From: an uncultured delta proteobacterium
GTDB taxonomy: Bacteria; Desulfobacterota; Binatia; UBA9968
Assembly (NCBI GenBank): GCA_963755715.1
Contig: CAVWLW010000035.1
Coordinates: forward strand, 1 to 53,288
Direction of reading: 5' to 3'
DNA length: 53,288 nt
The position numbers and the translations under genes were made by a program. Every line of letters begins with the position of its first letter. Position 1 is the first letter of the stretch. Positions 1 through 53,288 of this stretch are shown here, piece by piece. Below the pieces are notes generated by a model. The model saw only the letters and a list, made by a program, of their open reading frames with translations, did not search any database and was not told the origin of the DNA.

Positions 1-93
1 AATCCTGTAGGATTACACGCCGGTACGACGAGATAGCTCCCCCGTCAGAGAAAGAGAGTGTCTAAATCTTCTATACAGAAGGAGGCGCGGACC

Positions 94-1000
94 ATGAAGA
101 AGTATTTGAGCCGAATCGTGTTATCGCTTCCATTTGTGATTGCTGCGTTCCTCGGTCAGGGCACAATCGCTGCGACACAGGAGGGCACCAAGATGACGGA
201 GACCGAGGCAAAGATGTTCTCGGTGAGCGCAGGGTACGAGCGTTTCATGGGCCGGTGGAGTCGCCTCTTGGCGCCCGCTTACATCGAGTTTGCCGGCGTA
301 AAGGACGGCGATCGCGTCCTCGACGTCGGTACCGGTACCGGAGCGCTCGCCTCCGCGCTAGAGGCGGCCACGACGTCGAGTGAGATTGTGGGCATTGATC
401 CATCCGCGGACTTCATCAGCTACGCGAAGAAAAACGTAAAGTCCGGTCGCGCGAGCTTCGAGGTCGGCGATGCCCAGGCGCTGCGGTTCAAGGATGCATC
501 GTTTGACCAGACGATGGCCCTGCTCGTGATGAATTTCGTCCCGGATCATAACAAGGCAATTGTTGAGATGCGCCGCGTGACCCGTCCCCAGGGGGTCGTC
601 AGTGCCTGCGTATGGGATTACAACGCTGGCATGGAGATGCTCAGATTCTTCTGGGATGAAGTGGTCGCGCTGGATCCGGCGATGGCGCCGAAGGATGAGC
701 GCAACATGAAGCTGTCTCGCGAGGGACAGCTCGGTGAGCTTTGGAAGAAGACCGGGCTGGTCAATGTCCAGGAAAAGCCCCTGGTTATCGAGCAAGCCTA
801 CACATCGTTTGACGACTATTGGGAACCGTTTCTAAAGGGAGCCGGCCCAGGGGGTGCGTACGTCGTGTCCCTTCTGACGAACGCCGCCGTCAGCTCGAGG
901 CGCGCATGCGAAAGCGCTTGCTCGGGAACCGGGACACGGCGCGTTTATCCTCAAAGCGCAAGCCTGGTGCGTGCGGGGGGAGGTTCCCAAGGCCCGCTAG
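94..1000 (+). CDS. Class I SAM-dependent methyltransferase (two apparent frameshifts near 870 and 935)
   Basis: VLDVGTGTG SAM motif and VGDAQAL; GGAGG RBS before ATG 94. The C-terminus continues in other frames (DERRRQLEARMRKRLLG, then AFILKAQAWCVRGEVPKAR*, TAG 998-1000). Confidence 0.85.
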
Positions 1001-1066
1001 GAAAAAAACTGCGCCGAACTTGCCGGCACAACACTTGTATCGTAAAGGGTCCTTTGTGCGACGGCG

Positions 1067-1123
1067 TCGATCCTTCGAACAAATCCTGTTGAGATTCGAC
1101 CGAAGCGTCGTTCGGTTCAATCC
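1067..1123. repeat. Degenerate copy of the bipartite ATTGAAyTGA-N7-TTCAAw element
   Basis: TGAGATTCG-ACCGAA-GCGTCGT-TCGGTTCAAT aligns with 15693-15725 and 2016-2038. Confidence 0.6.
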
Positions 1124-1299
1124 CAGGTGATTACTGAGCTTGACTCTGTTCTAGCGGACAAAATAGGCCGCGGGCGAGTAGGGAGATAGGCCGCCATGCC
1201 GTGCGGTGTTTGGTGGTCGGAAGATTATTGATGAGTTGGGGGAAAGAGCGATATTGCGACCCGTTTGTAATTTGAAATGCGAGCCGCGTTCGGAGAGGG

Positions 1300-1347
1300 G
1301 CCCAACGGCATCGGCGCCTCCGACGCCGGCTCACTTAAAAGTTAGAT
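1300..1347 (-). mobile_element. Short or degenerate attC-like site
   Basis: Minus strand reads ATCTAAC ... GTTGGGC (RYYYAAC/GTTRRRY) with an internal hairpin, just downstream of the minus-strand gene ending at 1405. At 48 bp it is shorter than a typical attC. Confidence 0.4.
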
Positions 1348-1404
1348 TTCGCGATGAGCATACAGCGGTCACTGCACGCTAAGAAGATGGCGCCTATGTA
1401 AGTC

Positions 1405-1673
1405 TCACGTGGGCTTCACGAACCAAATAGTAGGCGTGCCCTGCACACCAGCGCCTTTCATAACTTCGCGCAGTCGCCGCGACCCCGCAAACGCCTTGGC
1501 CTTGCTTATGCTGGCAAAATCGTGCGAGGCGGTCCGCCGTTTGGTTTCGCCACTGCGCGATAGACCGCGTGCCCCACGACGCCCATTCCTCTGCGCTCCT
1601 CGTCGAACGCGTTGTATGCCCCGCGCCACACGCGATAGTCTCGAACAACGTGCCTGATAAACATTCGAACCAT
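1405..1673 (-). CDS. Small cyclase/ABM-like dimeric alpha-beta barrel protein (one frameshift near 1535)
   Basis: MVRMFIRHVVRDYRVWRGAYNAFDEERRGMGVVGHAVYRAVAKPN joins out of frame to HDFASISKAKAFAGSRRLREVMKGAGVQGTPTIWFVKPT*; G-rich RBS. Confidence 0.7.
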
Positions 1674-1970
1674 TTTGACCCCCCTTACTGAACATCAATT
1701 GAACAAGCTCATCTGCCTTGGTGCCGACATTACGGGCTCGCGCCGTTCAACGCAAACGCTAAGGCTAAGATTTGACTGTATTCTCCATCAACTTAATCCC
1801 GGCTATCCCCTTTCTCTCCGAGAACGGTACTCAAAGAGACTCACGCACATCTTTCACGCTCTCCGCCCTTTTTAATTTTCATTCCCGATACGCCGCCTCC
1901 CGGTTGATGTCCCTCTATTCCATTCCCCCTGCGCCGGCAGATGGGCCGCCATCCGGCGTCAACCTTGGCG

Positions 1971-2040
1971 GGATCGAACTGATGCGTCGATCAACCCAAT
2001 CTCGCATGGCATCATATTGAAGCGTCGCTCAGTTCAATCC
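1971..2040. repeat. Complete bipartite inverted element (two 23-bp sites, 20-bp spacer)
   Basis: GG-ATCGAACTGA-TGCGTCG-ATCAAC (1973-1995) ... ATTGAA-GCGTCGC-TCAGTTCAAT-CC (2016-2040). Confidence 0.7.
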
Positions 2041-2237
2041 TGCGGGGGAGATGTTCGTTGCAGGTATATTCGGAAAATACTGACCAGCTATATTGAAACG
2101 ATGGCTGACGAAAAAATCGATTGACAACTCGTTGATTGAAAACCTAAATTTTGAGGCGCTGTGATTTTTGTAGTGTAGATTGTTTGGGCAACAAGACGGT
2201 ACGGAAATACGAATTTACCAGACGAAAGGTACAAGAC

Positions 2238-3260
2238 ATGAAAATCGCACACGTAGGCGCAGCTCTCACGCTCGTCCTGGCAACAGGTCCGGTGATGGCT
2301 CAGAACGTCAAAATCACTCCGGTCGGTTCACACCCTGGCGAGCTTTGCGCGAACGACCGCGCGACGATATTCGAGGATCCGACGGGTGTGCGAATACTCT
2401 ACGACTCTGGACACACCGTGACCGGCGCGGACGATCCGCGGCTCGGCGACATTCACGTCGTACTACTCAGCCACGCGCACGGGGACCACATTGGGGATCA
2501 GAAGTTGAAGGCAGTGGGTGCCGGCGAGTGCGCGAACTCCGAAAGGGTGCCGGCCACACCGAACTCCACAACGGCGGAAATCGCGGCCGCGAAGAATGCG
2601 GCGATCGCCATGACAACCGATATGGGCACGTTCATTGGCCGCAAAATACAGAACATCCTCGGCAAGCCCGTGGGTCTTTGTCCTCAGACCGCCGGCGTGA
2701 CCAACGTCCCGGTCGCGGCTTCGTGCCGCTCTAACACGCATCTTGGCGGCGTGTTCATCGCAAAAGCCCCGAATGCGGCGCAGGGCGTGGAAATCACCGT
2801 AGTCTATGCTTCGCACGCGAATAATGTACCGCTCTCCCTGCTTTCCGAAGCGCAGCGGGCAAACTTGGCGCCAGACGACACGAGCATCGTTCTTGGACCC
2901 CCGACGGGATATGTGGTGAGATTCACGAACGGGCTCACTGCATATCTCTCGGGCGACACCGGCATACACACTGAGATGAAGACGGTCGTGAACGAGTACC
3001 ACAAGGCAAACCTCGCAGTGCTGAATTTCGGGCCGAGCGCGATGTCCGTGATGTCGGGCGCCTATGCCATGAATGAGCTCGTGCGGCCTGCGTCAGTCAT
3101 TATCAGTCACCCGAACGAGGCGGTAACCGAAGGCGGCAAACTAAGGCCTAGTTCGCGCACAGCCGCGCTCATCAAGCAGCTAAAAGTTACATCCCACCTT
3201 GCCATCAGCGGACGGACGATGGAGTTCGACGGTAAGGGGAAATGCGTCGCGGGATGCTGA
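2238..3260 (+). CDS. Secreted MBL-fold metallo-hydrolase
   Basis: Signal peptide, SHAHGDH motif, YLSGDTG motif; AAAGG RBS before ATG 2238. Confidence 0.9.
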   Translation: MKIAHVGAALTLVLATGPVMAQNVKITPVGSHPGELCANDRATIFEDPTGVRILYDSGHTVTGADDPRLGDIHVVLLSHAHGDHIGDQKLKAVGAGECANSERVPATPNSTTAEIAAAKNAAIAMTTDMGTFIGRKIQNILGKPVGLCPQTAGVTNVPVAASCRSNTHLGGVFIAKAPNAAQGVEITVVYASHANNVPLSLLSEAQRANLAPDDTSIVLGPPTGYVVRFTNGLTAYLSGDTGIHTEMKTVVNEYHKANLAVLNFGPSAMSVMSGAYAMNELVRPASVIISHPNEAVTEGGKLRPSSRTAALIKQLKVTSHLAISGRTMEFDGKGKCVAGC

Positions 3261-3272
3261 ACAGTAGATGAC

Positions 3273-3377
3273 GCCCAACAACGCCTTGCAGCGGACGCGT
3301 GCGAGCGTGGTCGCTTTGTCAGTAAAGCCCTCGTGCGCGGACGCCGTCTCGCGCGCCGCTGAAAGCGAGCGTTGGGC
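3273..3377 (+). mobile_element. Integron attC site (complete, about 105 bp)
   Basis: GCCCAAC (R'') AACGCCTTGCAGCGGACGCG ... CGCGCCGCTGAAAGCGAGC GTTGGGC (R'); complementary R boxes, 12 bp after the MBL stop codon. Confidence 0.85.
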
Positions 3378-3465
3378 GGCAAAAACGACTGAGCCTGTGT
3401 AGGACCTTTTGCTAGGCTGGAGTAGGTGTTCAATCCTTGAGCTGCCTTCGATTCTCAACCGAACC

Positions 3466-5118
3466 ATGCTAACGATTGACGATATCCGAGCAATCCCGTT
3501 GTTCTCGACGCTCGCAATGGCCGAACTCGAGCTGCTCGCGCGGACATCCGCCGACCTGCATCTGGGTGCCGGAGAGTTCGCCGTTCATGAGGGGGGAGAC
3601 CGCGCGCTCTTTGCGGTTCTCGCTGGCAGGATCGAGGTCGTCAAGATGGTTGACGGGATCGAACGAACGCTGGGCTGGCGCGTTCCGGGCACGATTTTCG
3701 GCGAAGTGCCGATCGCCATCGGCACGCCGTTTCCGGGCGGGTACCGGGCGTCAGAGCCCTCGCGCGTTTTGCGCGTGGAGCCGAAGCACTACTACGAGAT
3801 TGCGGCGGCGTCGCCGGACCTCTCTTTGAAGGTTGGTGCGCTCGCACGCGAGCGCCTCGGAGGGCTTCAGGGTATCGCTGCCGAACCGCCCAAGCCGCGC
3901 GTCATCATGATCGGCAACCGTTGGGACAGCGCCTGCAGCGAGTTGCGCCGTTTCCTCGCGCGCAACCAGATCACCTATGACTGGCTAACGCCCGATGCGC
4001 CTGACCTTTCGGCGCGTTGGCCCGGAACGCGCCCATCGGATGACGATTGCCCCGCAGTCAGGCTGGCCGACGGGACGCTCCTCAATCGGCCGGCCACACG
4101 CGACCTTGCCAAGCTTCTTGGGCTTCAAACCAGTACCCGCCTTGCTGAATACGACACCTTGATCATCGGTGGCGGGCCCGCCGGCCTCGCGGCGGCAGTG
4201 TACGGGGCGTCCGAGGGATTGCGTACGGTGGTGGTGGAGCGCGAGGCACCCGGAGGTCAGGCCGGGACGTCTTCGCGGATCGAAAACTATCTCGGGTTCC
4301 CCAGCGGGGTCTCAGGCGATGAACTCGCAAGCCGCGCATTGCAGCAGGCAAAGCGGCTCGGGGCGGAGATTCTGGTCACGCGCTCCGTCGCTCGCATCGA
4401 TGCGAGCACGCGTCAGGTCCACCTCGATGGCGGCGATGTCGTCCGGGCGCGGACCCTCATTCTCGCGACCGGCGTCACATGGCGTCGGCTCGCGATCGAT
4501 GGCTTCGATCGGCTCATCGGCAAAGGCATCTACTATGGCGCGGCACGCAGCGAAGCGAGCGCTACCCATGGACTCGACGTTCACCTCATTGGTGCCGGAA
4601 ACTCAGCCGGTCAGGCCGCTTTGTACTTTGCCAATCACGCACGCACGGTGACGCTTGTCGTCAGAGGTGATTCCCTGGAAAAGAACATGTCTCGCTATCT
4701 GATCGAGCAGCTCGGCGGGAAATCGAACGTGGCGGTCCAACTGCGGTCTGAAGTCGTCGCCGCGCACGGTAGCACCAACTTGACGGCGATCGACATACGC
4801 GACAACGCGAGCACAGAGGTGCGCCGACACGACTGTGGCGGCCTTTTCGTCTTCATCGGAGCCGAAGCAGAGACCGAGTGGCTACCGGAGGAGATCGCAC
4901 GCGATGCACGCGGATATATCCTGACTGGTGATGACGTGGTGAAGGCCGGGCGCTGGTCGCTCAGCCGCGATCCCTACCTCCTCGAATCGAGTGTCCCCGG
5001 TGTTCTTGCCTGCGGGGATGTGAGGTTGAGCCCGGTCAAACGCGTTGCTTCCGCTGTTGGTGAAGGAAGCATGGCAATCGCTTTCATCCACAAGTATCTA
5101 CAGGAGGCCGCGCAGTAG
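3466..5118 (+). CDS. cNMP-binding domain fused to thioredoxin-reductase-like FAD-dependent oxidoreductase
   Basis: N-terminal cNMP domain (FGE motif), GGGPAG, SSRIENYLGFP, GAGNSAG, GDVR..KRVASAVGEG; no CxxC (YYGAARSEA). Confidence 0.92.
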   Translation: MLTIDDIRAIPLFSTLAMAELELLARTSADLHLGAGEFAVHEGGDRALFAVLAGRIEVVKMVDGIERTLGWRVPGTIFGEVPIAIGTPFPGGYRASEPSRVLRVEPKHYYEIAAASPDLSLKVGALARERLGGLQGIAAEPPKPRVIMIGNRWDSACSELRRFLARNQITYDWLTPDAPDLSARWPGTRPSDDDCPAVRLADGTLLNRPATRDLAKLLGLQTSTRLAEYDTLIIGGGPAGLAAAVYGASEGLRTVVVEREAPGGQAGTSSRIENYLGFPSGVSGDELASRALQQAKRLGAEILVTRSVARIDASTRQVHLDGGDVVRARTLILATGVTWRRLAIDGFDRLIGKGIYYGAARSEASATHGLDVHLIGAGNSAGQAALYFANHARTVTLVVRGDSLEKNMSRYLIEQLGGKSNVAVQLRSEVVAAHGSTNLTAIDIRDNASTEVRRHDCGGLFVFIGAEAETEWLPEEIARDARGYILTGDDVVKAGRWSLSRDPYLLESSVPGVLACGDVRLSPVKRVASAVGEGSMAIAFIHKYLQEAAQ

Positions 5119-5173
5119 CACTGACGAGCACGGTAAAGCGTATGCAAGCCTCGCGGGTCGAAGGTGCTGCGCC

Positions 5174-5198
5174 CGGCCGCTGATGGCCATCGCTAGCC
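5174..5198 (+). mobile_element. attC 3'-half remnant
   Basis: CGGCCGCTGATGGCCATC-GCTAGCC resembles an L'/R' end (one mismatch to GTTAGCC), downstream of the 5118 stop. Confidence 0.4.
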
Positions 5199-5203
5199 GT
5201 AAG

Positions 5204-5226
5204 ATTGAACTGAATTGATCTCATAA
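5204..5226. repeat. Half copy of the bipartite element
   Basis: ATTGAACTGA-ATTGATC-TCATAA lies directly after the attC remnant and directly before the IS110 end. Confidence 0.5.
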
Positions 5227-5472
5227 ACGGAATGGCGTTCATGGCGGTTATGTCGTAAGGGATGTGACAATACCGTCAGGAAAGGAGCCATTCAATGGAG
5301 CTTTGCAGGAGCAGATCTGCACAAACGAGTAACACAGTTGGCTGTTCTCAGAGATGGGCAGCCGCCGTCACAGTTTCGTTTCCCCAACGATCCGAAGACC
5401 GTTCAGGCGGTTTTAAGGAAACTCCCCAGAGGGACAAAAATAGCGGTCGAGGCCACGGGTTCGTGGTGGAAC
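5227..5472 (+). mobile_element. IS110-family remnant: non-coding end plus truncated, frameshifted transposase N-terminus
   Basis: AAGGAG RBS and ATG 5295; FAGADLHKRVTQLAVL...TKIAVEATGSWW matches the IS110 RuvC-like N-terminus (GxDxHK...xEAT). Similarity stops near 5470. Confidence 0.8.
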
Positions 5473-5673
5473 CTCAATGTCCCTCTTTGCGTAAACCGCA
5501 TGCAGGTCAATCTAAAAAACTCAGTTCCAAAAAAATATGAAACGAACGCGCCGCGTGAAAAAAGCTCGCTGGCGCTAGCAGGTATATTGGTAATACAGTG
5601 ACCAGTGTATTGTGGTGGAGCGGAGCATCGGAATCTTGACAAGGAACTGATTGCCCAAAAGGAGGACGGAGAA

Positions 5674-6024
5674 ATGGCTTCGACAAAAGACGTTGTAGGC
5701 CGGCACTTAGAGTTTTTTGGTAAGGGTGACCTCAAGGGCATCCTCTCTGACTATGCGCCGGGAGCCGTCCTGTTCACGCCGGATGGACCGCTCAATGGAG
5801 CTGACGCGATTAGGCCGTTTTTCCAGGCCATGATTGCAGAGTTTGGAAAACCTGGCTCAGCGTTCAGCATGAAGCAGCAGTTTATCGAGGGCGACTATGC
5901 TTACATCCTGTGGACCGCAGAGACTGCCGACAACGTGTACGAGTTGGGCACGGACACGTTCGTCGTTCGGGACGGTAAGATCGTGGCCCAGTCATTCGCG
6001 GGCAAGATTACGCCCAAGGGCTGA
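5674..6024 (+). CDS. SnoaL/NTF2-like protein
   Basis: HLEFFGKGDLKGILSDYAPGAV...GTDTFVVRDGKIVAQSF; GGAGG RBS. Confidence 0.88.
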   Translation: MASTKDVVGRHLEFFGKGDLKGILSDYAPGAVLFTPDGPLNGADAIRPFFQAMIAEFGKPGSAFSMKQQFIEGDYAYILWTAETADNVYELGTDTFVVRDGKIVAQSFAGKITPKG

Positions 6025-6049
6025 AAAGACGCCGTCATTCCGGAAGGCC

Positions 6050-6114
6050 GCCCAACAAAGCGATCAAGCCGACCGGCTACGCCTGGGCTAACATTGCGCT
6101 TCAGACCGATCGCT
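6050..6114 (+). mobile_element. Two fused attC 5'-half remnants
   Basis: GCCCAAC-AAAGCGATCAAGCCGACCGGCTACGCC (6050) then GGCTAAC-ATTGCGCTTCAG (6086); R''/L''-like halves with no matching R'. Confidence 0.55.
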
Positions 6115-6132
6115 AAGAGCGACGGCGGCATC

Positions 6133-6161
6133 TTGACAAGTCTTTGCAGCCGCGGAATATT
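6133..6161 (+). promoter_or_regulatory. Putative sigma70 promoter for the DUF3597 gene
   Basis: TTGACA-N17-AATATT. Confidence 0.4.
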
Positions 6162-6223
6162 TTTATTATAAGCCGTTCAGCGACGATCTATACCGCCCTC
6201 ATCATTACTGAAAGGAGTCTGAC

Positions 6224-6619
6224 ATGAGTCTGTTCAGCTCAATCCTTGAGAAGCTAGGGTTTAGTCAAAGAGCGGAACCGAATAAGCCCGCGCCTGCTGC
6301 TGCCCCTACTTCGGCCCCACAGGCAGCCCCGGTTGAAAAACCCCCCGTGGTGGCCATCTCTGCAGTCGATGTCGTCGCGAAACTTGAGAGTCTCGCCGCA
6401 TCGAACCCGCAGAAGCTCAACTGGAAAGTCTCAATTGTGGATCTGCTCAAGCTCCTGAACCTAGATAGCAGCCTCGAGGCGCGAAAGGAGCTTGCCACTG
6501 AACTCGGATGTCCCAAGGAGAAGATGGGCGATTCTGCCCAGATGAACATATGGTTGCATAAGACCGTCCTTCAGAAGCTCGCAGACAATGGAGGCAACAT
6601 ACCAAAGGAACTTCTCTGA
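6224..6619 (+). CDS. DUF3597 domain protein
   Basis: Pro/Ala linker, then LNWKVSIVDLLKLLNLDSSLEARKELATELG...MNIWLHKTVLQKLADNGGNIP. Confidence 0.9.
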   Translation: MSLFSSILEKLGFSQRAEPNKPAPAAAPTSAPQAAPVEKPPVVAISAVDVVAKLESLAASNPQKLNWKVSIVDLLKLLNLDSSLEARKELATELGCPKEKMGDSAQMNIWLHKTVLQKLADNGGNIPKELL

Positions 6620-6851
6620 TAGCGGCCAGACGGACACTTCGGCTTTGATATTTGGGACCGCAGTATATCTAGCCGACCGACGCACTCCGACGCTTCAACG
6701 CGATGTTGTGGAGTCCTCACCAGGGGTATGCGTGTTCCATGCCGACAAAGTGATTAAGTGACCGCTACAAGCCCGACCGTGAGCGGCCAGGATTTAAACT
6801 GACTTCTCCCTCGAAACAATCAAAAGAAAAGGTTCACACGGAGCAAATCGT

Positions 6852-7244
6852 ATGAAGACAACACTCTCAACCGTCATACTTGGGCTGGTTCTCTTATTCA
6901 CCGGCGCCGCGCAGGCACAGTTATACGATGTCTACTATTATTGGGACGGCGCTCAGTACCAGCAGTATTGGCCGCAACAATATGATCTATACCCGTATGG
7001 CAACACAAATCAGTATCCGGAACAGTTATACGACCCGTATTACCAGTTACACGTTGTGCACTACCAGCTGTATCTACCGCAGTACCAGCCTTATTTTTAT
7101 CAATCCTGCTGCTTTGCCGGAGGCGTTGTTATTCCGGGACGACCAATACGAGGCAGACCGGCGAGACCAGGTGGCGTCGCCTTGTGGCGATCGTCACGGT
7201 TGCCACCGGTAGTCAACCAGTTTGCGCCAAATAGACGCCGTTGA
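6852..7244 (+). CDS. Secreted Tyr/Gln/Pro-rich hypothetical protein
   Basis: Signal peptide (AQA), low-complexity YQP region, GGAG RBS. Confidence 0.65.
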   Translation: MKTTLSTVILGLVLLFTGAAQAQLYDVYYYWDGAQYQQYWPQQYDLYPYGNTNQYPEQLYDPYYQLHVVHYQLYLPQYQPYFYQSCCFAGGVVIPGRPIRGRPARPGGVALWRSSRLPPVVNQFAPNRRR

Positions 7245-7491
7245 GCGACGTTCAATCTAACGGACTCTGATCGGTTGATTTCGCGCTGGACGCAGAACAG
7301 CAGCAAAGGAGGGCAATATGGCTGAAGAACCTCAAACAGAGCAACTCTCGGAGGAGATTAAGACATTGATTCGGGGCGCTAACTTCGGTGACCTCGCAAC
7401 GCTGATGCGCGATGGAGCCGCAAAAACAAATTGGTATTGCAATTCGAGGCCGCGTGCGGAGCGGGCGAATAAGGTGATTAGGTGACGAAAG

Positions 7492-7689
7492 ATGGCTACC
7501 CATATGAATCTAGAAGATCTCGCCAAACGTATTCGAGATGCATGCCTTGAAGCGGTCCTTCAAGAATACGAGGATGCGGGGGTACAGGGCCTGTGTGCTG
7601 AGGGGCGTTGGGAAGCAGCTGTAGGCGCGCTGCGAACACTTGATCTCGCGCCGCTGTTGCGTGAGTTCCAGCACCCGTCAGCAGATTGA
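7492..7689 (+). CDS. Small conserved hypothetical protein
   Basis: YEDAGVQGLCAEGRWEAAVGALR motif; start may be 7504. Confidence 0.7.
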   Translation: MATHMNLEDLAKRIRDACLEAVLQEYEDAGVQGLCAEGRWEAAVGALRTLDLAPLLREFQHPSAD

Positions 7690-7851
7690 TCGAACCATGT
7701 GGCAATGATGGATAGTTCGGAGGACATGAGATTTCCATCTGCAGGATCTTCCAGGATTTATCGACTTCTTTGATCCGAAGTGATTGCAAACCTGTCCTTT
7801 AGAACTCCTTAGTCTACTCGACTTTTACGACGAGGCCGTGCCGGCGCGGGA

Positions 7852-8427
7852 TCAGCGCAGACGCGCGAGAAAGTAAGCGAGATCGCCTATCTGTTCATCG
7901 CTGATCGGATAGAGCACATCCGCCATCGCGGCGTCGTAGCCGCGGCGCGTGTTGTTCTTGTATTCGCGCATGGCTTTGGCGAGGTAGTCTTCGCGCTGGC
8001 CGGCGAGACGGGGAACATTTTGTTCGCCGGAAAAATTTCCTTGATGGCAGAAATTACAGCGGTGTTGCTCGATGAGCGCGCGGGCGCGCTCCATTCGCTC
8101 TTGATCGATTGGGCCGCCAACGGGTTTGGGCGGCGGCAACTTTGCGAGATGCGCCGCTATGCTGCGCAGATCGTCATCCGTGAGTCCTTGCATCGCCTGG
8201 TTCATCGGTTCGACGACGCGCAGTTTGTCGCGGAACATGAGCAACTGAATGGTGAGATAAAAAACCGGTTGTCCGCCGAGGGATGGTACCTCGGGGATGA
8301 CCGATTGACCGGTGGCGCCGTGGCAGGCGAGACAGACGGCGAGCTTCTCTTCGAGCGCGGCGGCGTTGACGAGTAACGCCGGCAATAGGACGAGCACCGT
8401 AGCGATAACGCAAATGAGCGCCGGCAT
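7852..8427 (-). CDS. Diheme cytochrome c4/c553
   Basis: Signal peptide, CLACH and CNFCH heme motifs, P.L.GQ motifs. Confidence 0.93.
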   Translation of the reverse strand: MPALICVIATVLVLLPALLVNAAALEEKLAVCLACHGATGQSVIPEVPSLGGQPVFYLTIQLLMFRDKLRVVEPMNQAMQGLTDDDLRSIAAHLAKLPPPKPVGGPIDQERMERARALIEQHRCNFCHQGNFSGEQNVPRLAGQREDYLAKAMREYKNNTRRGYDAAMADVLYPISDEQIGDLAYFLARLR

Positions 8428-8493
8428 TTGGTTGGCAGGCGCTCATTTGGATAAATAGAAACGGGCGGTGATTCGTTCGGTGCCCCGTTTCGC

Positions 8494-9786
8494 TCAACGG
8501 TTGGCGACCTTGGCGCTGCCGTAAGTCACGCGATAAACGGCGCCGGCGTGATCGTCGGAAACCAGCAGCGATCCGTCTTTCATCACCTGCACGTCGACCG
8601 GCCGGCCGCTGTATTCGTTGTTCTGCAGAAAGCCGGTGAGAAACGGCTCCTGGGATTTTACGCTGCCGTCCTTGTTGAGCTTCACGACGATGACATCGCC
8701 GCCGATCTTCTTGGTCCGATTCCAGGACCCGTGGCGCGCGATGAAAATCGCGTTCTGGTATTGGCTCGGAAACATTTTGCCGGTGTAAAAGCGCATGCCG
8801 AGCGCGGCCGAGTGCGGCCCGAGCAGGGCGACCGGTTTCTCGAACTCGTCGCATGAGCGACCCCAGCCCAATTCTCGATCGGTAAAGTTTCCTTGGTGGC
8901 AATAGGGGAAGCCGAAATGTTGGCCGACCTTGGTGACTCGGTTGAGCTCGTCTTCGGGAAGGTCTTCCGATAACCAGTCTCGTCCATTGTCGGTAAAATA
9001 AAGTTCCTTCGTCACCGGGTGCCAGTCGAATCCCACCGAATTGCGCACGCCGCGGGCGGCGATCTCCGCGTTGCTGCCGTCGAGGTCGATCCGCCGTAGG
9101 TGCCCGTTAGTCGCCGGCGGTTCGCAGATGTTGCAGGGCGAGCCGACGTTGACGTAGAGCTTGTTGTCGGGTCCCAGGGCCATAAATTTCCAGCCGTGTG
9201 ATTGATGATTTAGAAAATCACTGTAGATGACGACGGGCTTAGGCGGATTTTCCAGATTGTCTTCGATGTTTTCGAGCTTGGAAATTTTAGTGCCTTCGGC
9301 GATATAGAGCGCGCCCTTGTAAAAAGCTAGACCGTTGGGCCGATCCAGTCCCGAAGCGATGATCTTAGTTTCACGTTTGCCGTTTTTTTCGACGACGGCG
9401 TAAACTTTGTCGAGCACGCGGTTGCTGACAAATACGGTTCCTTTGTCGCCGAGACGCAAGGAGCGGGCGTTGGCGATGCCGCTCGCAAAGACGTCGACTC
9501 TAAATCCATTGGGAACCTTGAGCTGTGCGGTTGGCAACTTGTCCGCTGCGGCGCCGAAGGGCAGGGGCGCGACGTTGCGCAGTTGCTTGGCGACTTCGGC
9601 GTTGGGGATGTCGGGCCGTCCGGGCACGGTGGTCGGTTGCGGCTGCAAGGTCGGCATCGGCTGCGATGCCTCGGGAGCCTTGCTGGGTTGCTCGCCGGTT
9701 TGCTGCGCAAAAACGGGCGGCGCGAGCAGGGTGGTCAGAATTCCGGCAAATAAGAGGTGCGCGCGCTTGGACAATGGCGTGATCAT
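8494..9786 (-). CDS. PQQ-dependent glucose/sorbosone dehydrogenase family protein
   Basis: Signal peptide; GSPCNIC, GVRNSVG, TDNGRD, HGSWNR, GRPVDV beta-propeller motifs. Confidence 0.92.
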   Translation of the reverse strand: MITPLSKRAHLLFAGILTTLLAPPVFAQQTGEQPSKAPEASQPMPTLQPQPTTVPGRPDIPNAEVAKQLRNVAPLPFGAAADKLPTAQLKVPNGFRVDVFASGIANARSLRLGDKGTVFVSNRVLDKVYAVVEKNGKRETKIIASGLDRPNGLAFYKGALYIAEGTKISKLENIEDNLENPPKPVVIYSDFLNHQSHGWKFMALGPDNKLYVNVGSPCNICEPPATNGHLRRIDLDGSNAEIAARGVRNSVGFDWHPVTKELYFTDNGRDWLSEDLPEDELNRVTKVGQHFGFPYCHQGNFTDRELGWGRSCDEFEKPVALLGPHSAALGMRFYTGKMFPSQYQNAIFIARHGSWNRTKKIGGDVIVVKLNKDGSVKSQEPFLTGFLQNNEYSGRPVDVQVMKDGSLLVSDDHAGAVYRVTYGSAKVANR

Positions 9787-9872
9787 AAAAAATCCTCCTT
9801 TGTCGCACGGATTAAAAATTTAATGCGTCAATCACGGATATTTCAAGTTCGTTTTCCTATCCAATCCCAGTC

Positions 9873-11087
9873 TCAGCCGCGCCGGTTCTGGACAAGTTTC
9901 TCCGGCTCCTCTTGGAACTTTATTGGAGCGTCCTGTGGCAGGACCCATTTTTTAAGCGGCCGTCCTTCGGCTAAAGCGCGGAGCTCTCGTTCCCAAATCT
10001 TACGGAACAGGATGACGCCGATATCGGAGCGGCCGAGATGTTCTTGCGGGCGAGCCGCGAGGGAGCCCTGTCCGACTTGGGCGACGTAGTCCTGGGTATG
10101 CACGAGCGAAATCTTGTCTTTGAAGAAATTATCCAGGTCTTGGAAACTTAGTTTACCCGATAGCACCGCCTCGCCCATTTGCGCCACGGAAATTTTTGGC
10201 TCCGCGGCCGCGGCATCCCGGCGCGCGCGGTATTTATCCGCGGCTTCGCCGCTGAGCGGCAGGCGGCGCAGGCGAAATTCCAACGAGCGCTGATCATCGA
10301 GCGGCACGTCCCATTGCATGCGGTCTTCCGATCCGCACTCCGGTTCGGGCGACGGATTTCGAAACGCATAAACGTTGGGCATGAAGAAGTGAAAAACGTT
10401 GCGCCAGCCTTGAGCAAAACTCGCATAGGACGTCGTTCCCCAGGGACTTTCTTCTTTGGAAATCTCCGGCAGGCCGCTGCGATTATTGGCGCTGGAAGCC
10501 GAGTACGCGCCGCGGTGAACGAAGGGCACGTGATAAGTGTCGCCATTGTTGTCGATGCGCTGGAAAAAATTGCACGGCCACACTTCGGTGGACAAAACTT
10601 CGAGCACGCCATCCTCTTCCATATGCGGATAGAGGGGAAAAGGCGGCGCTTCACCGGCGCCGAAGTAAGTGAAGATCAAACCGAGGTATTCCCGAGTCGG
10701 GTAGCTTCTTATGCGGATTTTTGCCGCGAACGATTTTTCTTCCGCCGGCTGATCAGTGCACTGACCGGCGCCGTTGAATAACCAGCCGTGGTACATGCAG
10801 CGGATCGAGTCGCCTTCGACCCAGCCGGCCGAGAGCTGCGTGCCGCGGTGCGGGCAGCGGAATTCCGTGACATGCGGCGCGCCTGTTTCACTTCGGTAGA
10901 GCGTAAAGCGCTCGCTCATGATCTCGATCGGCTTGGCTTGGCCGGGGCGCAGCTCTTCGGCGCGATGGATCGGCTGCCAAAACCGGCGCATGAATGTGCC
11001 GGCGAGAGTGCCCGGGCCAGTGGAGACGAGATCTTGGTAGCGGAGCTTTTTGTGGGTGCGGTTACTTTTACGTTTGGCTTGCGGCAT
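9873..11087 (-). CDS. Rieske non-heme iron oxygenase alpha subunit (phthalate 4,5-dioxygenase-like)
   Basis: CPH...CMYH Rieske motif, DTYHVPFVH iron site, GPGTLAG..MRRFWQP N-terminus. Confidence 0.9.
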   Translation of the reverse strand: MPQAKRKSNRTHKKLRYQDLVSTGPGTLAGTFMRRFWQPIHRAEELRPGQAKPIEIMSERFTLYRSETGAPHVTEFRCPHRGTQLSAGWVEGDSIRCMYHGWLFNGAGQCTDQPAEEKSFAAKIRIRSYPTREYLGLIFTYFGAGEAPPFPLYPHMEEDGVLEVLSTEVWPCNFFQRIDNNGDTYHVPFVHRGAYSASSANNRSGLPEISKEESPWGTTSYASFAQGWRNVFHFFMPNVYAFRNPSPEPECGSEDRMQWDVPLDDQRSLEFRLRRLPLSGEAADKYRARRDAAAAEPKISVAQMGEAVLSGKLSFQDLDNFFKDKISLVHTQDYVAQVGQGSLAARPQEHLGRSDIGVILFRKIWERELRALAEGRPLKKWVLPQDAPIKFQEEPEKLVQNRRG

Positions 11088-11120
11088 TTTTCTCCCCGAG
11101 TCTCTTACAGATCAAATTCG

Positions 11121-11283
11121 AAATCCGAAGCTCGAAATCCGAAACAAACTAAGAAAATCCTAAGCACTAAACTTAACTGGAAATCCAGTCATGACGTTTC
11201 TCGTCTCCACCCAGCATGCGTTTCGAATTTTCCGGCCCGGTTTTGAATTTGTTTCGAGTTTGAGGATTTCGTGCTTCGGATTT
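11121..11283. repeat. Intergenic palindromic (REP-like) element
   Basis: AAATCCGAAGCTCGAAATCC ... GGATTTCGTGCTTCGGATTT terminal inverted repeats. Confidence 0.8.
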
Positions 11284-11339
11284 TTCATTCCGTCCTTATG
11301 TGTCTGTTCGAGATACCGATCTAATTGCGGCTTTCGCAC

Positions 11340-12461
11340 TCACGCTTCCATTCGGATCGGTGTTCCCACGCGCTTTAAATTCGCTTCGAAGCGGCGACGA
11401 ATCTCGACGTCCTCGTCCTCATATTCGATCATCGTGCCGCCGTCTTTAACCGAAATATAAACGCCATCGGTCTTTTTCTTAGCCGCTTGGTGCAGTCCGA
11501 TGGGATGCAGTCTGCTGCCGAATCGGAGCGCCAGTTGGCGCGCCGCTTCTTTGCCGATGTTGAAGTGCTGGTGAAACCAACCGCTGGGCGGGCTCAAAAC
11601 GCTGCCCTCGTGCCAGCGCAGCTCGACGACCTCAGCGCCGCGGCCTGTCGCGTACGGTTGAGTGCCGCTTTCCTTCGGCCATAGCAGCGTGTATCCCTCC
11701 GATTTCAAAATCACGATCACTGCGCCGGCGCCGTGGTAGTGCGCCTTGTGGTAAAGGCCGCTGGGCCAGTCGGCGACGTGGCCGATGAGCGCATTTTTCG
11801 ATGATTCGAACTGCACCATTCCCACTTCGGCTCCTTTGACGTAAAGATCGTCGCGAACTTTGACCTCTTTGGCGTCGGGAACGAAGTTGGTCTCCCAGAT
11901 CGACTGCATGCCGACGGCGTAAAAATTTTGCCTCGTGGCAAAGTAGTCATCTTCGCCGCGAAAGCGATCGGTAAAAGTATAGGGGCAATTGAAAATAAAT
12001 TCCGCGTTGCGATAAAAATCCATCGCGATCGGGGCGGTCGTGACTGCCATCAGCCGGACCGGCTCTCGGCCGCCGTTGACCAAGCGATGCCAACTATTCA
12101 GCGGCGGCGCAAAGAGACTAAACGGGCCCCATTCGAACAGCCGCTTTTGCCCGCCATCCTGCCAGACTTCCGTGGCGCCGTGGCCGGCGAGAATGCAAAT
12201 CATTTCTTCGTAGAGATGCCGCTCGGGATTGAGCGCGCCGCCCGGCGGGATCTCCGCGACGTACATGCCGGTTTGCCCCTCCATGCCGTAGAGATGAACA
12301 AAAGCGCCGCTGCCGCCCATGCGGCGCCAGGGACTGAGCTTTAATTCACGCACATCCTCGATACTGAAGCCCTCGACAATGGGAACGCCTTCAGTCTTCA
12401 TCCATTGGCAGTAACCGGTGCGCTCCAGCGACGCGAGCATTTCTTTGAGTTCCGATTCCAT
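11340..12461 (-). CDS. Bicupin-domain protein
   Basis: Two cupin motif sets (ERHLYEE...PPLNSWH; YHKAHYH...PPSGWFHQHFN). Confidence 0.88.
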   Translation of the reverse strand: MESELKEMLASLERTGYCQWMKTEGVPIVEGFSIEDVRELKLSPWRRMGGSGAFVHLYGMEGQTGMYVAEIPPGGALNPERHLYEEMICILAGHGATEVWQDGGQKRLFEWGPFSLFAPPLNSWHRLVNGGREPVRLMAVTTAPIAMDFYRNAEFIFNCPYTFTDRFRGEDDYFATRQNFYAVGMQSIWETNFVPDAKEVKVRDDLYVKGAEVGMVQFESSKNALIGHVADWPSGLYHKAHYHGAGAVIVILKSEGYTLLWPKESGTQPYATGRGAEVVELRWHEGSVLSPPSGWFHQHFNIGKEAARQLALRFGSRLHPIGLHQAAKKKTDGVYISVKDGGTMIEYEDEDVEIRRRFEANLKRVGTPIRMEA

Positions 12462-12479
12462 CGCAGGTCCTTTTCATTC

Positions 12480-12544
12480 ACCACGAAGATCACGAAGGTT
12501 CGCCGTATCTTCTTAACCTTCGTGCTCTTCGCGTCCTTCGTGGT
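12480..12544. repeat. Intergenic palindrome (REP-like)
   Basis: ACCACGAAGATCACGAAGGTT ... AACCTTCGTGCTCTTCGCGTCCTTCGTGGT. Confidence 0.75.
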
Positions 12545-12549
12545 AAAAA

Positions 12550-13563
12550 TTATCTTTTTTTATAGAGTCCATCGATGAAACCGCTTTGATCGAGCTTGGT
12601 AATAAAGCTCGAATCGACGAACTGTTCTATCTTGGCGTTTTTGATCGCCGGCTCCGTCAGCGCGATCTCTTCGAGCACGCCGCGCACGCCTTCCGCGTTC
12701 GGATACGGTTTGGCGGGAGTGATGCGCGAGTAATATTCGTAGGCTTCCTCGGCGATGGCGTTGTCGCTGACGCGCAAAAACTCTTTGATCATTTGCATGC
12801 TTTCCGCTTTATGCGTGCGGTAGTAGGCAATGCCTTCGACGAAAGCGCGCAGAAAACTAAAGACGGTTTGCGGCTCCTCGCGGATGAAGCGGTCGGTGCT
12901 GGCGATGTTATTATGCGGATAGGTGAGGCCTAGCTTCGAAGCATCGGCGAGCTCGACAAATCCCTGCTGGCGGGCGATCAGAGTATTGGGCGCATCGACG
13001 ACCGAACCATCCACCGATCCGCTCAACAACGCGCTCATTCTTTCGCGCTGGTTACCGATCTGCATGATGGTCACATCCTTTGACGGATCAAGGCCCAAAC
13101 GAGCGACCATAAAGCGCGCGGCGAAGTCCGACGAGCTGCCAAAACGGGAGATGGCGATCTTGGCGCCCTTGAGCCGTTTAGCGTCTTGGATCTTGGCGTT
13201 GACATAGAGACTGTACGGCATGGTCGGCGTGTAGGTGGCGACCAGCAAGTTTCCGGCGCCCTTGAAACGCGCTCTCTGCGCCGCCGTGCCACCGCCGCCG
13301 CTGATCAGTTTTATGTCCCCTGACAAAAGCACCTGGAGCGCCTGACTGCCGCCCTGCAACAATAGAAAGTCGACGTCCAACCCGTTGCGTTTGAAGGCGC
13401 CGATTTTCTTGGTGACGTAGAGGGTCTCGATGCCGCCGCTGATGCTGGCGAGGCCAAGCAGGAGCGTCTTCTGGCTTTGCGCGGGCAGCGACGCCGGATA
13501 GAAGAGAAAACAGAAGAGCGCAGCAGTGCGCACATTTTCAATTCTGGCGTTTTCATATACCAT
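12550..13563 (-). CDS. ABC transporter substrate-binding protein (NMT1/THI5/SsuA-like)
   Basis: LKGAKIAISRFGSSSD and FVDSSFITKLDQSGFIDGLY. Start uncertain (13533-13575); the upstream ORF extension is antisense to the SDR gene. Confidence 0.88.
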   Translation of the reverse strand: MVYENARIENVRTAALFCFLFYPASLPAQSQKTLLLGLASISGGIETLYVTKKIGAFKRNGLDVDFLLLQGGSQALQVLLSGDIKLISGGGGTAAQRARFKGAGNLLVATYTPTMPYSLYVNAKIQDAKRLKGAKIAISRFGSSSDFAARFMVARLGLDPSKDVTIMQIGNQRERMSALLSGSVDGSVVDAPNTLIARQQGFVELADASKLGLTYPHNNIASTDRFIREEPQTVFSFLRAFVEGIAYYRTHKAESMQMIKEFLRVSDNAIAEEAYEYYSRITPAKPYPNAEGVRGVLEEIALTEPAIKNAKIEQFVDSSFITKLDQSGFIDGLYKKR

Positions 13564-13636
13564 GCGAGTTTGCATTCGCTCGGTTCGCCGCATTATAGAT
13601 GCGGCTAGTGTATATGGCATCCGAGCCGGTTTGACA

Positions 13637-14401
13637 ATGAAACTTTCCGACAAGGTCGCTCTGGTCACGGGGTCTGCGCGCGGGCTAGGTTGGGAAATCG
13701 TCCAGGCTTTTGCGGAAGAGGGCGCCAGGATCGCGATCTGTGATCTCGCGCAATCGGACGTTGACCAAGCCGTCGCAAAACTGGGATTGCCCCCAGCGAG
13801 AGTTTTGGGCATCAAAGCCGACGTGACTTCGGAGCGTGACGTCAATGATCTTTTTTGCCGAACGCTCGAGAAATTTACCCGCCTGGACGTTCTCGTCAAT
13901 AACGCCGGCTTCGCCTGGCCGCGCGGCGGACCGGTCAATCTCGAGCTCGCAGAGACGCCGCTCGATGTCTGGCGCAAAATTCTCGATACCAATCTCAACG
14001 GCACTTTCCTGTGCAGCCGGGAAGCTCTGAAGATCATGCGTCCACAAGGCCACGGTACGATCATCAATATTTCTTCACCGCAGGGCAAGAAGGGCAAGCT
14101 GCTACGAGGTCCATACTCGGCGGCTAAGTTCGGCGTCGAAGGTTTGACACAGGTGCTGGCATTAGAGAATGAAGCTCACCACATTAGAGTGAATTGTCTG
14201 GACCCGGGTGGGATCGTCGCCACTGAAGCGATAAAAAACATTCCCGGCAATCGCGGTGTGCGCATGCTCAGTCCGGAAATTGTCCGCGCCTGCGCTGTTT
14301 ACCTTGCCTCGGATGAGTCAAGCGGCATAACGGGGCAATCTTTTGTCGCCACGGATTGGAACAAACAGCATGGCATTGAGGTGCCCTACGTCGTTGCGTG
14401 A
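13637..14401 (+). CDS. SDR family NAD(P)-dependent oxidoreductase
   Basis: TGSARGLG, NNAG and YSAAK motifs. Confidence 0.93.
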   Translation: MKLSDKVALVTGSARGLGWEIVQAFAEEGARIAICDLAQSDVDQAVAKLGLPPARVLGIKADVTSERDVNDLFCRTLEKFTRLDVLVNNAGFAWPRGGPVNLELAETPLDVWRKILDTNLNGTFLCSREALKIMRPQGHGTIINISSPQGKKGKLLRGPYSAAKFGVEGLTQVLALENEAHHIRVNCLDPGGIVATEAIKNIPGNRGVRMLSPEIVRACAVYLASDESSGITGQSFVATDWNKQHGIEVPYVVA

Positions 14402-14446
14402 CGCAGCTAATAATGCGTGGCAAATCGAGTGAGACGAAACTGAAGA

Positions 14447-14544
14447 AAATCTCCCCTCGCCCCTCTTTTTCAAAGAGGGGAATGAATTTTCTCAGATCAA
14501 AACAGAGTCCCCCTTTTGGCAAAGGGGGATTTAGGGGGATTTTT
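14447..14544. repeat. Intergenic double-hairpin (REP-like) element
   Basis: CCCCTCTTTTTCAAAGAGGGG and TCCCCCTTTTGGCAAAGGGGGA hairpins within outer inverted repeats. Confidence 0.75.
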
Positions 14545-14587
14545 TAGGAAGACCTCGATCCAAAATTCCCTACGGGAGAAAAACGAC

Positions 14588-15571
14588 ATGCGAGCAAAGT
14601 TGAAGCTAAACATTCTCATCAGCCTTTTAACCGTCGTCGGCCTTGTTGCCAAAGCAGAAGCCAGAACGGTGAACGTCGCCGTGCCCACGCTCAGCATGGT
14701 GGTGATCGCCTTCACCGCCGCTAAAGAGAAAGGTTACTATCAGGAGGAAGGTCTGGATGTAAATTTGGTCGTCATGAGAGATACCCTCGGCATATCCGCG
14801 CTGATCGGTGGCAACGCGGATTTCGCTTCGATGAGCGGCGCCGGATTTACCGCGATCCTCGGCGGGGTGCCGCTGCGGTTCGTTTTTAGCAGTTTTTTTC
14901 GGCCCATGTTTTGGCTCTACGCCAAGCCGGAGTTTCAGGACATCAAAGCCCTCAAAGGAAAAAGGATCGGCGTGACGGGTCTCGGCAGCGGCCCGGACAA
15001 TCTCCTACGCGAGACTCTCAAGCGCAATGGCCTCGAAGGCGGCCGAGACGCGACGATCCTAGCCTTGGGCTTGCCATCGACCGTCGCGACTGCGCTTCGC
15101 GCCGGGACGGTGGACGCCGGCACGATCAGCCCGCCGTTTAATTTCATGGTGAAAGAGGCGGGATTTCGCGAGCTGGTGTCGTACCTGAAAGAAGATTTCG
15201 TCGAGCTGCAAGGAAGCATTCTGACCCATGAAAAAATCCTTCAATCCGATCCTGCTTTGGTCGAAAAATTTGTCCGCGGCACCGTAAAGGGGCTGCGCTA
15301 CGCGAGAGAAAACAAAGCCGGGACGATTCCGATCTTACTCCGCTACATGAAACTGAAGGAAGATCTCGCGGGACAATACTACGATCAGGTGCGGCCGATC
15401 ATGACCGCCGACGGAACCGTCAGCGTGGAGCTACAAAAAAAATACCTCGACCAAGCGCTCAAAGTTTTGGCGCCCAAAGAGTCCCCCGCAGTGGAACGGA
15501 TCTATAATTATTCCTTAGCGCGCAAAATCAATGCTGAGTTGGATGCCGCCGGATGGAAGCCGGGGCGATAG
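14588..15571 (+). CDS. ABC transporter substrate-binding protein (NMT1/THI5-like)
   Basis: Signal peptide, AKEKGYYQEEGLDV, LKGKRIGVTGLGS. Confidence 0.9.
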   Translation: MRAKLKLNILISLLTVVGLVAKAEARTVNVAVPTLSMVVIAFTAAKEKGYYQEEGLDVNLVVMRDTLGISALIGGNADFASMSGAGFTAILGGVPLRFVFSSFFRPMFWLYAKPEFQDIKALKGKRIGVTGLGSGPDNLLRETLKRNGLEGGRDATILALGLPSTVATALRAGTVDAGTISPPFNFMVKEAGFRELVSYLKEDFVELQGSILTHEKILQSDPALVEKFVRGTVKGLRYARENKAGTIPILLRYMKLKEDLAGQYYDQVRPIMTADGTVSVELQKKYLDQALKVLAPKESPAVERIYNYSLARKINAELDAAGWKPGR

Positions 15572-15658
15572 TGAAACCCTAACTCAGCTCGATAAAAACA
15601 CGATTATCTCGGTGAGAGAGTGAAATCCGGCGAATACGAGACGGCATCCATGTCACCA

Positions 15659-15725
15659 ATTGAATTGAGTTCTCCTTCAAAGCCCACTTCCGTGAGATCG
15701 GAACTGACGCGTTGTTCAGTTCAAC
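15659..15725. repeat. Complete bipartite inverted element
   Basis: ATTGAATTGA-GTTCTCC-TTCAAA, 21-bp spacer, ACTGAC-GCGTTGT-TCAGTTCAAC. Confidence 0.7.
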
Positions 15726-16031
15726 GCTGCCATAGAAATTCCGCATAAAGGCGCGGACATTGCCCGGACAGCTTTGGAAAAGCGCTTGCAGCGATCCAAG
15801 TTAGAACGGACCACGTGATTACCAATCAAAGGCGCCTGACCTAACTGAGCGAAAAGCATTGAGCAATGGCGGACTCGAAGAACCGACAAAGACAGGGGTC
15901 TATTTCTAGCGCGGAAGCCGTGAATAGCCGAAGCGCATATCAATTGCGTTCACGAAACAATGAATTCACTGCAAGCGGTCGGATGCCTGTGACCTGCGAC
16001 AGGGAATGGGCACTGAACTGAAATCTCGGGA

Positions 16032-16367
16032 TTACTTCTTGCCGGATTTTTTCTTCGCCGCCCAATACGCCTTCAATTTCGCCGACAACTTCGCTCGGGT
16101 AGCCGTACTGATTACGGTCTTTTTGGCCGCGGGTCTGGCAGAAACGGTCGCCGGTTTCGAACTTCGAACCTTTGCCCACCTTGCTTTTTGAGTAGCCGCA
16201 ATCTTCTTTTTCACAGAAGCGCTCATGGTCCGATTCCTCGTTGGCGCAGCTCGCGATGTAGCCTGCGCACCGAGGATGCCGCGCAGCTGTTTGTTCAGAC
16301 CATCGATTCGCTCCTTGATCGAGGCAGCACGCTTTAGTTGCTGTGGTGTAAGGTCAAATAGGTTCAT
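16032..16367 (-). CDS. Small Lys/Ala-rich basic protein, putative DNA-binding
   Basis: GGAGG RBS, N-terminal coiled coil, two SxxxRxKIxxxxKxxWA-like repeats. Confidence 0.8.
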   Translation of the reverse strand: MNLFDLTPQQLKRAASIKERIDGLNKQLRGILGAQATSRAAPTRNRTMSASVKKKIAATQKARWAKVRSSKPATVSARPAAKKTVISTATRAKLSAKLKAYWAAKKKSGKK

Positions 16368-16441
16368 GTCGGCAGTAGACCTCCAAAGCGATTCTATAGC
16401 AAGGCAAATATCCGGTTTCGTACTCTCCCGTCGTAGGTCTT

Positions 16442-16867
16442 TTAGAGTTTGATAGGATGCACCTTCCCGTTGATGATGAGCAGCGGCTCCTGGCGAAAAC
16501 GACCCAGCGATATCCTGACGTTCACGCCATGGTTTTTTAGCCTGCGATATATTGGCCAGAGTTTTAGATATCGTTGAAAGTAAGTCTGTGCCGCCTCGCC
16601 GTAAACGCCTTCGAGAATCTCCAAGAGGTCATTAGACGCTTGAGCGTCTCGGTCTCCGAAGTTACGGGGATCAAGATTATAGGGTGCTGTGTTTTCGGTG
16701 TCCGCCAAATTGCCTAACGAGTGGTCATCTGAAGGGGAGCTAGCAATACGATGATGCGCTCGCCTGGCGGTTCGCCTATTGTGATCAAGAACCCGTACTA
16801 GGAACCAAATCAAGGCAAGGACAATTCCAATTCGATGTTTTTTGGTCATGATCATCCTAGAAACCAT
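16442..16867 (-). CDS. Hypothetical membrane-anchored protein
   Basis: N-terminal hydrophobic helix in a 141-aa ORF; start may be near 16855. Confidence 0.5.
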   Translation of the reverse strand: MVSRMIMTKKHRIGIVLALIWFLVRVLDHNRRTARRAHHRIASSPSDDHSLGNLADTENTAPYNLDPRNFGDRDAQASNDLLEILEGVYGEAAQTYFQRYLKLWPIYRRLKNHGVNVRISLGRFRQEPLLIINGKVHPIKL

Positions 16868-17198
16868 AACGCTCGAATCGCAATTCCCTCGGTGTCAACG
16901 AGCGTGGTCCTGGAAGCTTCTGCCACCCGATGGACCGGACCTTAGCACAGGGAGGGTGCTTGAACCAGTTTTGTTTTTGACGCGCGCCATATTCTCTACG
17001 GCATAATCGTATAGATTTTGTAGCGTTCCTCTTTCCATGCAAACTTTATCGAGTCCATCGCCGGCAAGGGCGGAGTGCTGTAACCACAGCGCACGAACAC
17101 CTGCATGAATTGCCGGCGCCTCCACAAGGAAATCGTTCACTATTGATCAGGCTAGCCAAAAGGCGCACCTGCCTCTTGAGGTGGTCACCAACGCTGGC

Positions 17199-18363
17199 CT
17201 ACTTCCCGTTTAGATGGAAGAACTTCACGGCGTTGCCGGCCAGCATTGCGTGCTGCTCTTGTTCAGGCACCCCGACAAATTGCTCCTGCACCAGGTTTTT
17301 TGATTCGGGCCAACGAGTGACGATATGCGGAAAGTCCGTGGACCACATGATTCTGTCAACACCAATGCGATGACGTACGTCGACGCCAAACGGGTCATCC
17401 CAAAATCCCCAGTGTGCATGCTCTTTGAGATACTCGCTGGGCAAGCGCGAAAGCCGTTTGAGCCCCAATAGTCTCTCCGCCCAGGAACAGTTGACTTTAT
17501 ACGCTTGATCCATTTGCTGATAGAAGTACGGAATCCAGCCAATATTATTTTCCGCCCAGTAGATTTGTAGCTTCGGGAAACGGTCGAAGACTCCGCTTAA
17601 AATCAATTGTACGGCTTCTATAGCGCCGCAGTGAAATATCCCGTGACGGGCGATGCGCTCGAGAAAATCCACGGGCCGCTCTTGGCCCTCGGGCTCAGTG
17701 GGATATTTCATTAGAAAATGATCACGCCCGCGGTATTGCCTGGGGAAGGAGGTATGAATGGTCAGCGGCATGTCGAGATCGAGGGCTGCGGCCCAAAACT
17801 TGTCGTCTTCCGGAGTCGGAAAACTCTTACCGCTTGGAAACGTGTGCAACCGAACGGCTTTAAATCCTTTCTCCTTGCAGCGTCTCATTTCAGCGATGTC
17901 TTCGTCGACGCCGATATCGGGCAGGACGGCGACGCCCACGAGCCGATGCTGGAGCCACGCCGCAGTATTCCTCGATGAAATAATCGTTGAATCCTTGCAC
18001 GATCGCGAGAAATGCGGCTTTATCCGGGATCGCCGGATTGCGCGCTTCGCTCGCGAAGAGCAGCTCCGCATCAATGCCGTCCTGATCCTGCTCCTTCAAC
18101 CGTTGTTGCGGCGGCCCCGCGCCGACAGCGTGGTCGAAATCCAGTCCCACCGGGGAAAATGTTTCCAAAGGTTTCCCGGCGAACTGATTGGTTCCCCTGA
18201 ATGTAATTGGCCGTCCCTCTTCCACGATGATGTCATTGCCATTAGGTAATTTGACCCGGCGCGGAGCGCGTTCGCGGTAGGCCTCGGGAACTCGGTGCGT
18301 CCACATATCCGGCGGGCACTCGAAATGGCTATCGGCAGAAAAATAGCGATATTGCTGAACCAC
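17199..18363 (-). CDS. Amidohydrolase_2 family protein (one frameshift near 17950)
   Basis: SADSH, EQDQDGIDAE, PLTIH, FDRFPKL, WSTDFPH; two overlapping ORFs; GGGAGG RBS before GTG 18363. Confidence 0.88.
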
Positions 18364-18601
18364 GTGACGATCCTCCCAAGGTTTTATGCTTTGGTATTTG
18401 CTATCGTAATCATGACCTACGGAAGCCGTTGTCGCGGCAATTCCGATTGCCGTGCAAAAATAGAGAATGCGCACTCTGTCCCTATCCCAAACATATCCGC
18501 CTCATCTCAAGTCTCCGATGGAGGAGGTATTTGCAAGGTTTGGGGACGCGGTTTGACATCGCCGCAAGCGCAGCAATCAGCCATCTAGCGATGGCGAATT
18601 C

Positions 18602-19789
18602 CTAACGCGGCGTCTGCAACCAACGCTCCGGTTCAAGCCCGGGACGATCTTTGTACTTTTCCGCGATGGCGCGTACGTTCGGATGATCCGCGGCAGTGAT
18701 GCGGCCATTTTTATAGACGTATTCATCGCCGATTTTTAGTTCCCCGCCGCGTAACTCCGCAGAGATATGCATCAGATAGGGAAATTCCTTGGAGCGCCGG
18801 CTATTGCCCATATGAAAATGAAAACTGCTCCAGTGATGATGCTCGATGAAATGACGATAGGGGGCGTTGGGGCACTGATGCGGTTCGAGCATCGCCGAGG
18901 GATGGACACCGCCGTGAAAGCCGCGGACTTCGTAGGCGGCTTCACCCAAATATTCGGCAATAAATTTATAAAAGCGCGTAAGCGTTTCGGCCTCTTCGCC
19001 GCCTTCAAATTTCTTAATGTAGCCTTTTTCAATGAATACCTTCACTGGCCGCTTGAACGGGCACGGCACGCCGATGTGACGCGCCCAGATGACACCGACC
19101 TCGTTGATTATTCCCACCCCTTCGGCGTCGCGGGCCCGAATCGACGACCAGACGCCTTCGGGAAAGGGACAGTAAGGTCCGATGTCACGGTAGTGTGCAT
19201 AGTCGTCCATCTCCTCGGGTTTGACGACGTAGCCTTCGATATGTGAGCCGTTGGGATGAGTCATGACCCATTTGCTGCCAGGTTTTGCTAGGGCACAAGC
19301 CTGCACACGGATCTCTGAAACCAATTCATAGGGCGTCAGCCCCCAATTACTCGTCAGCAGGGACGCCGTGGTGGCCATGTTTCTTGCGTAACGGATATTC
19401 CGTTCTTCGAGTATGTCGGGAATCTCACGCAACTCCTCTTCATACGTCAGATCCACGGCATGGCTGATGATCACGTCCGCCGCGCGCATAGCGCTGGCCA
19501 CAACCGGCGGCACGCGCCATGCTTTGCTCGGATCGGCGCCATTGCCCCAGAGCACCAACGGACGGTAGGGGATATCACACCAAACAACCGTCGCATCAGC
19601 GCCTCGTTGGACAACAGCATCGTGCACCCAAGCTACGGTTTCTCGATCGACAATGTTAACACCTCCGTAAAGACCGTCGTTGGCAGCGACGATAAGCACA
19701 TTCATGCCGGGTTTGACCGTGGCACAGTTGTCGACCAAGTCTGCTACGGCGATGGCGGCCTGCTTTGGAATAAGTGGCATTGAGCTCAC
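18602..19789 (-). CDS. M29-aminopeptidase/NicX-fold metalloprotein of unknown function
   Basis: CATVKPGMNVLIV start, FPEG, VFIEKGYIKKFEGGEEAETL, FHGGVHP, MHISAEL; resembles the NicX C-terminal half from memory. Confidence 0.65.
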   Translation of the reverse strand: MSSMPLIPKQAAIAVADLVDNCATVKPGMNVLIVAANDGLYGGVNIVDRETVAWVHDAVVQRGADATVVWCDIPYRPLVLWGNGADPSKAWRVPPVVASAMRAADVIISHAVDLTYEEELREIPDILEERNIRYARNMATTASLLTSNWGLTPYELVSEIRVQACALAKPGSKWVMTHPNGSHIEGYVVKPEEMDDYAHYRDIGPYCPFPEGVWSSIRARDAEGVGIINEVGVIWARHIGVPCPFKRPVKVFIEKGYIKKFEGGEEAETLTRFYKFIAEYLGEAAYEVRGFHGGVHPSAMLEPHQCPNAPYRHFIEHHHWSSFHFHMGNSRRSKEFPYLMHISAELRGGELKIGDEYVYKNGRITAADHPNVRAIAEKYKDRPGLEPERWLQTPR

Positions 19790-19873
19790 GATGACCTCCG
19801 ATATTTATGACCGTTCAAAGTGCTAGGTTCAATGTTAGACCCGATCCCGGAACATTGAACTTATTCCTGGCGT

Positions 19874-20848
19874 CTACGACGCCGCTTTCACCTTATTTCT
19901 TTCCGCCTCTACCAGGGGGCGATACTTGTCGCAGAGTCTTTTCCAACCCTCAGCTTTTTTCTTGGCCCGCTCAATAGCTGTCTCCGAAAACTTTACGATC
20001 GGAGTTCGTGCGGGTCCTGGTTTCACGTATCCAGCAAACTCGATGGGAAGCTTGGCGGTAGGTCCTTCATTGCCTCCAGGCCGTTCTCCACCTGCCGCGC
20101 CCATTATCTCAGAGACAACCTGTAGCGCTTCTTGATCATTTCCCGCTCTCACGAGGTTTCGTAGGTGAAGTACGGGCCACGGCCCCATCCACGCATCGAT
20201 GGACCAACAGCCAGCCGCACCCATCTTATGGTACGGGAACATTTGCGCCTGATTGGTCATGACGCTGATCTTGCCTCGTATGATTTCAATAAGTCTGACG
20301 AACTCGCGCGTATCGCGATGGCTGTCTTTCATGCCCACTATGTTCGGATACTTGACTAGCCGCGGAAACACAGAGACAGGAATTTTTACTTTGTGATTGA
20401 CCGGATTGTGATAGATAAGAAACGCGAGTTTGGGAAACATTGCTGCGATCTGGGTGTAGAAATCGGCCATATACTCGGGGGACTGCGCGTCATAGTACGG
20501 CACACCAAGAAGCGTTCCATCGCCGCCGATGTCTTGGACAAACTTCAGCCGGTCGACAACCTCGCGCGCATTCGGACTGGTTGCGCCAATGAAAAGAGGC
20601 ACGCGCTTCTTTACGGCATCAACAGCTGCCACCGCCAATGTCTTGTATTCGTCCCAATCGAGGTTGTAGCACTCGCCAAAACTTCCGGTAGTGGTAATTA
20701 CATCGATCCCATCGTTGATCATCCGGTCCACGCCGATCTTGAGATTATCGACGTCGACCGTGTTCTTCGAACTCAGATCTCCGGCATCCTCGGTCGAAAA
20801 CGACGGCATCATCGCCATTACGCCTTGAACATCTTTCGCAGTTACCAT
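19874..20848 (-). CDS. DHDPS/NAL-family hydratase-aldolase (NahE/PhdJ-like)
   Basis: TTGSFGECYNL (GxxGE), GTLLGVP, IYHNP, GMKDS Schiff-base Lys; GAGGAGG RBS. Confidence 0.85.
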   Translation of the reverse strand: MVTAKDVQGVMAMMPSFSTEDAGDLSSKNTVDVDNLKIGVDRMINDGIDVITTTGSFGECYNLDWDEYKTLAVAAVDAVKKRVPLFIGATSPNAREVVDRLKFVQDIGGDGTLLGVPYYDAQSPEYMADFYTQIAAMFPKLAFLIYHNPVNHKVKIPVSVFPRLVKYPNIVGMKDSHRDTREFVRLIEIIRGKISVMTNQAQMFPYHKMGAAGCWSIDAWMGPWPVLHLRNLVRAGNDQEALQVVSEIMGAAGGERPGGNEGPTAKLPIEFAGYVKPGPARTPIVKFSETAIERAKKKAEGWKRLCDKYRPLVEAERNKVKAAS

Positions 20849-21019
20849 TGGGCACCTCCTCGAAATTAACGAACAAATTTCCACTATCATCATGCCGCGA
20901 AGGGTGTCAACTTGCACCCACGTTCAATCGATTCAGATTTGTTGCATATTCCTTTGGAGCGTCATATTCCGTTCAAATAAGTTGACTTTTCGGTGGAAGA
21001 TTTTATAAGGTCCAAACCA

Positions 21020-21090
21020 ATGAGAAACCTCCTGTTGCATAATACGCAACAGATTGTTTGTGTTGCAAAGGAAGAATGGAAGTTGCGTGG
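21020..21090 (+). pseudogene. Possible 5' remnant of an imidazolonepropionase-like amidohydrolase
   Basis: MRNLLLHNTQQIVCVAKEEWKLRG resembles HutI N-termini; similarity is lost afterwards. Confidence 0.3.
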
Positions 21091-21378
21091 AACCCGTATC
21101 TTCAGAGGCAACGATCGAAGGGAATACCCAAATTTCCGATTTTACTTACCTGCTAGGATGCACTCGGCGAGATAAACTGGGGAGCTGCTCCTTCAACTTT
21201 CTTCTGCTCAATGATTCGCCGGTAGTCCTCGGCAGTGATTTGCGTCATATCGACTACCCCAAAGGTTTACATTTTCGGTGATGCAATATGTTAACTTGAC
21301 AACCATGCGTCAAATCGGATTAGAACCGTCATATAGCGAATTTCTGCAAGTGATAAACCGCTTTCACGAGAGGGTTCT

Positions 21379-22401
21379 ATGAGCAAGACGGCGAGCATTG
21401 ACCAAACTGACCGCGAGCGGCTCCATGAAAAGTTCGCCCAATTGGGGCTCCGTGGATATTGGCAGAACCGGCGCGACAGTCAGCGTATGGAGCCAAAGCT
21501 CTGGCGTTGGAAGGACATTCATCCGGTGTTGATGGAAACGACCGAAGTCATACGAATCGGTCCCGATGCCTTCCGCCGCAACGTCGGCTTGCAGACCGGC
21601 AGCAAGACATTGTCCATGGGGTTTCAGATCGTGCTCCCCGGTGAAACTGCTGCAGCCCATCGTCACACCAACACCGCGCTGCGCTTCGTTGTAAGCGGCG
21701 GTGGGGCCTATACCACTTCCAACGGTGAGCCAATGATCATGGAACCGGGCGATCTGCTTATTCAACCGAATTGGGTCTGGCATGACCACATCAATAATTC
21801 CAAAGAACCGATCATTTGGATCGACGCTTTGGACGCCGGTGTGGTGAGCTTCCTCGATGCCTCGATCTTTCGCGAGGAATGGGCCGAGGGTAAGCAACAA
21901 CCACTGACGCGTGCCCACGGTGCGTCCCGCCGCCTGTACGGCCCGGCACGTCAACCCAAGATCGACTACCAGGGCGCCGCCGGTGTTCCATACCATTACA
22001 AATGGAATGAAGCACTCGACGCTTTGAAAGAACTGGATGAACAGGGTCTTCAGGACCCCTACGACGGCCTATATATCGAGTACAAAAACCCTGTTGACGG
22101 CGGTCAGACTTTTCTCACCATGACCTGCTACCTGCAAATGCTCAAGCCTGGACAACAAACCGCCTTCCACCGCCATACCGGCACCGCAATGTACCACACC
22201 GTGCAGGGCCAGGGGGTCACCATCGTCGACAAAACCGACGCAATAGAACTCCAGTGGAACGACCACGACAGCTTCACAGTCCCCTCCTGGAGCTGGCACG
22301 CTCATAAAAATTTGTCAGGAACCGAACCGGCGATACTCTTTTCGTTCACGGATCGGCCGTTGTTGAAAATGACGGGATTGGATCGGGAAGAAAATGAATA
22401 G
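21379..22401 (+). CDS. Gentisate 1,2-/1-hydroxy-2-naphthoate dioxygenase-like cupin
   Basis: LPGETAAAHRHT..ALRF, PNWVWHDH, YKNPVDGG, FHRHTG, VPSWSWH, SFTDRP. Confidence 0.9.
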   Translation: MSKTASIDQTDRERLHEKFAQLGLRGYWQNRRDSQRMEPKLWRWKDIHPVLMETTEVIRIGPDAFRRNVGLQTGSKTLSMGFQIVLPGETAAAHRHTNTALRFVVSGGGAYTTSNGEPMIMEPGDLLIQPNWVWHDHINNSKEPIIWIDALDAGVVSFLDASIFREEWAEGKQQPLTRAHGASRRLYGPARQPKIDYQGAAGVPYHYKWNEALDALKELDEQGLQDPYDGLYIEYKNPVDGGQTFLTMTCYLQMLKPGQQTAFHRHTGTAMYHTVQGQGVTIVDKTDAIELQWNDHDSFTVPSWSWHAHKNLSGTEPAILFSFTDRPLLKMTGLDREENE

Positions 22402-22492
22402 CGGCGGAATCCTGTAAGTGAATTTCGTTTGCTATTCCGTTAGTCTGTCATCGTCGTGATCTATTCCATAAGGGAGGATCCAAAAATCCCCC

Positions 22493-22738
22493 AGCCCGGA
22501 TTATTCGCGAACGGCCCGATAAAGGCGCAAGCCCTCCAGAGTGGAGGCAATGGGCCCCTGCCCTTTGGAGCGGTCCGTAGCCTGAATTGATCGAATGAAC
22601 GACTGGGAAAATGCGAGCGGCGCGGTGAATATCAAACCCAGGGCAGCCATTGATTGGCTTCTCTGTCTTCGCTCTTTCAATCTTGGCTTTATCAACACCG
22701 TGTCGCACGTTTTCCTCAGAGCATGAATAATCCGGACT
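22493..22738. mobile_element. MITE-like segment bounded by 14-bp terminal inverted repeats
   Basis: AGCCCGGATTATTC ... GAATAATCCGGACT (13/14 match), no transposase inside. Confidence 0.5.
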
Positions 22739-22852
22739 CGAGAGGTGTTTTGCCGAAGTGCAAGGAGAACTTTGATCTAGCCACCCGCTCAGGAGACTAG
22801 CTAAGCGCGTAGATTTAAAAGGGCAGCCCTAAGATCTGCGAGGTAGCAGAAG

Positions 22853-23854
22853 ATGAAGAAAGTTCTTGCTCTTTCCTTAGGATTATATTTGTGGATAGCG
22901 TTGCCATCCAGGCTGATGGCGCAAACGCCGTTGAACAATGTCATTCTCGGGCATAGCGGCGGCGCCGGCTCGCTCAACATTCTGCGCCGCATATTGGAAC
23001 GCGACAAGATTTGGGAGAAGTACGGTCTCAACGTAAAGAGTGTCTATTTCAACAGCGGCACTGTTTTGATCCAAGCCATGGCCGGCGGCAATATCGCCGG
23101 TTCGGAGTCTGAAGTGCCTGGCATGGTGAATCTCGCCGTTGCCGGGGTCGCTGATTTGAAGATTGTCACCGTCACCATCAACCGCATCGAACATGTATTC
23201 GTCGTGCGCAAAAATATCGCCAAGCCCGAAGATCTCAAGGGCAAACGTTTGGCCGTCAGCCGAATCGGATCGGCGTCCGACACGATAACGCGAATGGTTT
23301 TGCGCTCGTGGAAGATCGACCCCGATAAGGAAACCATCCTCTTGCAATCGGGCAACACACCGACCCGCATGACAGCGCTGGCGGCCGGTCATGTCGACGG
23401 CGCGCTGGTGAGCCCCGAAAGCGTCCATAAGATCGTCGCTTCGGGTTGCTGTCGCATTCTAGCGGATCTCGCTGACTTGCCAATGGATTATGCCCGCTAC
23501 GGCTATGCGTTCCCGGCATCCTACATTAAGACGCAGCGCGAGACTTTGCGCCGTTTGCTCATGGCTTATCTAGAAGGCATCTATGTCTTCAGAAGCCGGC
23601 CGAAAGCAGTCTACGCCGCCCTCGAAGAGGAAGATATCAAGGATCCGGTAGTCCAAAAGGACGTTTACCAACGCGCGCTCAAGAGTGTGCGCGAATTTCC
23701 CGTGCCGGAATCGAACGGCATTCAGAGCGTGCTTGATTCCCTGCCGCATCCCAAAGCGCGCAATGTGAATCCCGCGAGTGTGATGGACCCGAGTATTCTG
23801 GAAGAAATAAAAAAGTCAGGCTTTATCGACAAACTTTACGGTCGAGGAGGGTAG
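22853..23854 (+). CDS. ABC transporter substrate-binding protein (NMT1/THI5-like)
   Basis: Signal peptide, DLKGKRLAVSRIGSASD, SGFIDKLY C-terminus. Confidence 0.9.
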   Translation: MKKVLALSLGLYLWIALPSRLMAQTPLNNVILGHSGGAGSLNILRRILERDKIWEKYGLNVKSVYFNSGTVLIQAMAGGNIAGSESEVPGMVNLAVAGVADLKIVTVTINRIEHVFVVRKNIAKPEDLKGKRLAVSRIGSASDTITRMVLRSWKIDPDKETILLQSGNTPTRMTALAAGHVDGALVSPESVHKIVASGCCRILADLADLPMDYARYGYAFPASYIKTQRETLRRLLMAYLEGIYVFRSRPKAVYAALEEEDIKDPVVQKDVYQRALKSVREFPVPESNGIQSVLDSLPHPKARNVNPASVMDPSILEEIKKSGFIDKLYGRGG

Positions 23855-24505
23855 TGCGATGTCGCATTGTTCAATCACTCTGGGAACCAACACCCGAAAT
23901 CATGAACTTCCTATCCGATCGAATTGAAAATTCCACAAGAGAAAAAATCGAAAAGCACTATCCCCGATGGGTACTCAATCAAGCTCTTGTAACGTACTGC
24001 ACAATATTAGATTCGTTCCTTGACTCCACCTTGGACGCCATTTTTCAACACAATCCGAAGGTTCTATACGGAGTTGCGGCGGCAAAGAATATCGACCTAA
24101 AAAAGCTGGTCGACCTTGGAACTGTTGACGCCGTGATCCGGGAAATCCGAGCGAAAGAGATAAGAAACTTTTCTAACGATGACATCGCCAAGCGATCTCC
24201 AATATCTCAAGGACAAGCTCTCGATAGATACCGACCGATTATTTGATTGGGAATTTTCAGCGGAAGATACCGATCGACGTTTGGAAGGGCTAAATTTCAA
24301 ATCTCTCGAAAACTATTACCAGCAGCGCCACGATATTGTTCACCGGGACGCCACGCCGATTTCGACGTTCGAGGAGATTGATATTGTGTCGGTATTTTTT
24401 GTAAACGTCGGTTCTCAAACTCGCCGCTCGGATCTGTCAAAAGCATCAGATTCCGCTCGATTTATCTCTGATGGTAAACCGCAACGAAAGATACGAAAGA
24501 CTTAA
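23854..24505 (+). pseudogene. HEPN-domain protein, probably 5'-truncated and frameshifted (near 24195)
   Basis: NQALVTYCTILDSFL helix plus an RHDIVH (Rx4H) motif across two ORFs; more AT-rich than neighbours. Confidence 0.6.
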
Positions 24506-24871
24506 AGGGCAGACGAAATCTTAGCTGCAACGGCGAGCCGGCGGCAGATTGTGCACGGTTCGGTCGGCCTGTGCACCGAGCCTTCGGTGTGCGCTACGAC
24601 GTAGTCGTTGGCCAGCCTGGATTCCCGTGGCCTGAAGCTAATCGAGCGGGTGACCAAGCGTGAAATCCTACGGACTGTGCGTCGAGATTTTCGTAGCGAT
24701 GCCACCTGATTTCAGTCCTGCGCGATCCGCCGCGTCTTGTTCACTTGAAACGGCGCTGACTTTTTCAATGCTCGCCGAGATTTTGGATGAGGCGGGCATA
24801 CCAATAGCGCAGTTTGAGTACGACGCGGAGCCGTGAACATAACACAGCGCTTTTCCGACAATTAGTTCCCA

Positions 24872-25122
24872 GTGACCGCTGAAACATCCGGCGCTCTCTC
24901 CGGCGTCGGTTACAATAAATACCGATCGGCGATAAAGCCCGGCATCGTGCCGTACGCCGTCAAGCTCTATGCTTACATTTTCGTCGCCAATGTTTTGGCC
25001 TTGTCATCGTGGTGCGATGGGTCAAGCCGTTCGGCTTCTTGGTGAGTATGGTCTTCGGTTTGGTGTTCGCCTATCTGACGATTGTTACCGGTCGCTCGTT
25101 GTTTGGGCGAAAGGAGCTGTGA
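24872..25122 (+). CDS. Small membrane protein (frameshift near 24995)
   Basis: GIVPYAVKLYAYIFVANV joins GLVIVVRWVKPFGFLVSMVFGLVFAYLTIVTGRSLFGRKEL*. Confidence 0.35.
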
Positions 25123-25352
25123 AGGCGCAGCCGCAGGCTATGGCCCCCACCATTTTTATAAATTGCATCTATTTCAGGGTGACCGACGATGAGAATCAGA
25201 ATCTACTGGGACAGGCGCTATGGCAGATTGATGGGGATAGCCCGCTTGTCCGTTGGCTATGGATTTTGGATCGGTCGATTAACCGTCATAGTCGTTAACT
25301 TGGACAAATTGAAACTATGAACACTTGCTAACCGCTTGGGCCTGATCCGTGA

Positions 25353-25631
25353 ATGGGGCAGAGCCGATCAATTGAGACTTCAGTTCTTGAAGCGCGGCAC
25401 AAGATTTTTAACCAGCTGTGCACTGCTTATCGGCGCTCCGCACAAGATCCGGATTTCGGCCTTCGTGCTTATGATGTCATGGTAGAATTAGCTATACCAC
25501 TAAATTTGTTTGCCGAAGCACTCGACGGCTTCGTAGACGTAAACGGCGAGCTTATTATTGAGATGTTTGAACGCAAGGGCGAGCGATATATTCGACTCGG
25601 AGAAACAGCAAAGTATAACTGCCGCGATTGA
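25353..25631 (+). CDS. Hypothetical protein
   Basis: 92-aa ORF with globular composition, possibly winged-helix-like. Confidence 0.55.
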   Translation: MGQSRSIETSVLEARHKIFNQLCTAYRRSAQDPDFGLRAYDVMVELAIPLNLFAEALDGFVDVNGELIIEMFERKGERYIRLGETAKYNCRD

Positions 25632-25679
25632 CCGCGCCGAACTGGTAAAATTCGTCTCTGGGGAAACAAGGAGAAAGTT

Positions 25680-25919
25680 TTGACCGACGAACAAATAGCT
25701 CAAGCCTGGGCAAAGCACCATCCTGAACACCGCGCAGACAAAGTGTCAGAGCATGTGTGTCGACTAATTTGTCTCTGCATCGATCTTCGCGTCAAAGCAG
25801 AAATCGCGGGCGGCGATACTGCGAGCAGACTTGATCGCGTTTTAGCTAATATGCGAATCCCCAAAAAAGAGTTCGACGACCTAACGAACACCTACGGATC
25901 TTTAATTGTTGCCCATTGA
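25680..25919 (+). CDS. Hypothetical protein
   Basis: AAGGAG RBS before TTG; 79 aa. Confidence 0.55.
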   Translation: MTDEQIAQAWAKHHPEHRADKVSEHVCRLICLCIDLRVKAEIAGGDTASRLDRVLANMRIPKKEFDDLTNTYGSLIVAH

Positions 25920-25932
25920 GTCTGTAAGGACG

Positions 25933-26025
25933 TTCGAGTTCATCATCAATCTGAAAGCGGCCAAGCAGATCGGTTTGACGATTCCGCCGAATGTGTTGGT
26001 GCGGGGGGATAATGTGATCAAATGA
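25933..26025 (+). pseudogene. 3'-end remnant of an ABC_sub_bind (PF04392-type) binding-protein gene
   Basis: FEFIINLKAAKQIGLTIPPNVLVRGDNVIK*, the characteristic C-terminus of the family; no upstream part. Confidence 0.85.
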
Positions 26026-26105
26026 GGGCCGTGCGAGGCAAGTGGGTAGAGGCAGAGAAAAAGACTACTGAACTCTTAAACAGTCAAGAAAAACTCGGCA
26101 AGAGC

Positions 26106-26624
26106 TTATTTTCGCAGCGTTTCGCGTCGCCGTTTCTCGATCTCCACATCCAACTGCCGTGATTTCTCGTTAGCATATTTGAGCTTTTCCTTTTCCTGCA
26201 CTAAAGACTCTCGCTCCCTCATGAGCAGACGTTTTTCCTCCGACATTTTCTGGTGTTCCTCAAGGACCTGAATCCAAGTCTTGGCGGGCTCGGACATTTG
26301 ACTTTGCGGATATTCCTTCACGACCGTCCTAAAGTATGAGAGCGCACGCGTATAATTTTTTTTGGGATTGCCTGAATGGGCTGAGATCATACCCAGGTTG
26401 AACACCGCCATATCGGGAGCGCCCCTGCCTTCCAGGAGTATTCTCTGGGTTTCATTATATGCCGCATCGTATTGCCCCTGGGACAAGAGACCTTGGACAT
26501 GCTCGAAGGGAACACTCCTTTTTTCCACTTGCGGAAGCAAAGTATCTGAAGTGCCACTCATCGACGAACATCCGGAGACCACAACGAAACCGATCAGTAT
26601 TGCGAACCGACAATATATCTTCAT
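26106..26624 (-). CDS. TPR-like/coiled-coil lipoprotein (QseG-like context)
   Basis: Lipobox VSGC, AVFNLG...NPKKNYTRA...YPQS TPR-like segment, C-terminal coiled coil; ATGA overlap with the upstream gene. Confidence 0.75.
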   Translation of the reverse strand: MKIYCRFAILIGFVVVSGCSSMSGTSDTLLPQVEKRSVPFEHVQGLLSQGQYDAAYNETQRILLEGRGAPDMAVFNLGMISAHSGNPKKNYTRALSYFRTVVKEYPQSQMSEPAKTWIQVLEEHQKMSEEKRLLMRERESLVQEKEKLKYANEKSRQLDVEIEKRRRETLRK

Positions 26625-27337
26625 TTCGGCACACCGAGACCTTTCCACCAAGCAGAGGAACGCAAATGCGACACCAGCGCGGCGATCGGCGAATCAACCG
26701 AGGTGAAATTTTGGGGCAATCTGCCTCCCAACCAGCAGGCCAAGAGGGCCCCGACGATCGCCAGAAGCAGAGTGGCAGCTAACGTGAAATTTTGGCTCTC
26801 CTGTGCGGCCTTTTCGATATAACCTATTCTATGCTGCAAGCTCTTTTCGAGATTGCTCTTAAAAGCCGCATGTTCCCTGAGTAGATAATCCACTAGCCGC
26901 TCTTTCTCCTCCCGGTAGCGGCTTTCCGCATAGGGCTGGTTCTTTCTTATATACTCGACTTCCCTTTCGAAAAGTTGCTGATATTGTGCGTGATACTCTT
27001 CGGTTTGGGACAAGCGTTGTACGGCATCGGCTGACGTGGCCAGCGTTTTCAATTGATCCATACGACGCTCGAAGTCGGCTTTGAACTCCTTATATTGCTC
27101 GTAGTGCACGGCAGCCTGTGTGACGCTGAATTTGCCACCGTACCTGACCTCAGATAAAAACGCGTCCGCCAGTCCGTCTGCTTGATCGATCATGCGTTGT
27201 TCGATGCTAACCGCGATATGCGCTGCAGCGCTTAGCCTGCCAAGCTGTATTATCGAGTAGCTAGAAACGGCCACCATGAAGGTGAGCATTGCCGAATAGC
27301 TGATGACAAACCGGCGAAGCGTAGGGGTTAACATCAA
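26621..27337 (-). CDS. Membrane protein with a four-helix periplasmic sensor domain and no kinase module
   Basis: TM, about 160-aa helical domain, TM, short tail; translationally coupled on both sides. Confidence 0.7.
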   Translation of the reverse strand: MMLTPTLRRFVISYSAMLTFMVAVSSYSIIQLGRLSAAAHIAVSIEQRMIDQADGLADAFLSEVRYGGKFSVTQAAVHYEQYKEFKADFERRMDQLKTLATSADAVQRLSQTEEYHAQYQQLFEREVEYIRKNQPYAESRYREEKERLVDYLLREHAAFKSNLEKSLQHRIGYIEKAAQESQNFTLAATLLLAIVGALLACWLGGRLPQNFTSVDSPIAALVSHLRSSAWWKGLGVPK

Positions 27338-29760
27338 AGCTCTCCTTCGGTGTACCTGTATGGTGCGATCAACTCAGTAGCTGTCTTGCTCGGCTTAAGA
27401 TCGTCGACAGAACCAACCGGTGCGCCAACCGGTATACGTACGGTGAAAGTTGTTCCTTCACCCAGTTTACTTTGCACGGTGACTATTCCCCCCAAGACTT
27501 CGACGAAGCTCTTGACGACGTAAAGGCCAAGGCCAGCGCCGGAGAAGTGTCGTGTGGTGCTACTGTCTATCTGACGAAATTTTTCAAAGATGTACGGTAA
27601 AAACTCCTCCGCGATCCCGATCCCCGTATCTCTGACGCAAAATTCGACCGCTGCCTGATCGGCGAGGGAGCAGACACAAACATCAACCGAGCCCTGATCA
27701 GTAAACTTGATCGCGTTATTGATGAGATTGATCAGCACTTGCCGAAGTTTCATACGATCGCTCAAAACTTTCGGCAAACCAGTCGGAACATGCCAGTTAA
27801 CCGCCACGCTTTTTTCCCTCGACACCATGGCATAGTCGGATTCTAGTTCTTCGACTAATTGATAAATATCGATCTGTTCCGCGTTAACTGTGACGATTCC
27901 CGTCTCGATCTTGGTGATTTCCAGGATCCCATTGATGAGCGACAGCAGGTGACTTGACTGCGTTCTGATCTTTTCGGTGACTTTCTCGTGTTCCGGGGTG
28001 ATCTCGCCGAACACCCCCATATTCAGTGCTTCAGCGCTATTCATGATGATGTTAATCGGCGTGCGCAGTTCATGGGACATGACGCCTAGAAACTCATCTT
28101 TGATCCGGTTTGATCTCTCCAGCTCAGCTGCCTGATTTTTGGTCTGTTCGTAAAGGCGAGAATTGTAAAGCGCAATGGCAGCTTGCTGCGTGAGATCTCT
28201 GAGAAAATCTTCCTCCTCTGTTCTTAGATCAATCGCTTCGGTCGAATAAAATGACAGGACACCTAACACGTGATCCCTAACGACTATCGGCAAGCCGAGG
28301 TAAGTAACGAATCCCGCGCTGCGTAGGGAAACCGGATCGGAACTCCGCGGATCGCTCTGCACGTCGGCGATCAACAGGGGAGACTGAAGCTTGAAAACTT
28401 CCTGAGGAAGGCCCCGTTCGCATTCCGTCCTAGACCACAAACTGGTCGCATCTTGGCCCGCCGGATACGCGATCGGCTCGAGTGTGCCGTTTTCATTGAC
28501 CCAGCTGAGAGCGATACAGGAAGAGGGAAACAAGTTGGCGACTCCCTCGAGGAGAGCCTTCAAAACGTTGCCAATGTCGAGGCTCGAAGTCATCGCTGCG
28601 CTGATCTGATGGATGGCACTTTGTCGGAGGTGCTGCTTTTGAATCTTCGTCTCGGCCACTTTGGCATCTGCCGCACGCTGCTCCAATGCTTTGGCCAATT
28701 CGTCAAACGTCCGGGCTAAATGACCGAGTTCGCTTGCGCCGTAAGGCAGACTGGTACGCGCTTTTAAATTTCCTGAGGCCAGTTGCTTGGTTGTGGCCAT
28801 CAGATCGCGGACCCTTCGCAGTACGAAGAGATCGGCACCAAACCAGGCTCCGATCAAAGTCAGGACAGTGAGCACGCCGACGATAATAAGATTTTGCCGT
28901 AGTATGCGCTCAGCTTCGGCAAATGCTGTCCGGACCGGAATCTCAATCCCGGCGTACATAATGTTACCGGCTATCCGGTGGTCCAGTTGCCGATAAGTAA
29001 TCAGACGGGCGACTCGGTCGCTGCCGACAGATTCGATATTTCCTTCGACCCCACGAATGACCGTGGGACCACGGGAAACACCAATATGAATTTGTGTTCC
29101 GAATGAATCGACTGTGTCCGGGTGCCGGAGAAATATCTTGCCGCTTTCATCGAAGAAGATAGATGAAGCTTCGGAAGGGAGATGATTTTGAGCGGTAATC
29201 CGAACGATCCAGGAATAGTCCAGGACTACAAACGCGACACCCTGAAGTGCGCCAGAGGAACTTGTGATCGGAAATCCAAATTGAATGACCGTCTTGCCGT
29301 TAGAACTGTCCTTTTGAATCTCACCTACCGAAAACTCCCGGGTCTCGAAGACGCGTAAGATATAGGGATCTTGCAGGCGCACGCCTTTGAGGGAATGGGG
29401 GCCAAGCGCACTGCATAGTAGGTTACCCTTGAGATCGATTACGCCCAGATCGACATAAAGGGGCTCCAGCAACCCGGCGAGAATCTTCTGGCATGCGACA
29501 CTGTTGTGTTCACGAATCTGCGGCAGGCGGGCCAGCGTAATGAGAAGCTGATGGGCATTCTCGAAAATACGGCGCTGCTCAGTGGCGATAACACGGGCGG
29601 ATCCGAGAGCGCTCTTTTGCACCTGAGCAGCAATGGAACTGCGGTGTCTTTGGTCGGTAAATAAAATGACGCCGAAGGCTGGAATAACGGCCAGCAGAAC
29701 GAAGGCGATTGAACGAGCCCGCAGGCTGGAGACAAACGGCATCATTTTTCGTCCATTCAA
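27334..29760 (-). CDS. Sensor histidine kinase (Cache-HAMP-GAF-HisKA-HATPase)
   Basis: Two TMs, HAMP (SELGHLARTFD), GAF, MSHELRTP, NAIKFT, DTGIGI, GAGLGL. Start may be 29742-29745. Confidence 0.93.
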   Translation of the reverse strand: MNGRKMMPFVSSLRARSIAFVLLAVIPAFGVILFTDQRHRSSIAAQVQKSALGSARVIATEQRRIFENAHQLLITLARLPQIREHNSVACQKILAGLLEPLYVDLGVIDLKGNLLCSALGPHSLKGVRLQDPYILRVFETREFSVGEIQKDSSNGKTVIQFGFPITSSSGALQGVAFVVLDYSWIVRITAQNHLPSEASSIFFDESGKIFLRHPDTVDSFGTQIHIGVSRGPTVIRGVEGNIESVGSDRVARLITYRQLDHRIAGNIMYAGIEIPVRTAFAEAERILRQNLIIVGVLTVLTLIGAWFGADLFVLRRVRDLMATTKQLASGNLKARTSLPYGASELGHLARTFDELAKALEQRAADAKVAETKIQKQHLRQSAIHQISAAMTSSLDIGNVLKALLEGVANLFPSSCIALSWVNENGTLEPIAYPAGQDATSLWSRTECERGLPQEVFKLQSPLLIADVQSDPRSSDPVSLRSAGFVTYLGLPIVVRDHVLGVLSFYSTEAIDLRTEEEDFLRDLTQQAAIALYNSRLYEQTKNQAAELERSNRIKDEFLGVMSHELRTPINIIMNSAEALNMGVFGEITPEHEKVTEKIRTQSSHLLSLINGILEITKIETGIVTVNAEQIDIYQLVEELESDYAMVSREKSVAVNWHVPTGLPKVLSDRMKLRQVLINLINNAIKFTDQGSVDVCVCSLADQAAVEFCVRDTGIGIAEEFLPYIFEKFRQIDSSTTRHFSGAGLGLYVVKSFVEVLGGIVTVQSKLGEGTTFTVRIPVGAPVGSVDDLKPSKTATELIAPYRYTEGEL

Positions 29761-30045
29761 TTGACCTCAGTTCAATACAAACGCTGCGCCACGGAATTCA
29801 GCGGAATTCAGGTAAGATTCTGAATTGAAAGAGTTGTTAGAAATTATTAGTACGGGAACAAGATGACAAAAGTTGGTACACATGCGCGCGGTAGGGAATA
29901 GAGCAAACGTGCGTATCGGCCGCGTACAAGCTAAAGTCTCAAAACCCGGAATCCTGGTTTGTGATTAACCTGAAAAACTGCGAAGCAGATCAGCCTAAGA
30001 TTCCACAGAGAGTGCTGACGCCGGCGAATAAAGTAATCAAATGAC

Positions 30046-30082
30046 TCAGGTCAGAGATCAGAAGTCAGAGATCGGAAATCAG
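30046..30082 (+). repeat. Heptameric tandem repeat
   Basis: TCAGAGA-TCAGAAG-TCAGAGA-TCGGAAA-TCAG. Confidence 0.6.
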
Positions 30083-30124
30083 GACGGAAGCAATGACTCT
30101 ACGAGAGCGGATAAGAGTGATTAA

Positions 30125-30411
30125 GTGAGTAAAGCAAGCGAATTGGCGACCATTGAGCAGACAGTCCATGTTTTTGAAGCGAATGGGTTTGCGTTGGCTG
30201 AGCGTCGGCGCGTTCAGCAGGTGACCGCCACCAGTCTTGCCGAGTTCGCTAAGCGGAACGCAGATGCGCGCGGACACCTCTGTTGCGCTGATTTCAGATT
30301 CGGGCTTTCGGAAGGGACAGGTAGCGATCGAGCGGTCGGCTGCTCGCGAGCGCATTCCCATACCTGTTATGGAAGTCATCCGAGCTCCTGGTTTTTCAGA
30401 GCGCTGCCTAA
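30125..30411 (+). pseudogene. C-terminal remnant of a class I methyltransferase cassette gene
   Basis: VFEANGF...SLAEFAKR / RADTSVALISDSGF..GQ / ELLVFQSAA*; frameshifted; the stop TAA lies within GCCTAAC. Confidence 0.55.
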
Positions 30412-30473
30412 CCCGCGCTTACAGACAGGCGGCGCTTTGTGCGATCGTGAAGCGAAGCGGCTGAAGCGCACAC
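30406..30473 (+). mobile_element. attC site truncated just before R'
   Basis: GCCTAAC-CCGCGCTTACAG ... GCGGCTGAAGCGCACAC, followed by AAGATTGAACT in place of GTTAGGC. Confidence 0.7.
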
Positions 30474-30504
30474 AAGATTGAACTTTCTAATTGCAGCCCA
30501 AATG

Positions 30505-30649
30505 TTTGTCCGCCTTTTGTCCGCGTACCAGAAACAACAAGCCCCAAGAACTGCCGGTATAGGCAGCGCTCGGGGCTTGGTTTTGTTGGGCTTTGACGGC
30601 GGTTTTAGGATCTAGTCACGATTGATTTTTGAATGGCATTCAAGTGGTC
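30505..30649 (+). mobile_element. att-like end of an integrative element containing a tRNA-Ala(GGC) anticodon-arm fragment
   Basis: TTGAATGGCATTCAAGtGGTC (30629-30649) matches the tRNA-Ala GGC anticodon arm; preceded by a TTTGTCCGC direct repeat (30505, 30516) and an AAGCCCC/GGGGCTT hairpin. Confidence 0.6.
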
Positions 30650-30712
30650 CGACTTCCGTTCTGGCTAACCGACGATTATTTCAGATCCGATCGTTGAAGC
30701 CAGCACTCCAGG

Positions 30713-30735
30713 ATTGAATTGATTTCTCCTTCAAA
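30713..30735. repeat. Half copy of the bipartite element overlapping the rnr stop codon
   Basis: ATTGAATTGATTTCTCCTTCAAA, 22/23 identical to 15659-15681. Confidence 0.7.
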
Positions 30736-32914
30736 TCGACAAAAGACTCTTGGATCGACCCTTTTCACCTGACTGAACCAACTCGAAATCAATCTCGCTC
30801 CGAAACGCATTGATCCGCACTACTTTCACGCGCACGTTGTCGCCTAACCGGAACTTTCGTCCATGCCGGCGGCCTTTGATCACGTATTCTTTCTCGTAGT
30901 AATCGTAGTCATCGTCTCCGAGGGATGAGAGTTTTACCAGTCCTTCGATGAAGTAGTTATCTAGCTCCACGAAAAAACCGAAATTTGCCAGGCTGTTGAT
31001 GAAGCCGGTGAACTCTTCGCCTATTTTATTCATCATGAACTGGGCTTTTTTGAGACCGACCATTTCACGCTCGGCGTCCATGGCATGGCGCTCGCGCTCG
31101 GAGGTGTGTTTGCCAGCTTCTTGTAACGAGCGGAGCAGATCTTCTTTCTCGTTCGGTTTGAGTTTATCGCCGCGCATTACACGGTCGAGCATGCGGTGTA
31201 CGATCAGATCGGGATAGCGGCGGATCGGCGAAGTGAAATGGGTGTAGCACGTCGATGCCAAGCCGAAGTGGCCGATGTTCTTGGGCTGATAGATCGCCTG
31301 TTTCATCGACCGTAATAGCACGCGATTGATGACCCGCTCTTCCGGTTTGCCGCGCGCGGATTCGAGAAGTCTTTGGATCTCCAACGGTGCGATGTTCTCC
31401 ATTTTCTGCGGCAAGCGGTAGCCCAGGCTTAAGAGAAACGGCGCCAGTGCTTCGAGCGCTTCTTGATCCGGCCCTTCGTGTACGCGGTAAAGCGTAGGAA
31501 AATCTTTCTCTGTCAGGTGGCGCGCCACCGCTTCGTTGGCGGCGATCATGAACTCCTCGATGATTCGGTGCGCGATATTGCGTTCGGCGCGAATGATATT
31601 CTCGGGCACGCCTTGCAGGTCGAGAATAATTTCGGCTTCCGGTAGATCGAAGTCGAGATTGCCGCGCGCGCGCCGCCGCTCATAAATCAATCGCGCAAGT
31701 TCCTCCATGAGCTGGAATTCACCCATCAGGTTTCGATAGCGCTCCAGGCATTGCGGATCTTTGTCGACCAAAATGCGCCGCACGTTGGTGTAAGTCATGC
31801 GCTCGTGGCTGCGGATCACCGAATTGAAAAAGCGGCTGCGGATCACTTCGCCTTTGGCGTTGAGCTCGATACAGACGCTTTTGGTCAAACGGTCTTCATT
31901 GGGGTTCAGGCTACAGATTCCATTGGATAGCGCTTCCGGCAGCATCGGAATCGCGCGATCGGGAAAGTAAACGCTCGTGGCGCGCGTGTAGGCCTCCTGG
32001 TCCAAGGCCGTCTCAGGCGTGACATAATGCGCCACGTCGGCGATCGAGACGTAAAGCTCGTAGTGATCGCCCTGTTTGCGCACGTAAACCGCGTCGTCGA
32101 AGTCACGCGCGTTTTCGCCGTCGATGGTCACGATCGGCAATCCCCGCAAGTCGGTGCGCGCGGCGACTTCTTCCGGCGCAATCGAATAGGAAACCTGATT
32201 TGCGGCGCGGTGGACTTCCGGAGGAAAACTTGTCGTGAGGCCGTACCGAAATAGGATGGATTGCGCCTGCACTTCCGGATCGTCGGGGTCGCCCATGACA
32301 TTGACCACGTGAGCTTCCGGCGGTGACATGGCTGTGCCGTAGCGGGAAATTTCAGCGGCGACGACTTTACCTTTTTCCGGCTTCACCGCGCCTGGCTTGA
32401 GCGGAATGGCGCCGATGCGCGCGTCCATGGGGACCAGGAAGCCCTTGCCGTTCAACTCATCGTAAGTTCCGAGCAGGCGTTTTTGGCCGCGCTCCAAGAC
32501 TTGCACGATATGGGTTTCAGGTTTGCCGCGGGATTTCCGATCGACGCGCACCAGCACTTGATCGCCGTGCATGACGCGGCGCATCTCGCGACGATTTAAA
32601 TAAAGATCTTCCGTGTCTCGCTCTTCGGCAATCAAGAATCCGTAACCGTCGGGGTGGGCGTGGACTCTGCCTTTGACGAGATGCTGGCGGTCGGGCAGGG
32701 CGTAGTGATTCTTTTTCAGCCGAACCAACCGGCCGCTACGGCACAAGTCGCGCAGCGTGTCGATGACGGACTGGAGCTCGTCGCGGGCGAAGCCGGCACG
32801 CCGGAGGATTTCCGCGGGCGTGAGCCGTTCCCTAGGTTTGTTGGCGAACAGCTCGAGAATTTTTCTCTGCGCCTTCGATTCGGACGCGGATTCAAGATGG
32901 GGCAGGGATGTCAT
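30731..32914 (-). CDS. rnr: Ribonuclease R
   Basis: HPDGYGF, TIDGENARDFDDA, IEEFMIAAN, YTHFTSPIRRYPDL, C-terminal S1 domain. Confidence 0.97.
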   Translation of the reverse strand: MTSLPHLESASESKAQRKILELFANKPRERLTPAEILRRAGFARDELQSVIDTLRDLCRSGRLVRLKKNHYALPDRQHLVKGRVHAHPDGYGFLIAEERDTEDLYLNRREMRRVMHGDQVLVRVDRKSRGKPETHIVQVLERGQKRLLGTYDELNGKGFLVPMDARIGAIPLKPGAVKPEKGKVVAAEISRYGTAMSPPEAHVVNVMGDPDDPEVQAQSILFRYGLTTSFPPEVHRAANQVSYSIAPEEVAARTDLRGLPIVTIDGENARDFDDAVYVRKQGDHYELYVSIADVAHYVTPETALDQEAYTRATSVYFPDRAIPMLPEALSNGICSLNPNEDRLTKSVCIELNAKGEVIRSRFFNSVIRSHERMTYTNVRRILVDKDPQCLERYRNLMGEFQLMEELARLIYERRRARGNLDFDLPEAEIILDLQGVPENIIRAERNIAHRIIEEFMIAANEAVARHLTEKDFPTLYRVHEGPDQEALEALAPFLLSLGYRLPQKMENIAPLEIQRLLESARGKPEERVINRVLLRSMKQAIYQPKNIGHFGLASTCYTHFTSPIRRYPDLIVHRMLDRVMRGDKLKPNEKEDLLRSLQEAGKHTSERERHAMDAEREMVGLKKAQFMMNKIGEEFTGFINSLANFGFFVELDNYFIEGLVKLSSLGDDDYDYYEKEYVIKGRRHGRKFRLGDNVRVKVVRINAFRSEIDFELVQSGEKGRSKSLLSI

Positions 32915-32997
32915 ACACAATTGTGAGCTGAGTCGGGCGTTTCTCAATTCGCGACGCTGTGCGCCGCTTGGCGAACTGCGACGACCCTAAATCCAGT

Positions 32998-33267
32998 TTA
33001 TCGGTTGGATGGCTCCGCCGCTAGCTCGACCATAAACCAATCGTCTTGGACGTTGGCGGGCCGGGCAATTTCCCGAAGCGGTACTTCTCTTTCGAGAGAC
33101 GCCAAGATCGCGCGCGCGACAGCAACGAAGTCGTTCATGGCGAGCAGCACGATGATCGCTTTTTTGCGATCCACTGTGCGAATGATGCCGACTTCTTCGT
33201 AGGACTCGAAGATAAATTTTATGTAGGCGATGTGCTCGGCGGCCACTTCGAGATAAAATTCCTGCAT
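32998..33267 (-). CDS. DUF4911 domain protein
   Basis: IAYIKFIFESYEEVGIIRTVD. Confidence 0.85.
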   Translation of the reverse strand: MQEFYLEVAAEHIAYIKFIFESYEEVGIIRTVDRKKAIIVLLAMNDFVAVARAILASLEREVPLREIARPANVQDDWFMVELAAEPSNR

Positions 33268-33284
33268 GGTGATTCTACCCGGCG

Positions 33285-35951
33285 CTAGCGATTGAGAAAG
33301 CGCTCGAGCGCGTCGGGCAGCCAGCGTTTGGTCTCCTTCGGTTCTTGGCCGGGTTTTGTTTCCACGTCCTTGTCGTCGCCGCGGCCGGCGCGCAGGGCTT
33401 GCGCCAAGGCGCGATTTTCGAGGCGGATTCTGACGTTTGGAATCTTGCCCTCGAGACGAAACGAGATCGGCAGCCGGCCGCGCCGATCCAATAGATACCG
33501 GATGATGCGGTAGTCGCGTTGTATCTCCTGCGTCAGACGCGGTGATAAAAGCAATATACCGTTCCAGTTGGTCGATCGGTCGAAGCCGACCGAGCCGGTG
33601 CCGGTGATTGTATAATCGGGAGTCGTGATCACGAGATCTTCGGTGCGCACGCGTGTTTTTTCGACAGTGAAAGTTGCCTTCAACGAATCGAAGGTGGTAT
33701 CGCGTCGGGCGATCAAACCGGCAAAGCCGGGCGGCAGCCGGGACGCGGCTTCGGCCGAGACGCCGGCGCCGCTGCCTCGAAGTAAAAGTTGGCTCAGCAA
33801 GTTGAAATCTTTGATCACACCCTGCTGCACCGACGCTTCGCCGTTTCCTTTGAGAGCCTCTTTGACGCCGATGCCGTCGGTGGGGGCCGCGTCAAAGTGC
33901 GCGCGTCCCTGAAGCTGCCCGTCGAATTTGCCCACAAGCGGCGGAAAAAGCTGCGCGAGCAAAGCGCGCATTTCCATGGCCTCGATTTGAGAAGAAAACT
34001 CGATTTGCTGCGGCTGCTCGCCGCCACCCGCCCAATAACCGTCGGAGCGCAGCCGGCCGTTCAGCACTTGCGCGGACAGATTCTTGAACGTGAAACCCGC
34101 CGCGGTCAAAACCACGTCGGCGCGAAGGTCACGAAAGCCGAACTGAAACAGGCTGCCTTGCTGGGAGGACACCGATCCGGTGAGCACCACTTGTTCGTTC
34201 TGCAATTGAATCTTGCCTTGGGCATTGACGTTGGCCAGTTGAACGGGAGGACTCGGAGTTTGCAAGGGCAGGTCGTCAAGATACAAATCCGCCGAACGCA
34301 GTTTATAGTTTACGGCGGGCTCGAGCAGGTTTGCCATGGTGCCATCGAGCAGGAGCGTCGATCGACCGACGCGAAACGTCACCTGATCGAAGCGCGCTTG
34401 TTTACCGATAAAGGACAACTTGGCATTGAGATTTTCGATTCTTGCGCCGGTTGTTTTTTGCCTGAACGCCGCTTCCGTAATTCTTAGCTGGCCGCGAACG
34501 CCCCAGTTCTCATCCGCCGGCGATAAACTCTTTTCGATCGCGATTTGCCAATCGGCCGTGCCGGCCAGCGCGATGTACGCGGGAGAGCTGACGAGCCTGC
34601 TCAAGCCGGCCAGAGAGCTTTGTGCGCTCTCCAAATTGAGCCGGAGCCGCGGCGTGCTGGCGTAATCGATAGCGCCGGAAAAACCGATCCGGTTGGCGCC
34701 GACGGCGAGCTGGGATGGATGAAATATAAGTTTTTTATTTTGCCGCGTGATTTGGGTTTTAATCTCAGCGGGGGCGTCGGCGGGCTTGCGCAGCGACTCC
34801 TTGTAGCGCAACTCCGCTTTATCGGCGCGCACGAGCGCGCCAATGCGCAGGTTTTCCCACGTGCCTTCGAAGCGGCTGTAAATTCCAACCGTGCCATCGG
34901 TGAGCAATGCGGCCGGCAGGTTTTGCTCGAAAAACTTAAGCGGGCGCAAACGCAACAGCGCGAGCGGCTCGACGACCAGCTTGCCTTGGATCGCGGCGTC
35001 TTCCCACAGGCGGCGCTCGGTGAACTGAATGCTGCCGTCGACGACGGCATTGTAATCCGAAGAGCCGAACAAGGGGATTTTCAGTGTGAAGCTGTCAATG
35101 CGCGGGCGCTCTACAGTGCCGCCCGCCTTGGCCTGAAGCGCCATCGGACCGGTCACGTCGAGTTCTTCGGGAATCTTGTCTCTCAGCGCGGCGATCGCGC
35201 GCGCGACCACGGGAACGTGGAGCGAGTCGAGGCGAATATTCAGATCGATAGGGCGGTGCAGCCAAGAAGGATCGCTCGGCACCGGCTCGAGCCGTCCGTC
35301 GATCCTCACGTCTTGGCTCAGCCCCTCGGTGAGCGATGCCGCGAAAGTGATCTGGGTCGCCTGCTGGCGCGCAAATCCCTTGAGCCGCATCGAAATATTC
35401 TTCATTCTGATCTCTGCGGGTGCCTTGACCGAGCGATCGACATATTCGATGCGGCCGTCGCGGACTCGGATGTCGCTGATTAGAAAGCTCACGGCGCTGT
35501 GCTTCGGCTCGGCTGGAACCGGCGGCACTTTGGAAAACCCGCGCAATTCGTTTTTTCGATTCAGCAGCGTCGTCAGGTTCAGCGCGCCGGTTTCGTCGGT
35601 AATGATCTGAAATTCAGCTCCATTGAAAATCAGTTTGTCGATGACAAGTCGGCGAAAAAGAAGATTCCACAAGCTTATGCCAAGAACGAGTTCGCGTGCG
35701 TGCAGCAGCGGCGTCGCCGCGAAACGCGGATCGTCGGCGATGCGAAACTCCGTGGCGACAAAGCCGAGCTGGCCGAGCCAATGAACCTCCAGACTGTTGA
35801 AATTGACGTTCTTGCCGAGGACTTTTTGCAGCTCTTGCTGCACCTGATCGCGATTTCTGACCGCGAGGACGTTGAAAGTTTGCACGAGCACGATCGCCGC
35901 AATCACAAGGACGACGGCGAGTGCGGCAAGAATTTTTTGCGGGCGTTTCAT
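33285..35951 (-). CDS. AsmA family protein
   Basis: N-terminal anchor, IADDPRF..PLL, long beta-rich body, AsmA C-terminal G.IKDFNL...T.FDSL. Confidence 0.88.
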   Translation of the reverse strand: MKRPQKILAALAVVLVIAAIVLVQTFNVLAVRNRDQVQQELQKVLGKNVNFNSLEVHWLGQLGFVATEFRIADDPRFAATPLLHARELVLGISLWNLLFRRLVIDKLIFNGAEFQIITDETGALNLTTLLNRKNELRGFSKVPPVPAEPKHSAVSFLISDIRVRDGRIEYVDRSVKAPAEIRMKNISMRLKGFARQQATQITFAASLTEGLSQDVRIDGRLEPVPSDPSWLHRPIDLNIRLDSLHVPVVARAIAALRDKIPEELDVTGPMALQAKAGGTVERPRIDSFTLKIPLFGSSDYNAVVDGSIQFTERRLWEDAAIQGKLVVEPLALLRLRPLKFFEQNLPAALLTDGTVGIYSRFEGTWENLRIGALVRADKAELRYKESLRKPADAPAEIKTQITRQNKKLIFHPSQLAVGANRIGFSGAIDYASTPRLRLNLESAQSSLAGLSRLVSSPAYIALAGTADWQIAIEKSLSPADENWGVRGQLRITEAAFRQKTTGARIENLNAKLSFIGKQARFDQVTFRVGRSTLLLDGTMANLLEPAVNYKLRSADLYLDDLPLQTPSPPVQLANVNAQGKIQLQNEQVVLTGSVSSQQGSLFQFGFRDLRADVVLTAAGFTFKNLSAQVLNGRLRSDGYWAGGGEQPQQIEFSSQIEAMEMRALLAQLFPPLVGKFDGQLQGRAHFDAAPTDGIGVKEALKGNGEASVQQGVIKDFNLLSQLLLRGSGAGVSAEAASRLPPGFAGLIARRDTTFDSLKATFTVEKTRVRTEDLVITTPDYTITGTGSVGFDRSTNWNGILLLSPRLTQEIQRDYRIIRYLLDRRGRLPISFRLEGKIPNVRIRLENRALAQALRAGRGDDKDVETKPGQEPKETKRWLPDALERFLNR

Positions 35952-36091
35952 CGCGTAAGCGATGGCTGAGCAGAGGCAATGCGCGGGGCGGAGCAACGAG
36001 TTACGTTCGGACGCCGAAACTTACTGAAGACCGCGGCACCGGCTTACGATAGCGCTTCGCTTTGCGGGATTCAATCAGAGGATCGGCGCGT

Positions 36092-37297
36092 TCAGTGGTT
36101 GATCCGTTCGACGATCGTCGCGATGCCCTGGCCGACACCGATGCACATGGTGGCAAGGCCGTAGCGGCTGCCGCGCTTGCGCATTTCATGGATCAACGTC
36201 GTCATGATGCGCGCGCCGCTGCAACCGAGGGGATGGCCGAGGGCGATGGCACCGCCGTTGACGTTCAACTTATCGAGATCGATGCCGAGCTCGCGCGCGC
36301 AGGCGAGCACCTGAGAGGCGAAAGCTTCGTTCAATTCGACCAGATCGATCTGCTCGATGCTCAAGCCGGCGCGCTTGAGCGCCTTTTGCGTCGCCGGGAT
36401 CGGCCCGATGCCCATATAGTTGGGATGAACGCCGGCGGCGGCAGAAGCGACAATGCGTGCGAGCGGCTTGAGCTTTAGTTGCGCGGCCTTCTGCGGCGTC
36501 GTTACCAGCAGCGCCGCGGCGCCGTCGGAAAGCGGTGAAGAGTTTCCCGCGGTCACAGTGCCGCCTTTTTTGAACGAAGCTTGCAGACCGGCAAGGATTT
36601 CCAAAGAAGTGTCGGCGCGTGGCCCCTCGTCCTTTTCGTGCACCAGCGGCGCGCCTTTGCGCTGAGGAATTTCAAACGGAATGATCTCGTCTTTGAGGCG
36701 GCCGTCTTTATGCGCTTTGAGAGCTTTTTGGTGGCTGGCTAGCGCCAACTTGTCCTGATCTTCTCTGCTGACATGATATTTGTCCGCGACGTTTTCCGCT
36801 GTCTCGCCGTTGTTGATCAGCGAGTAAAGCTCCGCCATGCGCTTGTTGGGAAAGCGCCAGCCGAGCGAGCTGTCGTACATTTGCACATCGCCGCGCTGGT
36901 ACGCGTTGGCCGGCTTACCCATGACCCAAGGACCGCGGGTCATGCTCTCGACGCCGCCGGCAACAAAAAGATCACCGTGATCGGTTTCCACGGCGCGTCC
37001 CGCTTGATTGATCGCTTCGAGGCCCGAGCCGCACAGGCGATTGACCGTCGCGCCGGGAATTGTGTAAGGCAGGCCGGCAAGCAGCGCCGCGTTGCGTGCG
37101 ACGTTGCGCGAGTCTTCGCCCGCCTGATTGGTGCAGCCGAAGTAGACGTCTTCGATCTCTTCTTTATTGATGCCGGTCTTTTCGACGAGCTTCGCAATGA
37201 TAAACGCGGCGAGATCGTCGGTGCGAACGTCTTTGAAAATGCCGCCGTGGCGGCCCATCGGCGTGCGCACGGCTTCAACGATAACGGCTTCTCTCAT
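36092..37297 (-). CDS. paaJ: 3-oxoadipyl-CoA thiolase (PaaJ/PcaF type)
   Basis: [35 protein letters not shown]; paaFGH context. Confidence 0.88.
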
Positions 37298-38040
37298 GGC
37301 TTCACCTGACCTTCCTTGTACGTGTAGAATCCTCTACCGCTGGGCTCGCCGAGAAAGCCGGCGATGACGAGTTTTTTCATCAGCGGTGCGGGACGATAAC
37401 GATCGTCGCCGGTTTCGCGCTGCAATCCTTCGAGCACCGCGAGGACTTCGTCCAAGCCGATCTGATCGGCCCACTTGAGCGGGCCCTGCGGGTAATTGAC
37501 GCCGAGCCGCATGGCCACATCGATCTCTTCGGCCGAAGCGACGCCTTCTTCCAGGCTCCGTGCCGCCTCATTGATAATTAAACTCAAAATGCGCGGAAAA
37601 GTAAGCCCAGGGGTATCTTTCACCCGCACGGATTCTTTGCCGAGCGCTTTGAACAACTGTTCCACCTGCTCGAGCGCCGGCTCGGCGGTGCGCAGGCCCG
37701 CGGCCAATTCGATCAGGCGGCGATCCTTGAGCGGGTAAAACGTCGCGAAGCCGACAACCCGTTCAGGTTTTTTGAGCCACGAAGCCATCTGCGTCGTCGA
37801 GAATCGCAAGCAGGAAGTCACGATCACCGAGGACGCCGGCAGAGACGCGTCGAGTCGCTGGAGCAGCGCGCGCTTTTTGTCTTCGGCGCCGGTCTCGCTA
37901 TCGATCACGAAATTCGTCGTCGAGCCAACCGCGGTGGCGTCGCTGAGAGGCGTCGCCTCAAGACTCTTGGCTTGAGCCAACGCGAGCAACTCGTCCGCTA
38001 ACCGGCTTTTGCCGATGATCGCGACGCTACTTTTTGTCAT
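37294..38040 (-). CDS. 3-hydroxyacyl-CoA dehydrogenase, C-terminal half-like protein
   Basis: Degenerate NAD domain, [33 protein letters not shown]. Confidence 0.85.
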
Positions 38041-38893
38041 AGTTGTAAAAACCCCGGCCGGTTTTGCGGCCGAGATTGCCGCCGGCCACCATGCGCTGCT
38101 GAATCGGACTCGGGCGAAAGCGCGGATCTTCGAAAAACGAGCGGTAGAGCGATTCGGTGGCGGCGAAATTGATATCGTTGCCGATCAAGTCCATGAGCTC
38201 GAAGGGGCCCATACGAAAATTGCCCGCTTCTTTCATGATGCGATCGATAGTTTCCACCGACGCGTCGCCGTCGCCGAGAATGCGCAAGCCTTCGTTGTAA
38301 AACGGCCGGGCCACCCGGTTGACGATGAAGCCGGGCGTGTCTTTGGCGCGCGCCGGCGTTTTGCCCATCGCTTTCATGAGCGCCGTGGCTTTCTCGATCG
38401 TCGCCGCGCTGGTGCGGTCACCCTGGATCACTTCGACCAGGGCCATCAGCGGCGGCGGATTAAAAAAATGCAAGCCCAAGACTCGTTCCTGGTTCTGTGT
38501 GCTGGCCGCGATCGCCGTGATGTTGAACGATGAAGTATTCGACGCCAGGAGCGTCTCCGGCGCGCAGATGGAATCCAGCTGCTTGAATATCTCGCGCTTG
38601 AGGTCGAGTTTTTCCGGCGCCGCTTCGATGACCAGAGTCGCTCCGTGGCAATCTTCCAAGCTTGTCGTCATGCGAAAACGATCGAGCGTTTCCTGCTCTT
38701 GCTCAGCGGTAATCCTGCCGCGTTCCCGGCTCCCTTTCAGAAAATTCTGCACCCGGGCCAAGCCCGCATCGATAAATTCTTGCTTGACGTCGTAAATAAT
38801 CGTTTCGAAGCCCGCCTGGGCGGCGACTTGCGCGATCCCGGCGCCCATGGTGCCGGCACCGAGGACGGCGATTTTTTCGGGTTTGTTAGCCAT
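38027..38893 (-). CDS. paaH: 3-hydroxyacyl-CoA dehydrogenase
   Basis: [39 protein letters not shown]. Confidence 0.9.
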
Positions 38894-38910
38894 GATAAAT
38901 TTTCGTCGAG

Positions 38911-38966
38911 AGTCTAGTGTCTAGGTCCGGCGTTGAACTCAAGACGCTAGACTCCAAACGCTAAAC
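38911..38966. repeat. Intergenic heptamer-based palindrome
   Basis: GAGTCTAGTGTCT ... AGACGCTAGACTC. Confidence 0.65.
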
Positions 38967-38967
38967 G

Positions 38968-39747
38968 TTATTTTCCGGTAAACACCGGCGCGCGTTTTTC
39001 CAAGAACGCTTTCACGCCCTCGTCGTAGTCGGCGCTTCTGCCGGCGATTTCCTGTAAATGCGCTTCGTATTCGAGATCGCTTTCGAGATTCGCTAAATTC
39101 GCATGATTGACCGCGCGCTTGATGAGGCCGACGCCGCGCGGCGCGCGCGCCACCTGCTCGGCGATTGCTTTGGCGGACGCGGCGAATTCAGCGGCGGGAA
39201 AAACCCGCGCGACCAGACCGATGCGCTGCGCTTCTTTGGCGTCCACCGGATCGCCGAGGAGCAAAAGCTCCATCGCCTTGCTGAGGCCGACCAGCCGTGT
39301 GAGGATGAAACTGCCGCCGGAGTCCGGCGCCAAGCCGACGCGCACGAAGGACTGAATAAATTTCGCTTCTTCGGACGCAACGCGCAGATCGCAGGCGAGG
39401 GCGAAATTGCAACCGGCGCCGGCCGCGACGCCGTTGACGGCGGCGATCACAATCGTTTCCATCTGGCGGAGCTGGCGAATCATCGGGTTGTATTTCTCGC
39501 GCAGCGACGCGCCCAAAGAGCCTTTTTGTTCCGGCGTGCGGCCTTTCAGATCCTGGCCGGCGCAAAAGGCCCGGCCCGCGCCGGTGATCATCACGCAGCG
39601 CACTTCCTTGTCGCGCTCGCCGTCTTTCAGCGCTTCGAGAACTTCCTTGTTCATTTGCGGCACGAAGGCATTCAACGCTTGCGGCCGATTGAGCGTGATC
39701 GTGCCGACGCCGTTTAATTTCTCGTAAATAATTGTTTCGTAAGCCAC
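38968..39747 (-). CDS. paaG: Enoyl-CoA hydratase/isomerase (PaaG-like)
   Basis: GAGRAFCAGQDL, AVNGVAAGAG, FIQSFVRVGLAPDSGG. Confidence 0.82.
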   Translation of the reverse strand: MAYETIIYEKLNGVGTITLNRPQALNAFVPQMNKEVLEALKDGERDKEVRCVMITGAGRAFCAGQDLKGRTPEQKGSLGASLREKYNPMIRQLRQMETIVIAAVNGVAAGAGCNFALACDLRVASEEAKFIQSFVRVGLAPDSGGSFILTRLVGLSKAMELLLLGDPVDAKEAQRIGLVARVFPAAEFAASAKAIAEQVARAPRGVGLIKRAVNHANLANLESDLEYEAHLQEIAGRSADYDEGVKAFLEKRAPVFTGK

Positions 39748-39764
39748 GATGCGGGCTCGCTTGG

Positions 39765-40538
39765 TTACTTGCCTTTGAAATCCGGCTTGCGTTTTTCGAG
39801 AAAAGCTCTCATGCCTTCGCTGCGGTCCTCGGAAGCGAACAACAAATAGAAAGACTTGCGTTCGTAGTCCAGCCCTTCGTCGAGCGGCGCGTTGGCGGCT
39901 TTGAGCACGGCTTCCTTCGCCGCTTTGATCGCGAGGACGGGTTTGGCGGCAATCTTCCTGGCGATGTTTTTGGCTTCCTCGAGAAATAATTCAACGGGGA
40001 ATATGCGATTGACCAGACCCAACCGTTCCGCTTCCGTTGCGCTGATCGCGTCACCGGTCAGCACCAGTTCCATTGCCCGATGTTTGCCGAGCAAATGCGT
40101 CAATCGCTGCGTGCCGCCGCTGCCGGGGATGATGCCGAGGTTGACTTCCGGCTGACCGAAGCGCGCGGTCTCCGATGCAATGATGATGTCGCAGCTCATC
40201 GCCAATTCACAGCCGCCGCCGAGGGCGAAGCCGCTGACGGCGGCGATGACAGGTTTGGTGATTTTGTTAATTTTATCGCGATAGGTGAGCCGTTCCTGAA
40301 TTCTTTCGTCGAACGGTCCGCGATCCGCCATCTCTTTGATATCCGCTCCCGCGGCGAAAACTTTTTCGCCGCCGGTGACGATGATCACCCGAACTTCATC
40401 GTCCTGATCGAGCTCCTGCATTGCCAGAGACAAATCCTTGACCAGAGCGTAAGAAAGCGCGTTGAGTGCTTGCGGGCGATTGAGCGTGACGACAACGACG
40501 GCGCCGTCTTTTTCGACCAGTACGTTTTCAAAATTCAT
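39765..40538 (-). CDS. paaF: Enoyl-CoA hydratase (PaaF-like)
   Basis: FAAGADIKEM, ALGGGCELA, FGQPEVNLGIIPG. Confidence 0.82.
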   Translation of the reverse strand: MNFENVLVEKDGAVVVVTLNRPQALNALSYALVKDLSLAMQELDQDDEVRVIIVTGGEKVFAAGADIKEMADRGPFDERIQERLTYRDKINKITKPVIAAVSGFALGGGCELAMSCDIIIASETARFGQPEVNLGIIPGSGGTQRLTHLLGKHRAMELVLTGDAISATEAERLGLVNRIFPVELFLEEAKNIARKIAAKPVLAIKAAKEAVLKAANAPLDEGLDYERKSFYLLFASEDRSEGMRAFLEKRKPDFKGK

Positions 40539-40709
40539 GGGCTTTGAGCCTTAAGACATACACCATGGGTGGGGGCGATTCAAGAAACTGTACGCGGCGG
40601 TGAAGCGTTGGAAAAATCTCGTAAAAATGCAAACCGGCCGGAGCATCGATGAGCTGTGGCGCAAGCTCATTGACACCCCTGAACCGATTTGCAAGTATCG
40701 TTTTTACCC

Positions 40710-41393
40710 ATGTCAATTCGCCTTGAGCCCGCAACCCGACACTACGACGAAACCCTTCAGAAAATTCTCAAATGTTCCGCGAAGATTTTTGCTGAGAAGG
40801 GCTTTCACCACACGTCGGTGCGCGACATCTCGCGGGCGACCAAGATGAGTTTGTCCGGTCTGTACTACTACTTTACGACGAAAGAAGAGCTGCTCTATCT
40901 GATCCAGGAGCGATGCTTTTTAACCTTATTGCAGCGCTGGGAGCAGGTGACGGCCACAGACGTCGACGTGCGGGCGCGCATCCGCGCCTTCGCTGAAAAT
41001 CATCTCAGTTTCTTTTTGCACAACATGCCGGAAATGAAAGTGATGGCCCACGAGGATGAGTCACTCACCGGCGAATTCAACGAAAAAATCCTCGTGCTGA
41101 AGAGGCGTTACGTCAAGGTGATCATGGACCTTATGGGTGAATTGCAGGAACAAGAGGGAGCCAAAGGCATCGATTTACGCTTGGCAACGTTCACCCTGTT
41201 CGGCATGATGAACTGGATCTATACCTGGTACCAGCCCAAGCGCGACTTGGCGTTACCTCAGCTGGTCGAGCAGATGTTGCGAATCTACTTTTTCGGGCTG
41301 CTGAACTCGCCGGGCGCGCAGGAAGAATGGTTCAGCGCGAGCGCGGGGTCCAGTGAAAAGAACAGGTTTTCTCTTTGGCAGAATATTCCTTAA
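40710..41393 (+). CDS. TetR/AcrR family regulator (PaaR/KstR2-like)
   Basis: FAEKGFHHTSVRDI...GLYYYF..KEELL HTH and GMMNWIYTWY; divergent from the paa operon. Confidence 0.92.
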   Translation: MSIRLEPATRHYDETLQKILKCSAKIFAEKGFHHTSVRDISRATKMSLSGLYYYFTTKEELLYLIQERCFLTLLQRWEQVTATDVDVRARIRAFAENHLSFFLHNMPEMKVMAHEDESLTGEFNEKILVLKRRYVKVIMDLMGELQEQEGAKGIDLRLATFTLFGMMNWIYTWYQPKRDLALPQLVEQMLRIYFFGLLNSPGAQEEWFSASAGSSEKNRFSLWQNIP

Positions 41394-41422
41394 GCTTTAA
41401 ATGCCGGAAGTGAGGCGCAAAT

Positions 41423-41956
41423 ATGGGCTTGTTACGAATCGGCGACAACGCGCCCGAGTTTAACGTTGACGGTTTTTTTCAGGGCAAAGTCACGAAGTAT
41501 TCGCTTGCCGGCTGCAAAGGAAAATGGTTGGTGCTGTTTTTCTATCCCGCCGACTTCACCTTCATCTGTCCGACCGAAGTGACCGGCTTCAGCAAGATGG
41601 CCAAGGCGTTCGCCGCGGAAAACGCGATCGATTCTCGGCGCCAGCGTGGACTCCATCGACAGCCATCGCTCGTGGGCGGAAGAGCTGGGCGGATTGGAAT
41701 ATCCCTTGCTCAGCGACGAAAGCAAAACCTTGAGTCGCGACTATGGCGTGCTCGACGAAAAAGAAGGCGTCGCATTGCGCGCGACTTTTATCATCAATCC
41801 GGCCGGCATTATTTACTATCAAGTCGTGAGCCACGTCAACGTCGGGCGCAGCGTGGAAGAAACACTGCGCGTGCTCAAGGCGCTGCGCACGGAGCGCTTT
41901 GTCCGTCCGATTGGCAGCCGGGCGAGCCGACCGGGGATTTGGGGCTGAAATATTGA
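41423..41956 (+). CDS. ahpC: 2-Cys peroxiredoxin (two compensating frameshifts near 41630 and 41893)
   Basis: FFYPADFTFICPTE, GRSVEETLR and LCPSDW; the middle segment is in ORF 41646-41948. Confidence 0.9.
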   Translation: MGLLRIGDNAPEFNVDGFFQGKVTKYSLAGCKGKWLVLFFYPADFTFICPTEVTGFSKMAKAFAAENAIDSRRQRGLHRQPSLVGGRAGRIGISLAQRRKQNLESRLWRARRKRRRRIARDFYHQSGRHYLLSSREPRQRRAQRGRNTARAQGAAHGALCPSDWQPGEPTGDLGLKY

Positions 41957-41960
41957 AAAT

Positions 41961-42073
41961 AATGGATAATGGAAAATTGATAATGGATAATGAGAATCAC
42001 CGTACAATGTAGCGACGAATCTCGCAACTGCGTTTCCGATCATTTTCAATTCTCCATTATCCATTTTCCATTC
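41961..42073. repeat. Intergenic heptamer palindrome
   Basis: AATGGAT/AATGGAA/AATTGAT units mirrored by TCCATTA/TCCATTT units. Confidence 0.75.
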
Positions 42074-42079
42074 TTTCCC

Positions 42080-42809
42080 ATGTCCCTCGACGACGATCCA
42101 ACAAAAAAAGCAGGTGATCGAAAGCCGCTCGCGCATTCGCGAGTTTGTCTTCGGCATTCAAGACGGTTTGATCAGCACGGTCGGTTTGCTCGCCGGCGTC
42201 CAGGGCGCGACCGAAAACAACATCGTGGTCATCGTCACCGGATTCACCGCGATGTTTTCCGGGGCGATTTCCATGGCGGCGGGATCGTATCTGTCATCGC
42301 TCGCGCAGAAAGATATTTTCGACAAAGAAATCGCCGATGCCGAAAGGCTCGCCGATCGCGAACCCTATGTCGCGGCGGAAGGCTTGCTCAACGCTCTCGA
42401 ACAAGAGGGACTGAGCAAGGAGCACAGCTACCGACTGGTTAAGGTATTGCTTCAAGAGCGAAACGTTTTTCTGCGCACCTTTCAGGAAAAGGTCTTTGGG
42501 TTGGGCAGCGCTGAAGTCAATCAGCCGATCGCGGCGGCTCTCGTGATGGGGTTCTCGTTCGTGGTCGGCGCATTTGTGCCGATCTCGCCTTATATTTTTT
42601 TGAGCGGCGCGCCGGCGCTCTATCTTTCTGGTTTGTTGAGCGGCATTACGCTCTTCGGCGTCGGCGCGTTCAAAGGATATCTGGCCGGCCAATCGCTTCT
42701 AGTTTCGGGTTTGAAATTCTTCGTGATCGCCGTCAGCGCCGCCGGCGTGGGTTACTTGATCGGCCTCGTCGTCCAGTATTTTTTCCCGGGGATATCGATT
42801 CCGGCATAG
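42080..42809 (+). CDS. VIT1/CCC1 family Fe/Mn transporter
   Basis: REFVFGIQDGL and GAISMAAGSYLS. ATG 42080 needs a frameshift in the A7 run; in-frame GTG at 42114. Confidence 0.9.
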
Positions 42810-42841
42810 CATTCGATCACCCTCACCCTAAATGAGGTTGA

Positions 42842-43718
42842 TCAGGCTTTGATCAAGCTCCGTAGGAGCGTCAAGTTCTCTCTGTCTTCTTTCAGGTCCG
42901 GTCCCTTCGGCGTTTCCAAGCACATGGGCAGGCCCCAGAAGCGCTTGTCGTTCATCAACCGACGGAACGCATCGACGCCGATAAACCCTTTGCCGATGTG
43001 CTCGTGGCGATCGACCCGTGAATTGAACTCCTTTTTTGAGTCGTTCAGATGAAACGCCGCGAGCTGTTCGATGCCGATCGTTTCGTCGAATTCGCCGAAG
43101 GTGCGCTCGTAACCTTCATCGGTTCTCAAATCATAGCCGGCGGCAAAGGCGTGTTCGGTGTCGAAACAGACGCGCAATCGGTCGCTCTCATGCGTGGCGT
43201 CGATGATGTCGGCGATCTGCTGGAAACGGTAACCGAGATTGGAGCCTTGGCCGGCGGTGATTTCCAAGGTGACCTGAGTGCGATAACCCGGGCAGGCTTT
43301 GTGCACGTCGTCCAATGACCGGGCGATGGTCTTGATGCCTTCGACTTCACCGGCACCGACATGGGCGCCGGGATGAGCGACGAGATGGGTCACGCCCAAA
43401 ACTTCGCAGCGCTCCAGCTCATCGATGAAAGCTTCGATCGAGCGCAGGCGCAGCGCTGCATCCGGCGAGCCCAAGTTCAACAAGTAGGAATCGTGCGCGA
43501 TGACTTTCGTTATGCCGGTGTCTTCCCGGTTGGCGTGAAATTGCTCGATCTCTTCTTTGCTATAAGGTTTGCCGGCCCACTGGCGCGAGGATTTGGTAAA
43601 AATTTGAATCGCGTCGCATTCGACCTTTTTGCCGTGGAGAAAGGCGTTGCCGACGCCGCCGGCGATGGACATGTGGGCGCCCAACAAAGGGCCGCGTGGT
43701 TTTGTTTTAGTGCTTCAT
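42842..43718 (-). CDS. nfo: Endonuclease IV
   Basis: LGAHMSIAGG, HDSYLLNL, HPG, DTEH, HLNDS, DRHEHIG, ETP. ATG 43718 needs a 1-nt correction; in-frame TTG at 43687. Confidence 0.95.
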
Positions 43719-43798
43719 AATGTCTTGAAACGGCTTTAACGATTTGAACTCTTTGAACGAATCAACGCGCGCCAGCCCGTTCCGGTCGCTCAAAACGT

Positions 43799-45426
43799 TC
43801 AGTCGTTTTCGGTCATCGGATGAAAGTGTCTCTGTTCTACCAGTGGCAACGAGATGCTGCCGGCGCTGAGCAGCTTGTCGTGGAATTGGCGCAGGCTGAA
43901 TTTGTCGCCGAGGCGTTTCTGCTCCTGTTCGCGCAGACGATTGATGATCGTCCAGCCGAGCGCGTAGCCCATCGGCACCGACGGCGACTGGCTATACCAG
44001 TTTAGATCGGCGCAAGCTTGGGCGCGCGGAAAGCGCAGCTCGCGCACCATCAAGTCGGCGGCTTCGTCGTAAGTCATGCGTCCCGTTTGCGTCTTCACAT
44101 CGATGATAATTCTGAGCGCGCGCCAGAGCCGGTCCTTGAGCATGACGAAACGATGCTCTTGGCTTTGCAAAAATCCCTGCTCTTGCATGAGCTGCTCGCA
44201 GTAAAGCGCCCAGCCTTCGTAGAAAACCGAGGATTCATTCATCTAGCCGCGGCAGAGTCGAAGCTGCCGGGATCGAATTGGCCACCGAAAACTGCAAGTG
44301 GTGTCCGGGATAACTTTCATGCACCGACGTGTTTTCCAGGCCGACCCAGTTGTGTTCGCGCAGCAAATCGTCGTCGTTGACTGGCGTCACGTAATAGTAG
44401 CCGACTTGATCCGGGTCTTTGGGCGAGGGCGAGAGGTAGGCGGCGAACGGAATCTCGTGGCGGCGAAACTCCGGCGTGGGCACGACGTGGAGCTCTTCCT
44501 TAGGCGGGAAGGAGACGAGGTCTTTTTCTCGGACGAAATGGCGCGCCGCTTCCATCGCTCGTTGATAAGCCGGAAGAACCGCGTCGATCGGCGGATGGTT
44601 CTCTTGGATCGCGCGCGCCATTTCCTCGATATCCTTTCCCGGCGCGAGTTCGCCGCTGAGCTCGGCCAATTCCCGTCTGAGTTTTTGCGAACAGCGCTTC
44701 ACCCAAGGCCAGCAGGCTCTCGGCGTCGTGCTCTAGGAAGTGTTTTTTTCTGAGGAGAAGATTGTAATGCTCCGCGCCCACGGCGTAGACGCCGCGGCTG
44801 CGCGCCAGCAAATCCTTTTCCAAAAACTGCGCATACTCGGTGACCGCCTGCTGCGCTTTTTGGAGAGACGCTTTGAGAGCGCCGGCGTCGATGCCGGCGC
44901 TTTTAATTTTGGGATGGTTCGGCAAATTTTCCAGAAAATTTACCGCTCCCTTGGCGCCTTCGATCGCCATCTCCGTCCACAGGCGCGGCGGGTTGGCTTG
45001 GTCGCTGCTCAGGTTGGCGATGCCTTGCCGAATTAGCTCCGGTGTGCGACCGAGACGGCTCAGGAGATTGCCGGCGAGGTCGTTGGTCGCCCGAACGGTG
45101 AGGATATAAATTGCCTCGATCGGCGAGTAGGTATCCGGCCACTTCAGCCGGTAGTCTTCTTTGGCATGCTCGTAGCTTTGGATCGTCAATTTTCCTTCGA
45201 GCAAGGCGTGATCGATCGCTTCGTCCGGATTGAGGTTGCCGGTGGGGATTTGTCGGAGCGCCGCCAGGGATTCTTCGACGAAAGACTTTTCAGCTTCGTA
45301 GGTCGCGTCGGAATAATCGTTGAGCAGATGATCGTAGCCATCGATGCCGTAATAGATGGCGTCGGTGGGATGAAGCTCAAAATATTTCCTAAAATAGCCG
45401 GAACAAAATTCGGCAAACTTGGACAT
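43799..45426 (-). CDS. DUF885 family protein (frameshifts near 44685 and 44244)
   Basis: HESYPGHHLQ, EGWALYCE, RLWRALRIIID, FSLRQFHDKLL spread over three ORFs. Confidence 0.9.
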
Positions 45427-45516
45427 GAAGGTCCAATATCATCTTATGCGCGATGCTGCAATTTTTCGGAGCGGGGTATGCCGGCGCCTTGATGTTACAT
45501 GCAGAATGCACCGGCT

Positions 45517-46065
45517 CTAGACCGGGCTTTCGCTCGCGAACGGAAAAAAGGCCAACACTCGCCGTCCCGATTTTGGCTTCTGATCGCTGACGGGTGGCGC
45601 CAATAGCACCGGAAAAGGGAGCTTATCGATCATCTTTAGTAATTTGCGATTGGCCAGATTGGAAAAAAGAAAGCGGTTGTGAAGTTCCAGGACGATGAGG
45701 TCGATGGCTTCCTCTCGGGCCACGGCAATAATTTCTTTGCGCAGGGTGCCGAGGCGCACAATTTTCCTGAGCTTTATGGTTGCCGGGTCCGGCACAATTC
45801 GATTGATGAAGTTCCACAAGTCGAGCGTGCGTTCTCTGAGTAAAATATCGATCGGACGGGCCGGCGGCTCTGCGCCAAAGAACGGCCAACCTTCCGGTGG
45901 CATTATTAAAGGAAGAAGCCCGTCGTGCTCGTTCAGCTCGTCGATGACGTGCAGCGCGATCAGTTCGCCTTTGATTTGCTCCGCTAAAGAAGATGCATAG
46001 CGCAGCGCTTTCTCCGACTCTAACGAAAAATCGATCGGAACTAAAAGTTTTTTTAAGTTAGGCAT
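45517..46065 (-). CDS. Universal stress protein
   Basis: KKLLVPIDFS, ALHVI, IDLIVL, PFPVL. Confidence 0.9.
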   Translation of the reverse strand: MPNLKKLLVPIDFSLESEKALRYASSLAEQIKGELIALHVIDELNEHDGLLPLIMPPEGWPFFGAEPPARPIDILLRERTLDLWNFINRIVPDPATIKLRKIVRLGTLRKEIIAVAREEAIDLIVLELHNRFLFSNLANRKLLKMIDKLPFPVLLAPPVSDQKPKSGRRVLAFFPFASESPV

Positions 46066-46160
46066 AATTCCTCAGAATCGTCTTAACGAAGTCCAACCTG
46101 GCGGCGCGATGGATCATAGCCTGTTTCTGATGAAGGACTCGGCCACGTTTTAAATTGAGC

Positions 46161-46175
46161 GCAATTGTTATGCCA
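46161..46175 (-). promoter_or_regulatory. Sigma54 -24/-12 promoter upstream of the USP gene
   Basis: TGGCAT-AACAA-TTGC with correct GG-N10-GC spacing, about 95 bp before the ATG. Confidence 0.65.
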
Positions 46176-46524
46176 CGAAGGTTGGTGGAAACTTGCGACA
46201 AATCGCGGTCGAACCCTCGTTTTCTCAGAGACGTGCCTGCTTCTCAGACAGGCAGTGCTTAAAGAGTAAACACTCGCGAGGGACGATTAATCAGGCGAGT
46301 AACGACAGTGTCGGAATGCGGAATGTAGCGGGCAAGTATTCGCCAAATAGCACAAGGAAAAGCAACCCGGCTCGATCCCTATAAACGATCAGATAGAACC
46401 AGCGCGGATAGTCAGCTGAGTTTTGGACATGCGCTCGCGAGCGCAGCAGCCGGGAAATTGCGCTGGCGAACGATCGCGAATTTCTCTAGTTGTTGAGCTG
46501 TGCGAATACCTCTTCGAAAGGCTG

Positions 46525-47388
46525 CTAATTCCGGCCGGCGAGCTTGCGCCCCTGATCCAGGACGCCGAAGGAGCGCGGCGCGGACGGCATGAGAAATCGA
46601 TAGCCGTTCGCGACCAGGCGCTCGATGTTGTGCGCGTCGGGATGCGGATGGCCGCACGGCACGTTGTGCTCTTTGCAGATCGCCAGAATGCGGTTGATCT
46701 CCTTGGCTACGACCGGGTGTTCGTAGTCGCGCGGGTAGCCTAATTCCTGGCTCAAATCGCCTTCGCCGATCAAGACGACGCCGATGCCGGGAACCTCTTT
46801 GAGAATCTTCGGCAGGTTCTCGATGGCGCGAGTCTCTTCGCATTGGATGACAACGAGAATTTCTCCGTCCGGCGCCAGCGGCCAGACGTCGGCGCGTTTG
46901 TAATATTCCTGCTGCGTAAGACCCCAATAACGCGCTGCGCGCGCCGGAGCATCGCCGCGAATACCCGGCGGATTATAATTCGACGCGGTAGACAAGCGCG
47001 GATAGCGGCAGGCGCCGACGGCGTTCCACGCTTCTTCCACCGAGCTCACATGGGGGAAAATGATGCCGAACACGCCGATATCCAGAACCTGCTTGGCGAT
47101 CCAACTGTTCATCTCGACGCCGTTGGGCGGCACGCGCACCATGGGCGTGACCGCAGGCGCCAGCGTGGCGCGGTCGACAATCTGGCGCCGGTCGAGCATG
47201 AACTGCAGCGCTTGGCGCAGCCCGGGAAAGTCGAGAGGTGCGTGTTCCATTTCGAAGGCGACGCCGTCGAGCTTGGAACTTGCCATCGCAACCGCGCTTT
47301 CGATATCTACTGGCGTGAACGCGACGAAGGCGGTTTGGCCTTGTTCCAGGGCTTTGATTACGCCGTTGAGGCGGGTTATGTCTGGCAT
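46525..47388 (-). CDS. HpcH/HpaI aldolase family protein
   Basis: EMEH, PMVRVP, KQVLDIG, QCEE..AIENL, IGEGDLSQELG. Confidence 0.9.
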   Translation of the reverse strand: MPDITRLNGVIKALEQGQTAFVAFTPVDIESAVAMASSKLDGVAFEMEHAPLDFPGLRQALQFMLDRRQIVDRATLAPAVTPMVRVPPNGVEMNSWIAKQVLDIGVFGIIFPHVSSVEEAWNAVGACRYPRLSTASNYNPPGIRGDAPARAARYWGLTQQEYYKRADVWPLAPDGEILVVIQCEETRAIENLPKILKEVPGIGVVLIGEGDLSQELGYPRDYEHPVVAKEINRILAICKEHNVPCGHPHPDAHNIERLVANGYRFLMPSAPRSFGVLDQGRKLAGRN

Positions 47389-47499
47389 AAGACGGTGCTC
47401 CTTCGCTATTCGTTGGTAAAAATTTTATATCAGAGGGTCCCGGGACTGACAACGGAATAGCACTGCCTTGAAATTGACTTTAACGAGGAGGGCAAACAG

Positions 47500-48505
47500 A
47501 TGATCATCGACTCTCACACTCATTTCACCACCGCGCCGGCACAGCTTCAGGCCTACCGCGGGCAGCAAATCACCAACCTCGCTAAGCCGGTACGCGCTAA
47601 GCTTACGATCAGCGACGAGGAGGTCGCGCGCTCGATGGAGGGCCAGCTCAAACGCATGCAGGATTGCGGCATCGACCGGCTGATGTTTTCGCCGCAAGCG
47701 GGCGCGATGGGACATCACTTCGGTTCGCCGCTAGTAAGCCGCTACTGGACCGAGGCGTGCAACGATTTGATCGCGCGGGTCGCCAAGCTTTTTCCGGATA
47801 AGATCTCGCCGGTTTGCCAGTTGCCGCAGTCTCCGGGCGTCGGGCCGACACGAATGGGCCGATGAACTCGATCGCTGCGTAAACGACTTGGGCTTCGTCG
47901 GCTGCAACGTCAATCCCGACATGGCGGGAGGGCGCGAGCCGTTGACGCCGTCGATGGGCAGCGAATGGTGGTATCCGCTGTGGGAGAAGATGGTCAAGCT
48001 CGATGTGCCGTGCACGGTGCACGCGAGCGCGTCGCTCAATCCGGCGATGCATCTGACCAATGCCTATTACATCGCGCACCATAACTCCGCCGCCGTGGAG
48101 ATTCTCAAGTCGCGCGTGTTCAAAGATTTTCCAAAATTAAAAATCATTATACCGCACGGCGGCGGCGCGATTCCCTTTCAATGGAACCGCCAGCGCGGCA
48201 TGCATGTGAAAGAAGGGCTCGAACCGTTCGAAGAGGCGGCGCGCCGCGTCTACTGGGACATGGCGATTTACGACAAGGAGTCCATGGAGCTTCTGATCAA
48301 GCGCGTCGGCGCCGACCGTGTGCTCTTTGCCACGGAGATGTTCGGCGCAGTCAACGCCATCGATCCCAAGACCGGAAGAAACTTCGAAGACCTTGTGCCG
48401 ATCTTCAAGTCTATCGACTGGCTGACTGAGGAAGAGCGACACAAGATTACCGAAGGCAATGCCAAAAAAGTTTTCTCGCGGATGTCGGCGTCGGCGAAAG
48501 TGTAA
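47500..48505 (+). CDS. ligJ: 4-oxalomesaconate hydratase-like amidohydrolase (frameshift near 47850)
   Basis: MIIDSHTHFTTAP, MGHH, CNDLI, VCQLPQSPGV, GFVGCNVNPD, PHGGGA, FATEM. Confidence 0.8.
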
Positions 48506-48693
48506 ACAGCCGCGAATCGCGCTGCTTGAAAGTGTCCGCCCATAGTGCTGGCGGCGAAACGCGGAAGAAAGTGAGGAACAGATGGAAACGAGATTGAAGG
48601 CAGCGCGCAGACGACGGGCATCAGAGAAAACAATAAACCGGATGGGTCTTCGCTAACCTGAGGTCTGCTTAGCGGAATAGCTCAGAGCGTTTT

Positions 48694-49479
48694 CTAGCGC
48701 AGAGTAGTTGCCGGACGATCCGCAACAACATTGGTTACCGCCGGCGATTTTTCCAATATTTTTAGAGCATCGACGCCGACGCGCAAGGCGATGCCGGGAA
48801 TGCTGCGATAGAGGCGCATAACCTTGAAGCGCGTACCGGCCAACTCCGCCAGAATATAACCTTGAGCGTCATGGATCGCGGTTCGCTGCAAAGCCAAAAG
48901 CACTTCGCTCAATTGATCTTCGCGTTGCCACGGTGTTCGCAACCCGGCGAGCACGAGAACGGTGCCGTCGCTGGCCGCGCGCTTGAACAGCGTGGATGGT
49001 ACTTTTTCCGCTGCGGCGGATTCCGCATTCACCGCGGGCGATTCGTCCCGCGCAAGATGAACAGGGCTTGCATCGGCGGAGCTACCCGTCGGGCGATCGA
49101 GCAAGACATTCGTGACGATCGGTAATCTTGCCAGCTCCGCCAAAGCGTCGGCGCCGACTTCCAAAGCGATACCGGGGACCTCCTGATAGCGGCGCACGAC
49201 TTTATAGTTTCTGCCCTGTAACGTGTTCAGCAGATCGCTTTGAATCGATGCAATCGCGGCGCGCTGCGTGAGTAACTCGTCTATGTCGAGTTTGGATTCC
49301 ATTTGCCAAGGGACCTTTAGGCCTACCAGCACCAACACGCTGCCGTGAGCGGCGGCAGAGTCGATGACTTCACGAGGGACCTTGAACTGAGCTTGCGCCG
49401 GCGTGGCGGAGGTGGCGAAGAGTAGGAGAGCAAAACAACTTTTCCCGAACAACCTCTGGCTCCGAACAGATATCTTCAT
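48694..49479 (-). CDS. Secreted protein with two tandem subtilase-propeptide (I9-like) domains
   Basis: Signal peptide; duplicated G.VLVL.GL..PWQ.E..L...QR.AI...Q...KV.R.Y...PGIAL.VG.DAL..L...P.VTNV..DRP. Confidence 0.75.
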   Translation of the reverse strand: MKISVRSQRLFGKSCFALLLFATSATPAQAQFKVPREVIDSAAAHGSVLVLVGLKVPWQMESKLDIDELLTQRAAIASIQSDLLNTLQGRNYKVVRRYQEVPGIALEVGADALAELARLPIVTNVLLDRPTGSSADASPVHLARDESPAVNAESAAAEKVPSTLFKRAASDGTVLVLAGLRTPWQREDQLSEVLLALQRTAIHDAQGYILAELAGTRFKVMRLYRSIPGIALRVGVDALKILEKSPAVTNVVADRPATTLR

Positions 49480-49621
49480 AATCACTCTCGATCGGATAGA
49501 CGGTCTGTCGATTTAACGGGGAGAAGTCCAAGCAGCGCTTACCCGGGAGAGATTGTATACCCCGGCGGCGCGGAATGTCTAGACTTCTTTGCTCGGCCGC
49601 TAGAGGGAAGCTTTCGCGGCG

Positions 49622-50833
49622 TTAGTCTAGCCGCGCGCTGTCAGAGTCGAGCGTGAAAAGATCTTGTGCCTGCCCTACACCGCGCAGGGCGTAGCGACCG
49701 ACCGAGACAAGGAGTTTTCTGGATGCGCCGAGCGCGCCGGCGAACGCCGAAGAGACAAGCAGGGGTTGGTCCACGGAGCGGCACATGGCGGCAATGCGGC
49801 TGACTTCGTTGACCGCCGGACCGACGACGGTGAAGTCGAGCCGGTCCTCACTGCCGATATTGCCGTAGAATACCTCCCCGATGTGAAGACCGAGATACAT
49901 ATCGGTGACGGGCAGATTGCCGGCGGAACGCGAGAGGCTCATTTCAGCGACACTCCGGCGCGCAGCGACGGCGGCGGCGAGCGCCGACTCGCACGCGTGA
50001 GTCCGATCCTCTACCGTGAATATGGCGAGAACACCGTCGCCGATCAATTTCAGAACGTCGCCCCCTTGTTCATAAATCGCGGCAATGATCGCGCCGGCAT
50101 AATCGTTGAGCAGCGGAATAATCTCTCCGGGAGCGGCCGTGTCGCTGATCCGCGTGTAGCTGCGCAAGTCGCTAAACCACAATACCGCTTCGATCTGGTC
50201 GGTGACGCCCCGGGCAATGCGTCCTTGGAGCACGCGCCGGCCGGCATCGCGCCCGAGATAAGTCTCGACGAGGGTTTCGGCGATGCGCGCCAGCGACGCA
50301 GCTTTCAACGTGAGCGCGAGCAACGGCATGAGCCGGCAAAGATCGGTCACGTCGGCGTCGCGGAAACCGGCCGGAACATCCGTGGCCCAGGACGAATAGA
50401 CACAATCCATGTCGCCAACGACGCCTTCCGCGGCGAAGCGATTGGTGATGGCAACGTAATCCGTCAAACCGTCGGCGCGCAGTCCGGGAAAAACCGAAAA
50501 CTCTTTTTCCGTATCTGCGGTCAGCTTTCGTCTCAGCATCGGCTCGCCGGTCAGTTCGAGATAATGGTAGGGACTGTTTTCCCACCGTTGTATGTCTACG
50601 GTGTCGCGACCGAATTCGGTCACCGCGGTTTTTCTGGTCTTGCAGTTCCAAACGAAAGCGCGCCCTTCGTAGACGGGATGCAACGTATCGATCACCACGT
50701 TGGCACGAACCAGCGGCAGCCCGACTTTCAAAGCGCGCTCGCAAAACCCCTCGAGCGTCGCCATTTCGGAGAGCCCCGCGAGTCCCGCCTCGGCGATCCA
50801 CTCGCACAGCGCCGTGAATTGAGAGTTGTCCAT
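49622..50833 (-). CDS. Class III adenylate/guanylate cyclase with N-terminal GAF-like domain
   Basis: FSDLRSYT, VLKLIGDG, YGNIG..RLDFTVVGPAVNEVSR. Confidence 0.92.
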   Translation of the reverse strand: MDNSQFTALCEWIAEAGLAGLSEMATLEGFCERALKVGLPLVRANVVIDTLHPVYEGRAFVWNCKTRKTAVTEFGRDTVDIQRWENSPYHYLELTGEPMLRRKLTADTEKEFSVFPGLRADGLTDYVAITNRFAAEGVVGDMDCVYSSWATDVPAGFRDADVTDLCRLMPLLALTLKAASLARIAETLVETYLGRDAGRRVLQGRIARGVTDQIEAVLWFSDLRSYTRISDTAAPGEIIPLLNDYAGAIIAAIYEQGGDVLKLIGDGVLAIFTVEDRTHACESALAAAVAARRSVAEMSLSRSAGNLPVTDMYLGLHIGEVFYGNIGSEDRLDFTVVGPAVNEVSRIAAMCRSVDQPLLVSSAFAGALGASRKLLVSVGRYALRGVGQAQDLFTLDSDSARLD

Positions 50834-51055
50834 GCTGTTCGTTTTTATATCACGGGTCGGCCTTCCGATACACGGGACGATGATTTCGGTCAGTGCCTCA
50901 GGTGGAGGGGCAGCCGCTGGTCTATCCTTTGAATTTTCCGACACGAGATTTCGGTTGTGCGCGCGCACGGGCTTTGATATTCGGGGCTCGGGAACATGGC
51001 GCGATTGCGCGCGTGCGTCCAAGAGTTAACTGTACGATCCGGAGGTAAATGTCCT

Positions 51056-52129
51056 ATGCCGACCATTGATGCCGATGCTCATGTCGTCGAATCCGAGCGC
51101 ACCTGGGATTACATCGACAAGGCCGATCAAAAATATCGCCCGCTGATCGTCAAGCCGCGCGGCGAAGGCGGCGGCGAATACTGGTACATCAACGGCAAGA
51201 TCCGCGGCTTAGTGCGGATAGTTCTGACTGCCCAGGATGTCGTGGATGTGGCAAGGCGCACAGGCCGCGACATGAACACGCCGCAAGAAACCCGCGAGAT
51301 GGAAAACGTGCCGGCGCGGCTCAAGCACATGGACGAGCTCGGCATCGACGTGCAAGTGCTCTACCCGACCATGTTCATCGAGCAGATCGCCGACAAGCCC
51401 GAGTGGGAAATCCCGATCAGCAAAGGTTACAACCGCTGGCTCGCCGACATTCACGCGCAAGGCCAGGGGCGGCTGCGCTGGATCTGTGTCTTGCCGCTGC
51501 TCGACATGAGCGCGGCGCTCGAAGAGCTCAAATTCTGTGCGCAGCACGGCGCCTGCGGCGTCTTCATGCGCGGCATCGAAGGCCAGCGCATGATCACCGA
51601 CCCGTATTTTTATCCGCTCTATGAAGAAATGAGCCGCCTCAATCTCGCCGTCGGCGTGCACGTCGGCAACGCCAACCCGTACGTCATCGATCTCGTCTCG
51701 CAGTACAACGGCGGCGGCAGCTTCTGGAAGTTTCGCATCCCGGTCATCGGCGCGTTTCACTCCGTGGTCATGAGCGAGGTGCCGAAACTTTTTCCCAAGC
51801 TGCGCTTTCACTGGGCCGAAGCCGCCGCGCAATGGATTCCCTACGTCGTCAAAGATTTTCAGCGCCGCTGGGGCGCTATCGGCAGAACTTTGCCGGATAA
51901 CCTGCTCAAAGAATATCGCCAGTTCGTCTCCTGCCAGACCGACGACGACGTCGATTACGTGCTCAAATATTCCGGCGAAGAAAACCTCGTCATCGGCACC
52001 GACTACGGCCACAACGATCAATCGACGGAGATCGAAGCGCTGCGCAACTTGAAGAGCCAGGGCAGCATCACGCCGCGGCAGTATGAGAAGATTACTTATG
52101 ATAATCCGAAGGAGTTGTTTGGGTTGTGA
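51056..52129 (+). CDS. Amidohydrolase_2 family protein
   Basis: IDADAHV, RLKHMDELGIDVQVLYPT, GTDYGH; GGAGG RBS. Confidence 0.92.
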   Translation: MPTIDADAHVVESERTWDYIDKADQKYRPLIVKPRGEGGGEYWYINGKIRGLVRIVLTAQDVVDVARRTGRDMNTPQETREMENVPARLKHMDELGIDVQVLYPTMFIEQIADKPEWEIPISKGYNRWLADIHAQGQGRLRWICVLPLLDMSAALEELKFCAQHGACGVFMRGIEGQRMITDPYFYPLYEEMSRLNLAVGVHVGNANPYVIDLVSQYNGGGSFWKFRIPVIGAFHSVVMSEVPKLFPKLRFHWAEAAAQWIPYVVKDFQRRWGAIGRTLPDNLLKEYRQFVSCQTDDDVDYVLKYSGEENLVIGTDYGHNDQSTEIEALRNLKSQGSITPRQYEKITYDNPKELFGL

Positions 52130-52210
52130 GAGACTATCCCCGGGTACATTGATGGTGCTGATCAGCGGTTAGGCGTCATGCCAATGGCGAATTCTGCGCT
52201 AGAAGGATAG

Positions 52211-52736
<526 letters not shown>

Positions 52737-52753
52737 CTTGGGTCGAGAAGGTT

Positions 52754-52927
52754 GACGACTACGTCATCAAATATTCTAAAAAACCTCGTCATCGGCACCG
52801 ACTACGGCCACAACGATCAATCGACCGAGATCGAAGCCTGCGGAATTTGAAAAGCCAGGGCAGCATCGCGCCGCGGCAGTATGAAAAGATTATCTACGAT
52901 AATCCGAAGGAGCTGTTTGGGTTGTGA
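52754..52927 (+). pseudogene. Diverged duplicate of the last ~175 bp of the upstream amidohydrolase gene
   Basis: Direct repeat of about 51950-52129, ending at the same GGGTTGTGA stop. Confidence 0.9.
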
Positions 52928-53002
52928 ACATTGCTTAGGGAAGCAACCCGAATTTCAGGCGTCGAAATCTATTAACGTTGTGCTCAGCTAACAAATACGG
53001 TC

Positions 53003-53288
53003 ATGCCAGAAGGCCGGAAGATCGTGCGGCTCCGAAGATTAATTCGCAGAGCGGCTGGGCTCTTCACCACTTTGCTTTTCTTTACCTCCTTTCTTGTGCC
53101 GCAACTTGAAGCCGCGGAGACATCTTCTCGTCAAAGCCAATGGGAAGCGACTTTGGAGGCGGCCAAAAAAGAGGGCAAGGTCAATGTCTACATGTACCGA
53201 TACGGCAAGGTTCTCGACATCTTCAGGAGCGATTATCCGGAAATCCAGCCGTTTCTGTTAACCGGCAGCGGCGCACAGATCATCACTA
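53003..53288 (+). CDS. Extracellular solute-binding protein (partial, runs off the window)
   Basis: Signal peptide, then QWEATLEAAKKEGKVNVY. Confidence 0.8.
   Translation, partial: MPEGRKIVRLRRLIRRAAGLFTTLLFFTSFLVPQLEAAETSSRQSQWEATLEAAKKEGKVNVYMYRYGKVLDIFRSDYPEIQPFLLTGSGAQIIT

Follow-up and report, generated by a model that had tools for sequence, protein, structure and literature searches.

A composite of two 13-8-13 sites bordering single-gene modules in soil bacteria, with a linked Xer-like recombinase gene

The 53,288-nt stretch of DNA analysed here (the window) carries copies of a real repeat family. The repeat unit is probably a composite of two tyrosine-recombinase core sites that border single-gene modules and are likely served by a 300-aa Xer-family enzyme, with the copies in the window being relics. 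The first-pass annotation had proposed that a tyrosine recombinase moves single genes and that the element is the cis site, or the joined ends, of this system, and the comparative evidence set out below favours that proposal. No prior description of the element was found in the literature searched.

A covariance model returned 117 matches, 114 of them distinct, in 849,305 bases of arrays. Across the 114 distinct copies, the composite unit spans ~78 bp and consists of two abutting 13-8-13 sites, S1 on the left and S2 on the right. The 13-bp inverted arms have the consensus GGATTGAAyTGA / TCArTTCAATCC, and the 8-nt spacers read nTTCTCCn in S1 and nGCGTCGnn in S2. The left spacer was kept in at least 104 of the 114 copies, and the right-hand spacer, conserved as first described, carried GCGTCG in about 100. 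Information content was highest over the outer arms and both spacers, and short forms with perfect 13-8-13 symmetry were found for each spacer type. The inverted-arm layout of a core site, originally given as 10-7-6 for each half, was thus essentially right, the full set refining it to 13-8-13, twice, with arms and spacers as the most conserved parts. S2 followed S1 within 30–60 nt in 92 of 107 cases, and S1 followed S2 within 0.4–2.5 kb in 78 of 93. Reversed sequence, used as a control, yielded 4 and 1 matches versus 274 and 147 real ones, counts in which some loci overlap. Lone S1 sites were about twice as common as lone S2 sites, which a simple module model does not predict. Canonical copies folded at −14 to −18 kcal/mol (DNA parameters; z about −4.7) into paired outer arms, a symmetric unpaired bubble and an inner stem. 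Only the outer 9 pairs remained in the RNAalifold consensus, with a single compensatory pair, and covariation is of little information either way.

A whole-genome nhmmer profile built from 7 genomic copies matched 21 places at E < 0.001, and the window motifs were far more frequent than in shuffled sequence: GCGTYGYTCRGTTCAAY occurred 3 times in the window versus 0.00 expected (100 shuffles) and ATTGAAYTGA-N8-TCA 5 times versus 0.11. The profile recovered both copies first reported as complete, at 1973–2038 (E 1.3e-19) and 15659–15725 (E 3.6e-9), as well as the third, left-degenerate copy at 1067–1121 (E 1.2e-7). All lie on the plus strand. Copy 1 (1053–1127; nhmmer 1071–1126, covariance model 64.5 bits) has a degenerate left half and an intact S2, with the inner arm at 1091–1103, the spacer AGCGTCGT at 1104–1111 and the outer arm TCGGTTCAATCCC at 1112–1124, and overlaps the end of a methyltransferase ORF (58–1092; Pfam). 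Copy 2, spaced 0.9 kb from copy 1 (1965–2044; nhmmer 1965–2043, 70.2 bits), is atypical in that each of its halves carries an S2-type spacer. Its left half comprises the outer arm at 1970–1982, the spacer TGCGTCGA at 1983–1990 and the inner arm at 1991–2003; its right half comprises the inner arm at 2008–2020, the spacer AGCGTCGC at 2021–2028 and the outer arm TCAGTTCAATCCT at 2029–2041. Only 2 of the 114 copies, this one included, have GCGTCG in the left half; an MBL-fold ORF (2151–3260) lies downstream. Copy 3 (15651–15731; nhmmer 15659–15724, 66.8 bits) is a diverged, canonical S1+S2 unit, located 79 nt 3′ of the stop codon of an NMT1-type binding-protein gene (14516–15571). Its left arm occupies 15656–15668, the S1 spacer GTTCTCCT 15669–15676 and the left inner arm 15677–15689, followed by the right inner arm at 15695–15707, the S2 spacer CGCGTTGT at 15708–15715 and the arm TCAGTTCAACGCT at 15716–15728.

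Among the five partial copies first listed, the one at 30713 held up as a half copy (E 0.007), and those at 5204, 7242–7279, 29754–29776 and 30477 were without statistical support. The former is a lone S1 on the plus strand at 30710–30743 (nhmmer 30705–30738; model 22.5 bits, E 0.008), which matches a 21-nt family pattern exactly and comprises the arm AGGATTGAATTGA at 30710–30722, the spacer TTTCTCCT at 30723–30730 and an arm-like TCAAATC... at 30731–30743 that shares bases with the RNase R stop codon (gene at 30731–32947, minus strand). This half copy marks the edge of the patchwork region, and congener homology to rnr stops at 30765–30784. The partial copy at 5204 gave a weak minus-strand nhmmer match (E 0.79, not significant alone) within a possible decayed remnant at 5198–5244 that has the centre motif and a TCAGTTCAAT arm without a spacer. 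The other three had no match at nhmmer E ≤ 10 or covariance model E ≤ 1; those at 29754–29776 and 30477 had been called from a 9–10-mer (the 10-mer TCAGTTCAAT is present 27 times genome-wide versus 8 expected), and those at 5204 and 7242–7279 could be decayed remnants. The 31–52 kb core block is free of copies, as first noticed, with none past 30.8 kb at model E ≤ 1. The window also holds two plus-strand remnants of 3′ ends of PF04392 (ABC_sub_bind) genes. One, ending in ...NLKAAKQIGLTIPPNVLVRGDNVIK*, lies at 25909–26025 (tblastn, 76% identity over 38 aa, E 7e-14) with no repeat left next to it, although PF04392 genes usually precede the repeat; the second, at 29958–30044 and ending in ...RVLTPANKVIK*, is weaker (tblastn E 0.21, together with direct reading of the sequence). 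ARAGORN found no gene in the window and Rfam no match at the gathering threshold, and 3′ tRNA fragments were dropped as an explanation of the copies.

Outside the window's genome, the repeat was present in 19 of 30 congeners, with 0–43 copies each (43 in G018, 28 in G019, 12 in G017 and 11 in G025), and in 3 of 6 other genera of the family. Full-scoring copies also occurred in MAG contigs titled Pyrinomonadaceae, Blastocatellia, Verrucomicrobiia, Chloroflexia, Actinomycetota and Limnocylindrales. Some cross-phylum matches come from short contigs in binned MAGs, where mis-binning may have occurred; the copy-bearing contig titled Chloroflexia is 1.76 Mb long. Repeats and ORFs lay on the same strand, with mixed gene content, on contigs C54 and C61 of G000 and in two arrays each of G019 and G018. 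Such copies bound single-gene units, and blocks shared between genomes end at them, in line with the first-pass proposal that single genes or cassettes are moved. Most modules are orphan PF04392 solute-binding genes; others carry TENA-like, SnoaL-like, methyltransferase, cyclase or unknown genes. In 39 of 115 cases, the copy followed the end of a PF04392 gene on the coding strand, ~20 nt past the stop (0–25 nt in many), and the flanks beyond the arms are conserved too, so part of the spread could reflect paralog duplication, not site-specific movement.

The recombinase had been predicted to be encoded elsewhere, and the window's genome has no close copy of it. Elsewhere, in one congener, a contig titled Pyrinomonadaceae and ~40 contigs from soil metagenomes, the interval from S1 to S2 is filled precisely by a gene that encodes a 300-aa Xer-like tyrosine recombinase. 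The order on contig C11 of G019 and at L058 is S1 arm and spacer, gene, stop, S2 spacer and arm, and both of these recombinase copies are damaged, by a stop codon and a 27-aa deletion, respectively. Among 37 testable soil metagenome loci, an S2 core followed the recombinase stop in 36, and an S1 core lay at most 135 nt upstream of the gene in 22 and 710–865 nt upstream in 10 of the remaining 15. Further co-oriented repeats were found at 48 of 80 recombinase loci. The protein scored 118 bits against the PF00589 catalytic domain and 55 bits against the N-terminal SAM-like PF02899, and contains ARLRE, HxLRH and RYLH, which we take to be the tyrosine-recombinase motifs. By these model scores, it is classed as a Xer-like paralog, not XerC or XerD itself, as it reached 207.6 bits with the XerC model (cut-off 335) and 204.4 bits with the XerD model (cut-off 330). 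Close copies were limited to 2 of 60 relatives, G019 (with the stop codon) and G045. The G045 protein is 66% identical, has no clear S1 upstream and sits on a contig that ends before any S2; the repeat model found no copy in this genome. G018, with its 43 repeats, has no close recombinase copy. The recombinase could be just another passenger module, and a methyltransferase gene fills the same S1-to-S2 slot. Because the recombinase gene lies between the two halves elsewhere, the 78-bp unit amounts to those two ends joined to each other.

Synteny breaks are concentrated at the repeats. For blocks of 92–99% identity common to genomes, 37 of 80 endpoints fell within 25 nt of a repeat, versus 2.6% of bases, an enrichment at synteny breakpoints of the kind that the first-pass annotation had suggested testing for. 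Two modules are arranged A-B on contig C61 of G000 and B-x-A on contig C12 of G018, with the breaks within sites, and a TENA module, 98% identical, occupies two different contexts within G019. At the window copies, congener homology is lost on both sides and does not resume past an 80-bp insert. Copy 3 is present also in congener G001 (96% identical), and in an alignment of five congeners the other four diverge starting at the stop codon. Logan contigs with the cyclase module end at the two repeats in 4 studies; some join both repeats across the module, an ambiguous signal as the sides are only 21–33 letters of repeated sequence. The empty-site alleles that the first-pass annotation had suggested looking for were not found in clean form: comparison of the single-module locus on C59 with 3 congeners gave only a vague pseudo-site, tandem PF04392 genes without a repeat had short, unrelated spacers, and a right-flank motif search gave real matches only beside repeats, its 1-mismatch patterns being too loose. 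Neither the congener loci nor the Logan contigs showed a recombination product, a circle or a clean empty site. No target duplication was seen in the loci aligned or compared (copy 3, C59, tandem PF04392 genes and the flank search), where flanks differ on both sides.

Tyrosine recombinases rely on spacer homology between partner sites. As the S1 and S2 spacers differ, S1 would be expected to pair only with S1 and S2 only with S2; the two conserved spacer classes and the breakpoints at sites form a pattern that would fit such spacer-limited exchange. We infer a mechanism in which the 300-aa Xer-family recombinase is the likely catalyst, encoded between S1 and S2 in autonomous copies, and acts on sites in direct orientation at module borders. 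When two like sites recombine, the module would leave as a circle that bears a single composite site and could re-insert at any other copy; an S2×S2 event followed by an S1×S1 event would swap a module between replicons. With no close recombinase gene in the genome, the three full copies and one half copy in the window are most likely inert relics that lie at former module borders in a decaying array. More tentatively, the repeats might represent an undescribed module system of soil bacteria in which a dedicated Xer-family recombinase acts on paired heterospecific 13-8-13 sites to take out, insert or exchange modules of one gene each. Such a system would be the natural equivalent of recombinase-mediated cassette exchange and an integron analogue with an origin independent of IntI, and its carriers would include genomes titled Candidatus Binatia and, by present labels, Acidobacteriota, Chloroflexota, Verrucomicrobiota and others.

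The best-surviving alternative, which we consider unlikely, is that the repeat is a MITE-like non-autonomous derivative of a 1.1-kb IS-like element with a Xer-like recombinase; the whole unit would target a site just after PF04392 genes, and the arrays would be tandem paralogs, each hit, with no shuffling of modules. As in MITEs, these are short units with inverted ends that match those of a rarer gene-bearing unit (arm and S1 spacer, S2 spacer and arm) whose interior is absent; orphan copies far outnumber recombinase genes, and the 39 copies just past PF04392 stops would be explained. However, the loci compared showed neither target duplication nor empty site, sequence on either side of the window copies is no longer homologous to congeners, and module order varies between genomes with breaks inside sites. 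Moreover, unrelated genes occupy both S2–S1 and S1–S2 intervals, and the inner arms are arm-like and do not obviously derive from the interior of the recombinase unit. Unlike in MITEs, a tyrosine recombinase takes the place of a DDE transposase, each end is a complete core site, and the units bound gene modules in arrays.

The same arrays resemble integron cassettes, and the copies might be attC sites in CALINs, served by IntI. attC sites have R″ and R′ cores, RYYYAAC ... GTTRRRY, and unequal spacing of their two halves gives extrahelical bases. The repeats likewise consist of two inversely related simple sites, fold so that the outer arms pair around an unpaired bubble and an inner stem, have outer boxes better conserved than the inner ones, lie 3′ of single co-oriented, functionally unrelated genes, mostly without a nearby integrase, and attract other mobile elements. 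Their cores (ATTGAAC/GTTCAAT) fit the consensus at 6 of 7 positions each, and an intI pseudogene is present on C45. By one published definition (PMC4889954), CALINs have at least 2 sites on one strand within 4 kb, between co-oriented ORFs, and such arrays occur on C54 and C61 of G000, in G018 and in G019. Yet about 100 of 114 copies depart from the consensus at the fourth core position, the arms are 13 bp, both spacers are 8 nt and so give no length asymmetry, and C45 bears no copy. In 3 congeners, the 180 kb surrounding 4 intact intI genes hold canonical GCCTAAC...GTTAGGC sites and no copy of the repeat. Across 61 genomes, the repeat and IntI were uncorrelated: G018 has 43 copies and no IntI match, and the reverse holds for G006 and G008, which have IntI but not the repeat. 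Neither IntI nor attI is linked to the sites, the linked Xer-like enzyme lacks the IntI-specific insertion (TIGR02249), and its gene lies inside the site pair, not at the head of an array. We therefore regard attC identity as very improbable.

A role as a hairpin at the 3′ end of PF04392 transcripts (a terminator or mRNA stabiliser) or as an operator, kept with the gene family and unconnected with recombination, is equally hard to credit. Its location on the coding strand, 0–25 nt past the stop codons of many PF04392 genes, and its good fold would suit this reading; against it, no T-run lies 3′ of the fold, no Rfam family matches, and the most conserved bases are two unpaired, non-complementary 8-mers. 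The element also follows unrelated genes, the recombinase gene is nested between its halves in ~40 contigs, synteny breaks at copies, and two kinds of mobile element insert exactly at the arm/spacer boundary.

One of these is a separate IS that encodes a Y2 transposase of the IS91 type together with an IntI-like tyrosine recombinase. In 8 distinct insertions (6 in S2 and 2 in reversed S1), this IS directly adjoins the TCAGTTCAATCC arm where arm and spacer meet. It is present in G000 (C54 and C42) and in 11 pieces in G018, the most repeat-rich genome; one report (10.1101/542381) describes the recombinases borne by IS91 elements as the nearest relatives of IntI. That the sites are attachment sites of this IS and not of the Xer-like enzyme is nonetheless most doubtful: its recombinase had no match at E ≤ 1e-30 in G019, G017 or G025, and the IS interrupts sites, is not framed by complete ones and also occurs with other flanks. 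A REP/REPIN origin with a RAYT was rejected, as none of 9 Y1_Tnp matches in the genome lies beside a strong copy, the nearest being ~2 kb from a lone S2 on C23.

The composite-site element is best filed as kin to integron-like or dif-module-like systems. Like pdif sites, it bounds gene modules with Xer-type sites. In one study (PMC13141974), pdif sites of 28 bp comprise an 11-bp XerC arm, a 6-bp spacer and an 11-bp XerD arm and alternate in orientation, rearrangement of dif modules on Acinetobacter plasmids requires identical or near-identical spacers, and two events in succession at the flanking sites can replace a single module; an IS family targets pdif sites (PMC10132070). The sites described here differ in their 13-8-13 layout, near-palindromic arms, uniformly direct orientation and two fixed, alternating spacer classes, and they are chromosomal, occur in several soil phyla and are linked to a dedicated recombinase gene, whereas pdif depends on XerC/XerD. 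Cre/loxP has the same 13-8-13 geometry, and heterospecific lox pairs that differ only in the spacer permit cassette exchange without excision between unlike sites. Two site types differing only in the spacer flank a segment here as well; unlike that system, this one is natural, multi-copy and gene-module-bearing, and its enzyme is Xer-like, not Cre.

To our knowledge, the bacterial ways of filing single genes behind short recombination sites are integrons and, more recently, dif modules. If our reading is true, this would be a third such system, distinguished by its own Xer-like enzyme, two fixed spacer classes and spread over uncultured soil phyla, and the strategy would have evolved more than once. 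It would supply a compact, natural, orthogonal site pair with its enzyme. In the window, module borders would explain the synteny breaks with relatives at the copies, and more broadly the system would account for some of the patchwork of genes in these large soil genomes, among them the expanded set of orphan solute-binding proteins.

A profile of seven copies from across the draft genome to which the window belongs (7.4 Mb, 56% G+C, 76 contigs, with the window forming one entire contig, C35) was scanned genome-wide with nhmmer and placed the repeat at 21 positions at E<0.001. Three of these lie within the window: copy 2 (match 1965–2043, E 1.3e-19), copy 3 (15659–15724, E 3.6e-9) and copy 1 (1071–1126, E 1.2e-7). 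A fourth place in the window, a lone left-hand site (30707–30738), matched at E 0.007. R1, a covariance model trained on 13 copies, recovered the identical four places at E≤1 and none beyond 30.8 kb at that threshold, in agreement with the first-pass annotation, which had seen no copies in the 31–52 kb block. The element sequences quoted in that annotation were confirmed at their positions, and its copies at 1973–2038, 15659–15725 and 1067–1121 were recovered, together with the place near 30713; its remaining partial copies found no support, that at 5204 reaching only nhmmer E 0.79 and those at 7242, 29754 and 30477 giving no nhmmer or R1 match. The right-hand core GCGTYGYTCRGTTCAAY occurs three times in the window against 0.00 expected and the arm-N8-TCA pattern five times against 0.11, counts so far above expectation that the repeat is not a chance occurrence. 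Searches of the window with ARAGORN and Rfam returned no matches.

Alignment of 117 R1 matches from many genomes, 114 of them distinct, yielded the consensus atgCtAgGATTGAAcTGA ATTCTCCa tCnAcnaaaTCc tGt gAgATttgactGa nGCGTCGT TCAGTTCAATCc. Across the distinct copies, conservation is highest in the two outer arms and two adjacent 8-nt stretches, and the inner arms are weaker versions of the outer ones, indicating that the unit consists of two abutting 13-8-13 sites, S1 (left) and S2 (right). The S1 spacer reads nTTCTCCn in at least 104 of the 114 copies and the S2 spacer nGCGTCGnn in about 100, and each site is also found singly, as a perfectly symmetric lone site. Copy 2 of the window is atypical, carrying an S2-type spacer in both halves (2/114 copies only). 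In single-stranded form, the composite site forms an outer stem and a short inner hairpin separated by an 8x8 bubble; covariation in the alignment was uninformative.

The sites are organized in arrays. On contigs C54 (40.9–52.1 kb) and C61 (59–67 kb) of the window's genome, G000, every copy lies on one strand at 0.8–2 kb spacing and the ORFs between copies share that strand, as is likewise seen in two arrays each of the relatives G019 and G018. In all sequence examined, with loci partly overlapping, S1 is followed by S2 within 30–60 nt in 92 of 107 cases and S2 by S1 within 0.4–2.5 kb in 78 of 93; lone S1 is about twice as common as S2 in the same overlapping set. The genes between sites, which we call modules, are mixed in content. 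PF04392 (ABC_sub_bind) solute-binding genes are the most frequent, and others encode TENA/PQQC-like, SnoaL/CaMKII_AD-like, methyltransferase, glyoxalase, MgtC, TIR-methyltransferase, GNAT and cyclase proteins or lack a Pfam match. Upstream of 64 of 115 non-redundant copies, a same-strand frame open for ≥100 codons ends within 150 nt, and 39 of the 115 lie downstream of a PF04392 C terminus ending in ADKVIK and a stop codon, typically 20 nt away. The main rival explanation is that the repeat derives from a MITE-like element that inserts specifically at targets following PF04392 genes. Neither an empty site nor a target duplication was found in congener alignments, at tandem PF04392 genes without a repeat or by a flank-motif search, and contigs assembled from sequencing runs showed equivocal joints.

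PF04392 genes form a large paralog family in G000 (31 tblastn matches of >150 aa on 12 contigs, with seven on C34 and five on C10), the majority without an adjoining repeat. Separately, a 1.06-kb block at window 16032–17090, with two small ORFs lacking Pfam matches, has a second, 98% identical copy at C42:32243–33301; both lie 0.3–1.6 kb from a repeat copy.

Sequence identity between genomes breaks at the sites. Of the 80 endpoints of 20 partly non-independent shared blocks (92–99% identical, 300–4,000 bp, both ends internal), 37 fall within 25 nt of a repeat, against 2.6% of bases. At base level, identity ends at one of three points: the S1 spacer/inner arm, the S2 spacer, or the outer edge of S2. 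Two modules stand in the order A-B on C61 of G000 and B-x-A on C12 of G018, and a TENA module of G019, with a single S1 upstream and a composite site downstream, occurs as 98% identical copies in two different contexts. At copy 3 (15651–15731), congener homology stops directly after the preceding NMT1-type gene, and the copy is kept only in the 96%-identical G001; methyltransferase homology stops at 991, short of copy 1 (1053–1127), and rnr homology stops 22–41 nt from the lone S1 at 30710–30743. A ~140-bp element at window 30507–30649 includes a terminator-like hairpin; it is single-copy in G000 and present in many congeners in one or two copies at 82–92% identity, one of them inside an array on C11 of G019.

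A tyrosine recombinase gene is physically linked to the sites. On C11 of G019 and on L058, a contig titled Pyrinomonadaceae, it lies between the S1 and S2 halves in the order outer arm, S1 spacer, ~75-nt leader, recombinase gene, stop codon, S2 spacer, outer arm; both genes carry damage, a stop codon in one case and a 27-aa deletion in the other. Among the metagenome contigs scanned, 80 loci encode relatives, the majority 76–89% identical. The S2 spacer and arm directly follow the stop codon in 36 of the 37 loci whose downstream sequence is long enough, and in the 37th they lie at the edge of the stretch read. Upstream, the arm and S1 spacer are found within 135 nt in 22 of 37 loci with enough sequence, and in another 10 S1 lies 710–865 nt away, with an extra 148-aa ORF between. 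Additional co-oriented repeats occur in 48 of the 80 loci and a PF04392 gene in 34. The intact protein has 300 aa, with PF00589 and a SAM-like N-terminal domain; the XerC and XerD models each give it about 205 bits, under their cut-offs. At ≥66% identity, a copy was present only in G019 and G045 among 60 relatives, all remaining matches there being housekeeping Xer genes (~36% identity), and a genome search of G000 at ≥66% identity found none.

The repeat family is present in 24 of 61 genomes including G000 (R1 search): 19 of 30 congeners (0 to 43 copies each), three of six other genera of the family, one of five in a second family and none of 19 in a third. The genome tallies for the repeat, IntI and both recombinases, and some congener homology comparisons, take in the unpublished G005, and the IntI and Xer-like tallies also G035; neither underlies any sequence-level claim. 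In the species collection, scanning for the exact pattern gave at least 111 stretches, which, among the matches listed, are mostly in soil records titled Candidatus Binatia or 'uncultured delta proteobacterium'. R1 verified full-length copies in contigs of metagenome-assembled genomes titled Pyrinomonadaceae, Blastocatellia, Verrucomicrobiia, Chloroflexia (a 1.76-Mb contig), Actinomycetota and Limnocylindrales, labels that may be mis-assigned for short binned contigs; lone pattern matches in five unrelated organisms were unconfirmed by R1.

Some repeat sites are also used by a 2.5-kb insertion sequence (IS) encoding a 278-aa recombinase, which matches the IntI model except for its IntI-specific part, and an IS91-type Y2 transposase. 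IS91-borne recombinases are described as the closest relatives of IntI, without the IntI insertion (preprint 10.1101/542381). The IS inserts at the boundary of spacer and TCAGTTCAATCC arm, with six distinct insertions in S2 and two in reversed S1; further copies have other flanks. Its recombinase, present in 12 of 61 genomes, is missing from several repeat-rich ones, and we therefore regard the IS as parasitic on the sites and not as the element that maintains them. The two G000 copies, L009:9068–11364 (C54:45064–47363) and L014:7024–8959 (C42), have a split transposase (two frames) and a split recombinase, respectively, so both may be defective. On C42, a group II intron reverse transcriptase/maturase gene (L014:5013–6401, opposite strand; also in L268) sits exactly between a truncated S2 and the IS left end, which the same intron-region sequence adjoins on C9 of G015. 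The arrangement is reminiscent of group II introns whose targets are the attC sites of integrons.

We reject an integron identity, because the repeat was found neither on C45, the contig of the G000 intI gene, nor in 180 kb of sequence surrounding four intact intI genes, whose integrons have ordinary GCCTAAC...GTTAGGC sites, and repeat number does not track IntI across the genomes searched: there are 43 copies in G018, where IntI is absent, and zero in G006 and G008, where it is present. IntI exceeds the family cut-off in 11 of 61 genomes. The C45 gene (103717–105090) matches TIGR02249 in three pieces (250.6, 151.6 and 35.4 bits), and is broken by a frameshift near residue 240 and by an 87-aa GIY-YIG-like ORF inserted between the motifs LLGH and DVSTTMIYTHV; it has no neighbouring cassette array, and the ORF upstream looks carbonic anhydrase-like by eye. 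Two congeners carry, next to their intact intI genes, tandem arrays with a 9-bp period (GTTCAAnnC, at least four times) that form inverted pairs ~450 bp apart alongside ordinary attC sites (L030: 433–487, 918–974, 1246–1300, 18291–18336 and 19481–19608; L033: 1226–1264, 1705–1763 and 8841–8954), and the hexamer GTTCAA is common to these arrays and an arm of the S1/S2 family.

The G000 sites look like relics, given the missing recombinase, the half sites and the PF04392 gene-end remnants (window 25909–26025 and 29958–30044). No description of such a module system was found in the openly available full-text literature searched. The interpretation we favour is a module system similar in operation to integron cassettes or Acinetobacter dif modules, from which it differs in having an Xer-like enzyme of its own and two fixed classes of spacer. 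The site anatomy, the arrays, the breaks at the sites and the linkage of gene and site are observed; catalysis by this enzyme, partner choice restricted by the spacer, and circular intermediates are what we infer. Exchange of dif modules is described as needing identical spacers, and single modules as being replaced via two successive events at flanking sites (PMC13141974). By analogy, the S2-module-S1 layout would permit spacer-matched replacement of single modules in the same manner.

What the first reader, a model, noticed from the sequence alone, without database searches (positions are those of the whole stretch)
5174..30490. The same AAGATTGAACT junction abuts two attC sites 25 kb apart
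Seen: AAGATTGAACT starts at 5201, 2 bp after an attC R'-like box. At 30474 it replaces the R' box (GTTAGGC expected) of an otherwise intact attC. Inference: the bipartite element, or its recombinase, targets or captures DNA at attC right ends. That could explain how integron cassettes are scattered through this chromosome without a local integrase.
Basis: partly seen in the sequence, partly recalled or inferred. Interest (0 to 1): 0.7.

Follow-up and report, generated by a model that had tools for sequence, protein, structure and literature searches.

The report
Shared arm of attC-like repeat
The repeated 11-base word is not the end of a jumping element but the first bases of a hairpin repeat that marks gene-cassette ends in this bacterial family, one copy of which was hit by an insertion sequence that specifically targets the repeat.

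Summary
AAGATTGAACT is at 5201 and 30474 as reported. It is the left arm of a 72-80-nt imperfect palindrome ("unit"). The unit has 24 places in this genome at E<=1e-3 and occurs in 54 of 90 genomes of the taxonomic family. It lies mostly just 3' of co-oriented ORFs, in cassette-array-like clusters with no integrase nearby.

At 5201 the unit is cut after GAATT by a 253-bp relic of an IS1111-family insertion sequence. The same junction occurs in four other genomes and 41 metagenome loci. Three intact copies split complete units at that position.

At 30474 only 11-15 nt of a unit arm remain. They are fused to a conventional attC remnant that lacks R', inside a patch of decayed mobile DNA.

A GTTRRRY box sits just before the arm in 4 of 30 arms (0.3 expected) and in 13 of 28 metagenome contexts (about 1.8 expected). 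Sometimes a whole conventional attC precedes it.

However, the motif is target sequence, not element sequence, and no "bipartite element" was found. This is a new variant of known kinds: lineage-specific attC-like repeats, cassette clusters without an integrase, and attC-targeting IS1111 elements.

The parts
5192..5198 (+). R'-like heptamer GCTAGCC directly before the unit arm
   Evidence: Sequence read. It has 2 mismatches to GTTRRRY and no R'' partner. The homologous metagenome locus L115 has GTTAGCC.
5199..5216 (+). Left arm of a unit (GT-AAGATTGAACTGAATT), holding the first copy of the 11-mer
   Evidence: Identical to the arms of intact units, e.g. C42:34869 and L076. The 21-bp stretch 5196-5216 is shared with C42.
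5217..5469 (+). Relic of an IS1111-family insertion sequence: left inverted repeat GATCTCATAAACGG (5217-5230) and the first 57 codons of the transposase (5302-5472, start lost by a frame shift)
   Evidence: Pfam PF01548 at E 4.4e-4 and 1.3e-3, below the cut-off. 89.6% identity to L038 over 5203-5469. Same junction in other genomes. Intact relatives analysed.
30406..30473 (+). Conventional-type attC remnant (R'' GCCTAAC, L''/L' pairing, spacer ACAC) that lacks its R' box
   Evidence: A related methyltransferase cassette in L094 carries a candidate complete site, ACCCAAC...GTTAGAT.
30474..30488 (+). Remnant of a unit left arm (AAGATTGAACT, then TTCT), the second copy of the 11-mer
   Evidence: Sequence read and compared with the unit consensus. 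nhmmer reports no hit here at E<=10, so this assignment rests on 11-15 nt.
30710..30741 (+). Short (about 34-nt) hairpin form of the unit; it overlaps the stop codon of the RNase R gene on the - strand
   Evidence: nhmmer E 1.3e-3, profile positions 2-29; ORF list.
1071..1125 (+). Unit (right part) after a methyltransferase ORF
   Evidence: nhmmer E 3.7e-11; Pfam.
1769..1800 (+). Short-form unit preceded by GCTAAGG-CT
   Evidence: nhmmer E 0.46. The homologous context in L077/L078 carries a full unit.
1970..2041 (+). Full-length unit
   Evidence: nhmmer E 7.3e-13; DNA fold z -3.0; model R1 72.2 bits.
3273..3377 (+). Conventional attC (GCCCAAC...GTTGGGC) after an MBL-fold ORF
   Evidence: attC scan; fold z -2.7; Pfam.
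15659..15725 (+). Full-length unit, solitary
   Evidence: nhmmer E 9.4e-12; fold z -2.5; model R1 70.6 bits.
30147..30351 (+). 3' third of a SAM-methyltransferase cassette gene (pseudogene)
   Evidence: 72.5% nucleotide identity to 275-293-aa genes in L093-L095; Pfam on L094.
30503..30649 (+). Context only: a 147-nt conserved element that elsewhere lies next to a P4-type integrase gene or tRNA-end fragments

Best explanation
AAGATTGAACT is the first 11 bases of the left arm of a 72-80-nt imperfect palindrome, which I call the unit. Its top-strand consensus is YYRR-GATTGAAYTGAAT-TCTCC-...-GCGTC-GTTCAGT-TCAATC-YYRR.

What the unit does. It is a lineage-wide repeat that stands at the 3' end of gene modules and behaves as an attC-type cassette boundary. 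Neighbouring modules differ exactly from its GTTCAGT box onward. The same downstream module can follow either a unit or a conventional attC body. That the integron integrase recombines it is inferred, not shown.

The R'-type box. Many units carry a GTTRRRY box just left of the arm. In some cases this is the R' of a complete conventional attC, giving attC-unit doublets.

Site 5201. The unit was invaded by an IS1111-family insertion sequence that always integrates between GAATT and CTCC of the unit, in the same direction as the cassettes. Later deletion left its first 253 bp.

Site 30474. Only 11-15 nt of a unit arm survive. They are fused to a conventional attC remnant that has lost R'. Compared with intact doublets, 9 nt are missing. 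The surrounding intergenic patch consists of broken mobile DNA.

Conclusion. The two copies of the 11-mer are two independent copies of one repeat arm. They are not two ends or two junctions of one element.
For: Repeat family:
- Alignment of full units.
- nhmmer finds 24 distinct places at E<=1e-3 in this genome, clustered at C54:40.9-52.1 kb and C61:59-67 kb.
- Model R1 finds it in 54 of 90 genomes and 18 of 23 genera of the family, with up to 46 copies per genome. Copies lie in same-strand runs spaced about 1.2-5 kb apart.

Cassette-like position:
- Of the 24 units, 11 have only a same-strand frame of >=100 aa ending <=250 nt upstream. Two have only an opposite-strand one, 8 have both and 3 have none.
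- The ORFs are diverse: PF04392 binding proteins, a cyclase, methyltransferases and a haem-oxygenase-like protein.

Boundary at the right arm:
- L077 and L078 are identical through ORF end, R'-like box and unit, and diverge right after GTTCAGTTCAATC.
- The attC body seen at C42:39324 with GTCCAAC is joined to ACTGAAC/ATTGAAC plus the unit arm at C54:44966 and C1:172289.

Insertion sequence:
- The junction ATTGAACTGAATT|GATC.CATAAACGG occurs in G000, G109, G090 and L055, with a variant in G073. Each copy is truncated at a different point.
- 41 metagenome loci carry the junction, in 28 distinct contexts.
- Three loci hold complete IS copies of 1386-1413 bp. Two have open transposase frames of 344 and 352 aa; the third is broken. 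All have a 3' non-coding region of 310-399 nt and end repeats GATCTCATAAACGG/CCGTTTAGAGATC. L132 scores on PF01548 and PF02371.
- Their right flanks match unit profile positions 13-72 at E 2e-11 to 3e-8.

R' box enrichment.
Against: - None of 10 integron-integrase loci read in relatives has a full unit within about 10 kb. There are only 2 weak partial hits in L066, while 8 of the 10 have conventional attC hits on the 3' side of intI. So the unit is not the attC type of the integrase-linked arrays.
- Its boxes deviate from RYYYAAC/GTTRRRY by 1-2 positions.
- RNAalifold supports only the 9-bp outer stem, with no covariation. No L-box or extrahelical-base pattern was shown.
- Many arrays are runs of PF04392 paralogues with conserved 5' leaders. 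Part of the array pattern could therefore come from tandem gene duplication.
- The assignment at 30474 rests on 11-15 nt, and nhmmer does not call it.
- The ORF test uses raw open frames in a 56% G+C genome and is noisy.
- The module-exchange argument rests on a handful of cases.
Confidence: 0.7

Rival explanations
1. The unit is itself a small mobile DNA that inserts immediately after the R' box of attC sites. It could be an ORF-less attC-only mini-cassette moved by the integron integrase, or a MITE-like hairpin. On this view the 11-mer is the element's end, which is.
For: - A GTTRRRY box (<=1 mismatch) lies at the exact offset in 4 of 30 arms, against 0.32 expected. In metagenome contexts it lies within 6 offsets in 13 of 28, against about 1.8 expected.
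- Complete conventional attC hairpins directly abut units at C54:42245, C61:64998, L076, L091, L121 and L122.
- The six bases after G are similar between sites (TTAGCC, TTAACC, TTAAGC, TTGACC) and match the upstream R'' less well, with 1-3 mismatches. That is what one would expect if they arrive with the unit.
- Standard attC x attC exchange does not by itself produce such doublets (my inference).
Against: - At least 20 of 30 arms in G000 have no R' box and follow an ORF directly. About 9 of 20 sampled units in relatives do the same.
- The module ORF + box + unit is duplicated as a whole, with its boundary at the unit's right arm (L077/L078).
- No target duplication was seen and no associated transposase.
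- No empty-site/filled-site pair was found.
Confidence: 0.2
2. The unit is a REP-like extragenic palindrome, spread by a RAYT-type or other host process and perhaps acting on transcripts. It would be unrelated to integron recombination. IS1111-family elements are known to target such repeats.
For: - Palindromic, intergenic, orientation-biased and present at tens of copies per genome.
- It occurs after non-cassette-like genes, e.g. an NRPS gene in L049.
- It is absent from the integrase-adjacent arrays.
- An IS1111 member that targets REP sequences is described in passages of PMC11187229.
Against: - None of the 9 Y1_Tnp (PF01797) matches in G000 lies next to a unit hit. The closest pair is about 2 kb apart, on C23.
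- The flank-exchange and hybrid sites fall at the GTT box.
- The unit is closely associated with R' boxes and conventional attC sites.
Confidence: 0.08
3. The shared 11-mer is a chance coincidence with no common origin.
For: - About 340 identical 11-mer pairs are expected in a window of this size (my arithmetic).
- 3 of the 6 exact genome hits (C45, C59, C73) show no unit context.
- The 30474 copy is not called by nhmmer.
Against: - The 5201 copy is part of an 18-nt arm identical to intact units, and of a junction conserved in 41 metagenome loci.
- The 30474 copy stands exactly where doublets place the arm, after an attC L' and spacer, in the same orientation as every other unit of the window.
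Confidence: 0.02

Closest known systems
Lineage-specific attC repeat families of sedentary chromosomal integrons and integrase-less attC clusters (CALIN, SALIN)
   Same: The unit is a homogeneous palindromic repeat of attC-like length at the 3' end of co-oriented ORFs. It forms clusters without a neighbouring integrase, carries core-like boxes (A[CT]TGAAT / GTTCAGT), and shows flank exchange at the GTT box. The terms CALIN and SALIN come from the IntegronFinder papers, of which I saw the search listing and abstract starts only, and from the outline of 10.1101/2022.09.11.507474.
   Different: The R stem is extended by 6-10 further paired bases. The core boxes deviate from consensus. No L-box or extrahelical-base signature was shown. 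The unit was not found beside any of 10 integrase genes, whose arrays use conventional attC sites. It is often preceded by an extra R'-type box or a whole conventional attC.
IS1111-attC group (ISPa21, ISPst6, ISKpn4) of the IS1111 family
   Same: The element has a DEDD transposase and a short 5' leader. It also has a long non-coding region downstream of tnp and inverted repeats at or near the ends. It inserts site- and orientation-specifically near the 5' (R'') end of a cassette recombination site, and decayed copies are left behind. The literature basis is passages of PMC3001079 and PMC11187229. That degraded footprints occur at array ends is recalled from Tetu and Holmes 2008, which is not held.
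   Different: Here the IS lies in the same direction as the cassettes, whereas PMC3001079 describes the known ones as antisense. The target is the non-canonical unit. A full-length relative (L041) is at most 37% identical to any of 4516 matching plasmid records. No tree with the named group was made.
ISPa11-type IS1111 elements that target REP sequences
   Same: An IS1111-family element specific for a repeated extragenic palindrome (passages of PMC11187229).
   Different: The target here is tied to cassette ends and R' boxes. No RAYT association was found.
Integrase-mediated cassette insertion at genomic attG sites
   Different: It concerns conventional cassettes and non-att sites. It does not predict a conserved 72-nt palindrome or attC-unit doublets.

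Membership tests
integron attC site | Inverse core R'' (RYYYAAC) and core R' (GTTRRRY) at the two ends, complementary to each other | tested here: inconclusive
   The unit has A[CT]TGAAT and GTTCAGT, which are 6 of 7 complementary. Each deviates from the consensus by 1-2 positions.
integron attC site | Imperfect palindrome of roughly 55-140 nt | tested here: met
   Length 72-80 nt. The outer stem of 9 pairs is kept in 7-11 of 11 sequences per pair. DNA folds give z -2.5 to -3.0 for two window copies.
integron attC site | L''/L' stem with extrahelical bases and an unpaired central spacer | tested here: inconclusive
   RNAalifold finds no conserved inner stem and no compensatory change. A 5-nt TCTCC follows R'', as a spacer would.
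integron attC site | Lies at the 3' end of a promoterless ORF, co-oriented in arrays | tested here: met
   Of 24 units, 19 have a same-strand frame ending <=250 nt upstream, and for 11 that is the only such frame; 2 have only an opposite-strand frame. Same-strand runs occur in G000, G018, G019 and G073.
integron attC site | Neighbouring cassettes are exchanged at G|TT of R' | tested here: met
   L077 versus L078. C54:44966 and C1:172289 versus C42:39324. These are few cases, and the bases after G are conserved, so the exact crossover point is not resolved.
integron attC site | Arrays start next to intI/attI | tested here: not met
   None of 10 integrase loci holds a full unit. Unit arrays lie on contigs other than those with the intI hits in G019, G073, G014 and G015. 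G018 has 43 units and no intI at E<=1e-60, at 80% completeness.
integron attC site | Recombined by an integron integrase as a folded bottom strand | not testable with these tools
   Needs a recombination assay.
IS1111 family (IS110 superfamily) | DEDD transposase with PF01548 and PF02371 | tested here: met
   The intact copy L132 scores 58.3 and 80.6 bits, and L041 scores 62.8 and 79.5 bits. The window relic alone scores only 18.9-20.5 bits on PF01548, below the cut-off of 29.
IS1111 family (IS110 superfamily) | Long non-coding region downstream of tnp, short one upstream; inverted repeats at or near the ends | tested here: met
   In L123 and L132 the 3' region is 310-312 nt, tnp starts about 80 nt from the left end, and the end repeats are GATCTCATAAACGG/CCGTTTAGAGATC. 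The same repeats, subterminal, are seen in the G121 and G015 copies. The defining criteria are taken from passages and the abstract of PMC11187229.
IS1111 family (IS110 superfamily) | One fixed target position and orientation | tested here: met
   The same left junction occurs in 41 metagenome loci (28 contexts) and 5 genomes. In 3 of 3 complete copies the right flank continues the unit. The pattern search itself required this junction, so other targets of the same IS were not sampled.
IS1111 family (IS110 superfamily) | Target chosen by a seekRNA from the non-coding region | tested here: inconclusive
   Only 7-8-nt identities (CTAATTGA, TGAATTG) link the 3' region and the target. About 0.4 to 1.6 such matches are expected by chance, by my arithmetic.
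IS1111-attC group | Transposase falls in the clade of ISPa21/ISPst6/ISKpn4; insertion antisense to the cassettes | tested here: not met
   Orientation here is sense. The clade was not tested with a tree. The best plasmid matches of relative L041 are <=36.7% identical.
REP / RAYT system | A Y1 (RAYT) transposase gene flanked by the repeats | tested here: not met
   G000 has 9 PF01797 matches, and none is adjacent to a unit hit. Relatives were not checked.

The most novel reading that the evidence does not exclude
The unit is an autonomous, ORF-less, attC-only mini-cassette, or a hairpin parasite of attC sites. The integron integrase would insert it exactly at the G|TT of other attC sites, creating attC-unit doublets. 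Arrays would thereby gain a second, extended recombination site, through which whole modules spread across the chromosome far from any integrase gene. The IS1111-type element would have evolved to target this site.
Probability: 0.2. Interest if true: 0.7.

Novelty: new variant of a known kind. Interest (0 to 1): 0.5.

Why it matters
An uncultured, integron-rich bacterial family carries a second recombination-site-like repeat beside conventional attC sites. Record titles of related loci call these organisms Candidatus Binatia or Deltaproteobacteria MAGs. The repeat is non-canonical, reaches tens of copies per genome and forms arrays away from integrases.

If integrases use it, attC models built on conventional sites miss much of the cassette pool of such lineages. 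The attC-unit doublets would then be a new way of building or locking cassette ends.

The insertion sequence is a clean natural example of an IS1111-type element with a single, well-defined 72-nt target. There are three intact copies and many dated relics. This is useful for work on RNA-guided (seekRNA/bridge RNA) target choice.

For the scan itself, the finding shows that a 'junction motif' shared by two sites can be the target repeat rather than the invader.

Tried and rejected
- **Rfam.** No family reached gathering score in the window or in four other G000 loci, except a group II intron in C42. An E-value search of 29760-30780 gave only noise.
- **Bipartite element.** IS relatives match the window only at 5203-5469 and not near 30474. 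The IS-fragment protein has no second copy in G000.
- **Unit as a deletion derivative of the IS.** Rejected. Units lack the IS end repeats, and intact units flank complete IS copies.
- **Group II intron in C42 as evidence for attC identity.** Dropped. It sits after a different small hairpin, at GTC|CAAC.
- **Synteny test at rnr.** The DNA downstream of rnr differs in all 9 relatives read, so no empty site could be compared.
- **Covariance model of conventional attC.** Five seeds aligned too poorly to use.
- **Relaxed attC scan.** It passed 1702 places, which is unspecific, and was not used. I replaced it with a fixed-offset R'-box test.
- **RAYT association.** None found.
- **seekRNA-target complementarity.** Not above chance.
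- **tRNA search** around the 147-nt element: none found.
- **Tetu and Holmes 2008** is not held.
- **Literature.** No paper holds integron + attC + Binatia. The 'empty cassette' search gave nothing relevant.

Full report
**1. The observation**

The 11-mer AAGATTGAACT is at 5201-5211 and 30474-30484 on the + strand. Two identical 11-mers in 53 kb are unremarkable by themselves. By my arithmetic about 340 such pairs are expected. With one mismatch allowed there are 4 matches against a mean of 0.93. The whole 7.4-Mb assembly holds 6 exact copies against about 1.8 expected. The window is the whole of contig C35.

At 5201 the heptamer GCTAGCC does lie 2 bp upstream. But 5119-5200 folds no better than shuffles (z +0.13 and +1.09), and no R'' partner exists.

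At 30474 the upstream DNA has R'' GCCTAAC, a 9-bp L''/L' pairing with one bulged A, and a 4-nt spacer. The motif then stands where GTTRRRY should be. The fold is weak (z -0.97).

**2. What the 11-mer is**

Searches in the genome with the DNA around both sites showed that the word is the left arm of a repeated imperfect palindrome. Nine full copies align to this consensus:

YYRR-GATTGAAYTGAAT-TCTCC-ATC.AC.TCAAATCCT-GTGAGATTTGACTGAA-GCGTC-GTTCAGT-TCAATC-YYRR

A profile built from them, iterated once, finds 24 distinct places at E<=1e-3. Eight are in C54:40.9-52.1 kb and seven in C61:59-67 kb. The profile clearly prefers one orientation, for example 72.9 against 13.6 bits for the same copy.

In the window, all on the + strand, it finds:
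- 1071-1125
- 1970-2041
- 15659-15725
- 30710-30737, a short form
- 1769-1800, weakly

About ten copies in the genome are 34-nt short forms, consisting of left arm, TCTCC and right arm.

A covariance model of 11 copies finds the repeat in 54 of 90 genomes and 18 of 23 genera of the taxonomic family. There are up to 46 copies per genome, in same-strand runs about 1.2-5 kb apart. That tally includes the unpublished genomes G005 and G093.

Record titles of three related loci name the carriers as 'Candidatus Binatia', 'delta proteobacterium' and 'Deltaproteobacteria' MAGs.

**3. Is the unit an attC?**

For:
- *Length and palindromy.* Both fit an attC. The outer 9-bp stem is conserved.
- *Core-like boxes.* It carries A[CT]TGAAT and GTTCAGT.
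- *Position after ORFs.* It follows diverse ORFs in their own orientation. Of 24 units, 11 have only a same-strand frame upstream, 2 only an opposite-strand frame, 8 both and 3 none.
- *Shared downstream module.* The leader of a PF04392 gene, starting TTCAGTTCAATCCTACG.CGAAATTA, follows either a unit body (C54:40996) or a conventional attC body (C54:44966). The same attC body at C42:39324 has GTCCAAC instead.
- *Module duplicated as a whole.* Two copies of one module in G018 (L077, L078) are identical through the unit and diverge just after GTTCAGTTCAATC, into the two usual leader types.

Against:
- *Integrase loci lack it.* Integron integrases are common in the family: 33 of 90 genomes score over the curated cut-off. 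G000 has a frame-split one at C45. Yet in 10 integrase loci read with about 10 kb on each side, 8 show conventional attC hits on the 3' side of intI and none has a full unit.
- *No inner stem.* No inner stem or covariation is seen.
- *Tandem duplication.* PF04392 runs could partly be tandem duplications.

I therefore call it an attC-like cassette-boundary repeat. I treat integrase dependence as inferred.

**4. Site 5201**

After GAATT (5216) the sequence switches to GATCTCATAAACGG, followed by the first 57 codons of an IS110-superfamily transposase. Homology to relatives ends at 5469.

The same junction, ATTGAACTGAATT|GATC.CATAAACGG, occurs in G109, G090 and the MAG locus L055, and in variant form in G073. 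Each of these copies is truncated at a different point.

A metagenome scan for the junction returned 41 loci in 28 distinct left contexts. Three of them hold complete elements of 1386-1413 bp. Two have open transposase frames of 344 and 352 aa, and the third is broken. All three have a 310-399-nt region downstream of tnp and end repeats GATCTCATAAACGG/CCGTTTAGAGATC. L132 scores on PF01548 and PF02371.

The right flank of each complete element continues the unit from profile position 13 to 72, at E 2e-11 to 3e-8. The IS therefore splits complete units at one position, GAATT|CTCC, in the direction of the cassettes.

The gene order and end repeats fit the IS1111 family as described in PMC11187229 (passages and abstract). 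More distant relatives, with other targets, show the same repeats in subterminal position.

Known attC-targeting IS1111 elements are said to sit near the 5' end of attC but antisense (passage of PMC3001079). Here the position agrees and the orientation does not. A full-length relative is at most 37% identical to any plasmid-borne IS110-type gene. The pattern search required the junction, so it says nothing about other targets.

**5. Site 30474**

The DNA between the histidine-kinase gene and rnr is a patch of remnants:
- 29957-30044: the last codons of a PF04392 gene.
- 30147-30351: the 3' third of a methyltransferase gene whose full-length relatives are 275-293 aa. One relative, L094, is followed by a candidate complete site ACCCAAC...GTTAGAT, though its fold is not significant.
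- 30406-30473: the attC remnant.
- 30474 onward: the 11-mer followed by TTCT.
- 30503-30649: a 147-nt element that in relatives adjoins a P4-type integrase gene or tRNA-end fragments.
- 30710-30741: a short-form unit.

In relatives, a short unit lies just left of the 147-nt element in 6-7 of 18 copies. Compared with intact doublets of the form ...L'-spacer-GTTAGCC-GT-AAGATTGAA..., the window lacks 9 nt. Nothing IS-like follows. The assignment rests on 11-15 nt.

**6. The adjacency to R' boxes**

At the fixed offset, meaning a box ending 2 nt before RR-GATTGAA, 4 of 30 arms in G000 have GTTRRRY with <=1 mismatch. The background is 0.0105 per position, so 0.32 are expected. Two more arms, including 5201, have 2 mismatches.

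Among 20 units sampled from relatives, 3 have such a box. Among 28 metagenome contexts, 13 do within six offsets, against about 1.8 expected.

A full conventional attC, with an R'' partner and fold z of -2.5 to -4.1, stands directly upstream at C54:42245, C61:64998, L076, L091, L121 and L122.

Ordinary attC x attC exchange does not produce it. I see two candidate origins: a GTT box that is part of the extended arm and receives cassettes, or a unit-only mini-cassette inserted at G|TT. I could not tell them apart.

**7. Verdict**

The motif is the target repeat. The invader at 5201 is an IS1111-type element, and no invader is visible at 30474.

This is a new variant of known kinds. No paper in the held library combines integron, attC and Binatia. 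I saw the supplements of none of the cited papers.

Noticed in passing
window 30503-30649: A 147-nt conserved element with a terminator-like hairpin and a TGTCCG-N5-TGTCCG direct repeat. Seventeen further copies were read in 9 relatives of the genus, at 76-90% identity. One abuts the 3' end of a 407-aa P4-type integrase gene (L053). Two abut tRNA-like T-arm/acceptor fragments, although ARAGORN calls no tRNA. It has no Rfam match. It could be an arm of an integrative element or an unknown small RNA gene.
   Followed up: partly
window 5592-5611: The palindrome AATACAGTGACCAGTGTATT lies just upstream of a SnoaL-like ORF (5605-6024). Similar sites occur on contigs C70, C71 and C61. It looks like an operator.
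   Followed up: no
G000 contig C45:103861-105087 and L062-L071: The genome's integron integrase is split over three frames. Conventional attC sites lie on the 3' side of intI here and in 8 of 10 integrase loci of relatives. That is an arrangement with integrase and cassettes in the same direction.
   Followed up: partly
G000 contig C42:34926-36860 (L035): A group II intron (Rfam RF02001, 141 bits) with a maturase ORF is inserted at GTC|CAAC, between a small hairpin and a unit. The uninterrupted version of the site is at C54:47480-47576.
   Followed up: partly
G000 contig C54:45064-47345 and C42:37041-37851: A tyrosine recombinase gene (Phage_integrase + SAM_4) lies next to a split IS91-type transposase (Zn_Tnp_IS91, Y2_Tnp) inside a unit array. 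A paralogous recombinase is on C42.
   Followed up: no
G000 contigs C54:39.9-52 kb, C61:59-71 kb, C59: Runs of PF04392 (ABC_sub_bind) genes, several truncated. Each has a conserved leader of about 110 nt and a unit at its 3' end. One module has lost nearly its whole ORF (C61:59005-59296).
   Followed up: partly
window 51981-52129 and 52780-52927: Two direct repeats of 58 and 90 nt, 90-98% identical and about 799 nt apart. They are probably the ends of two paralogous genes.
   Followed up: no
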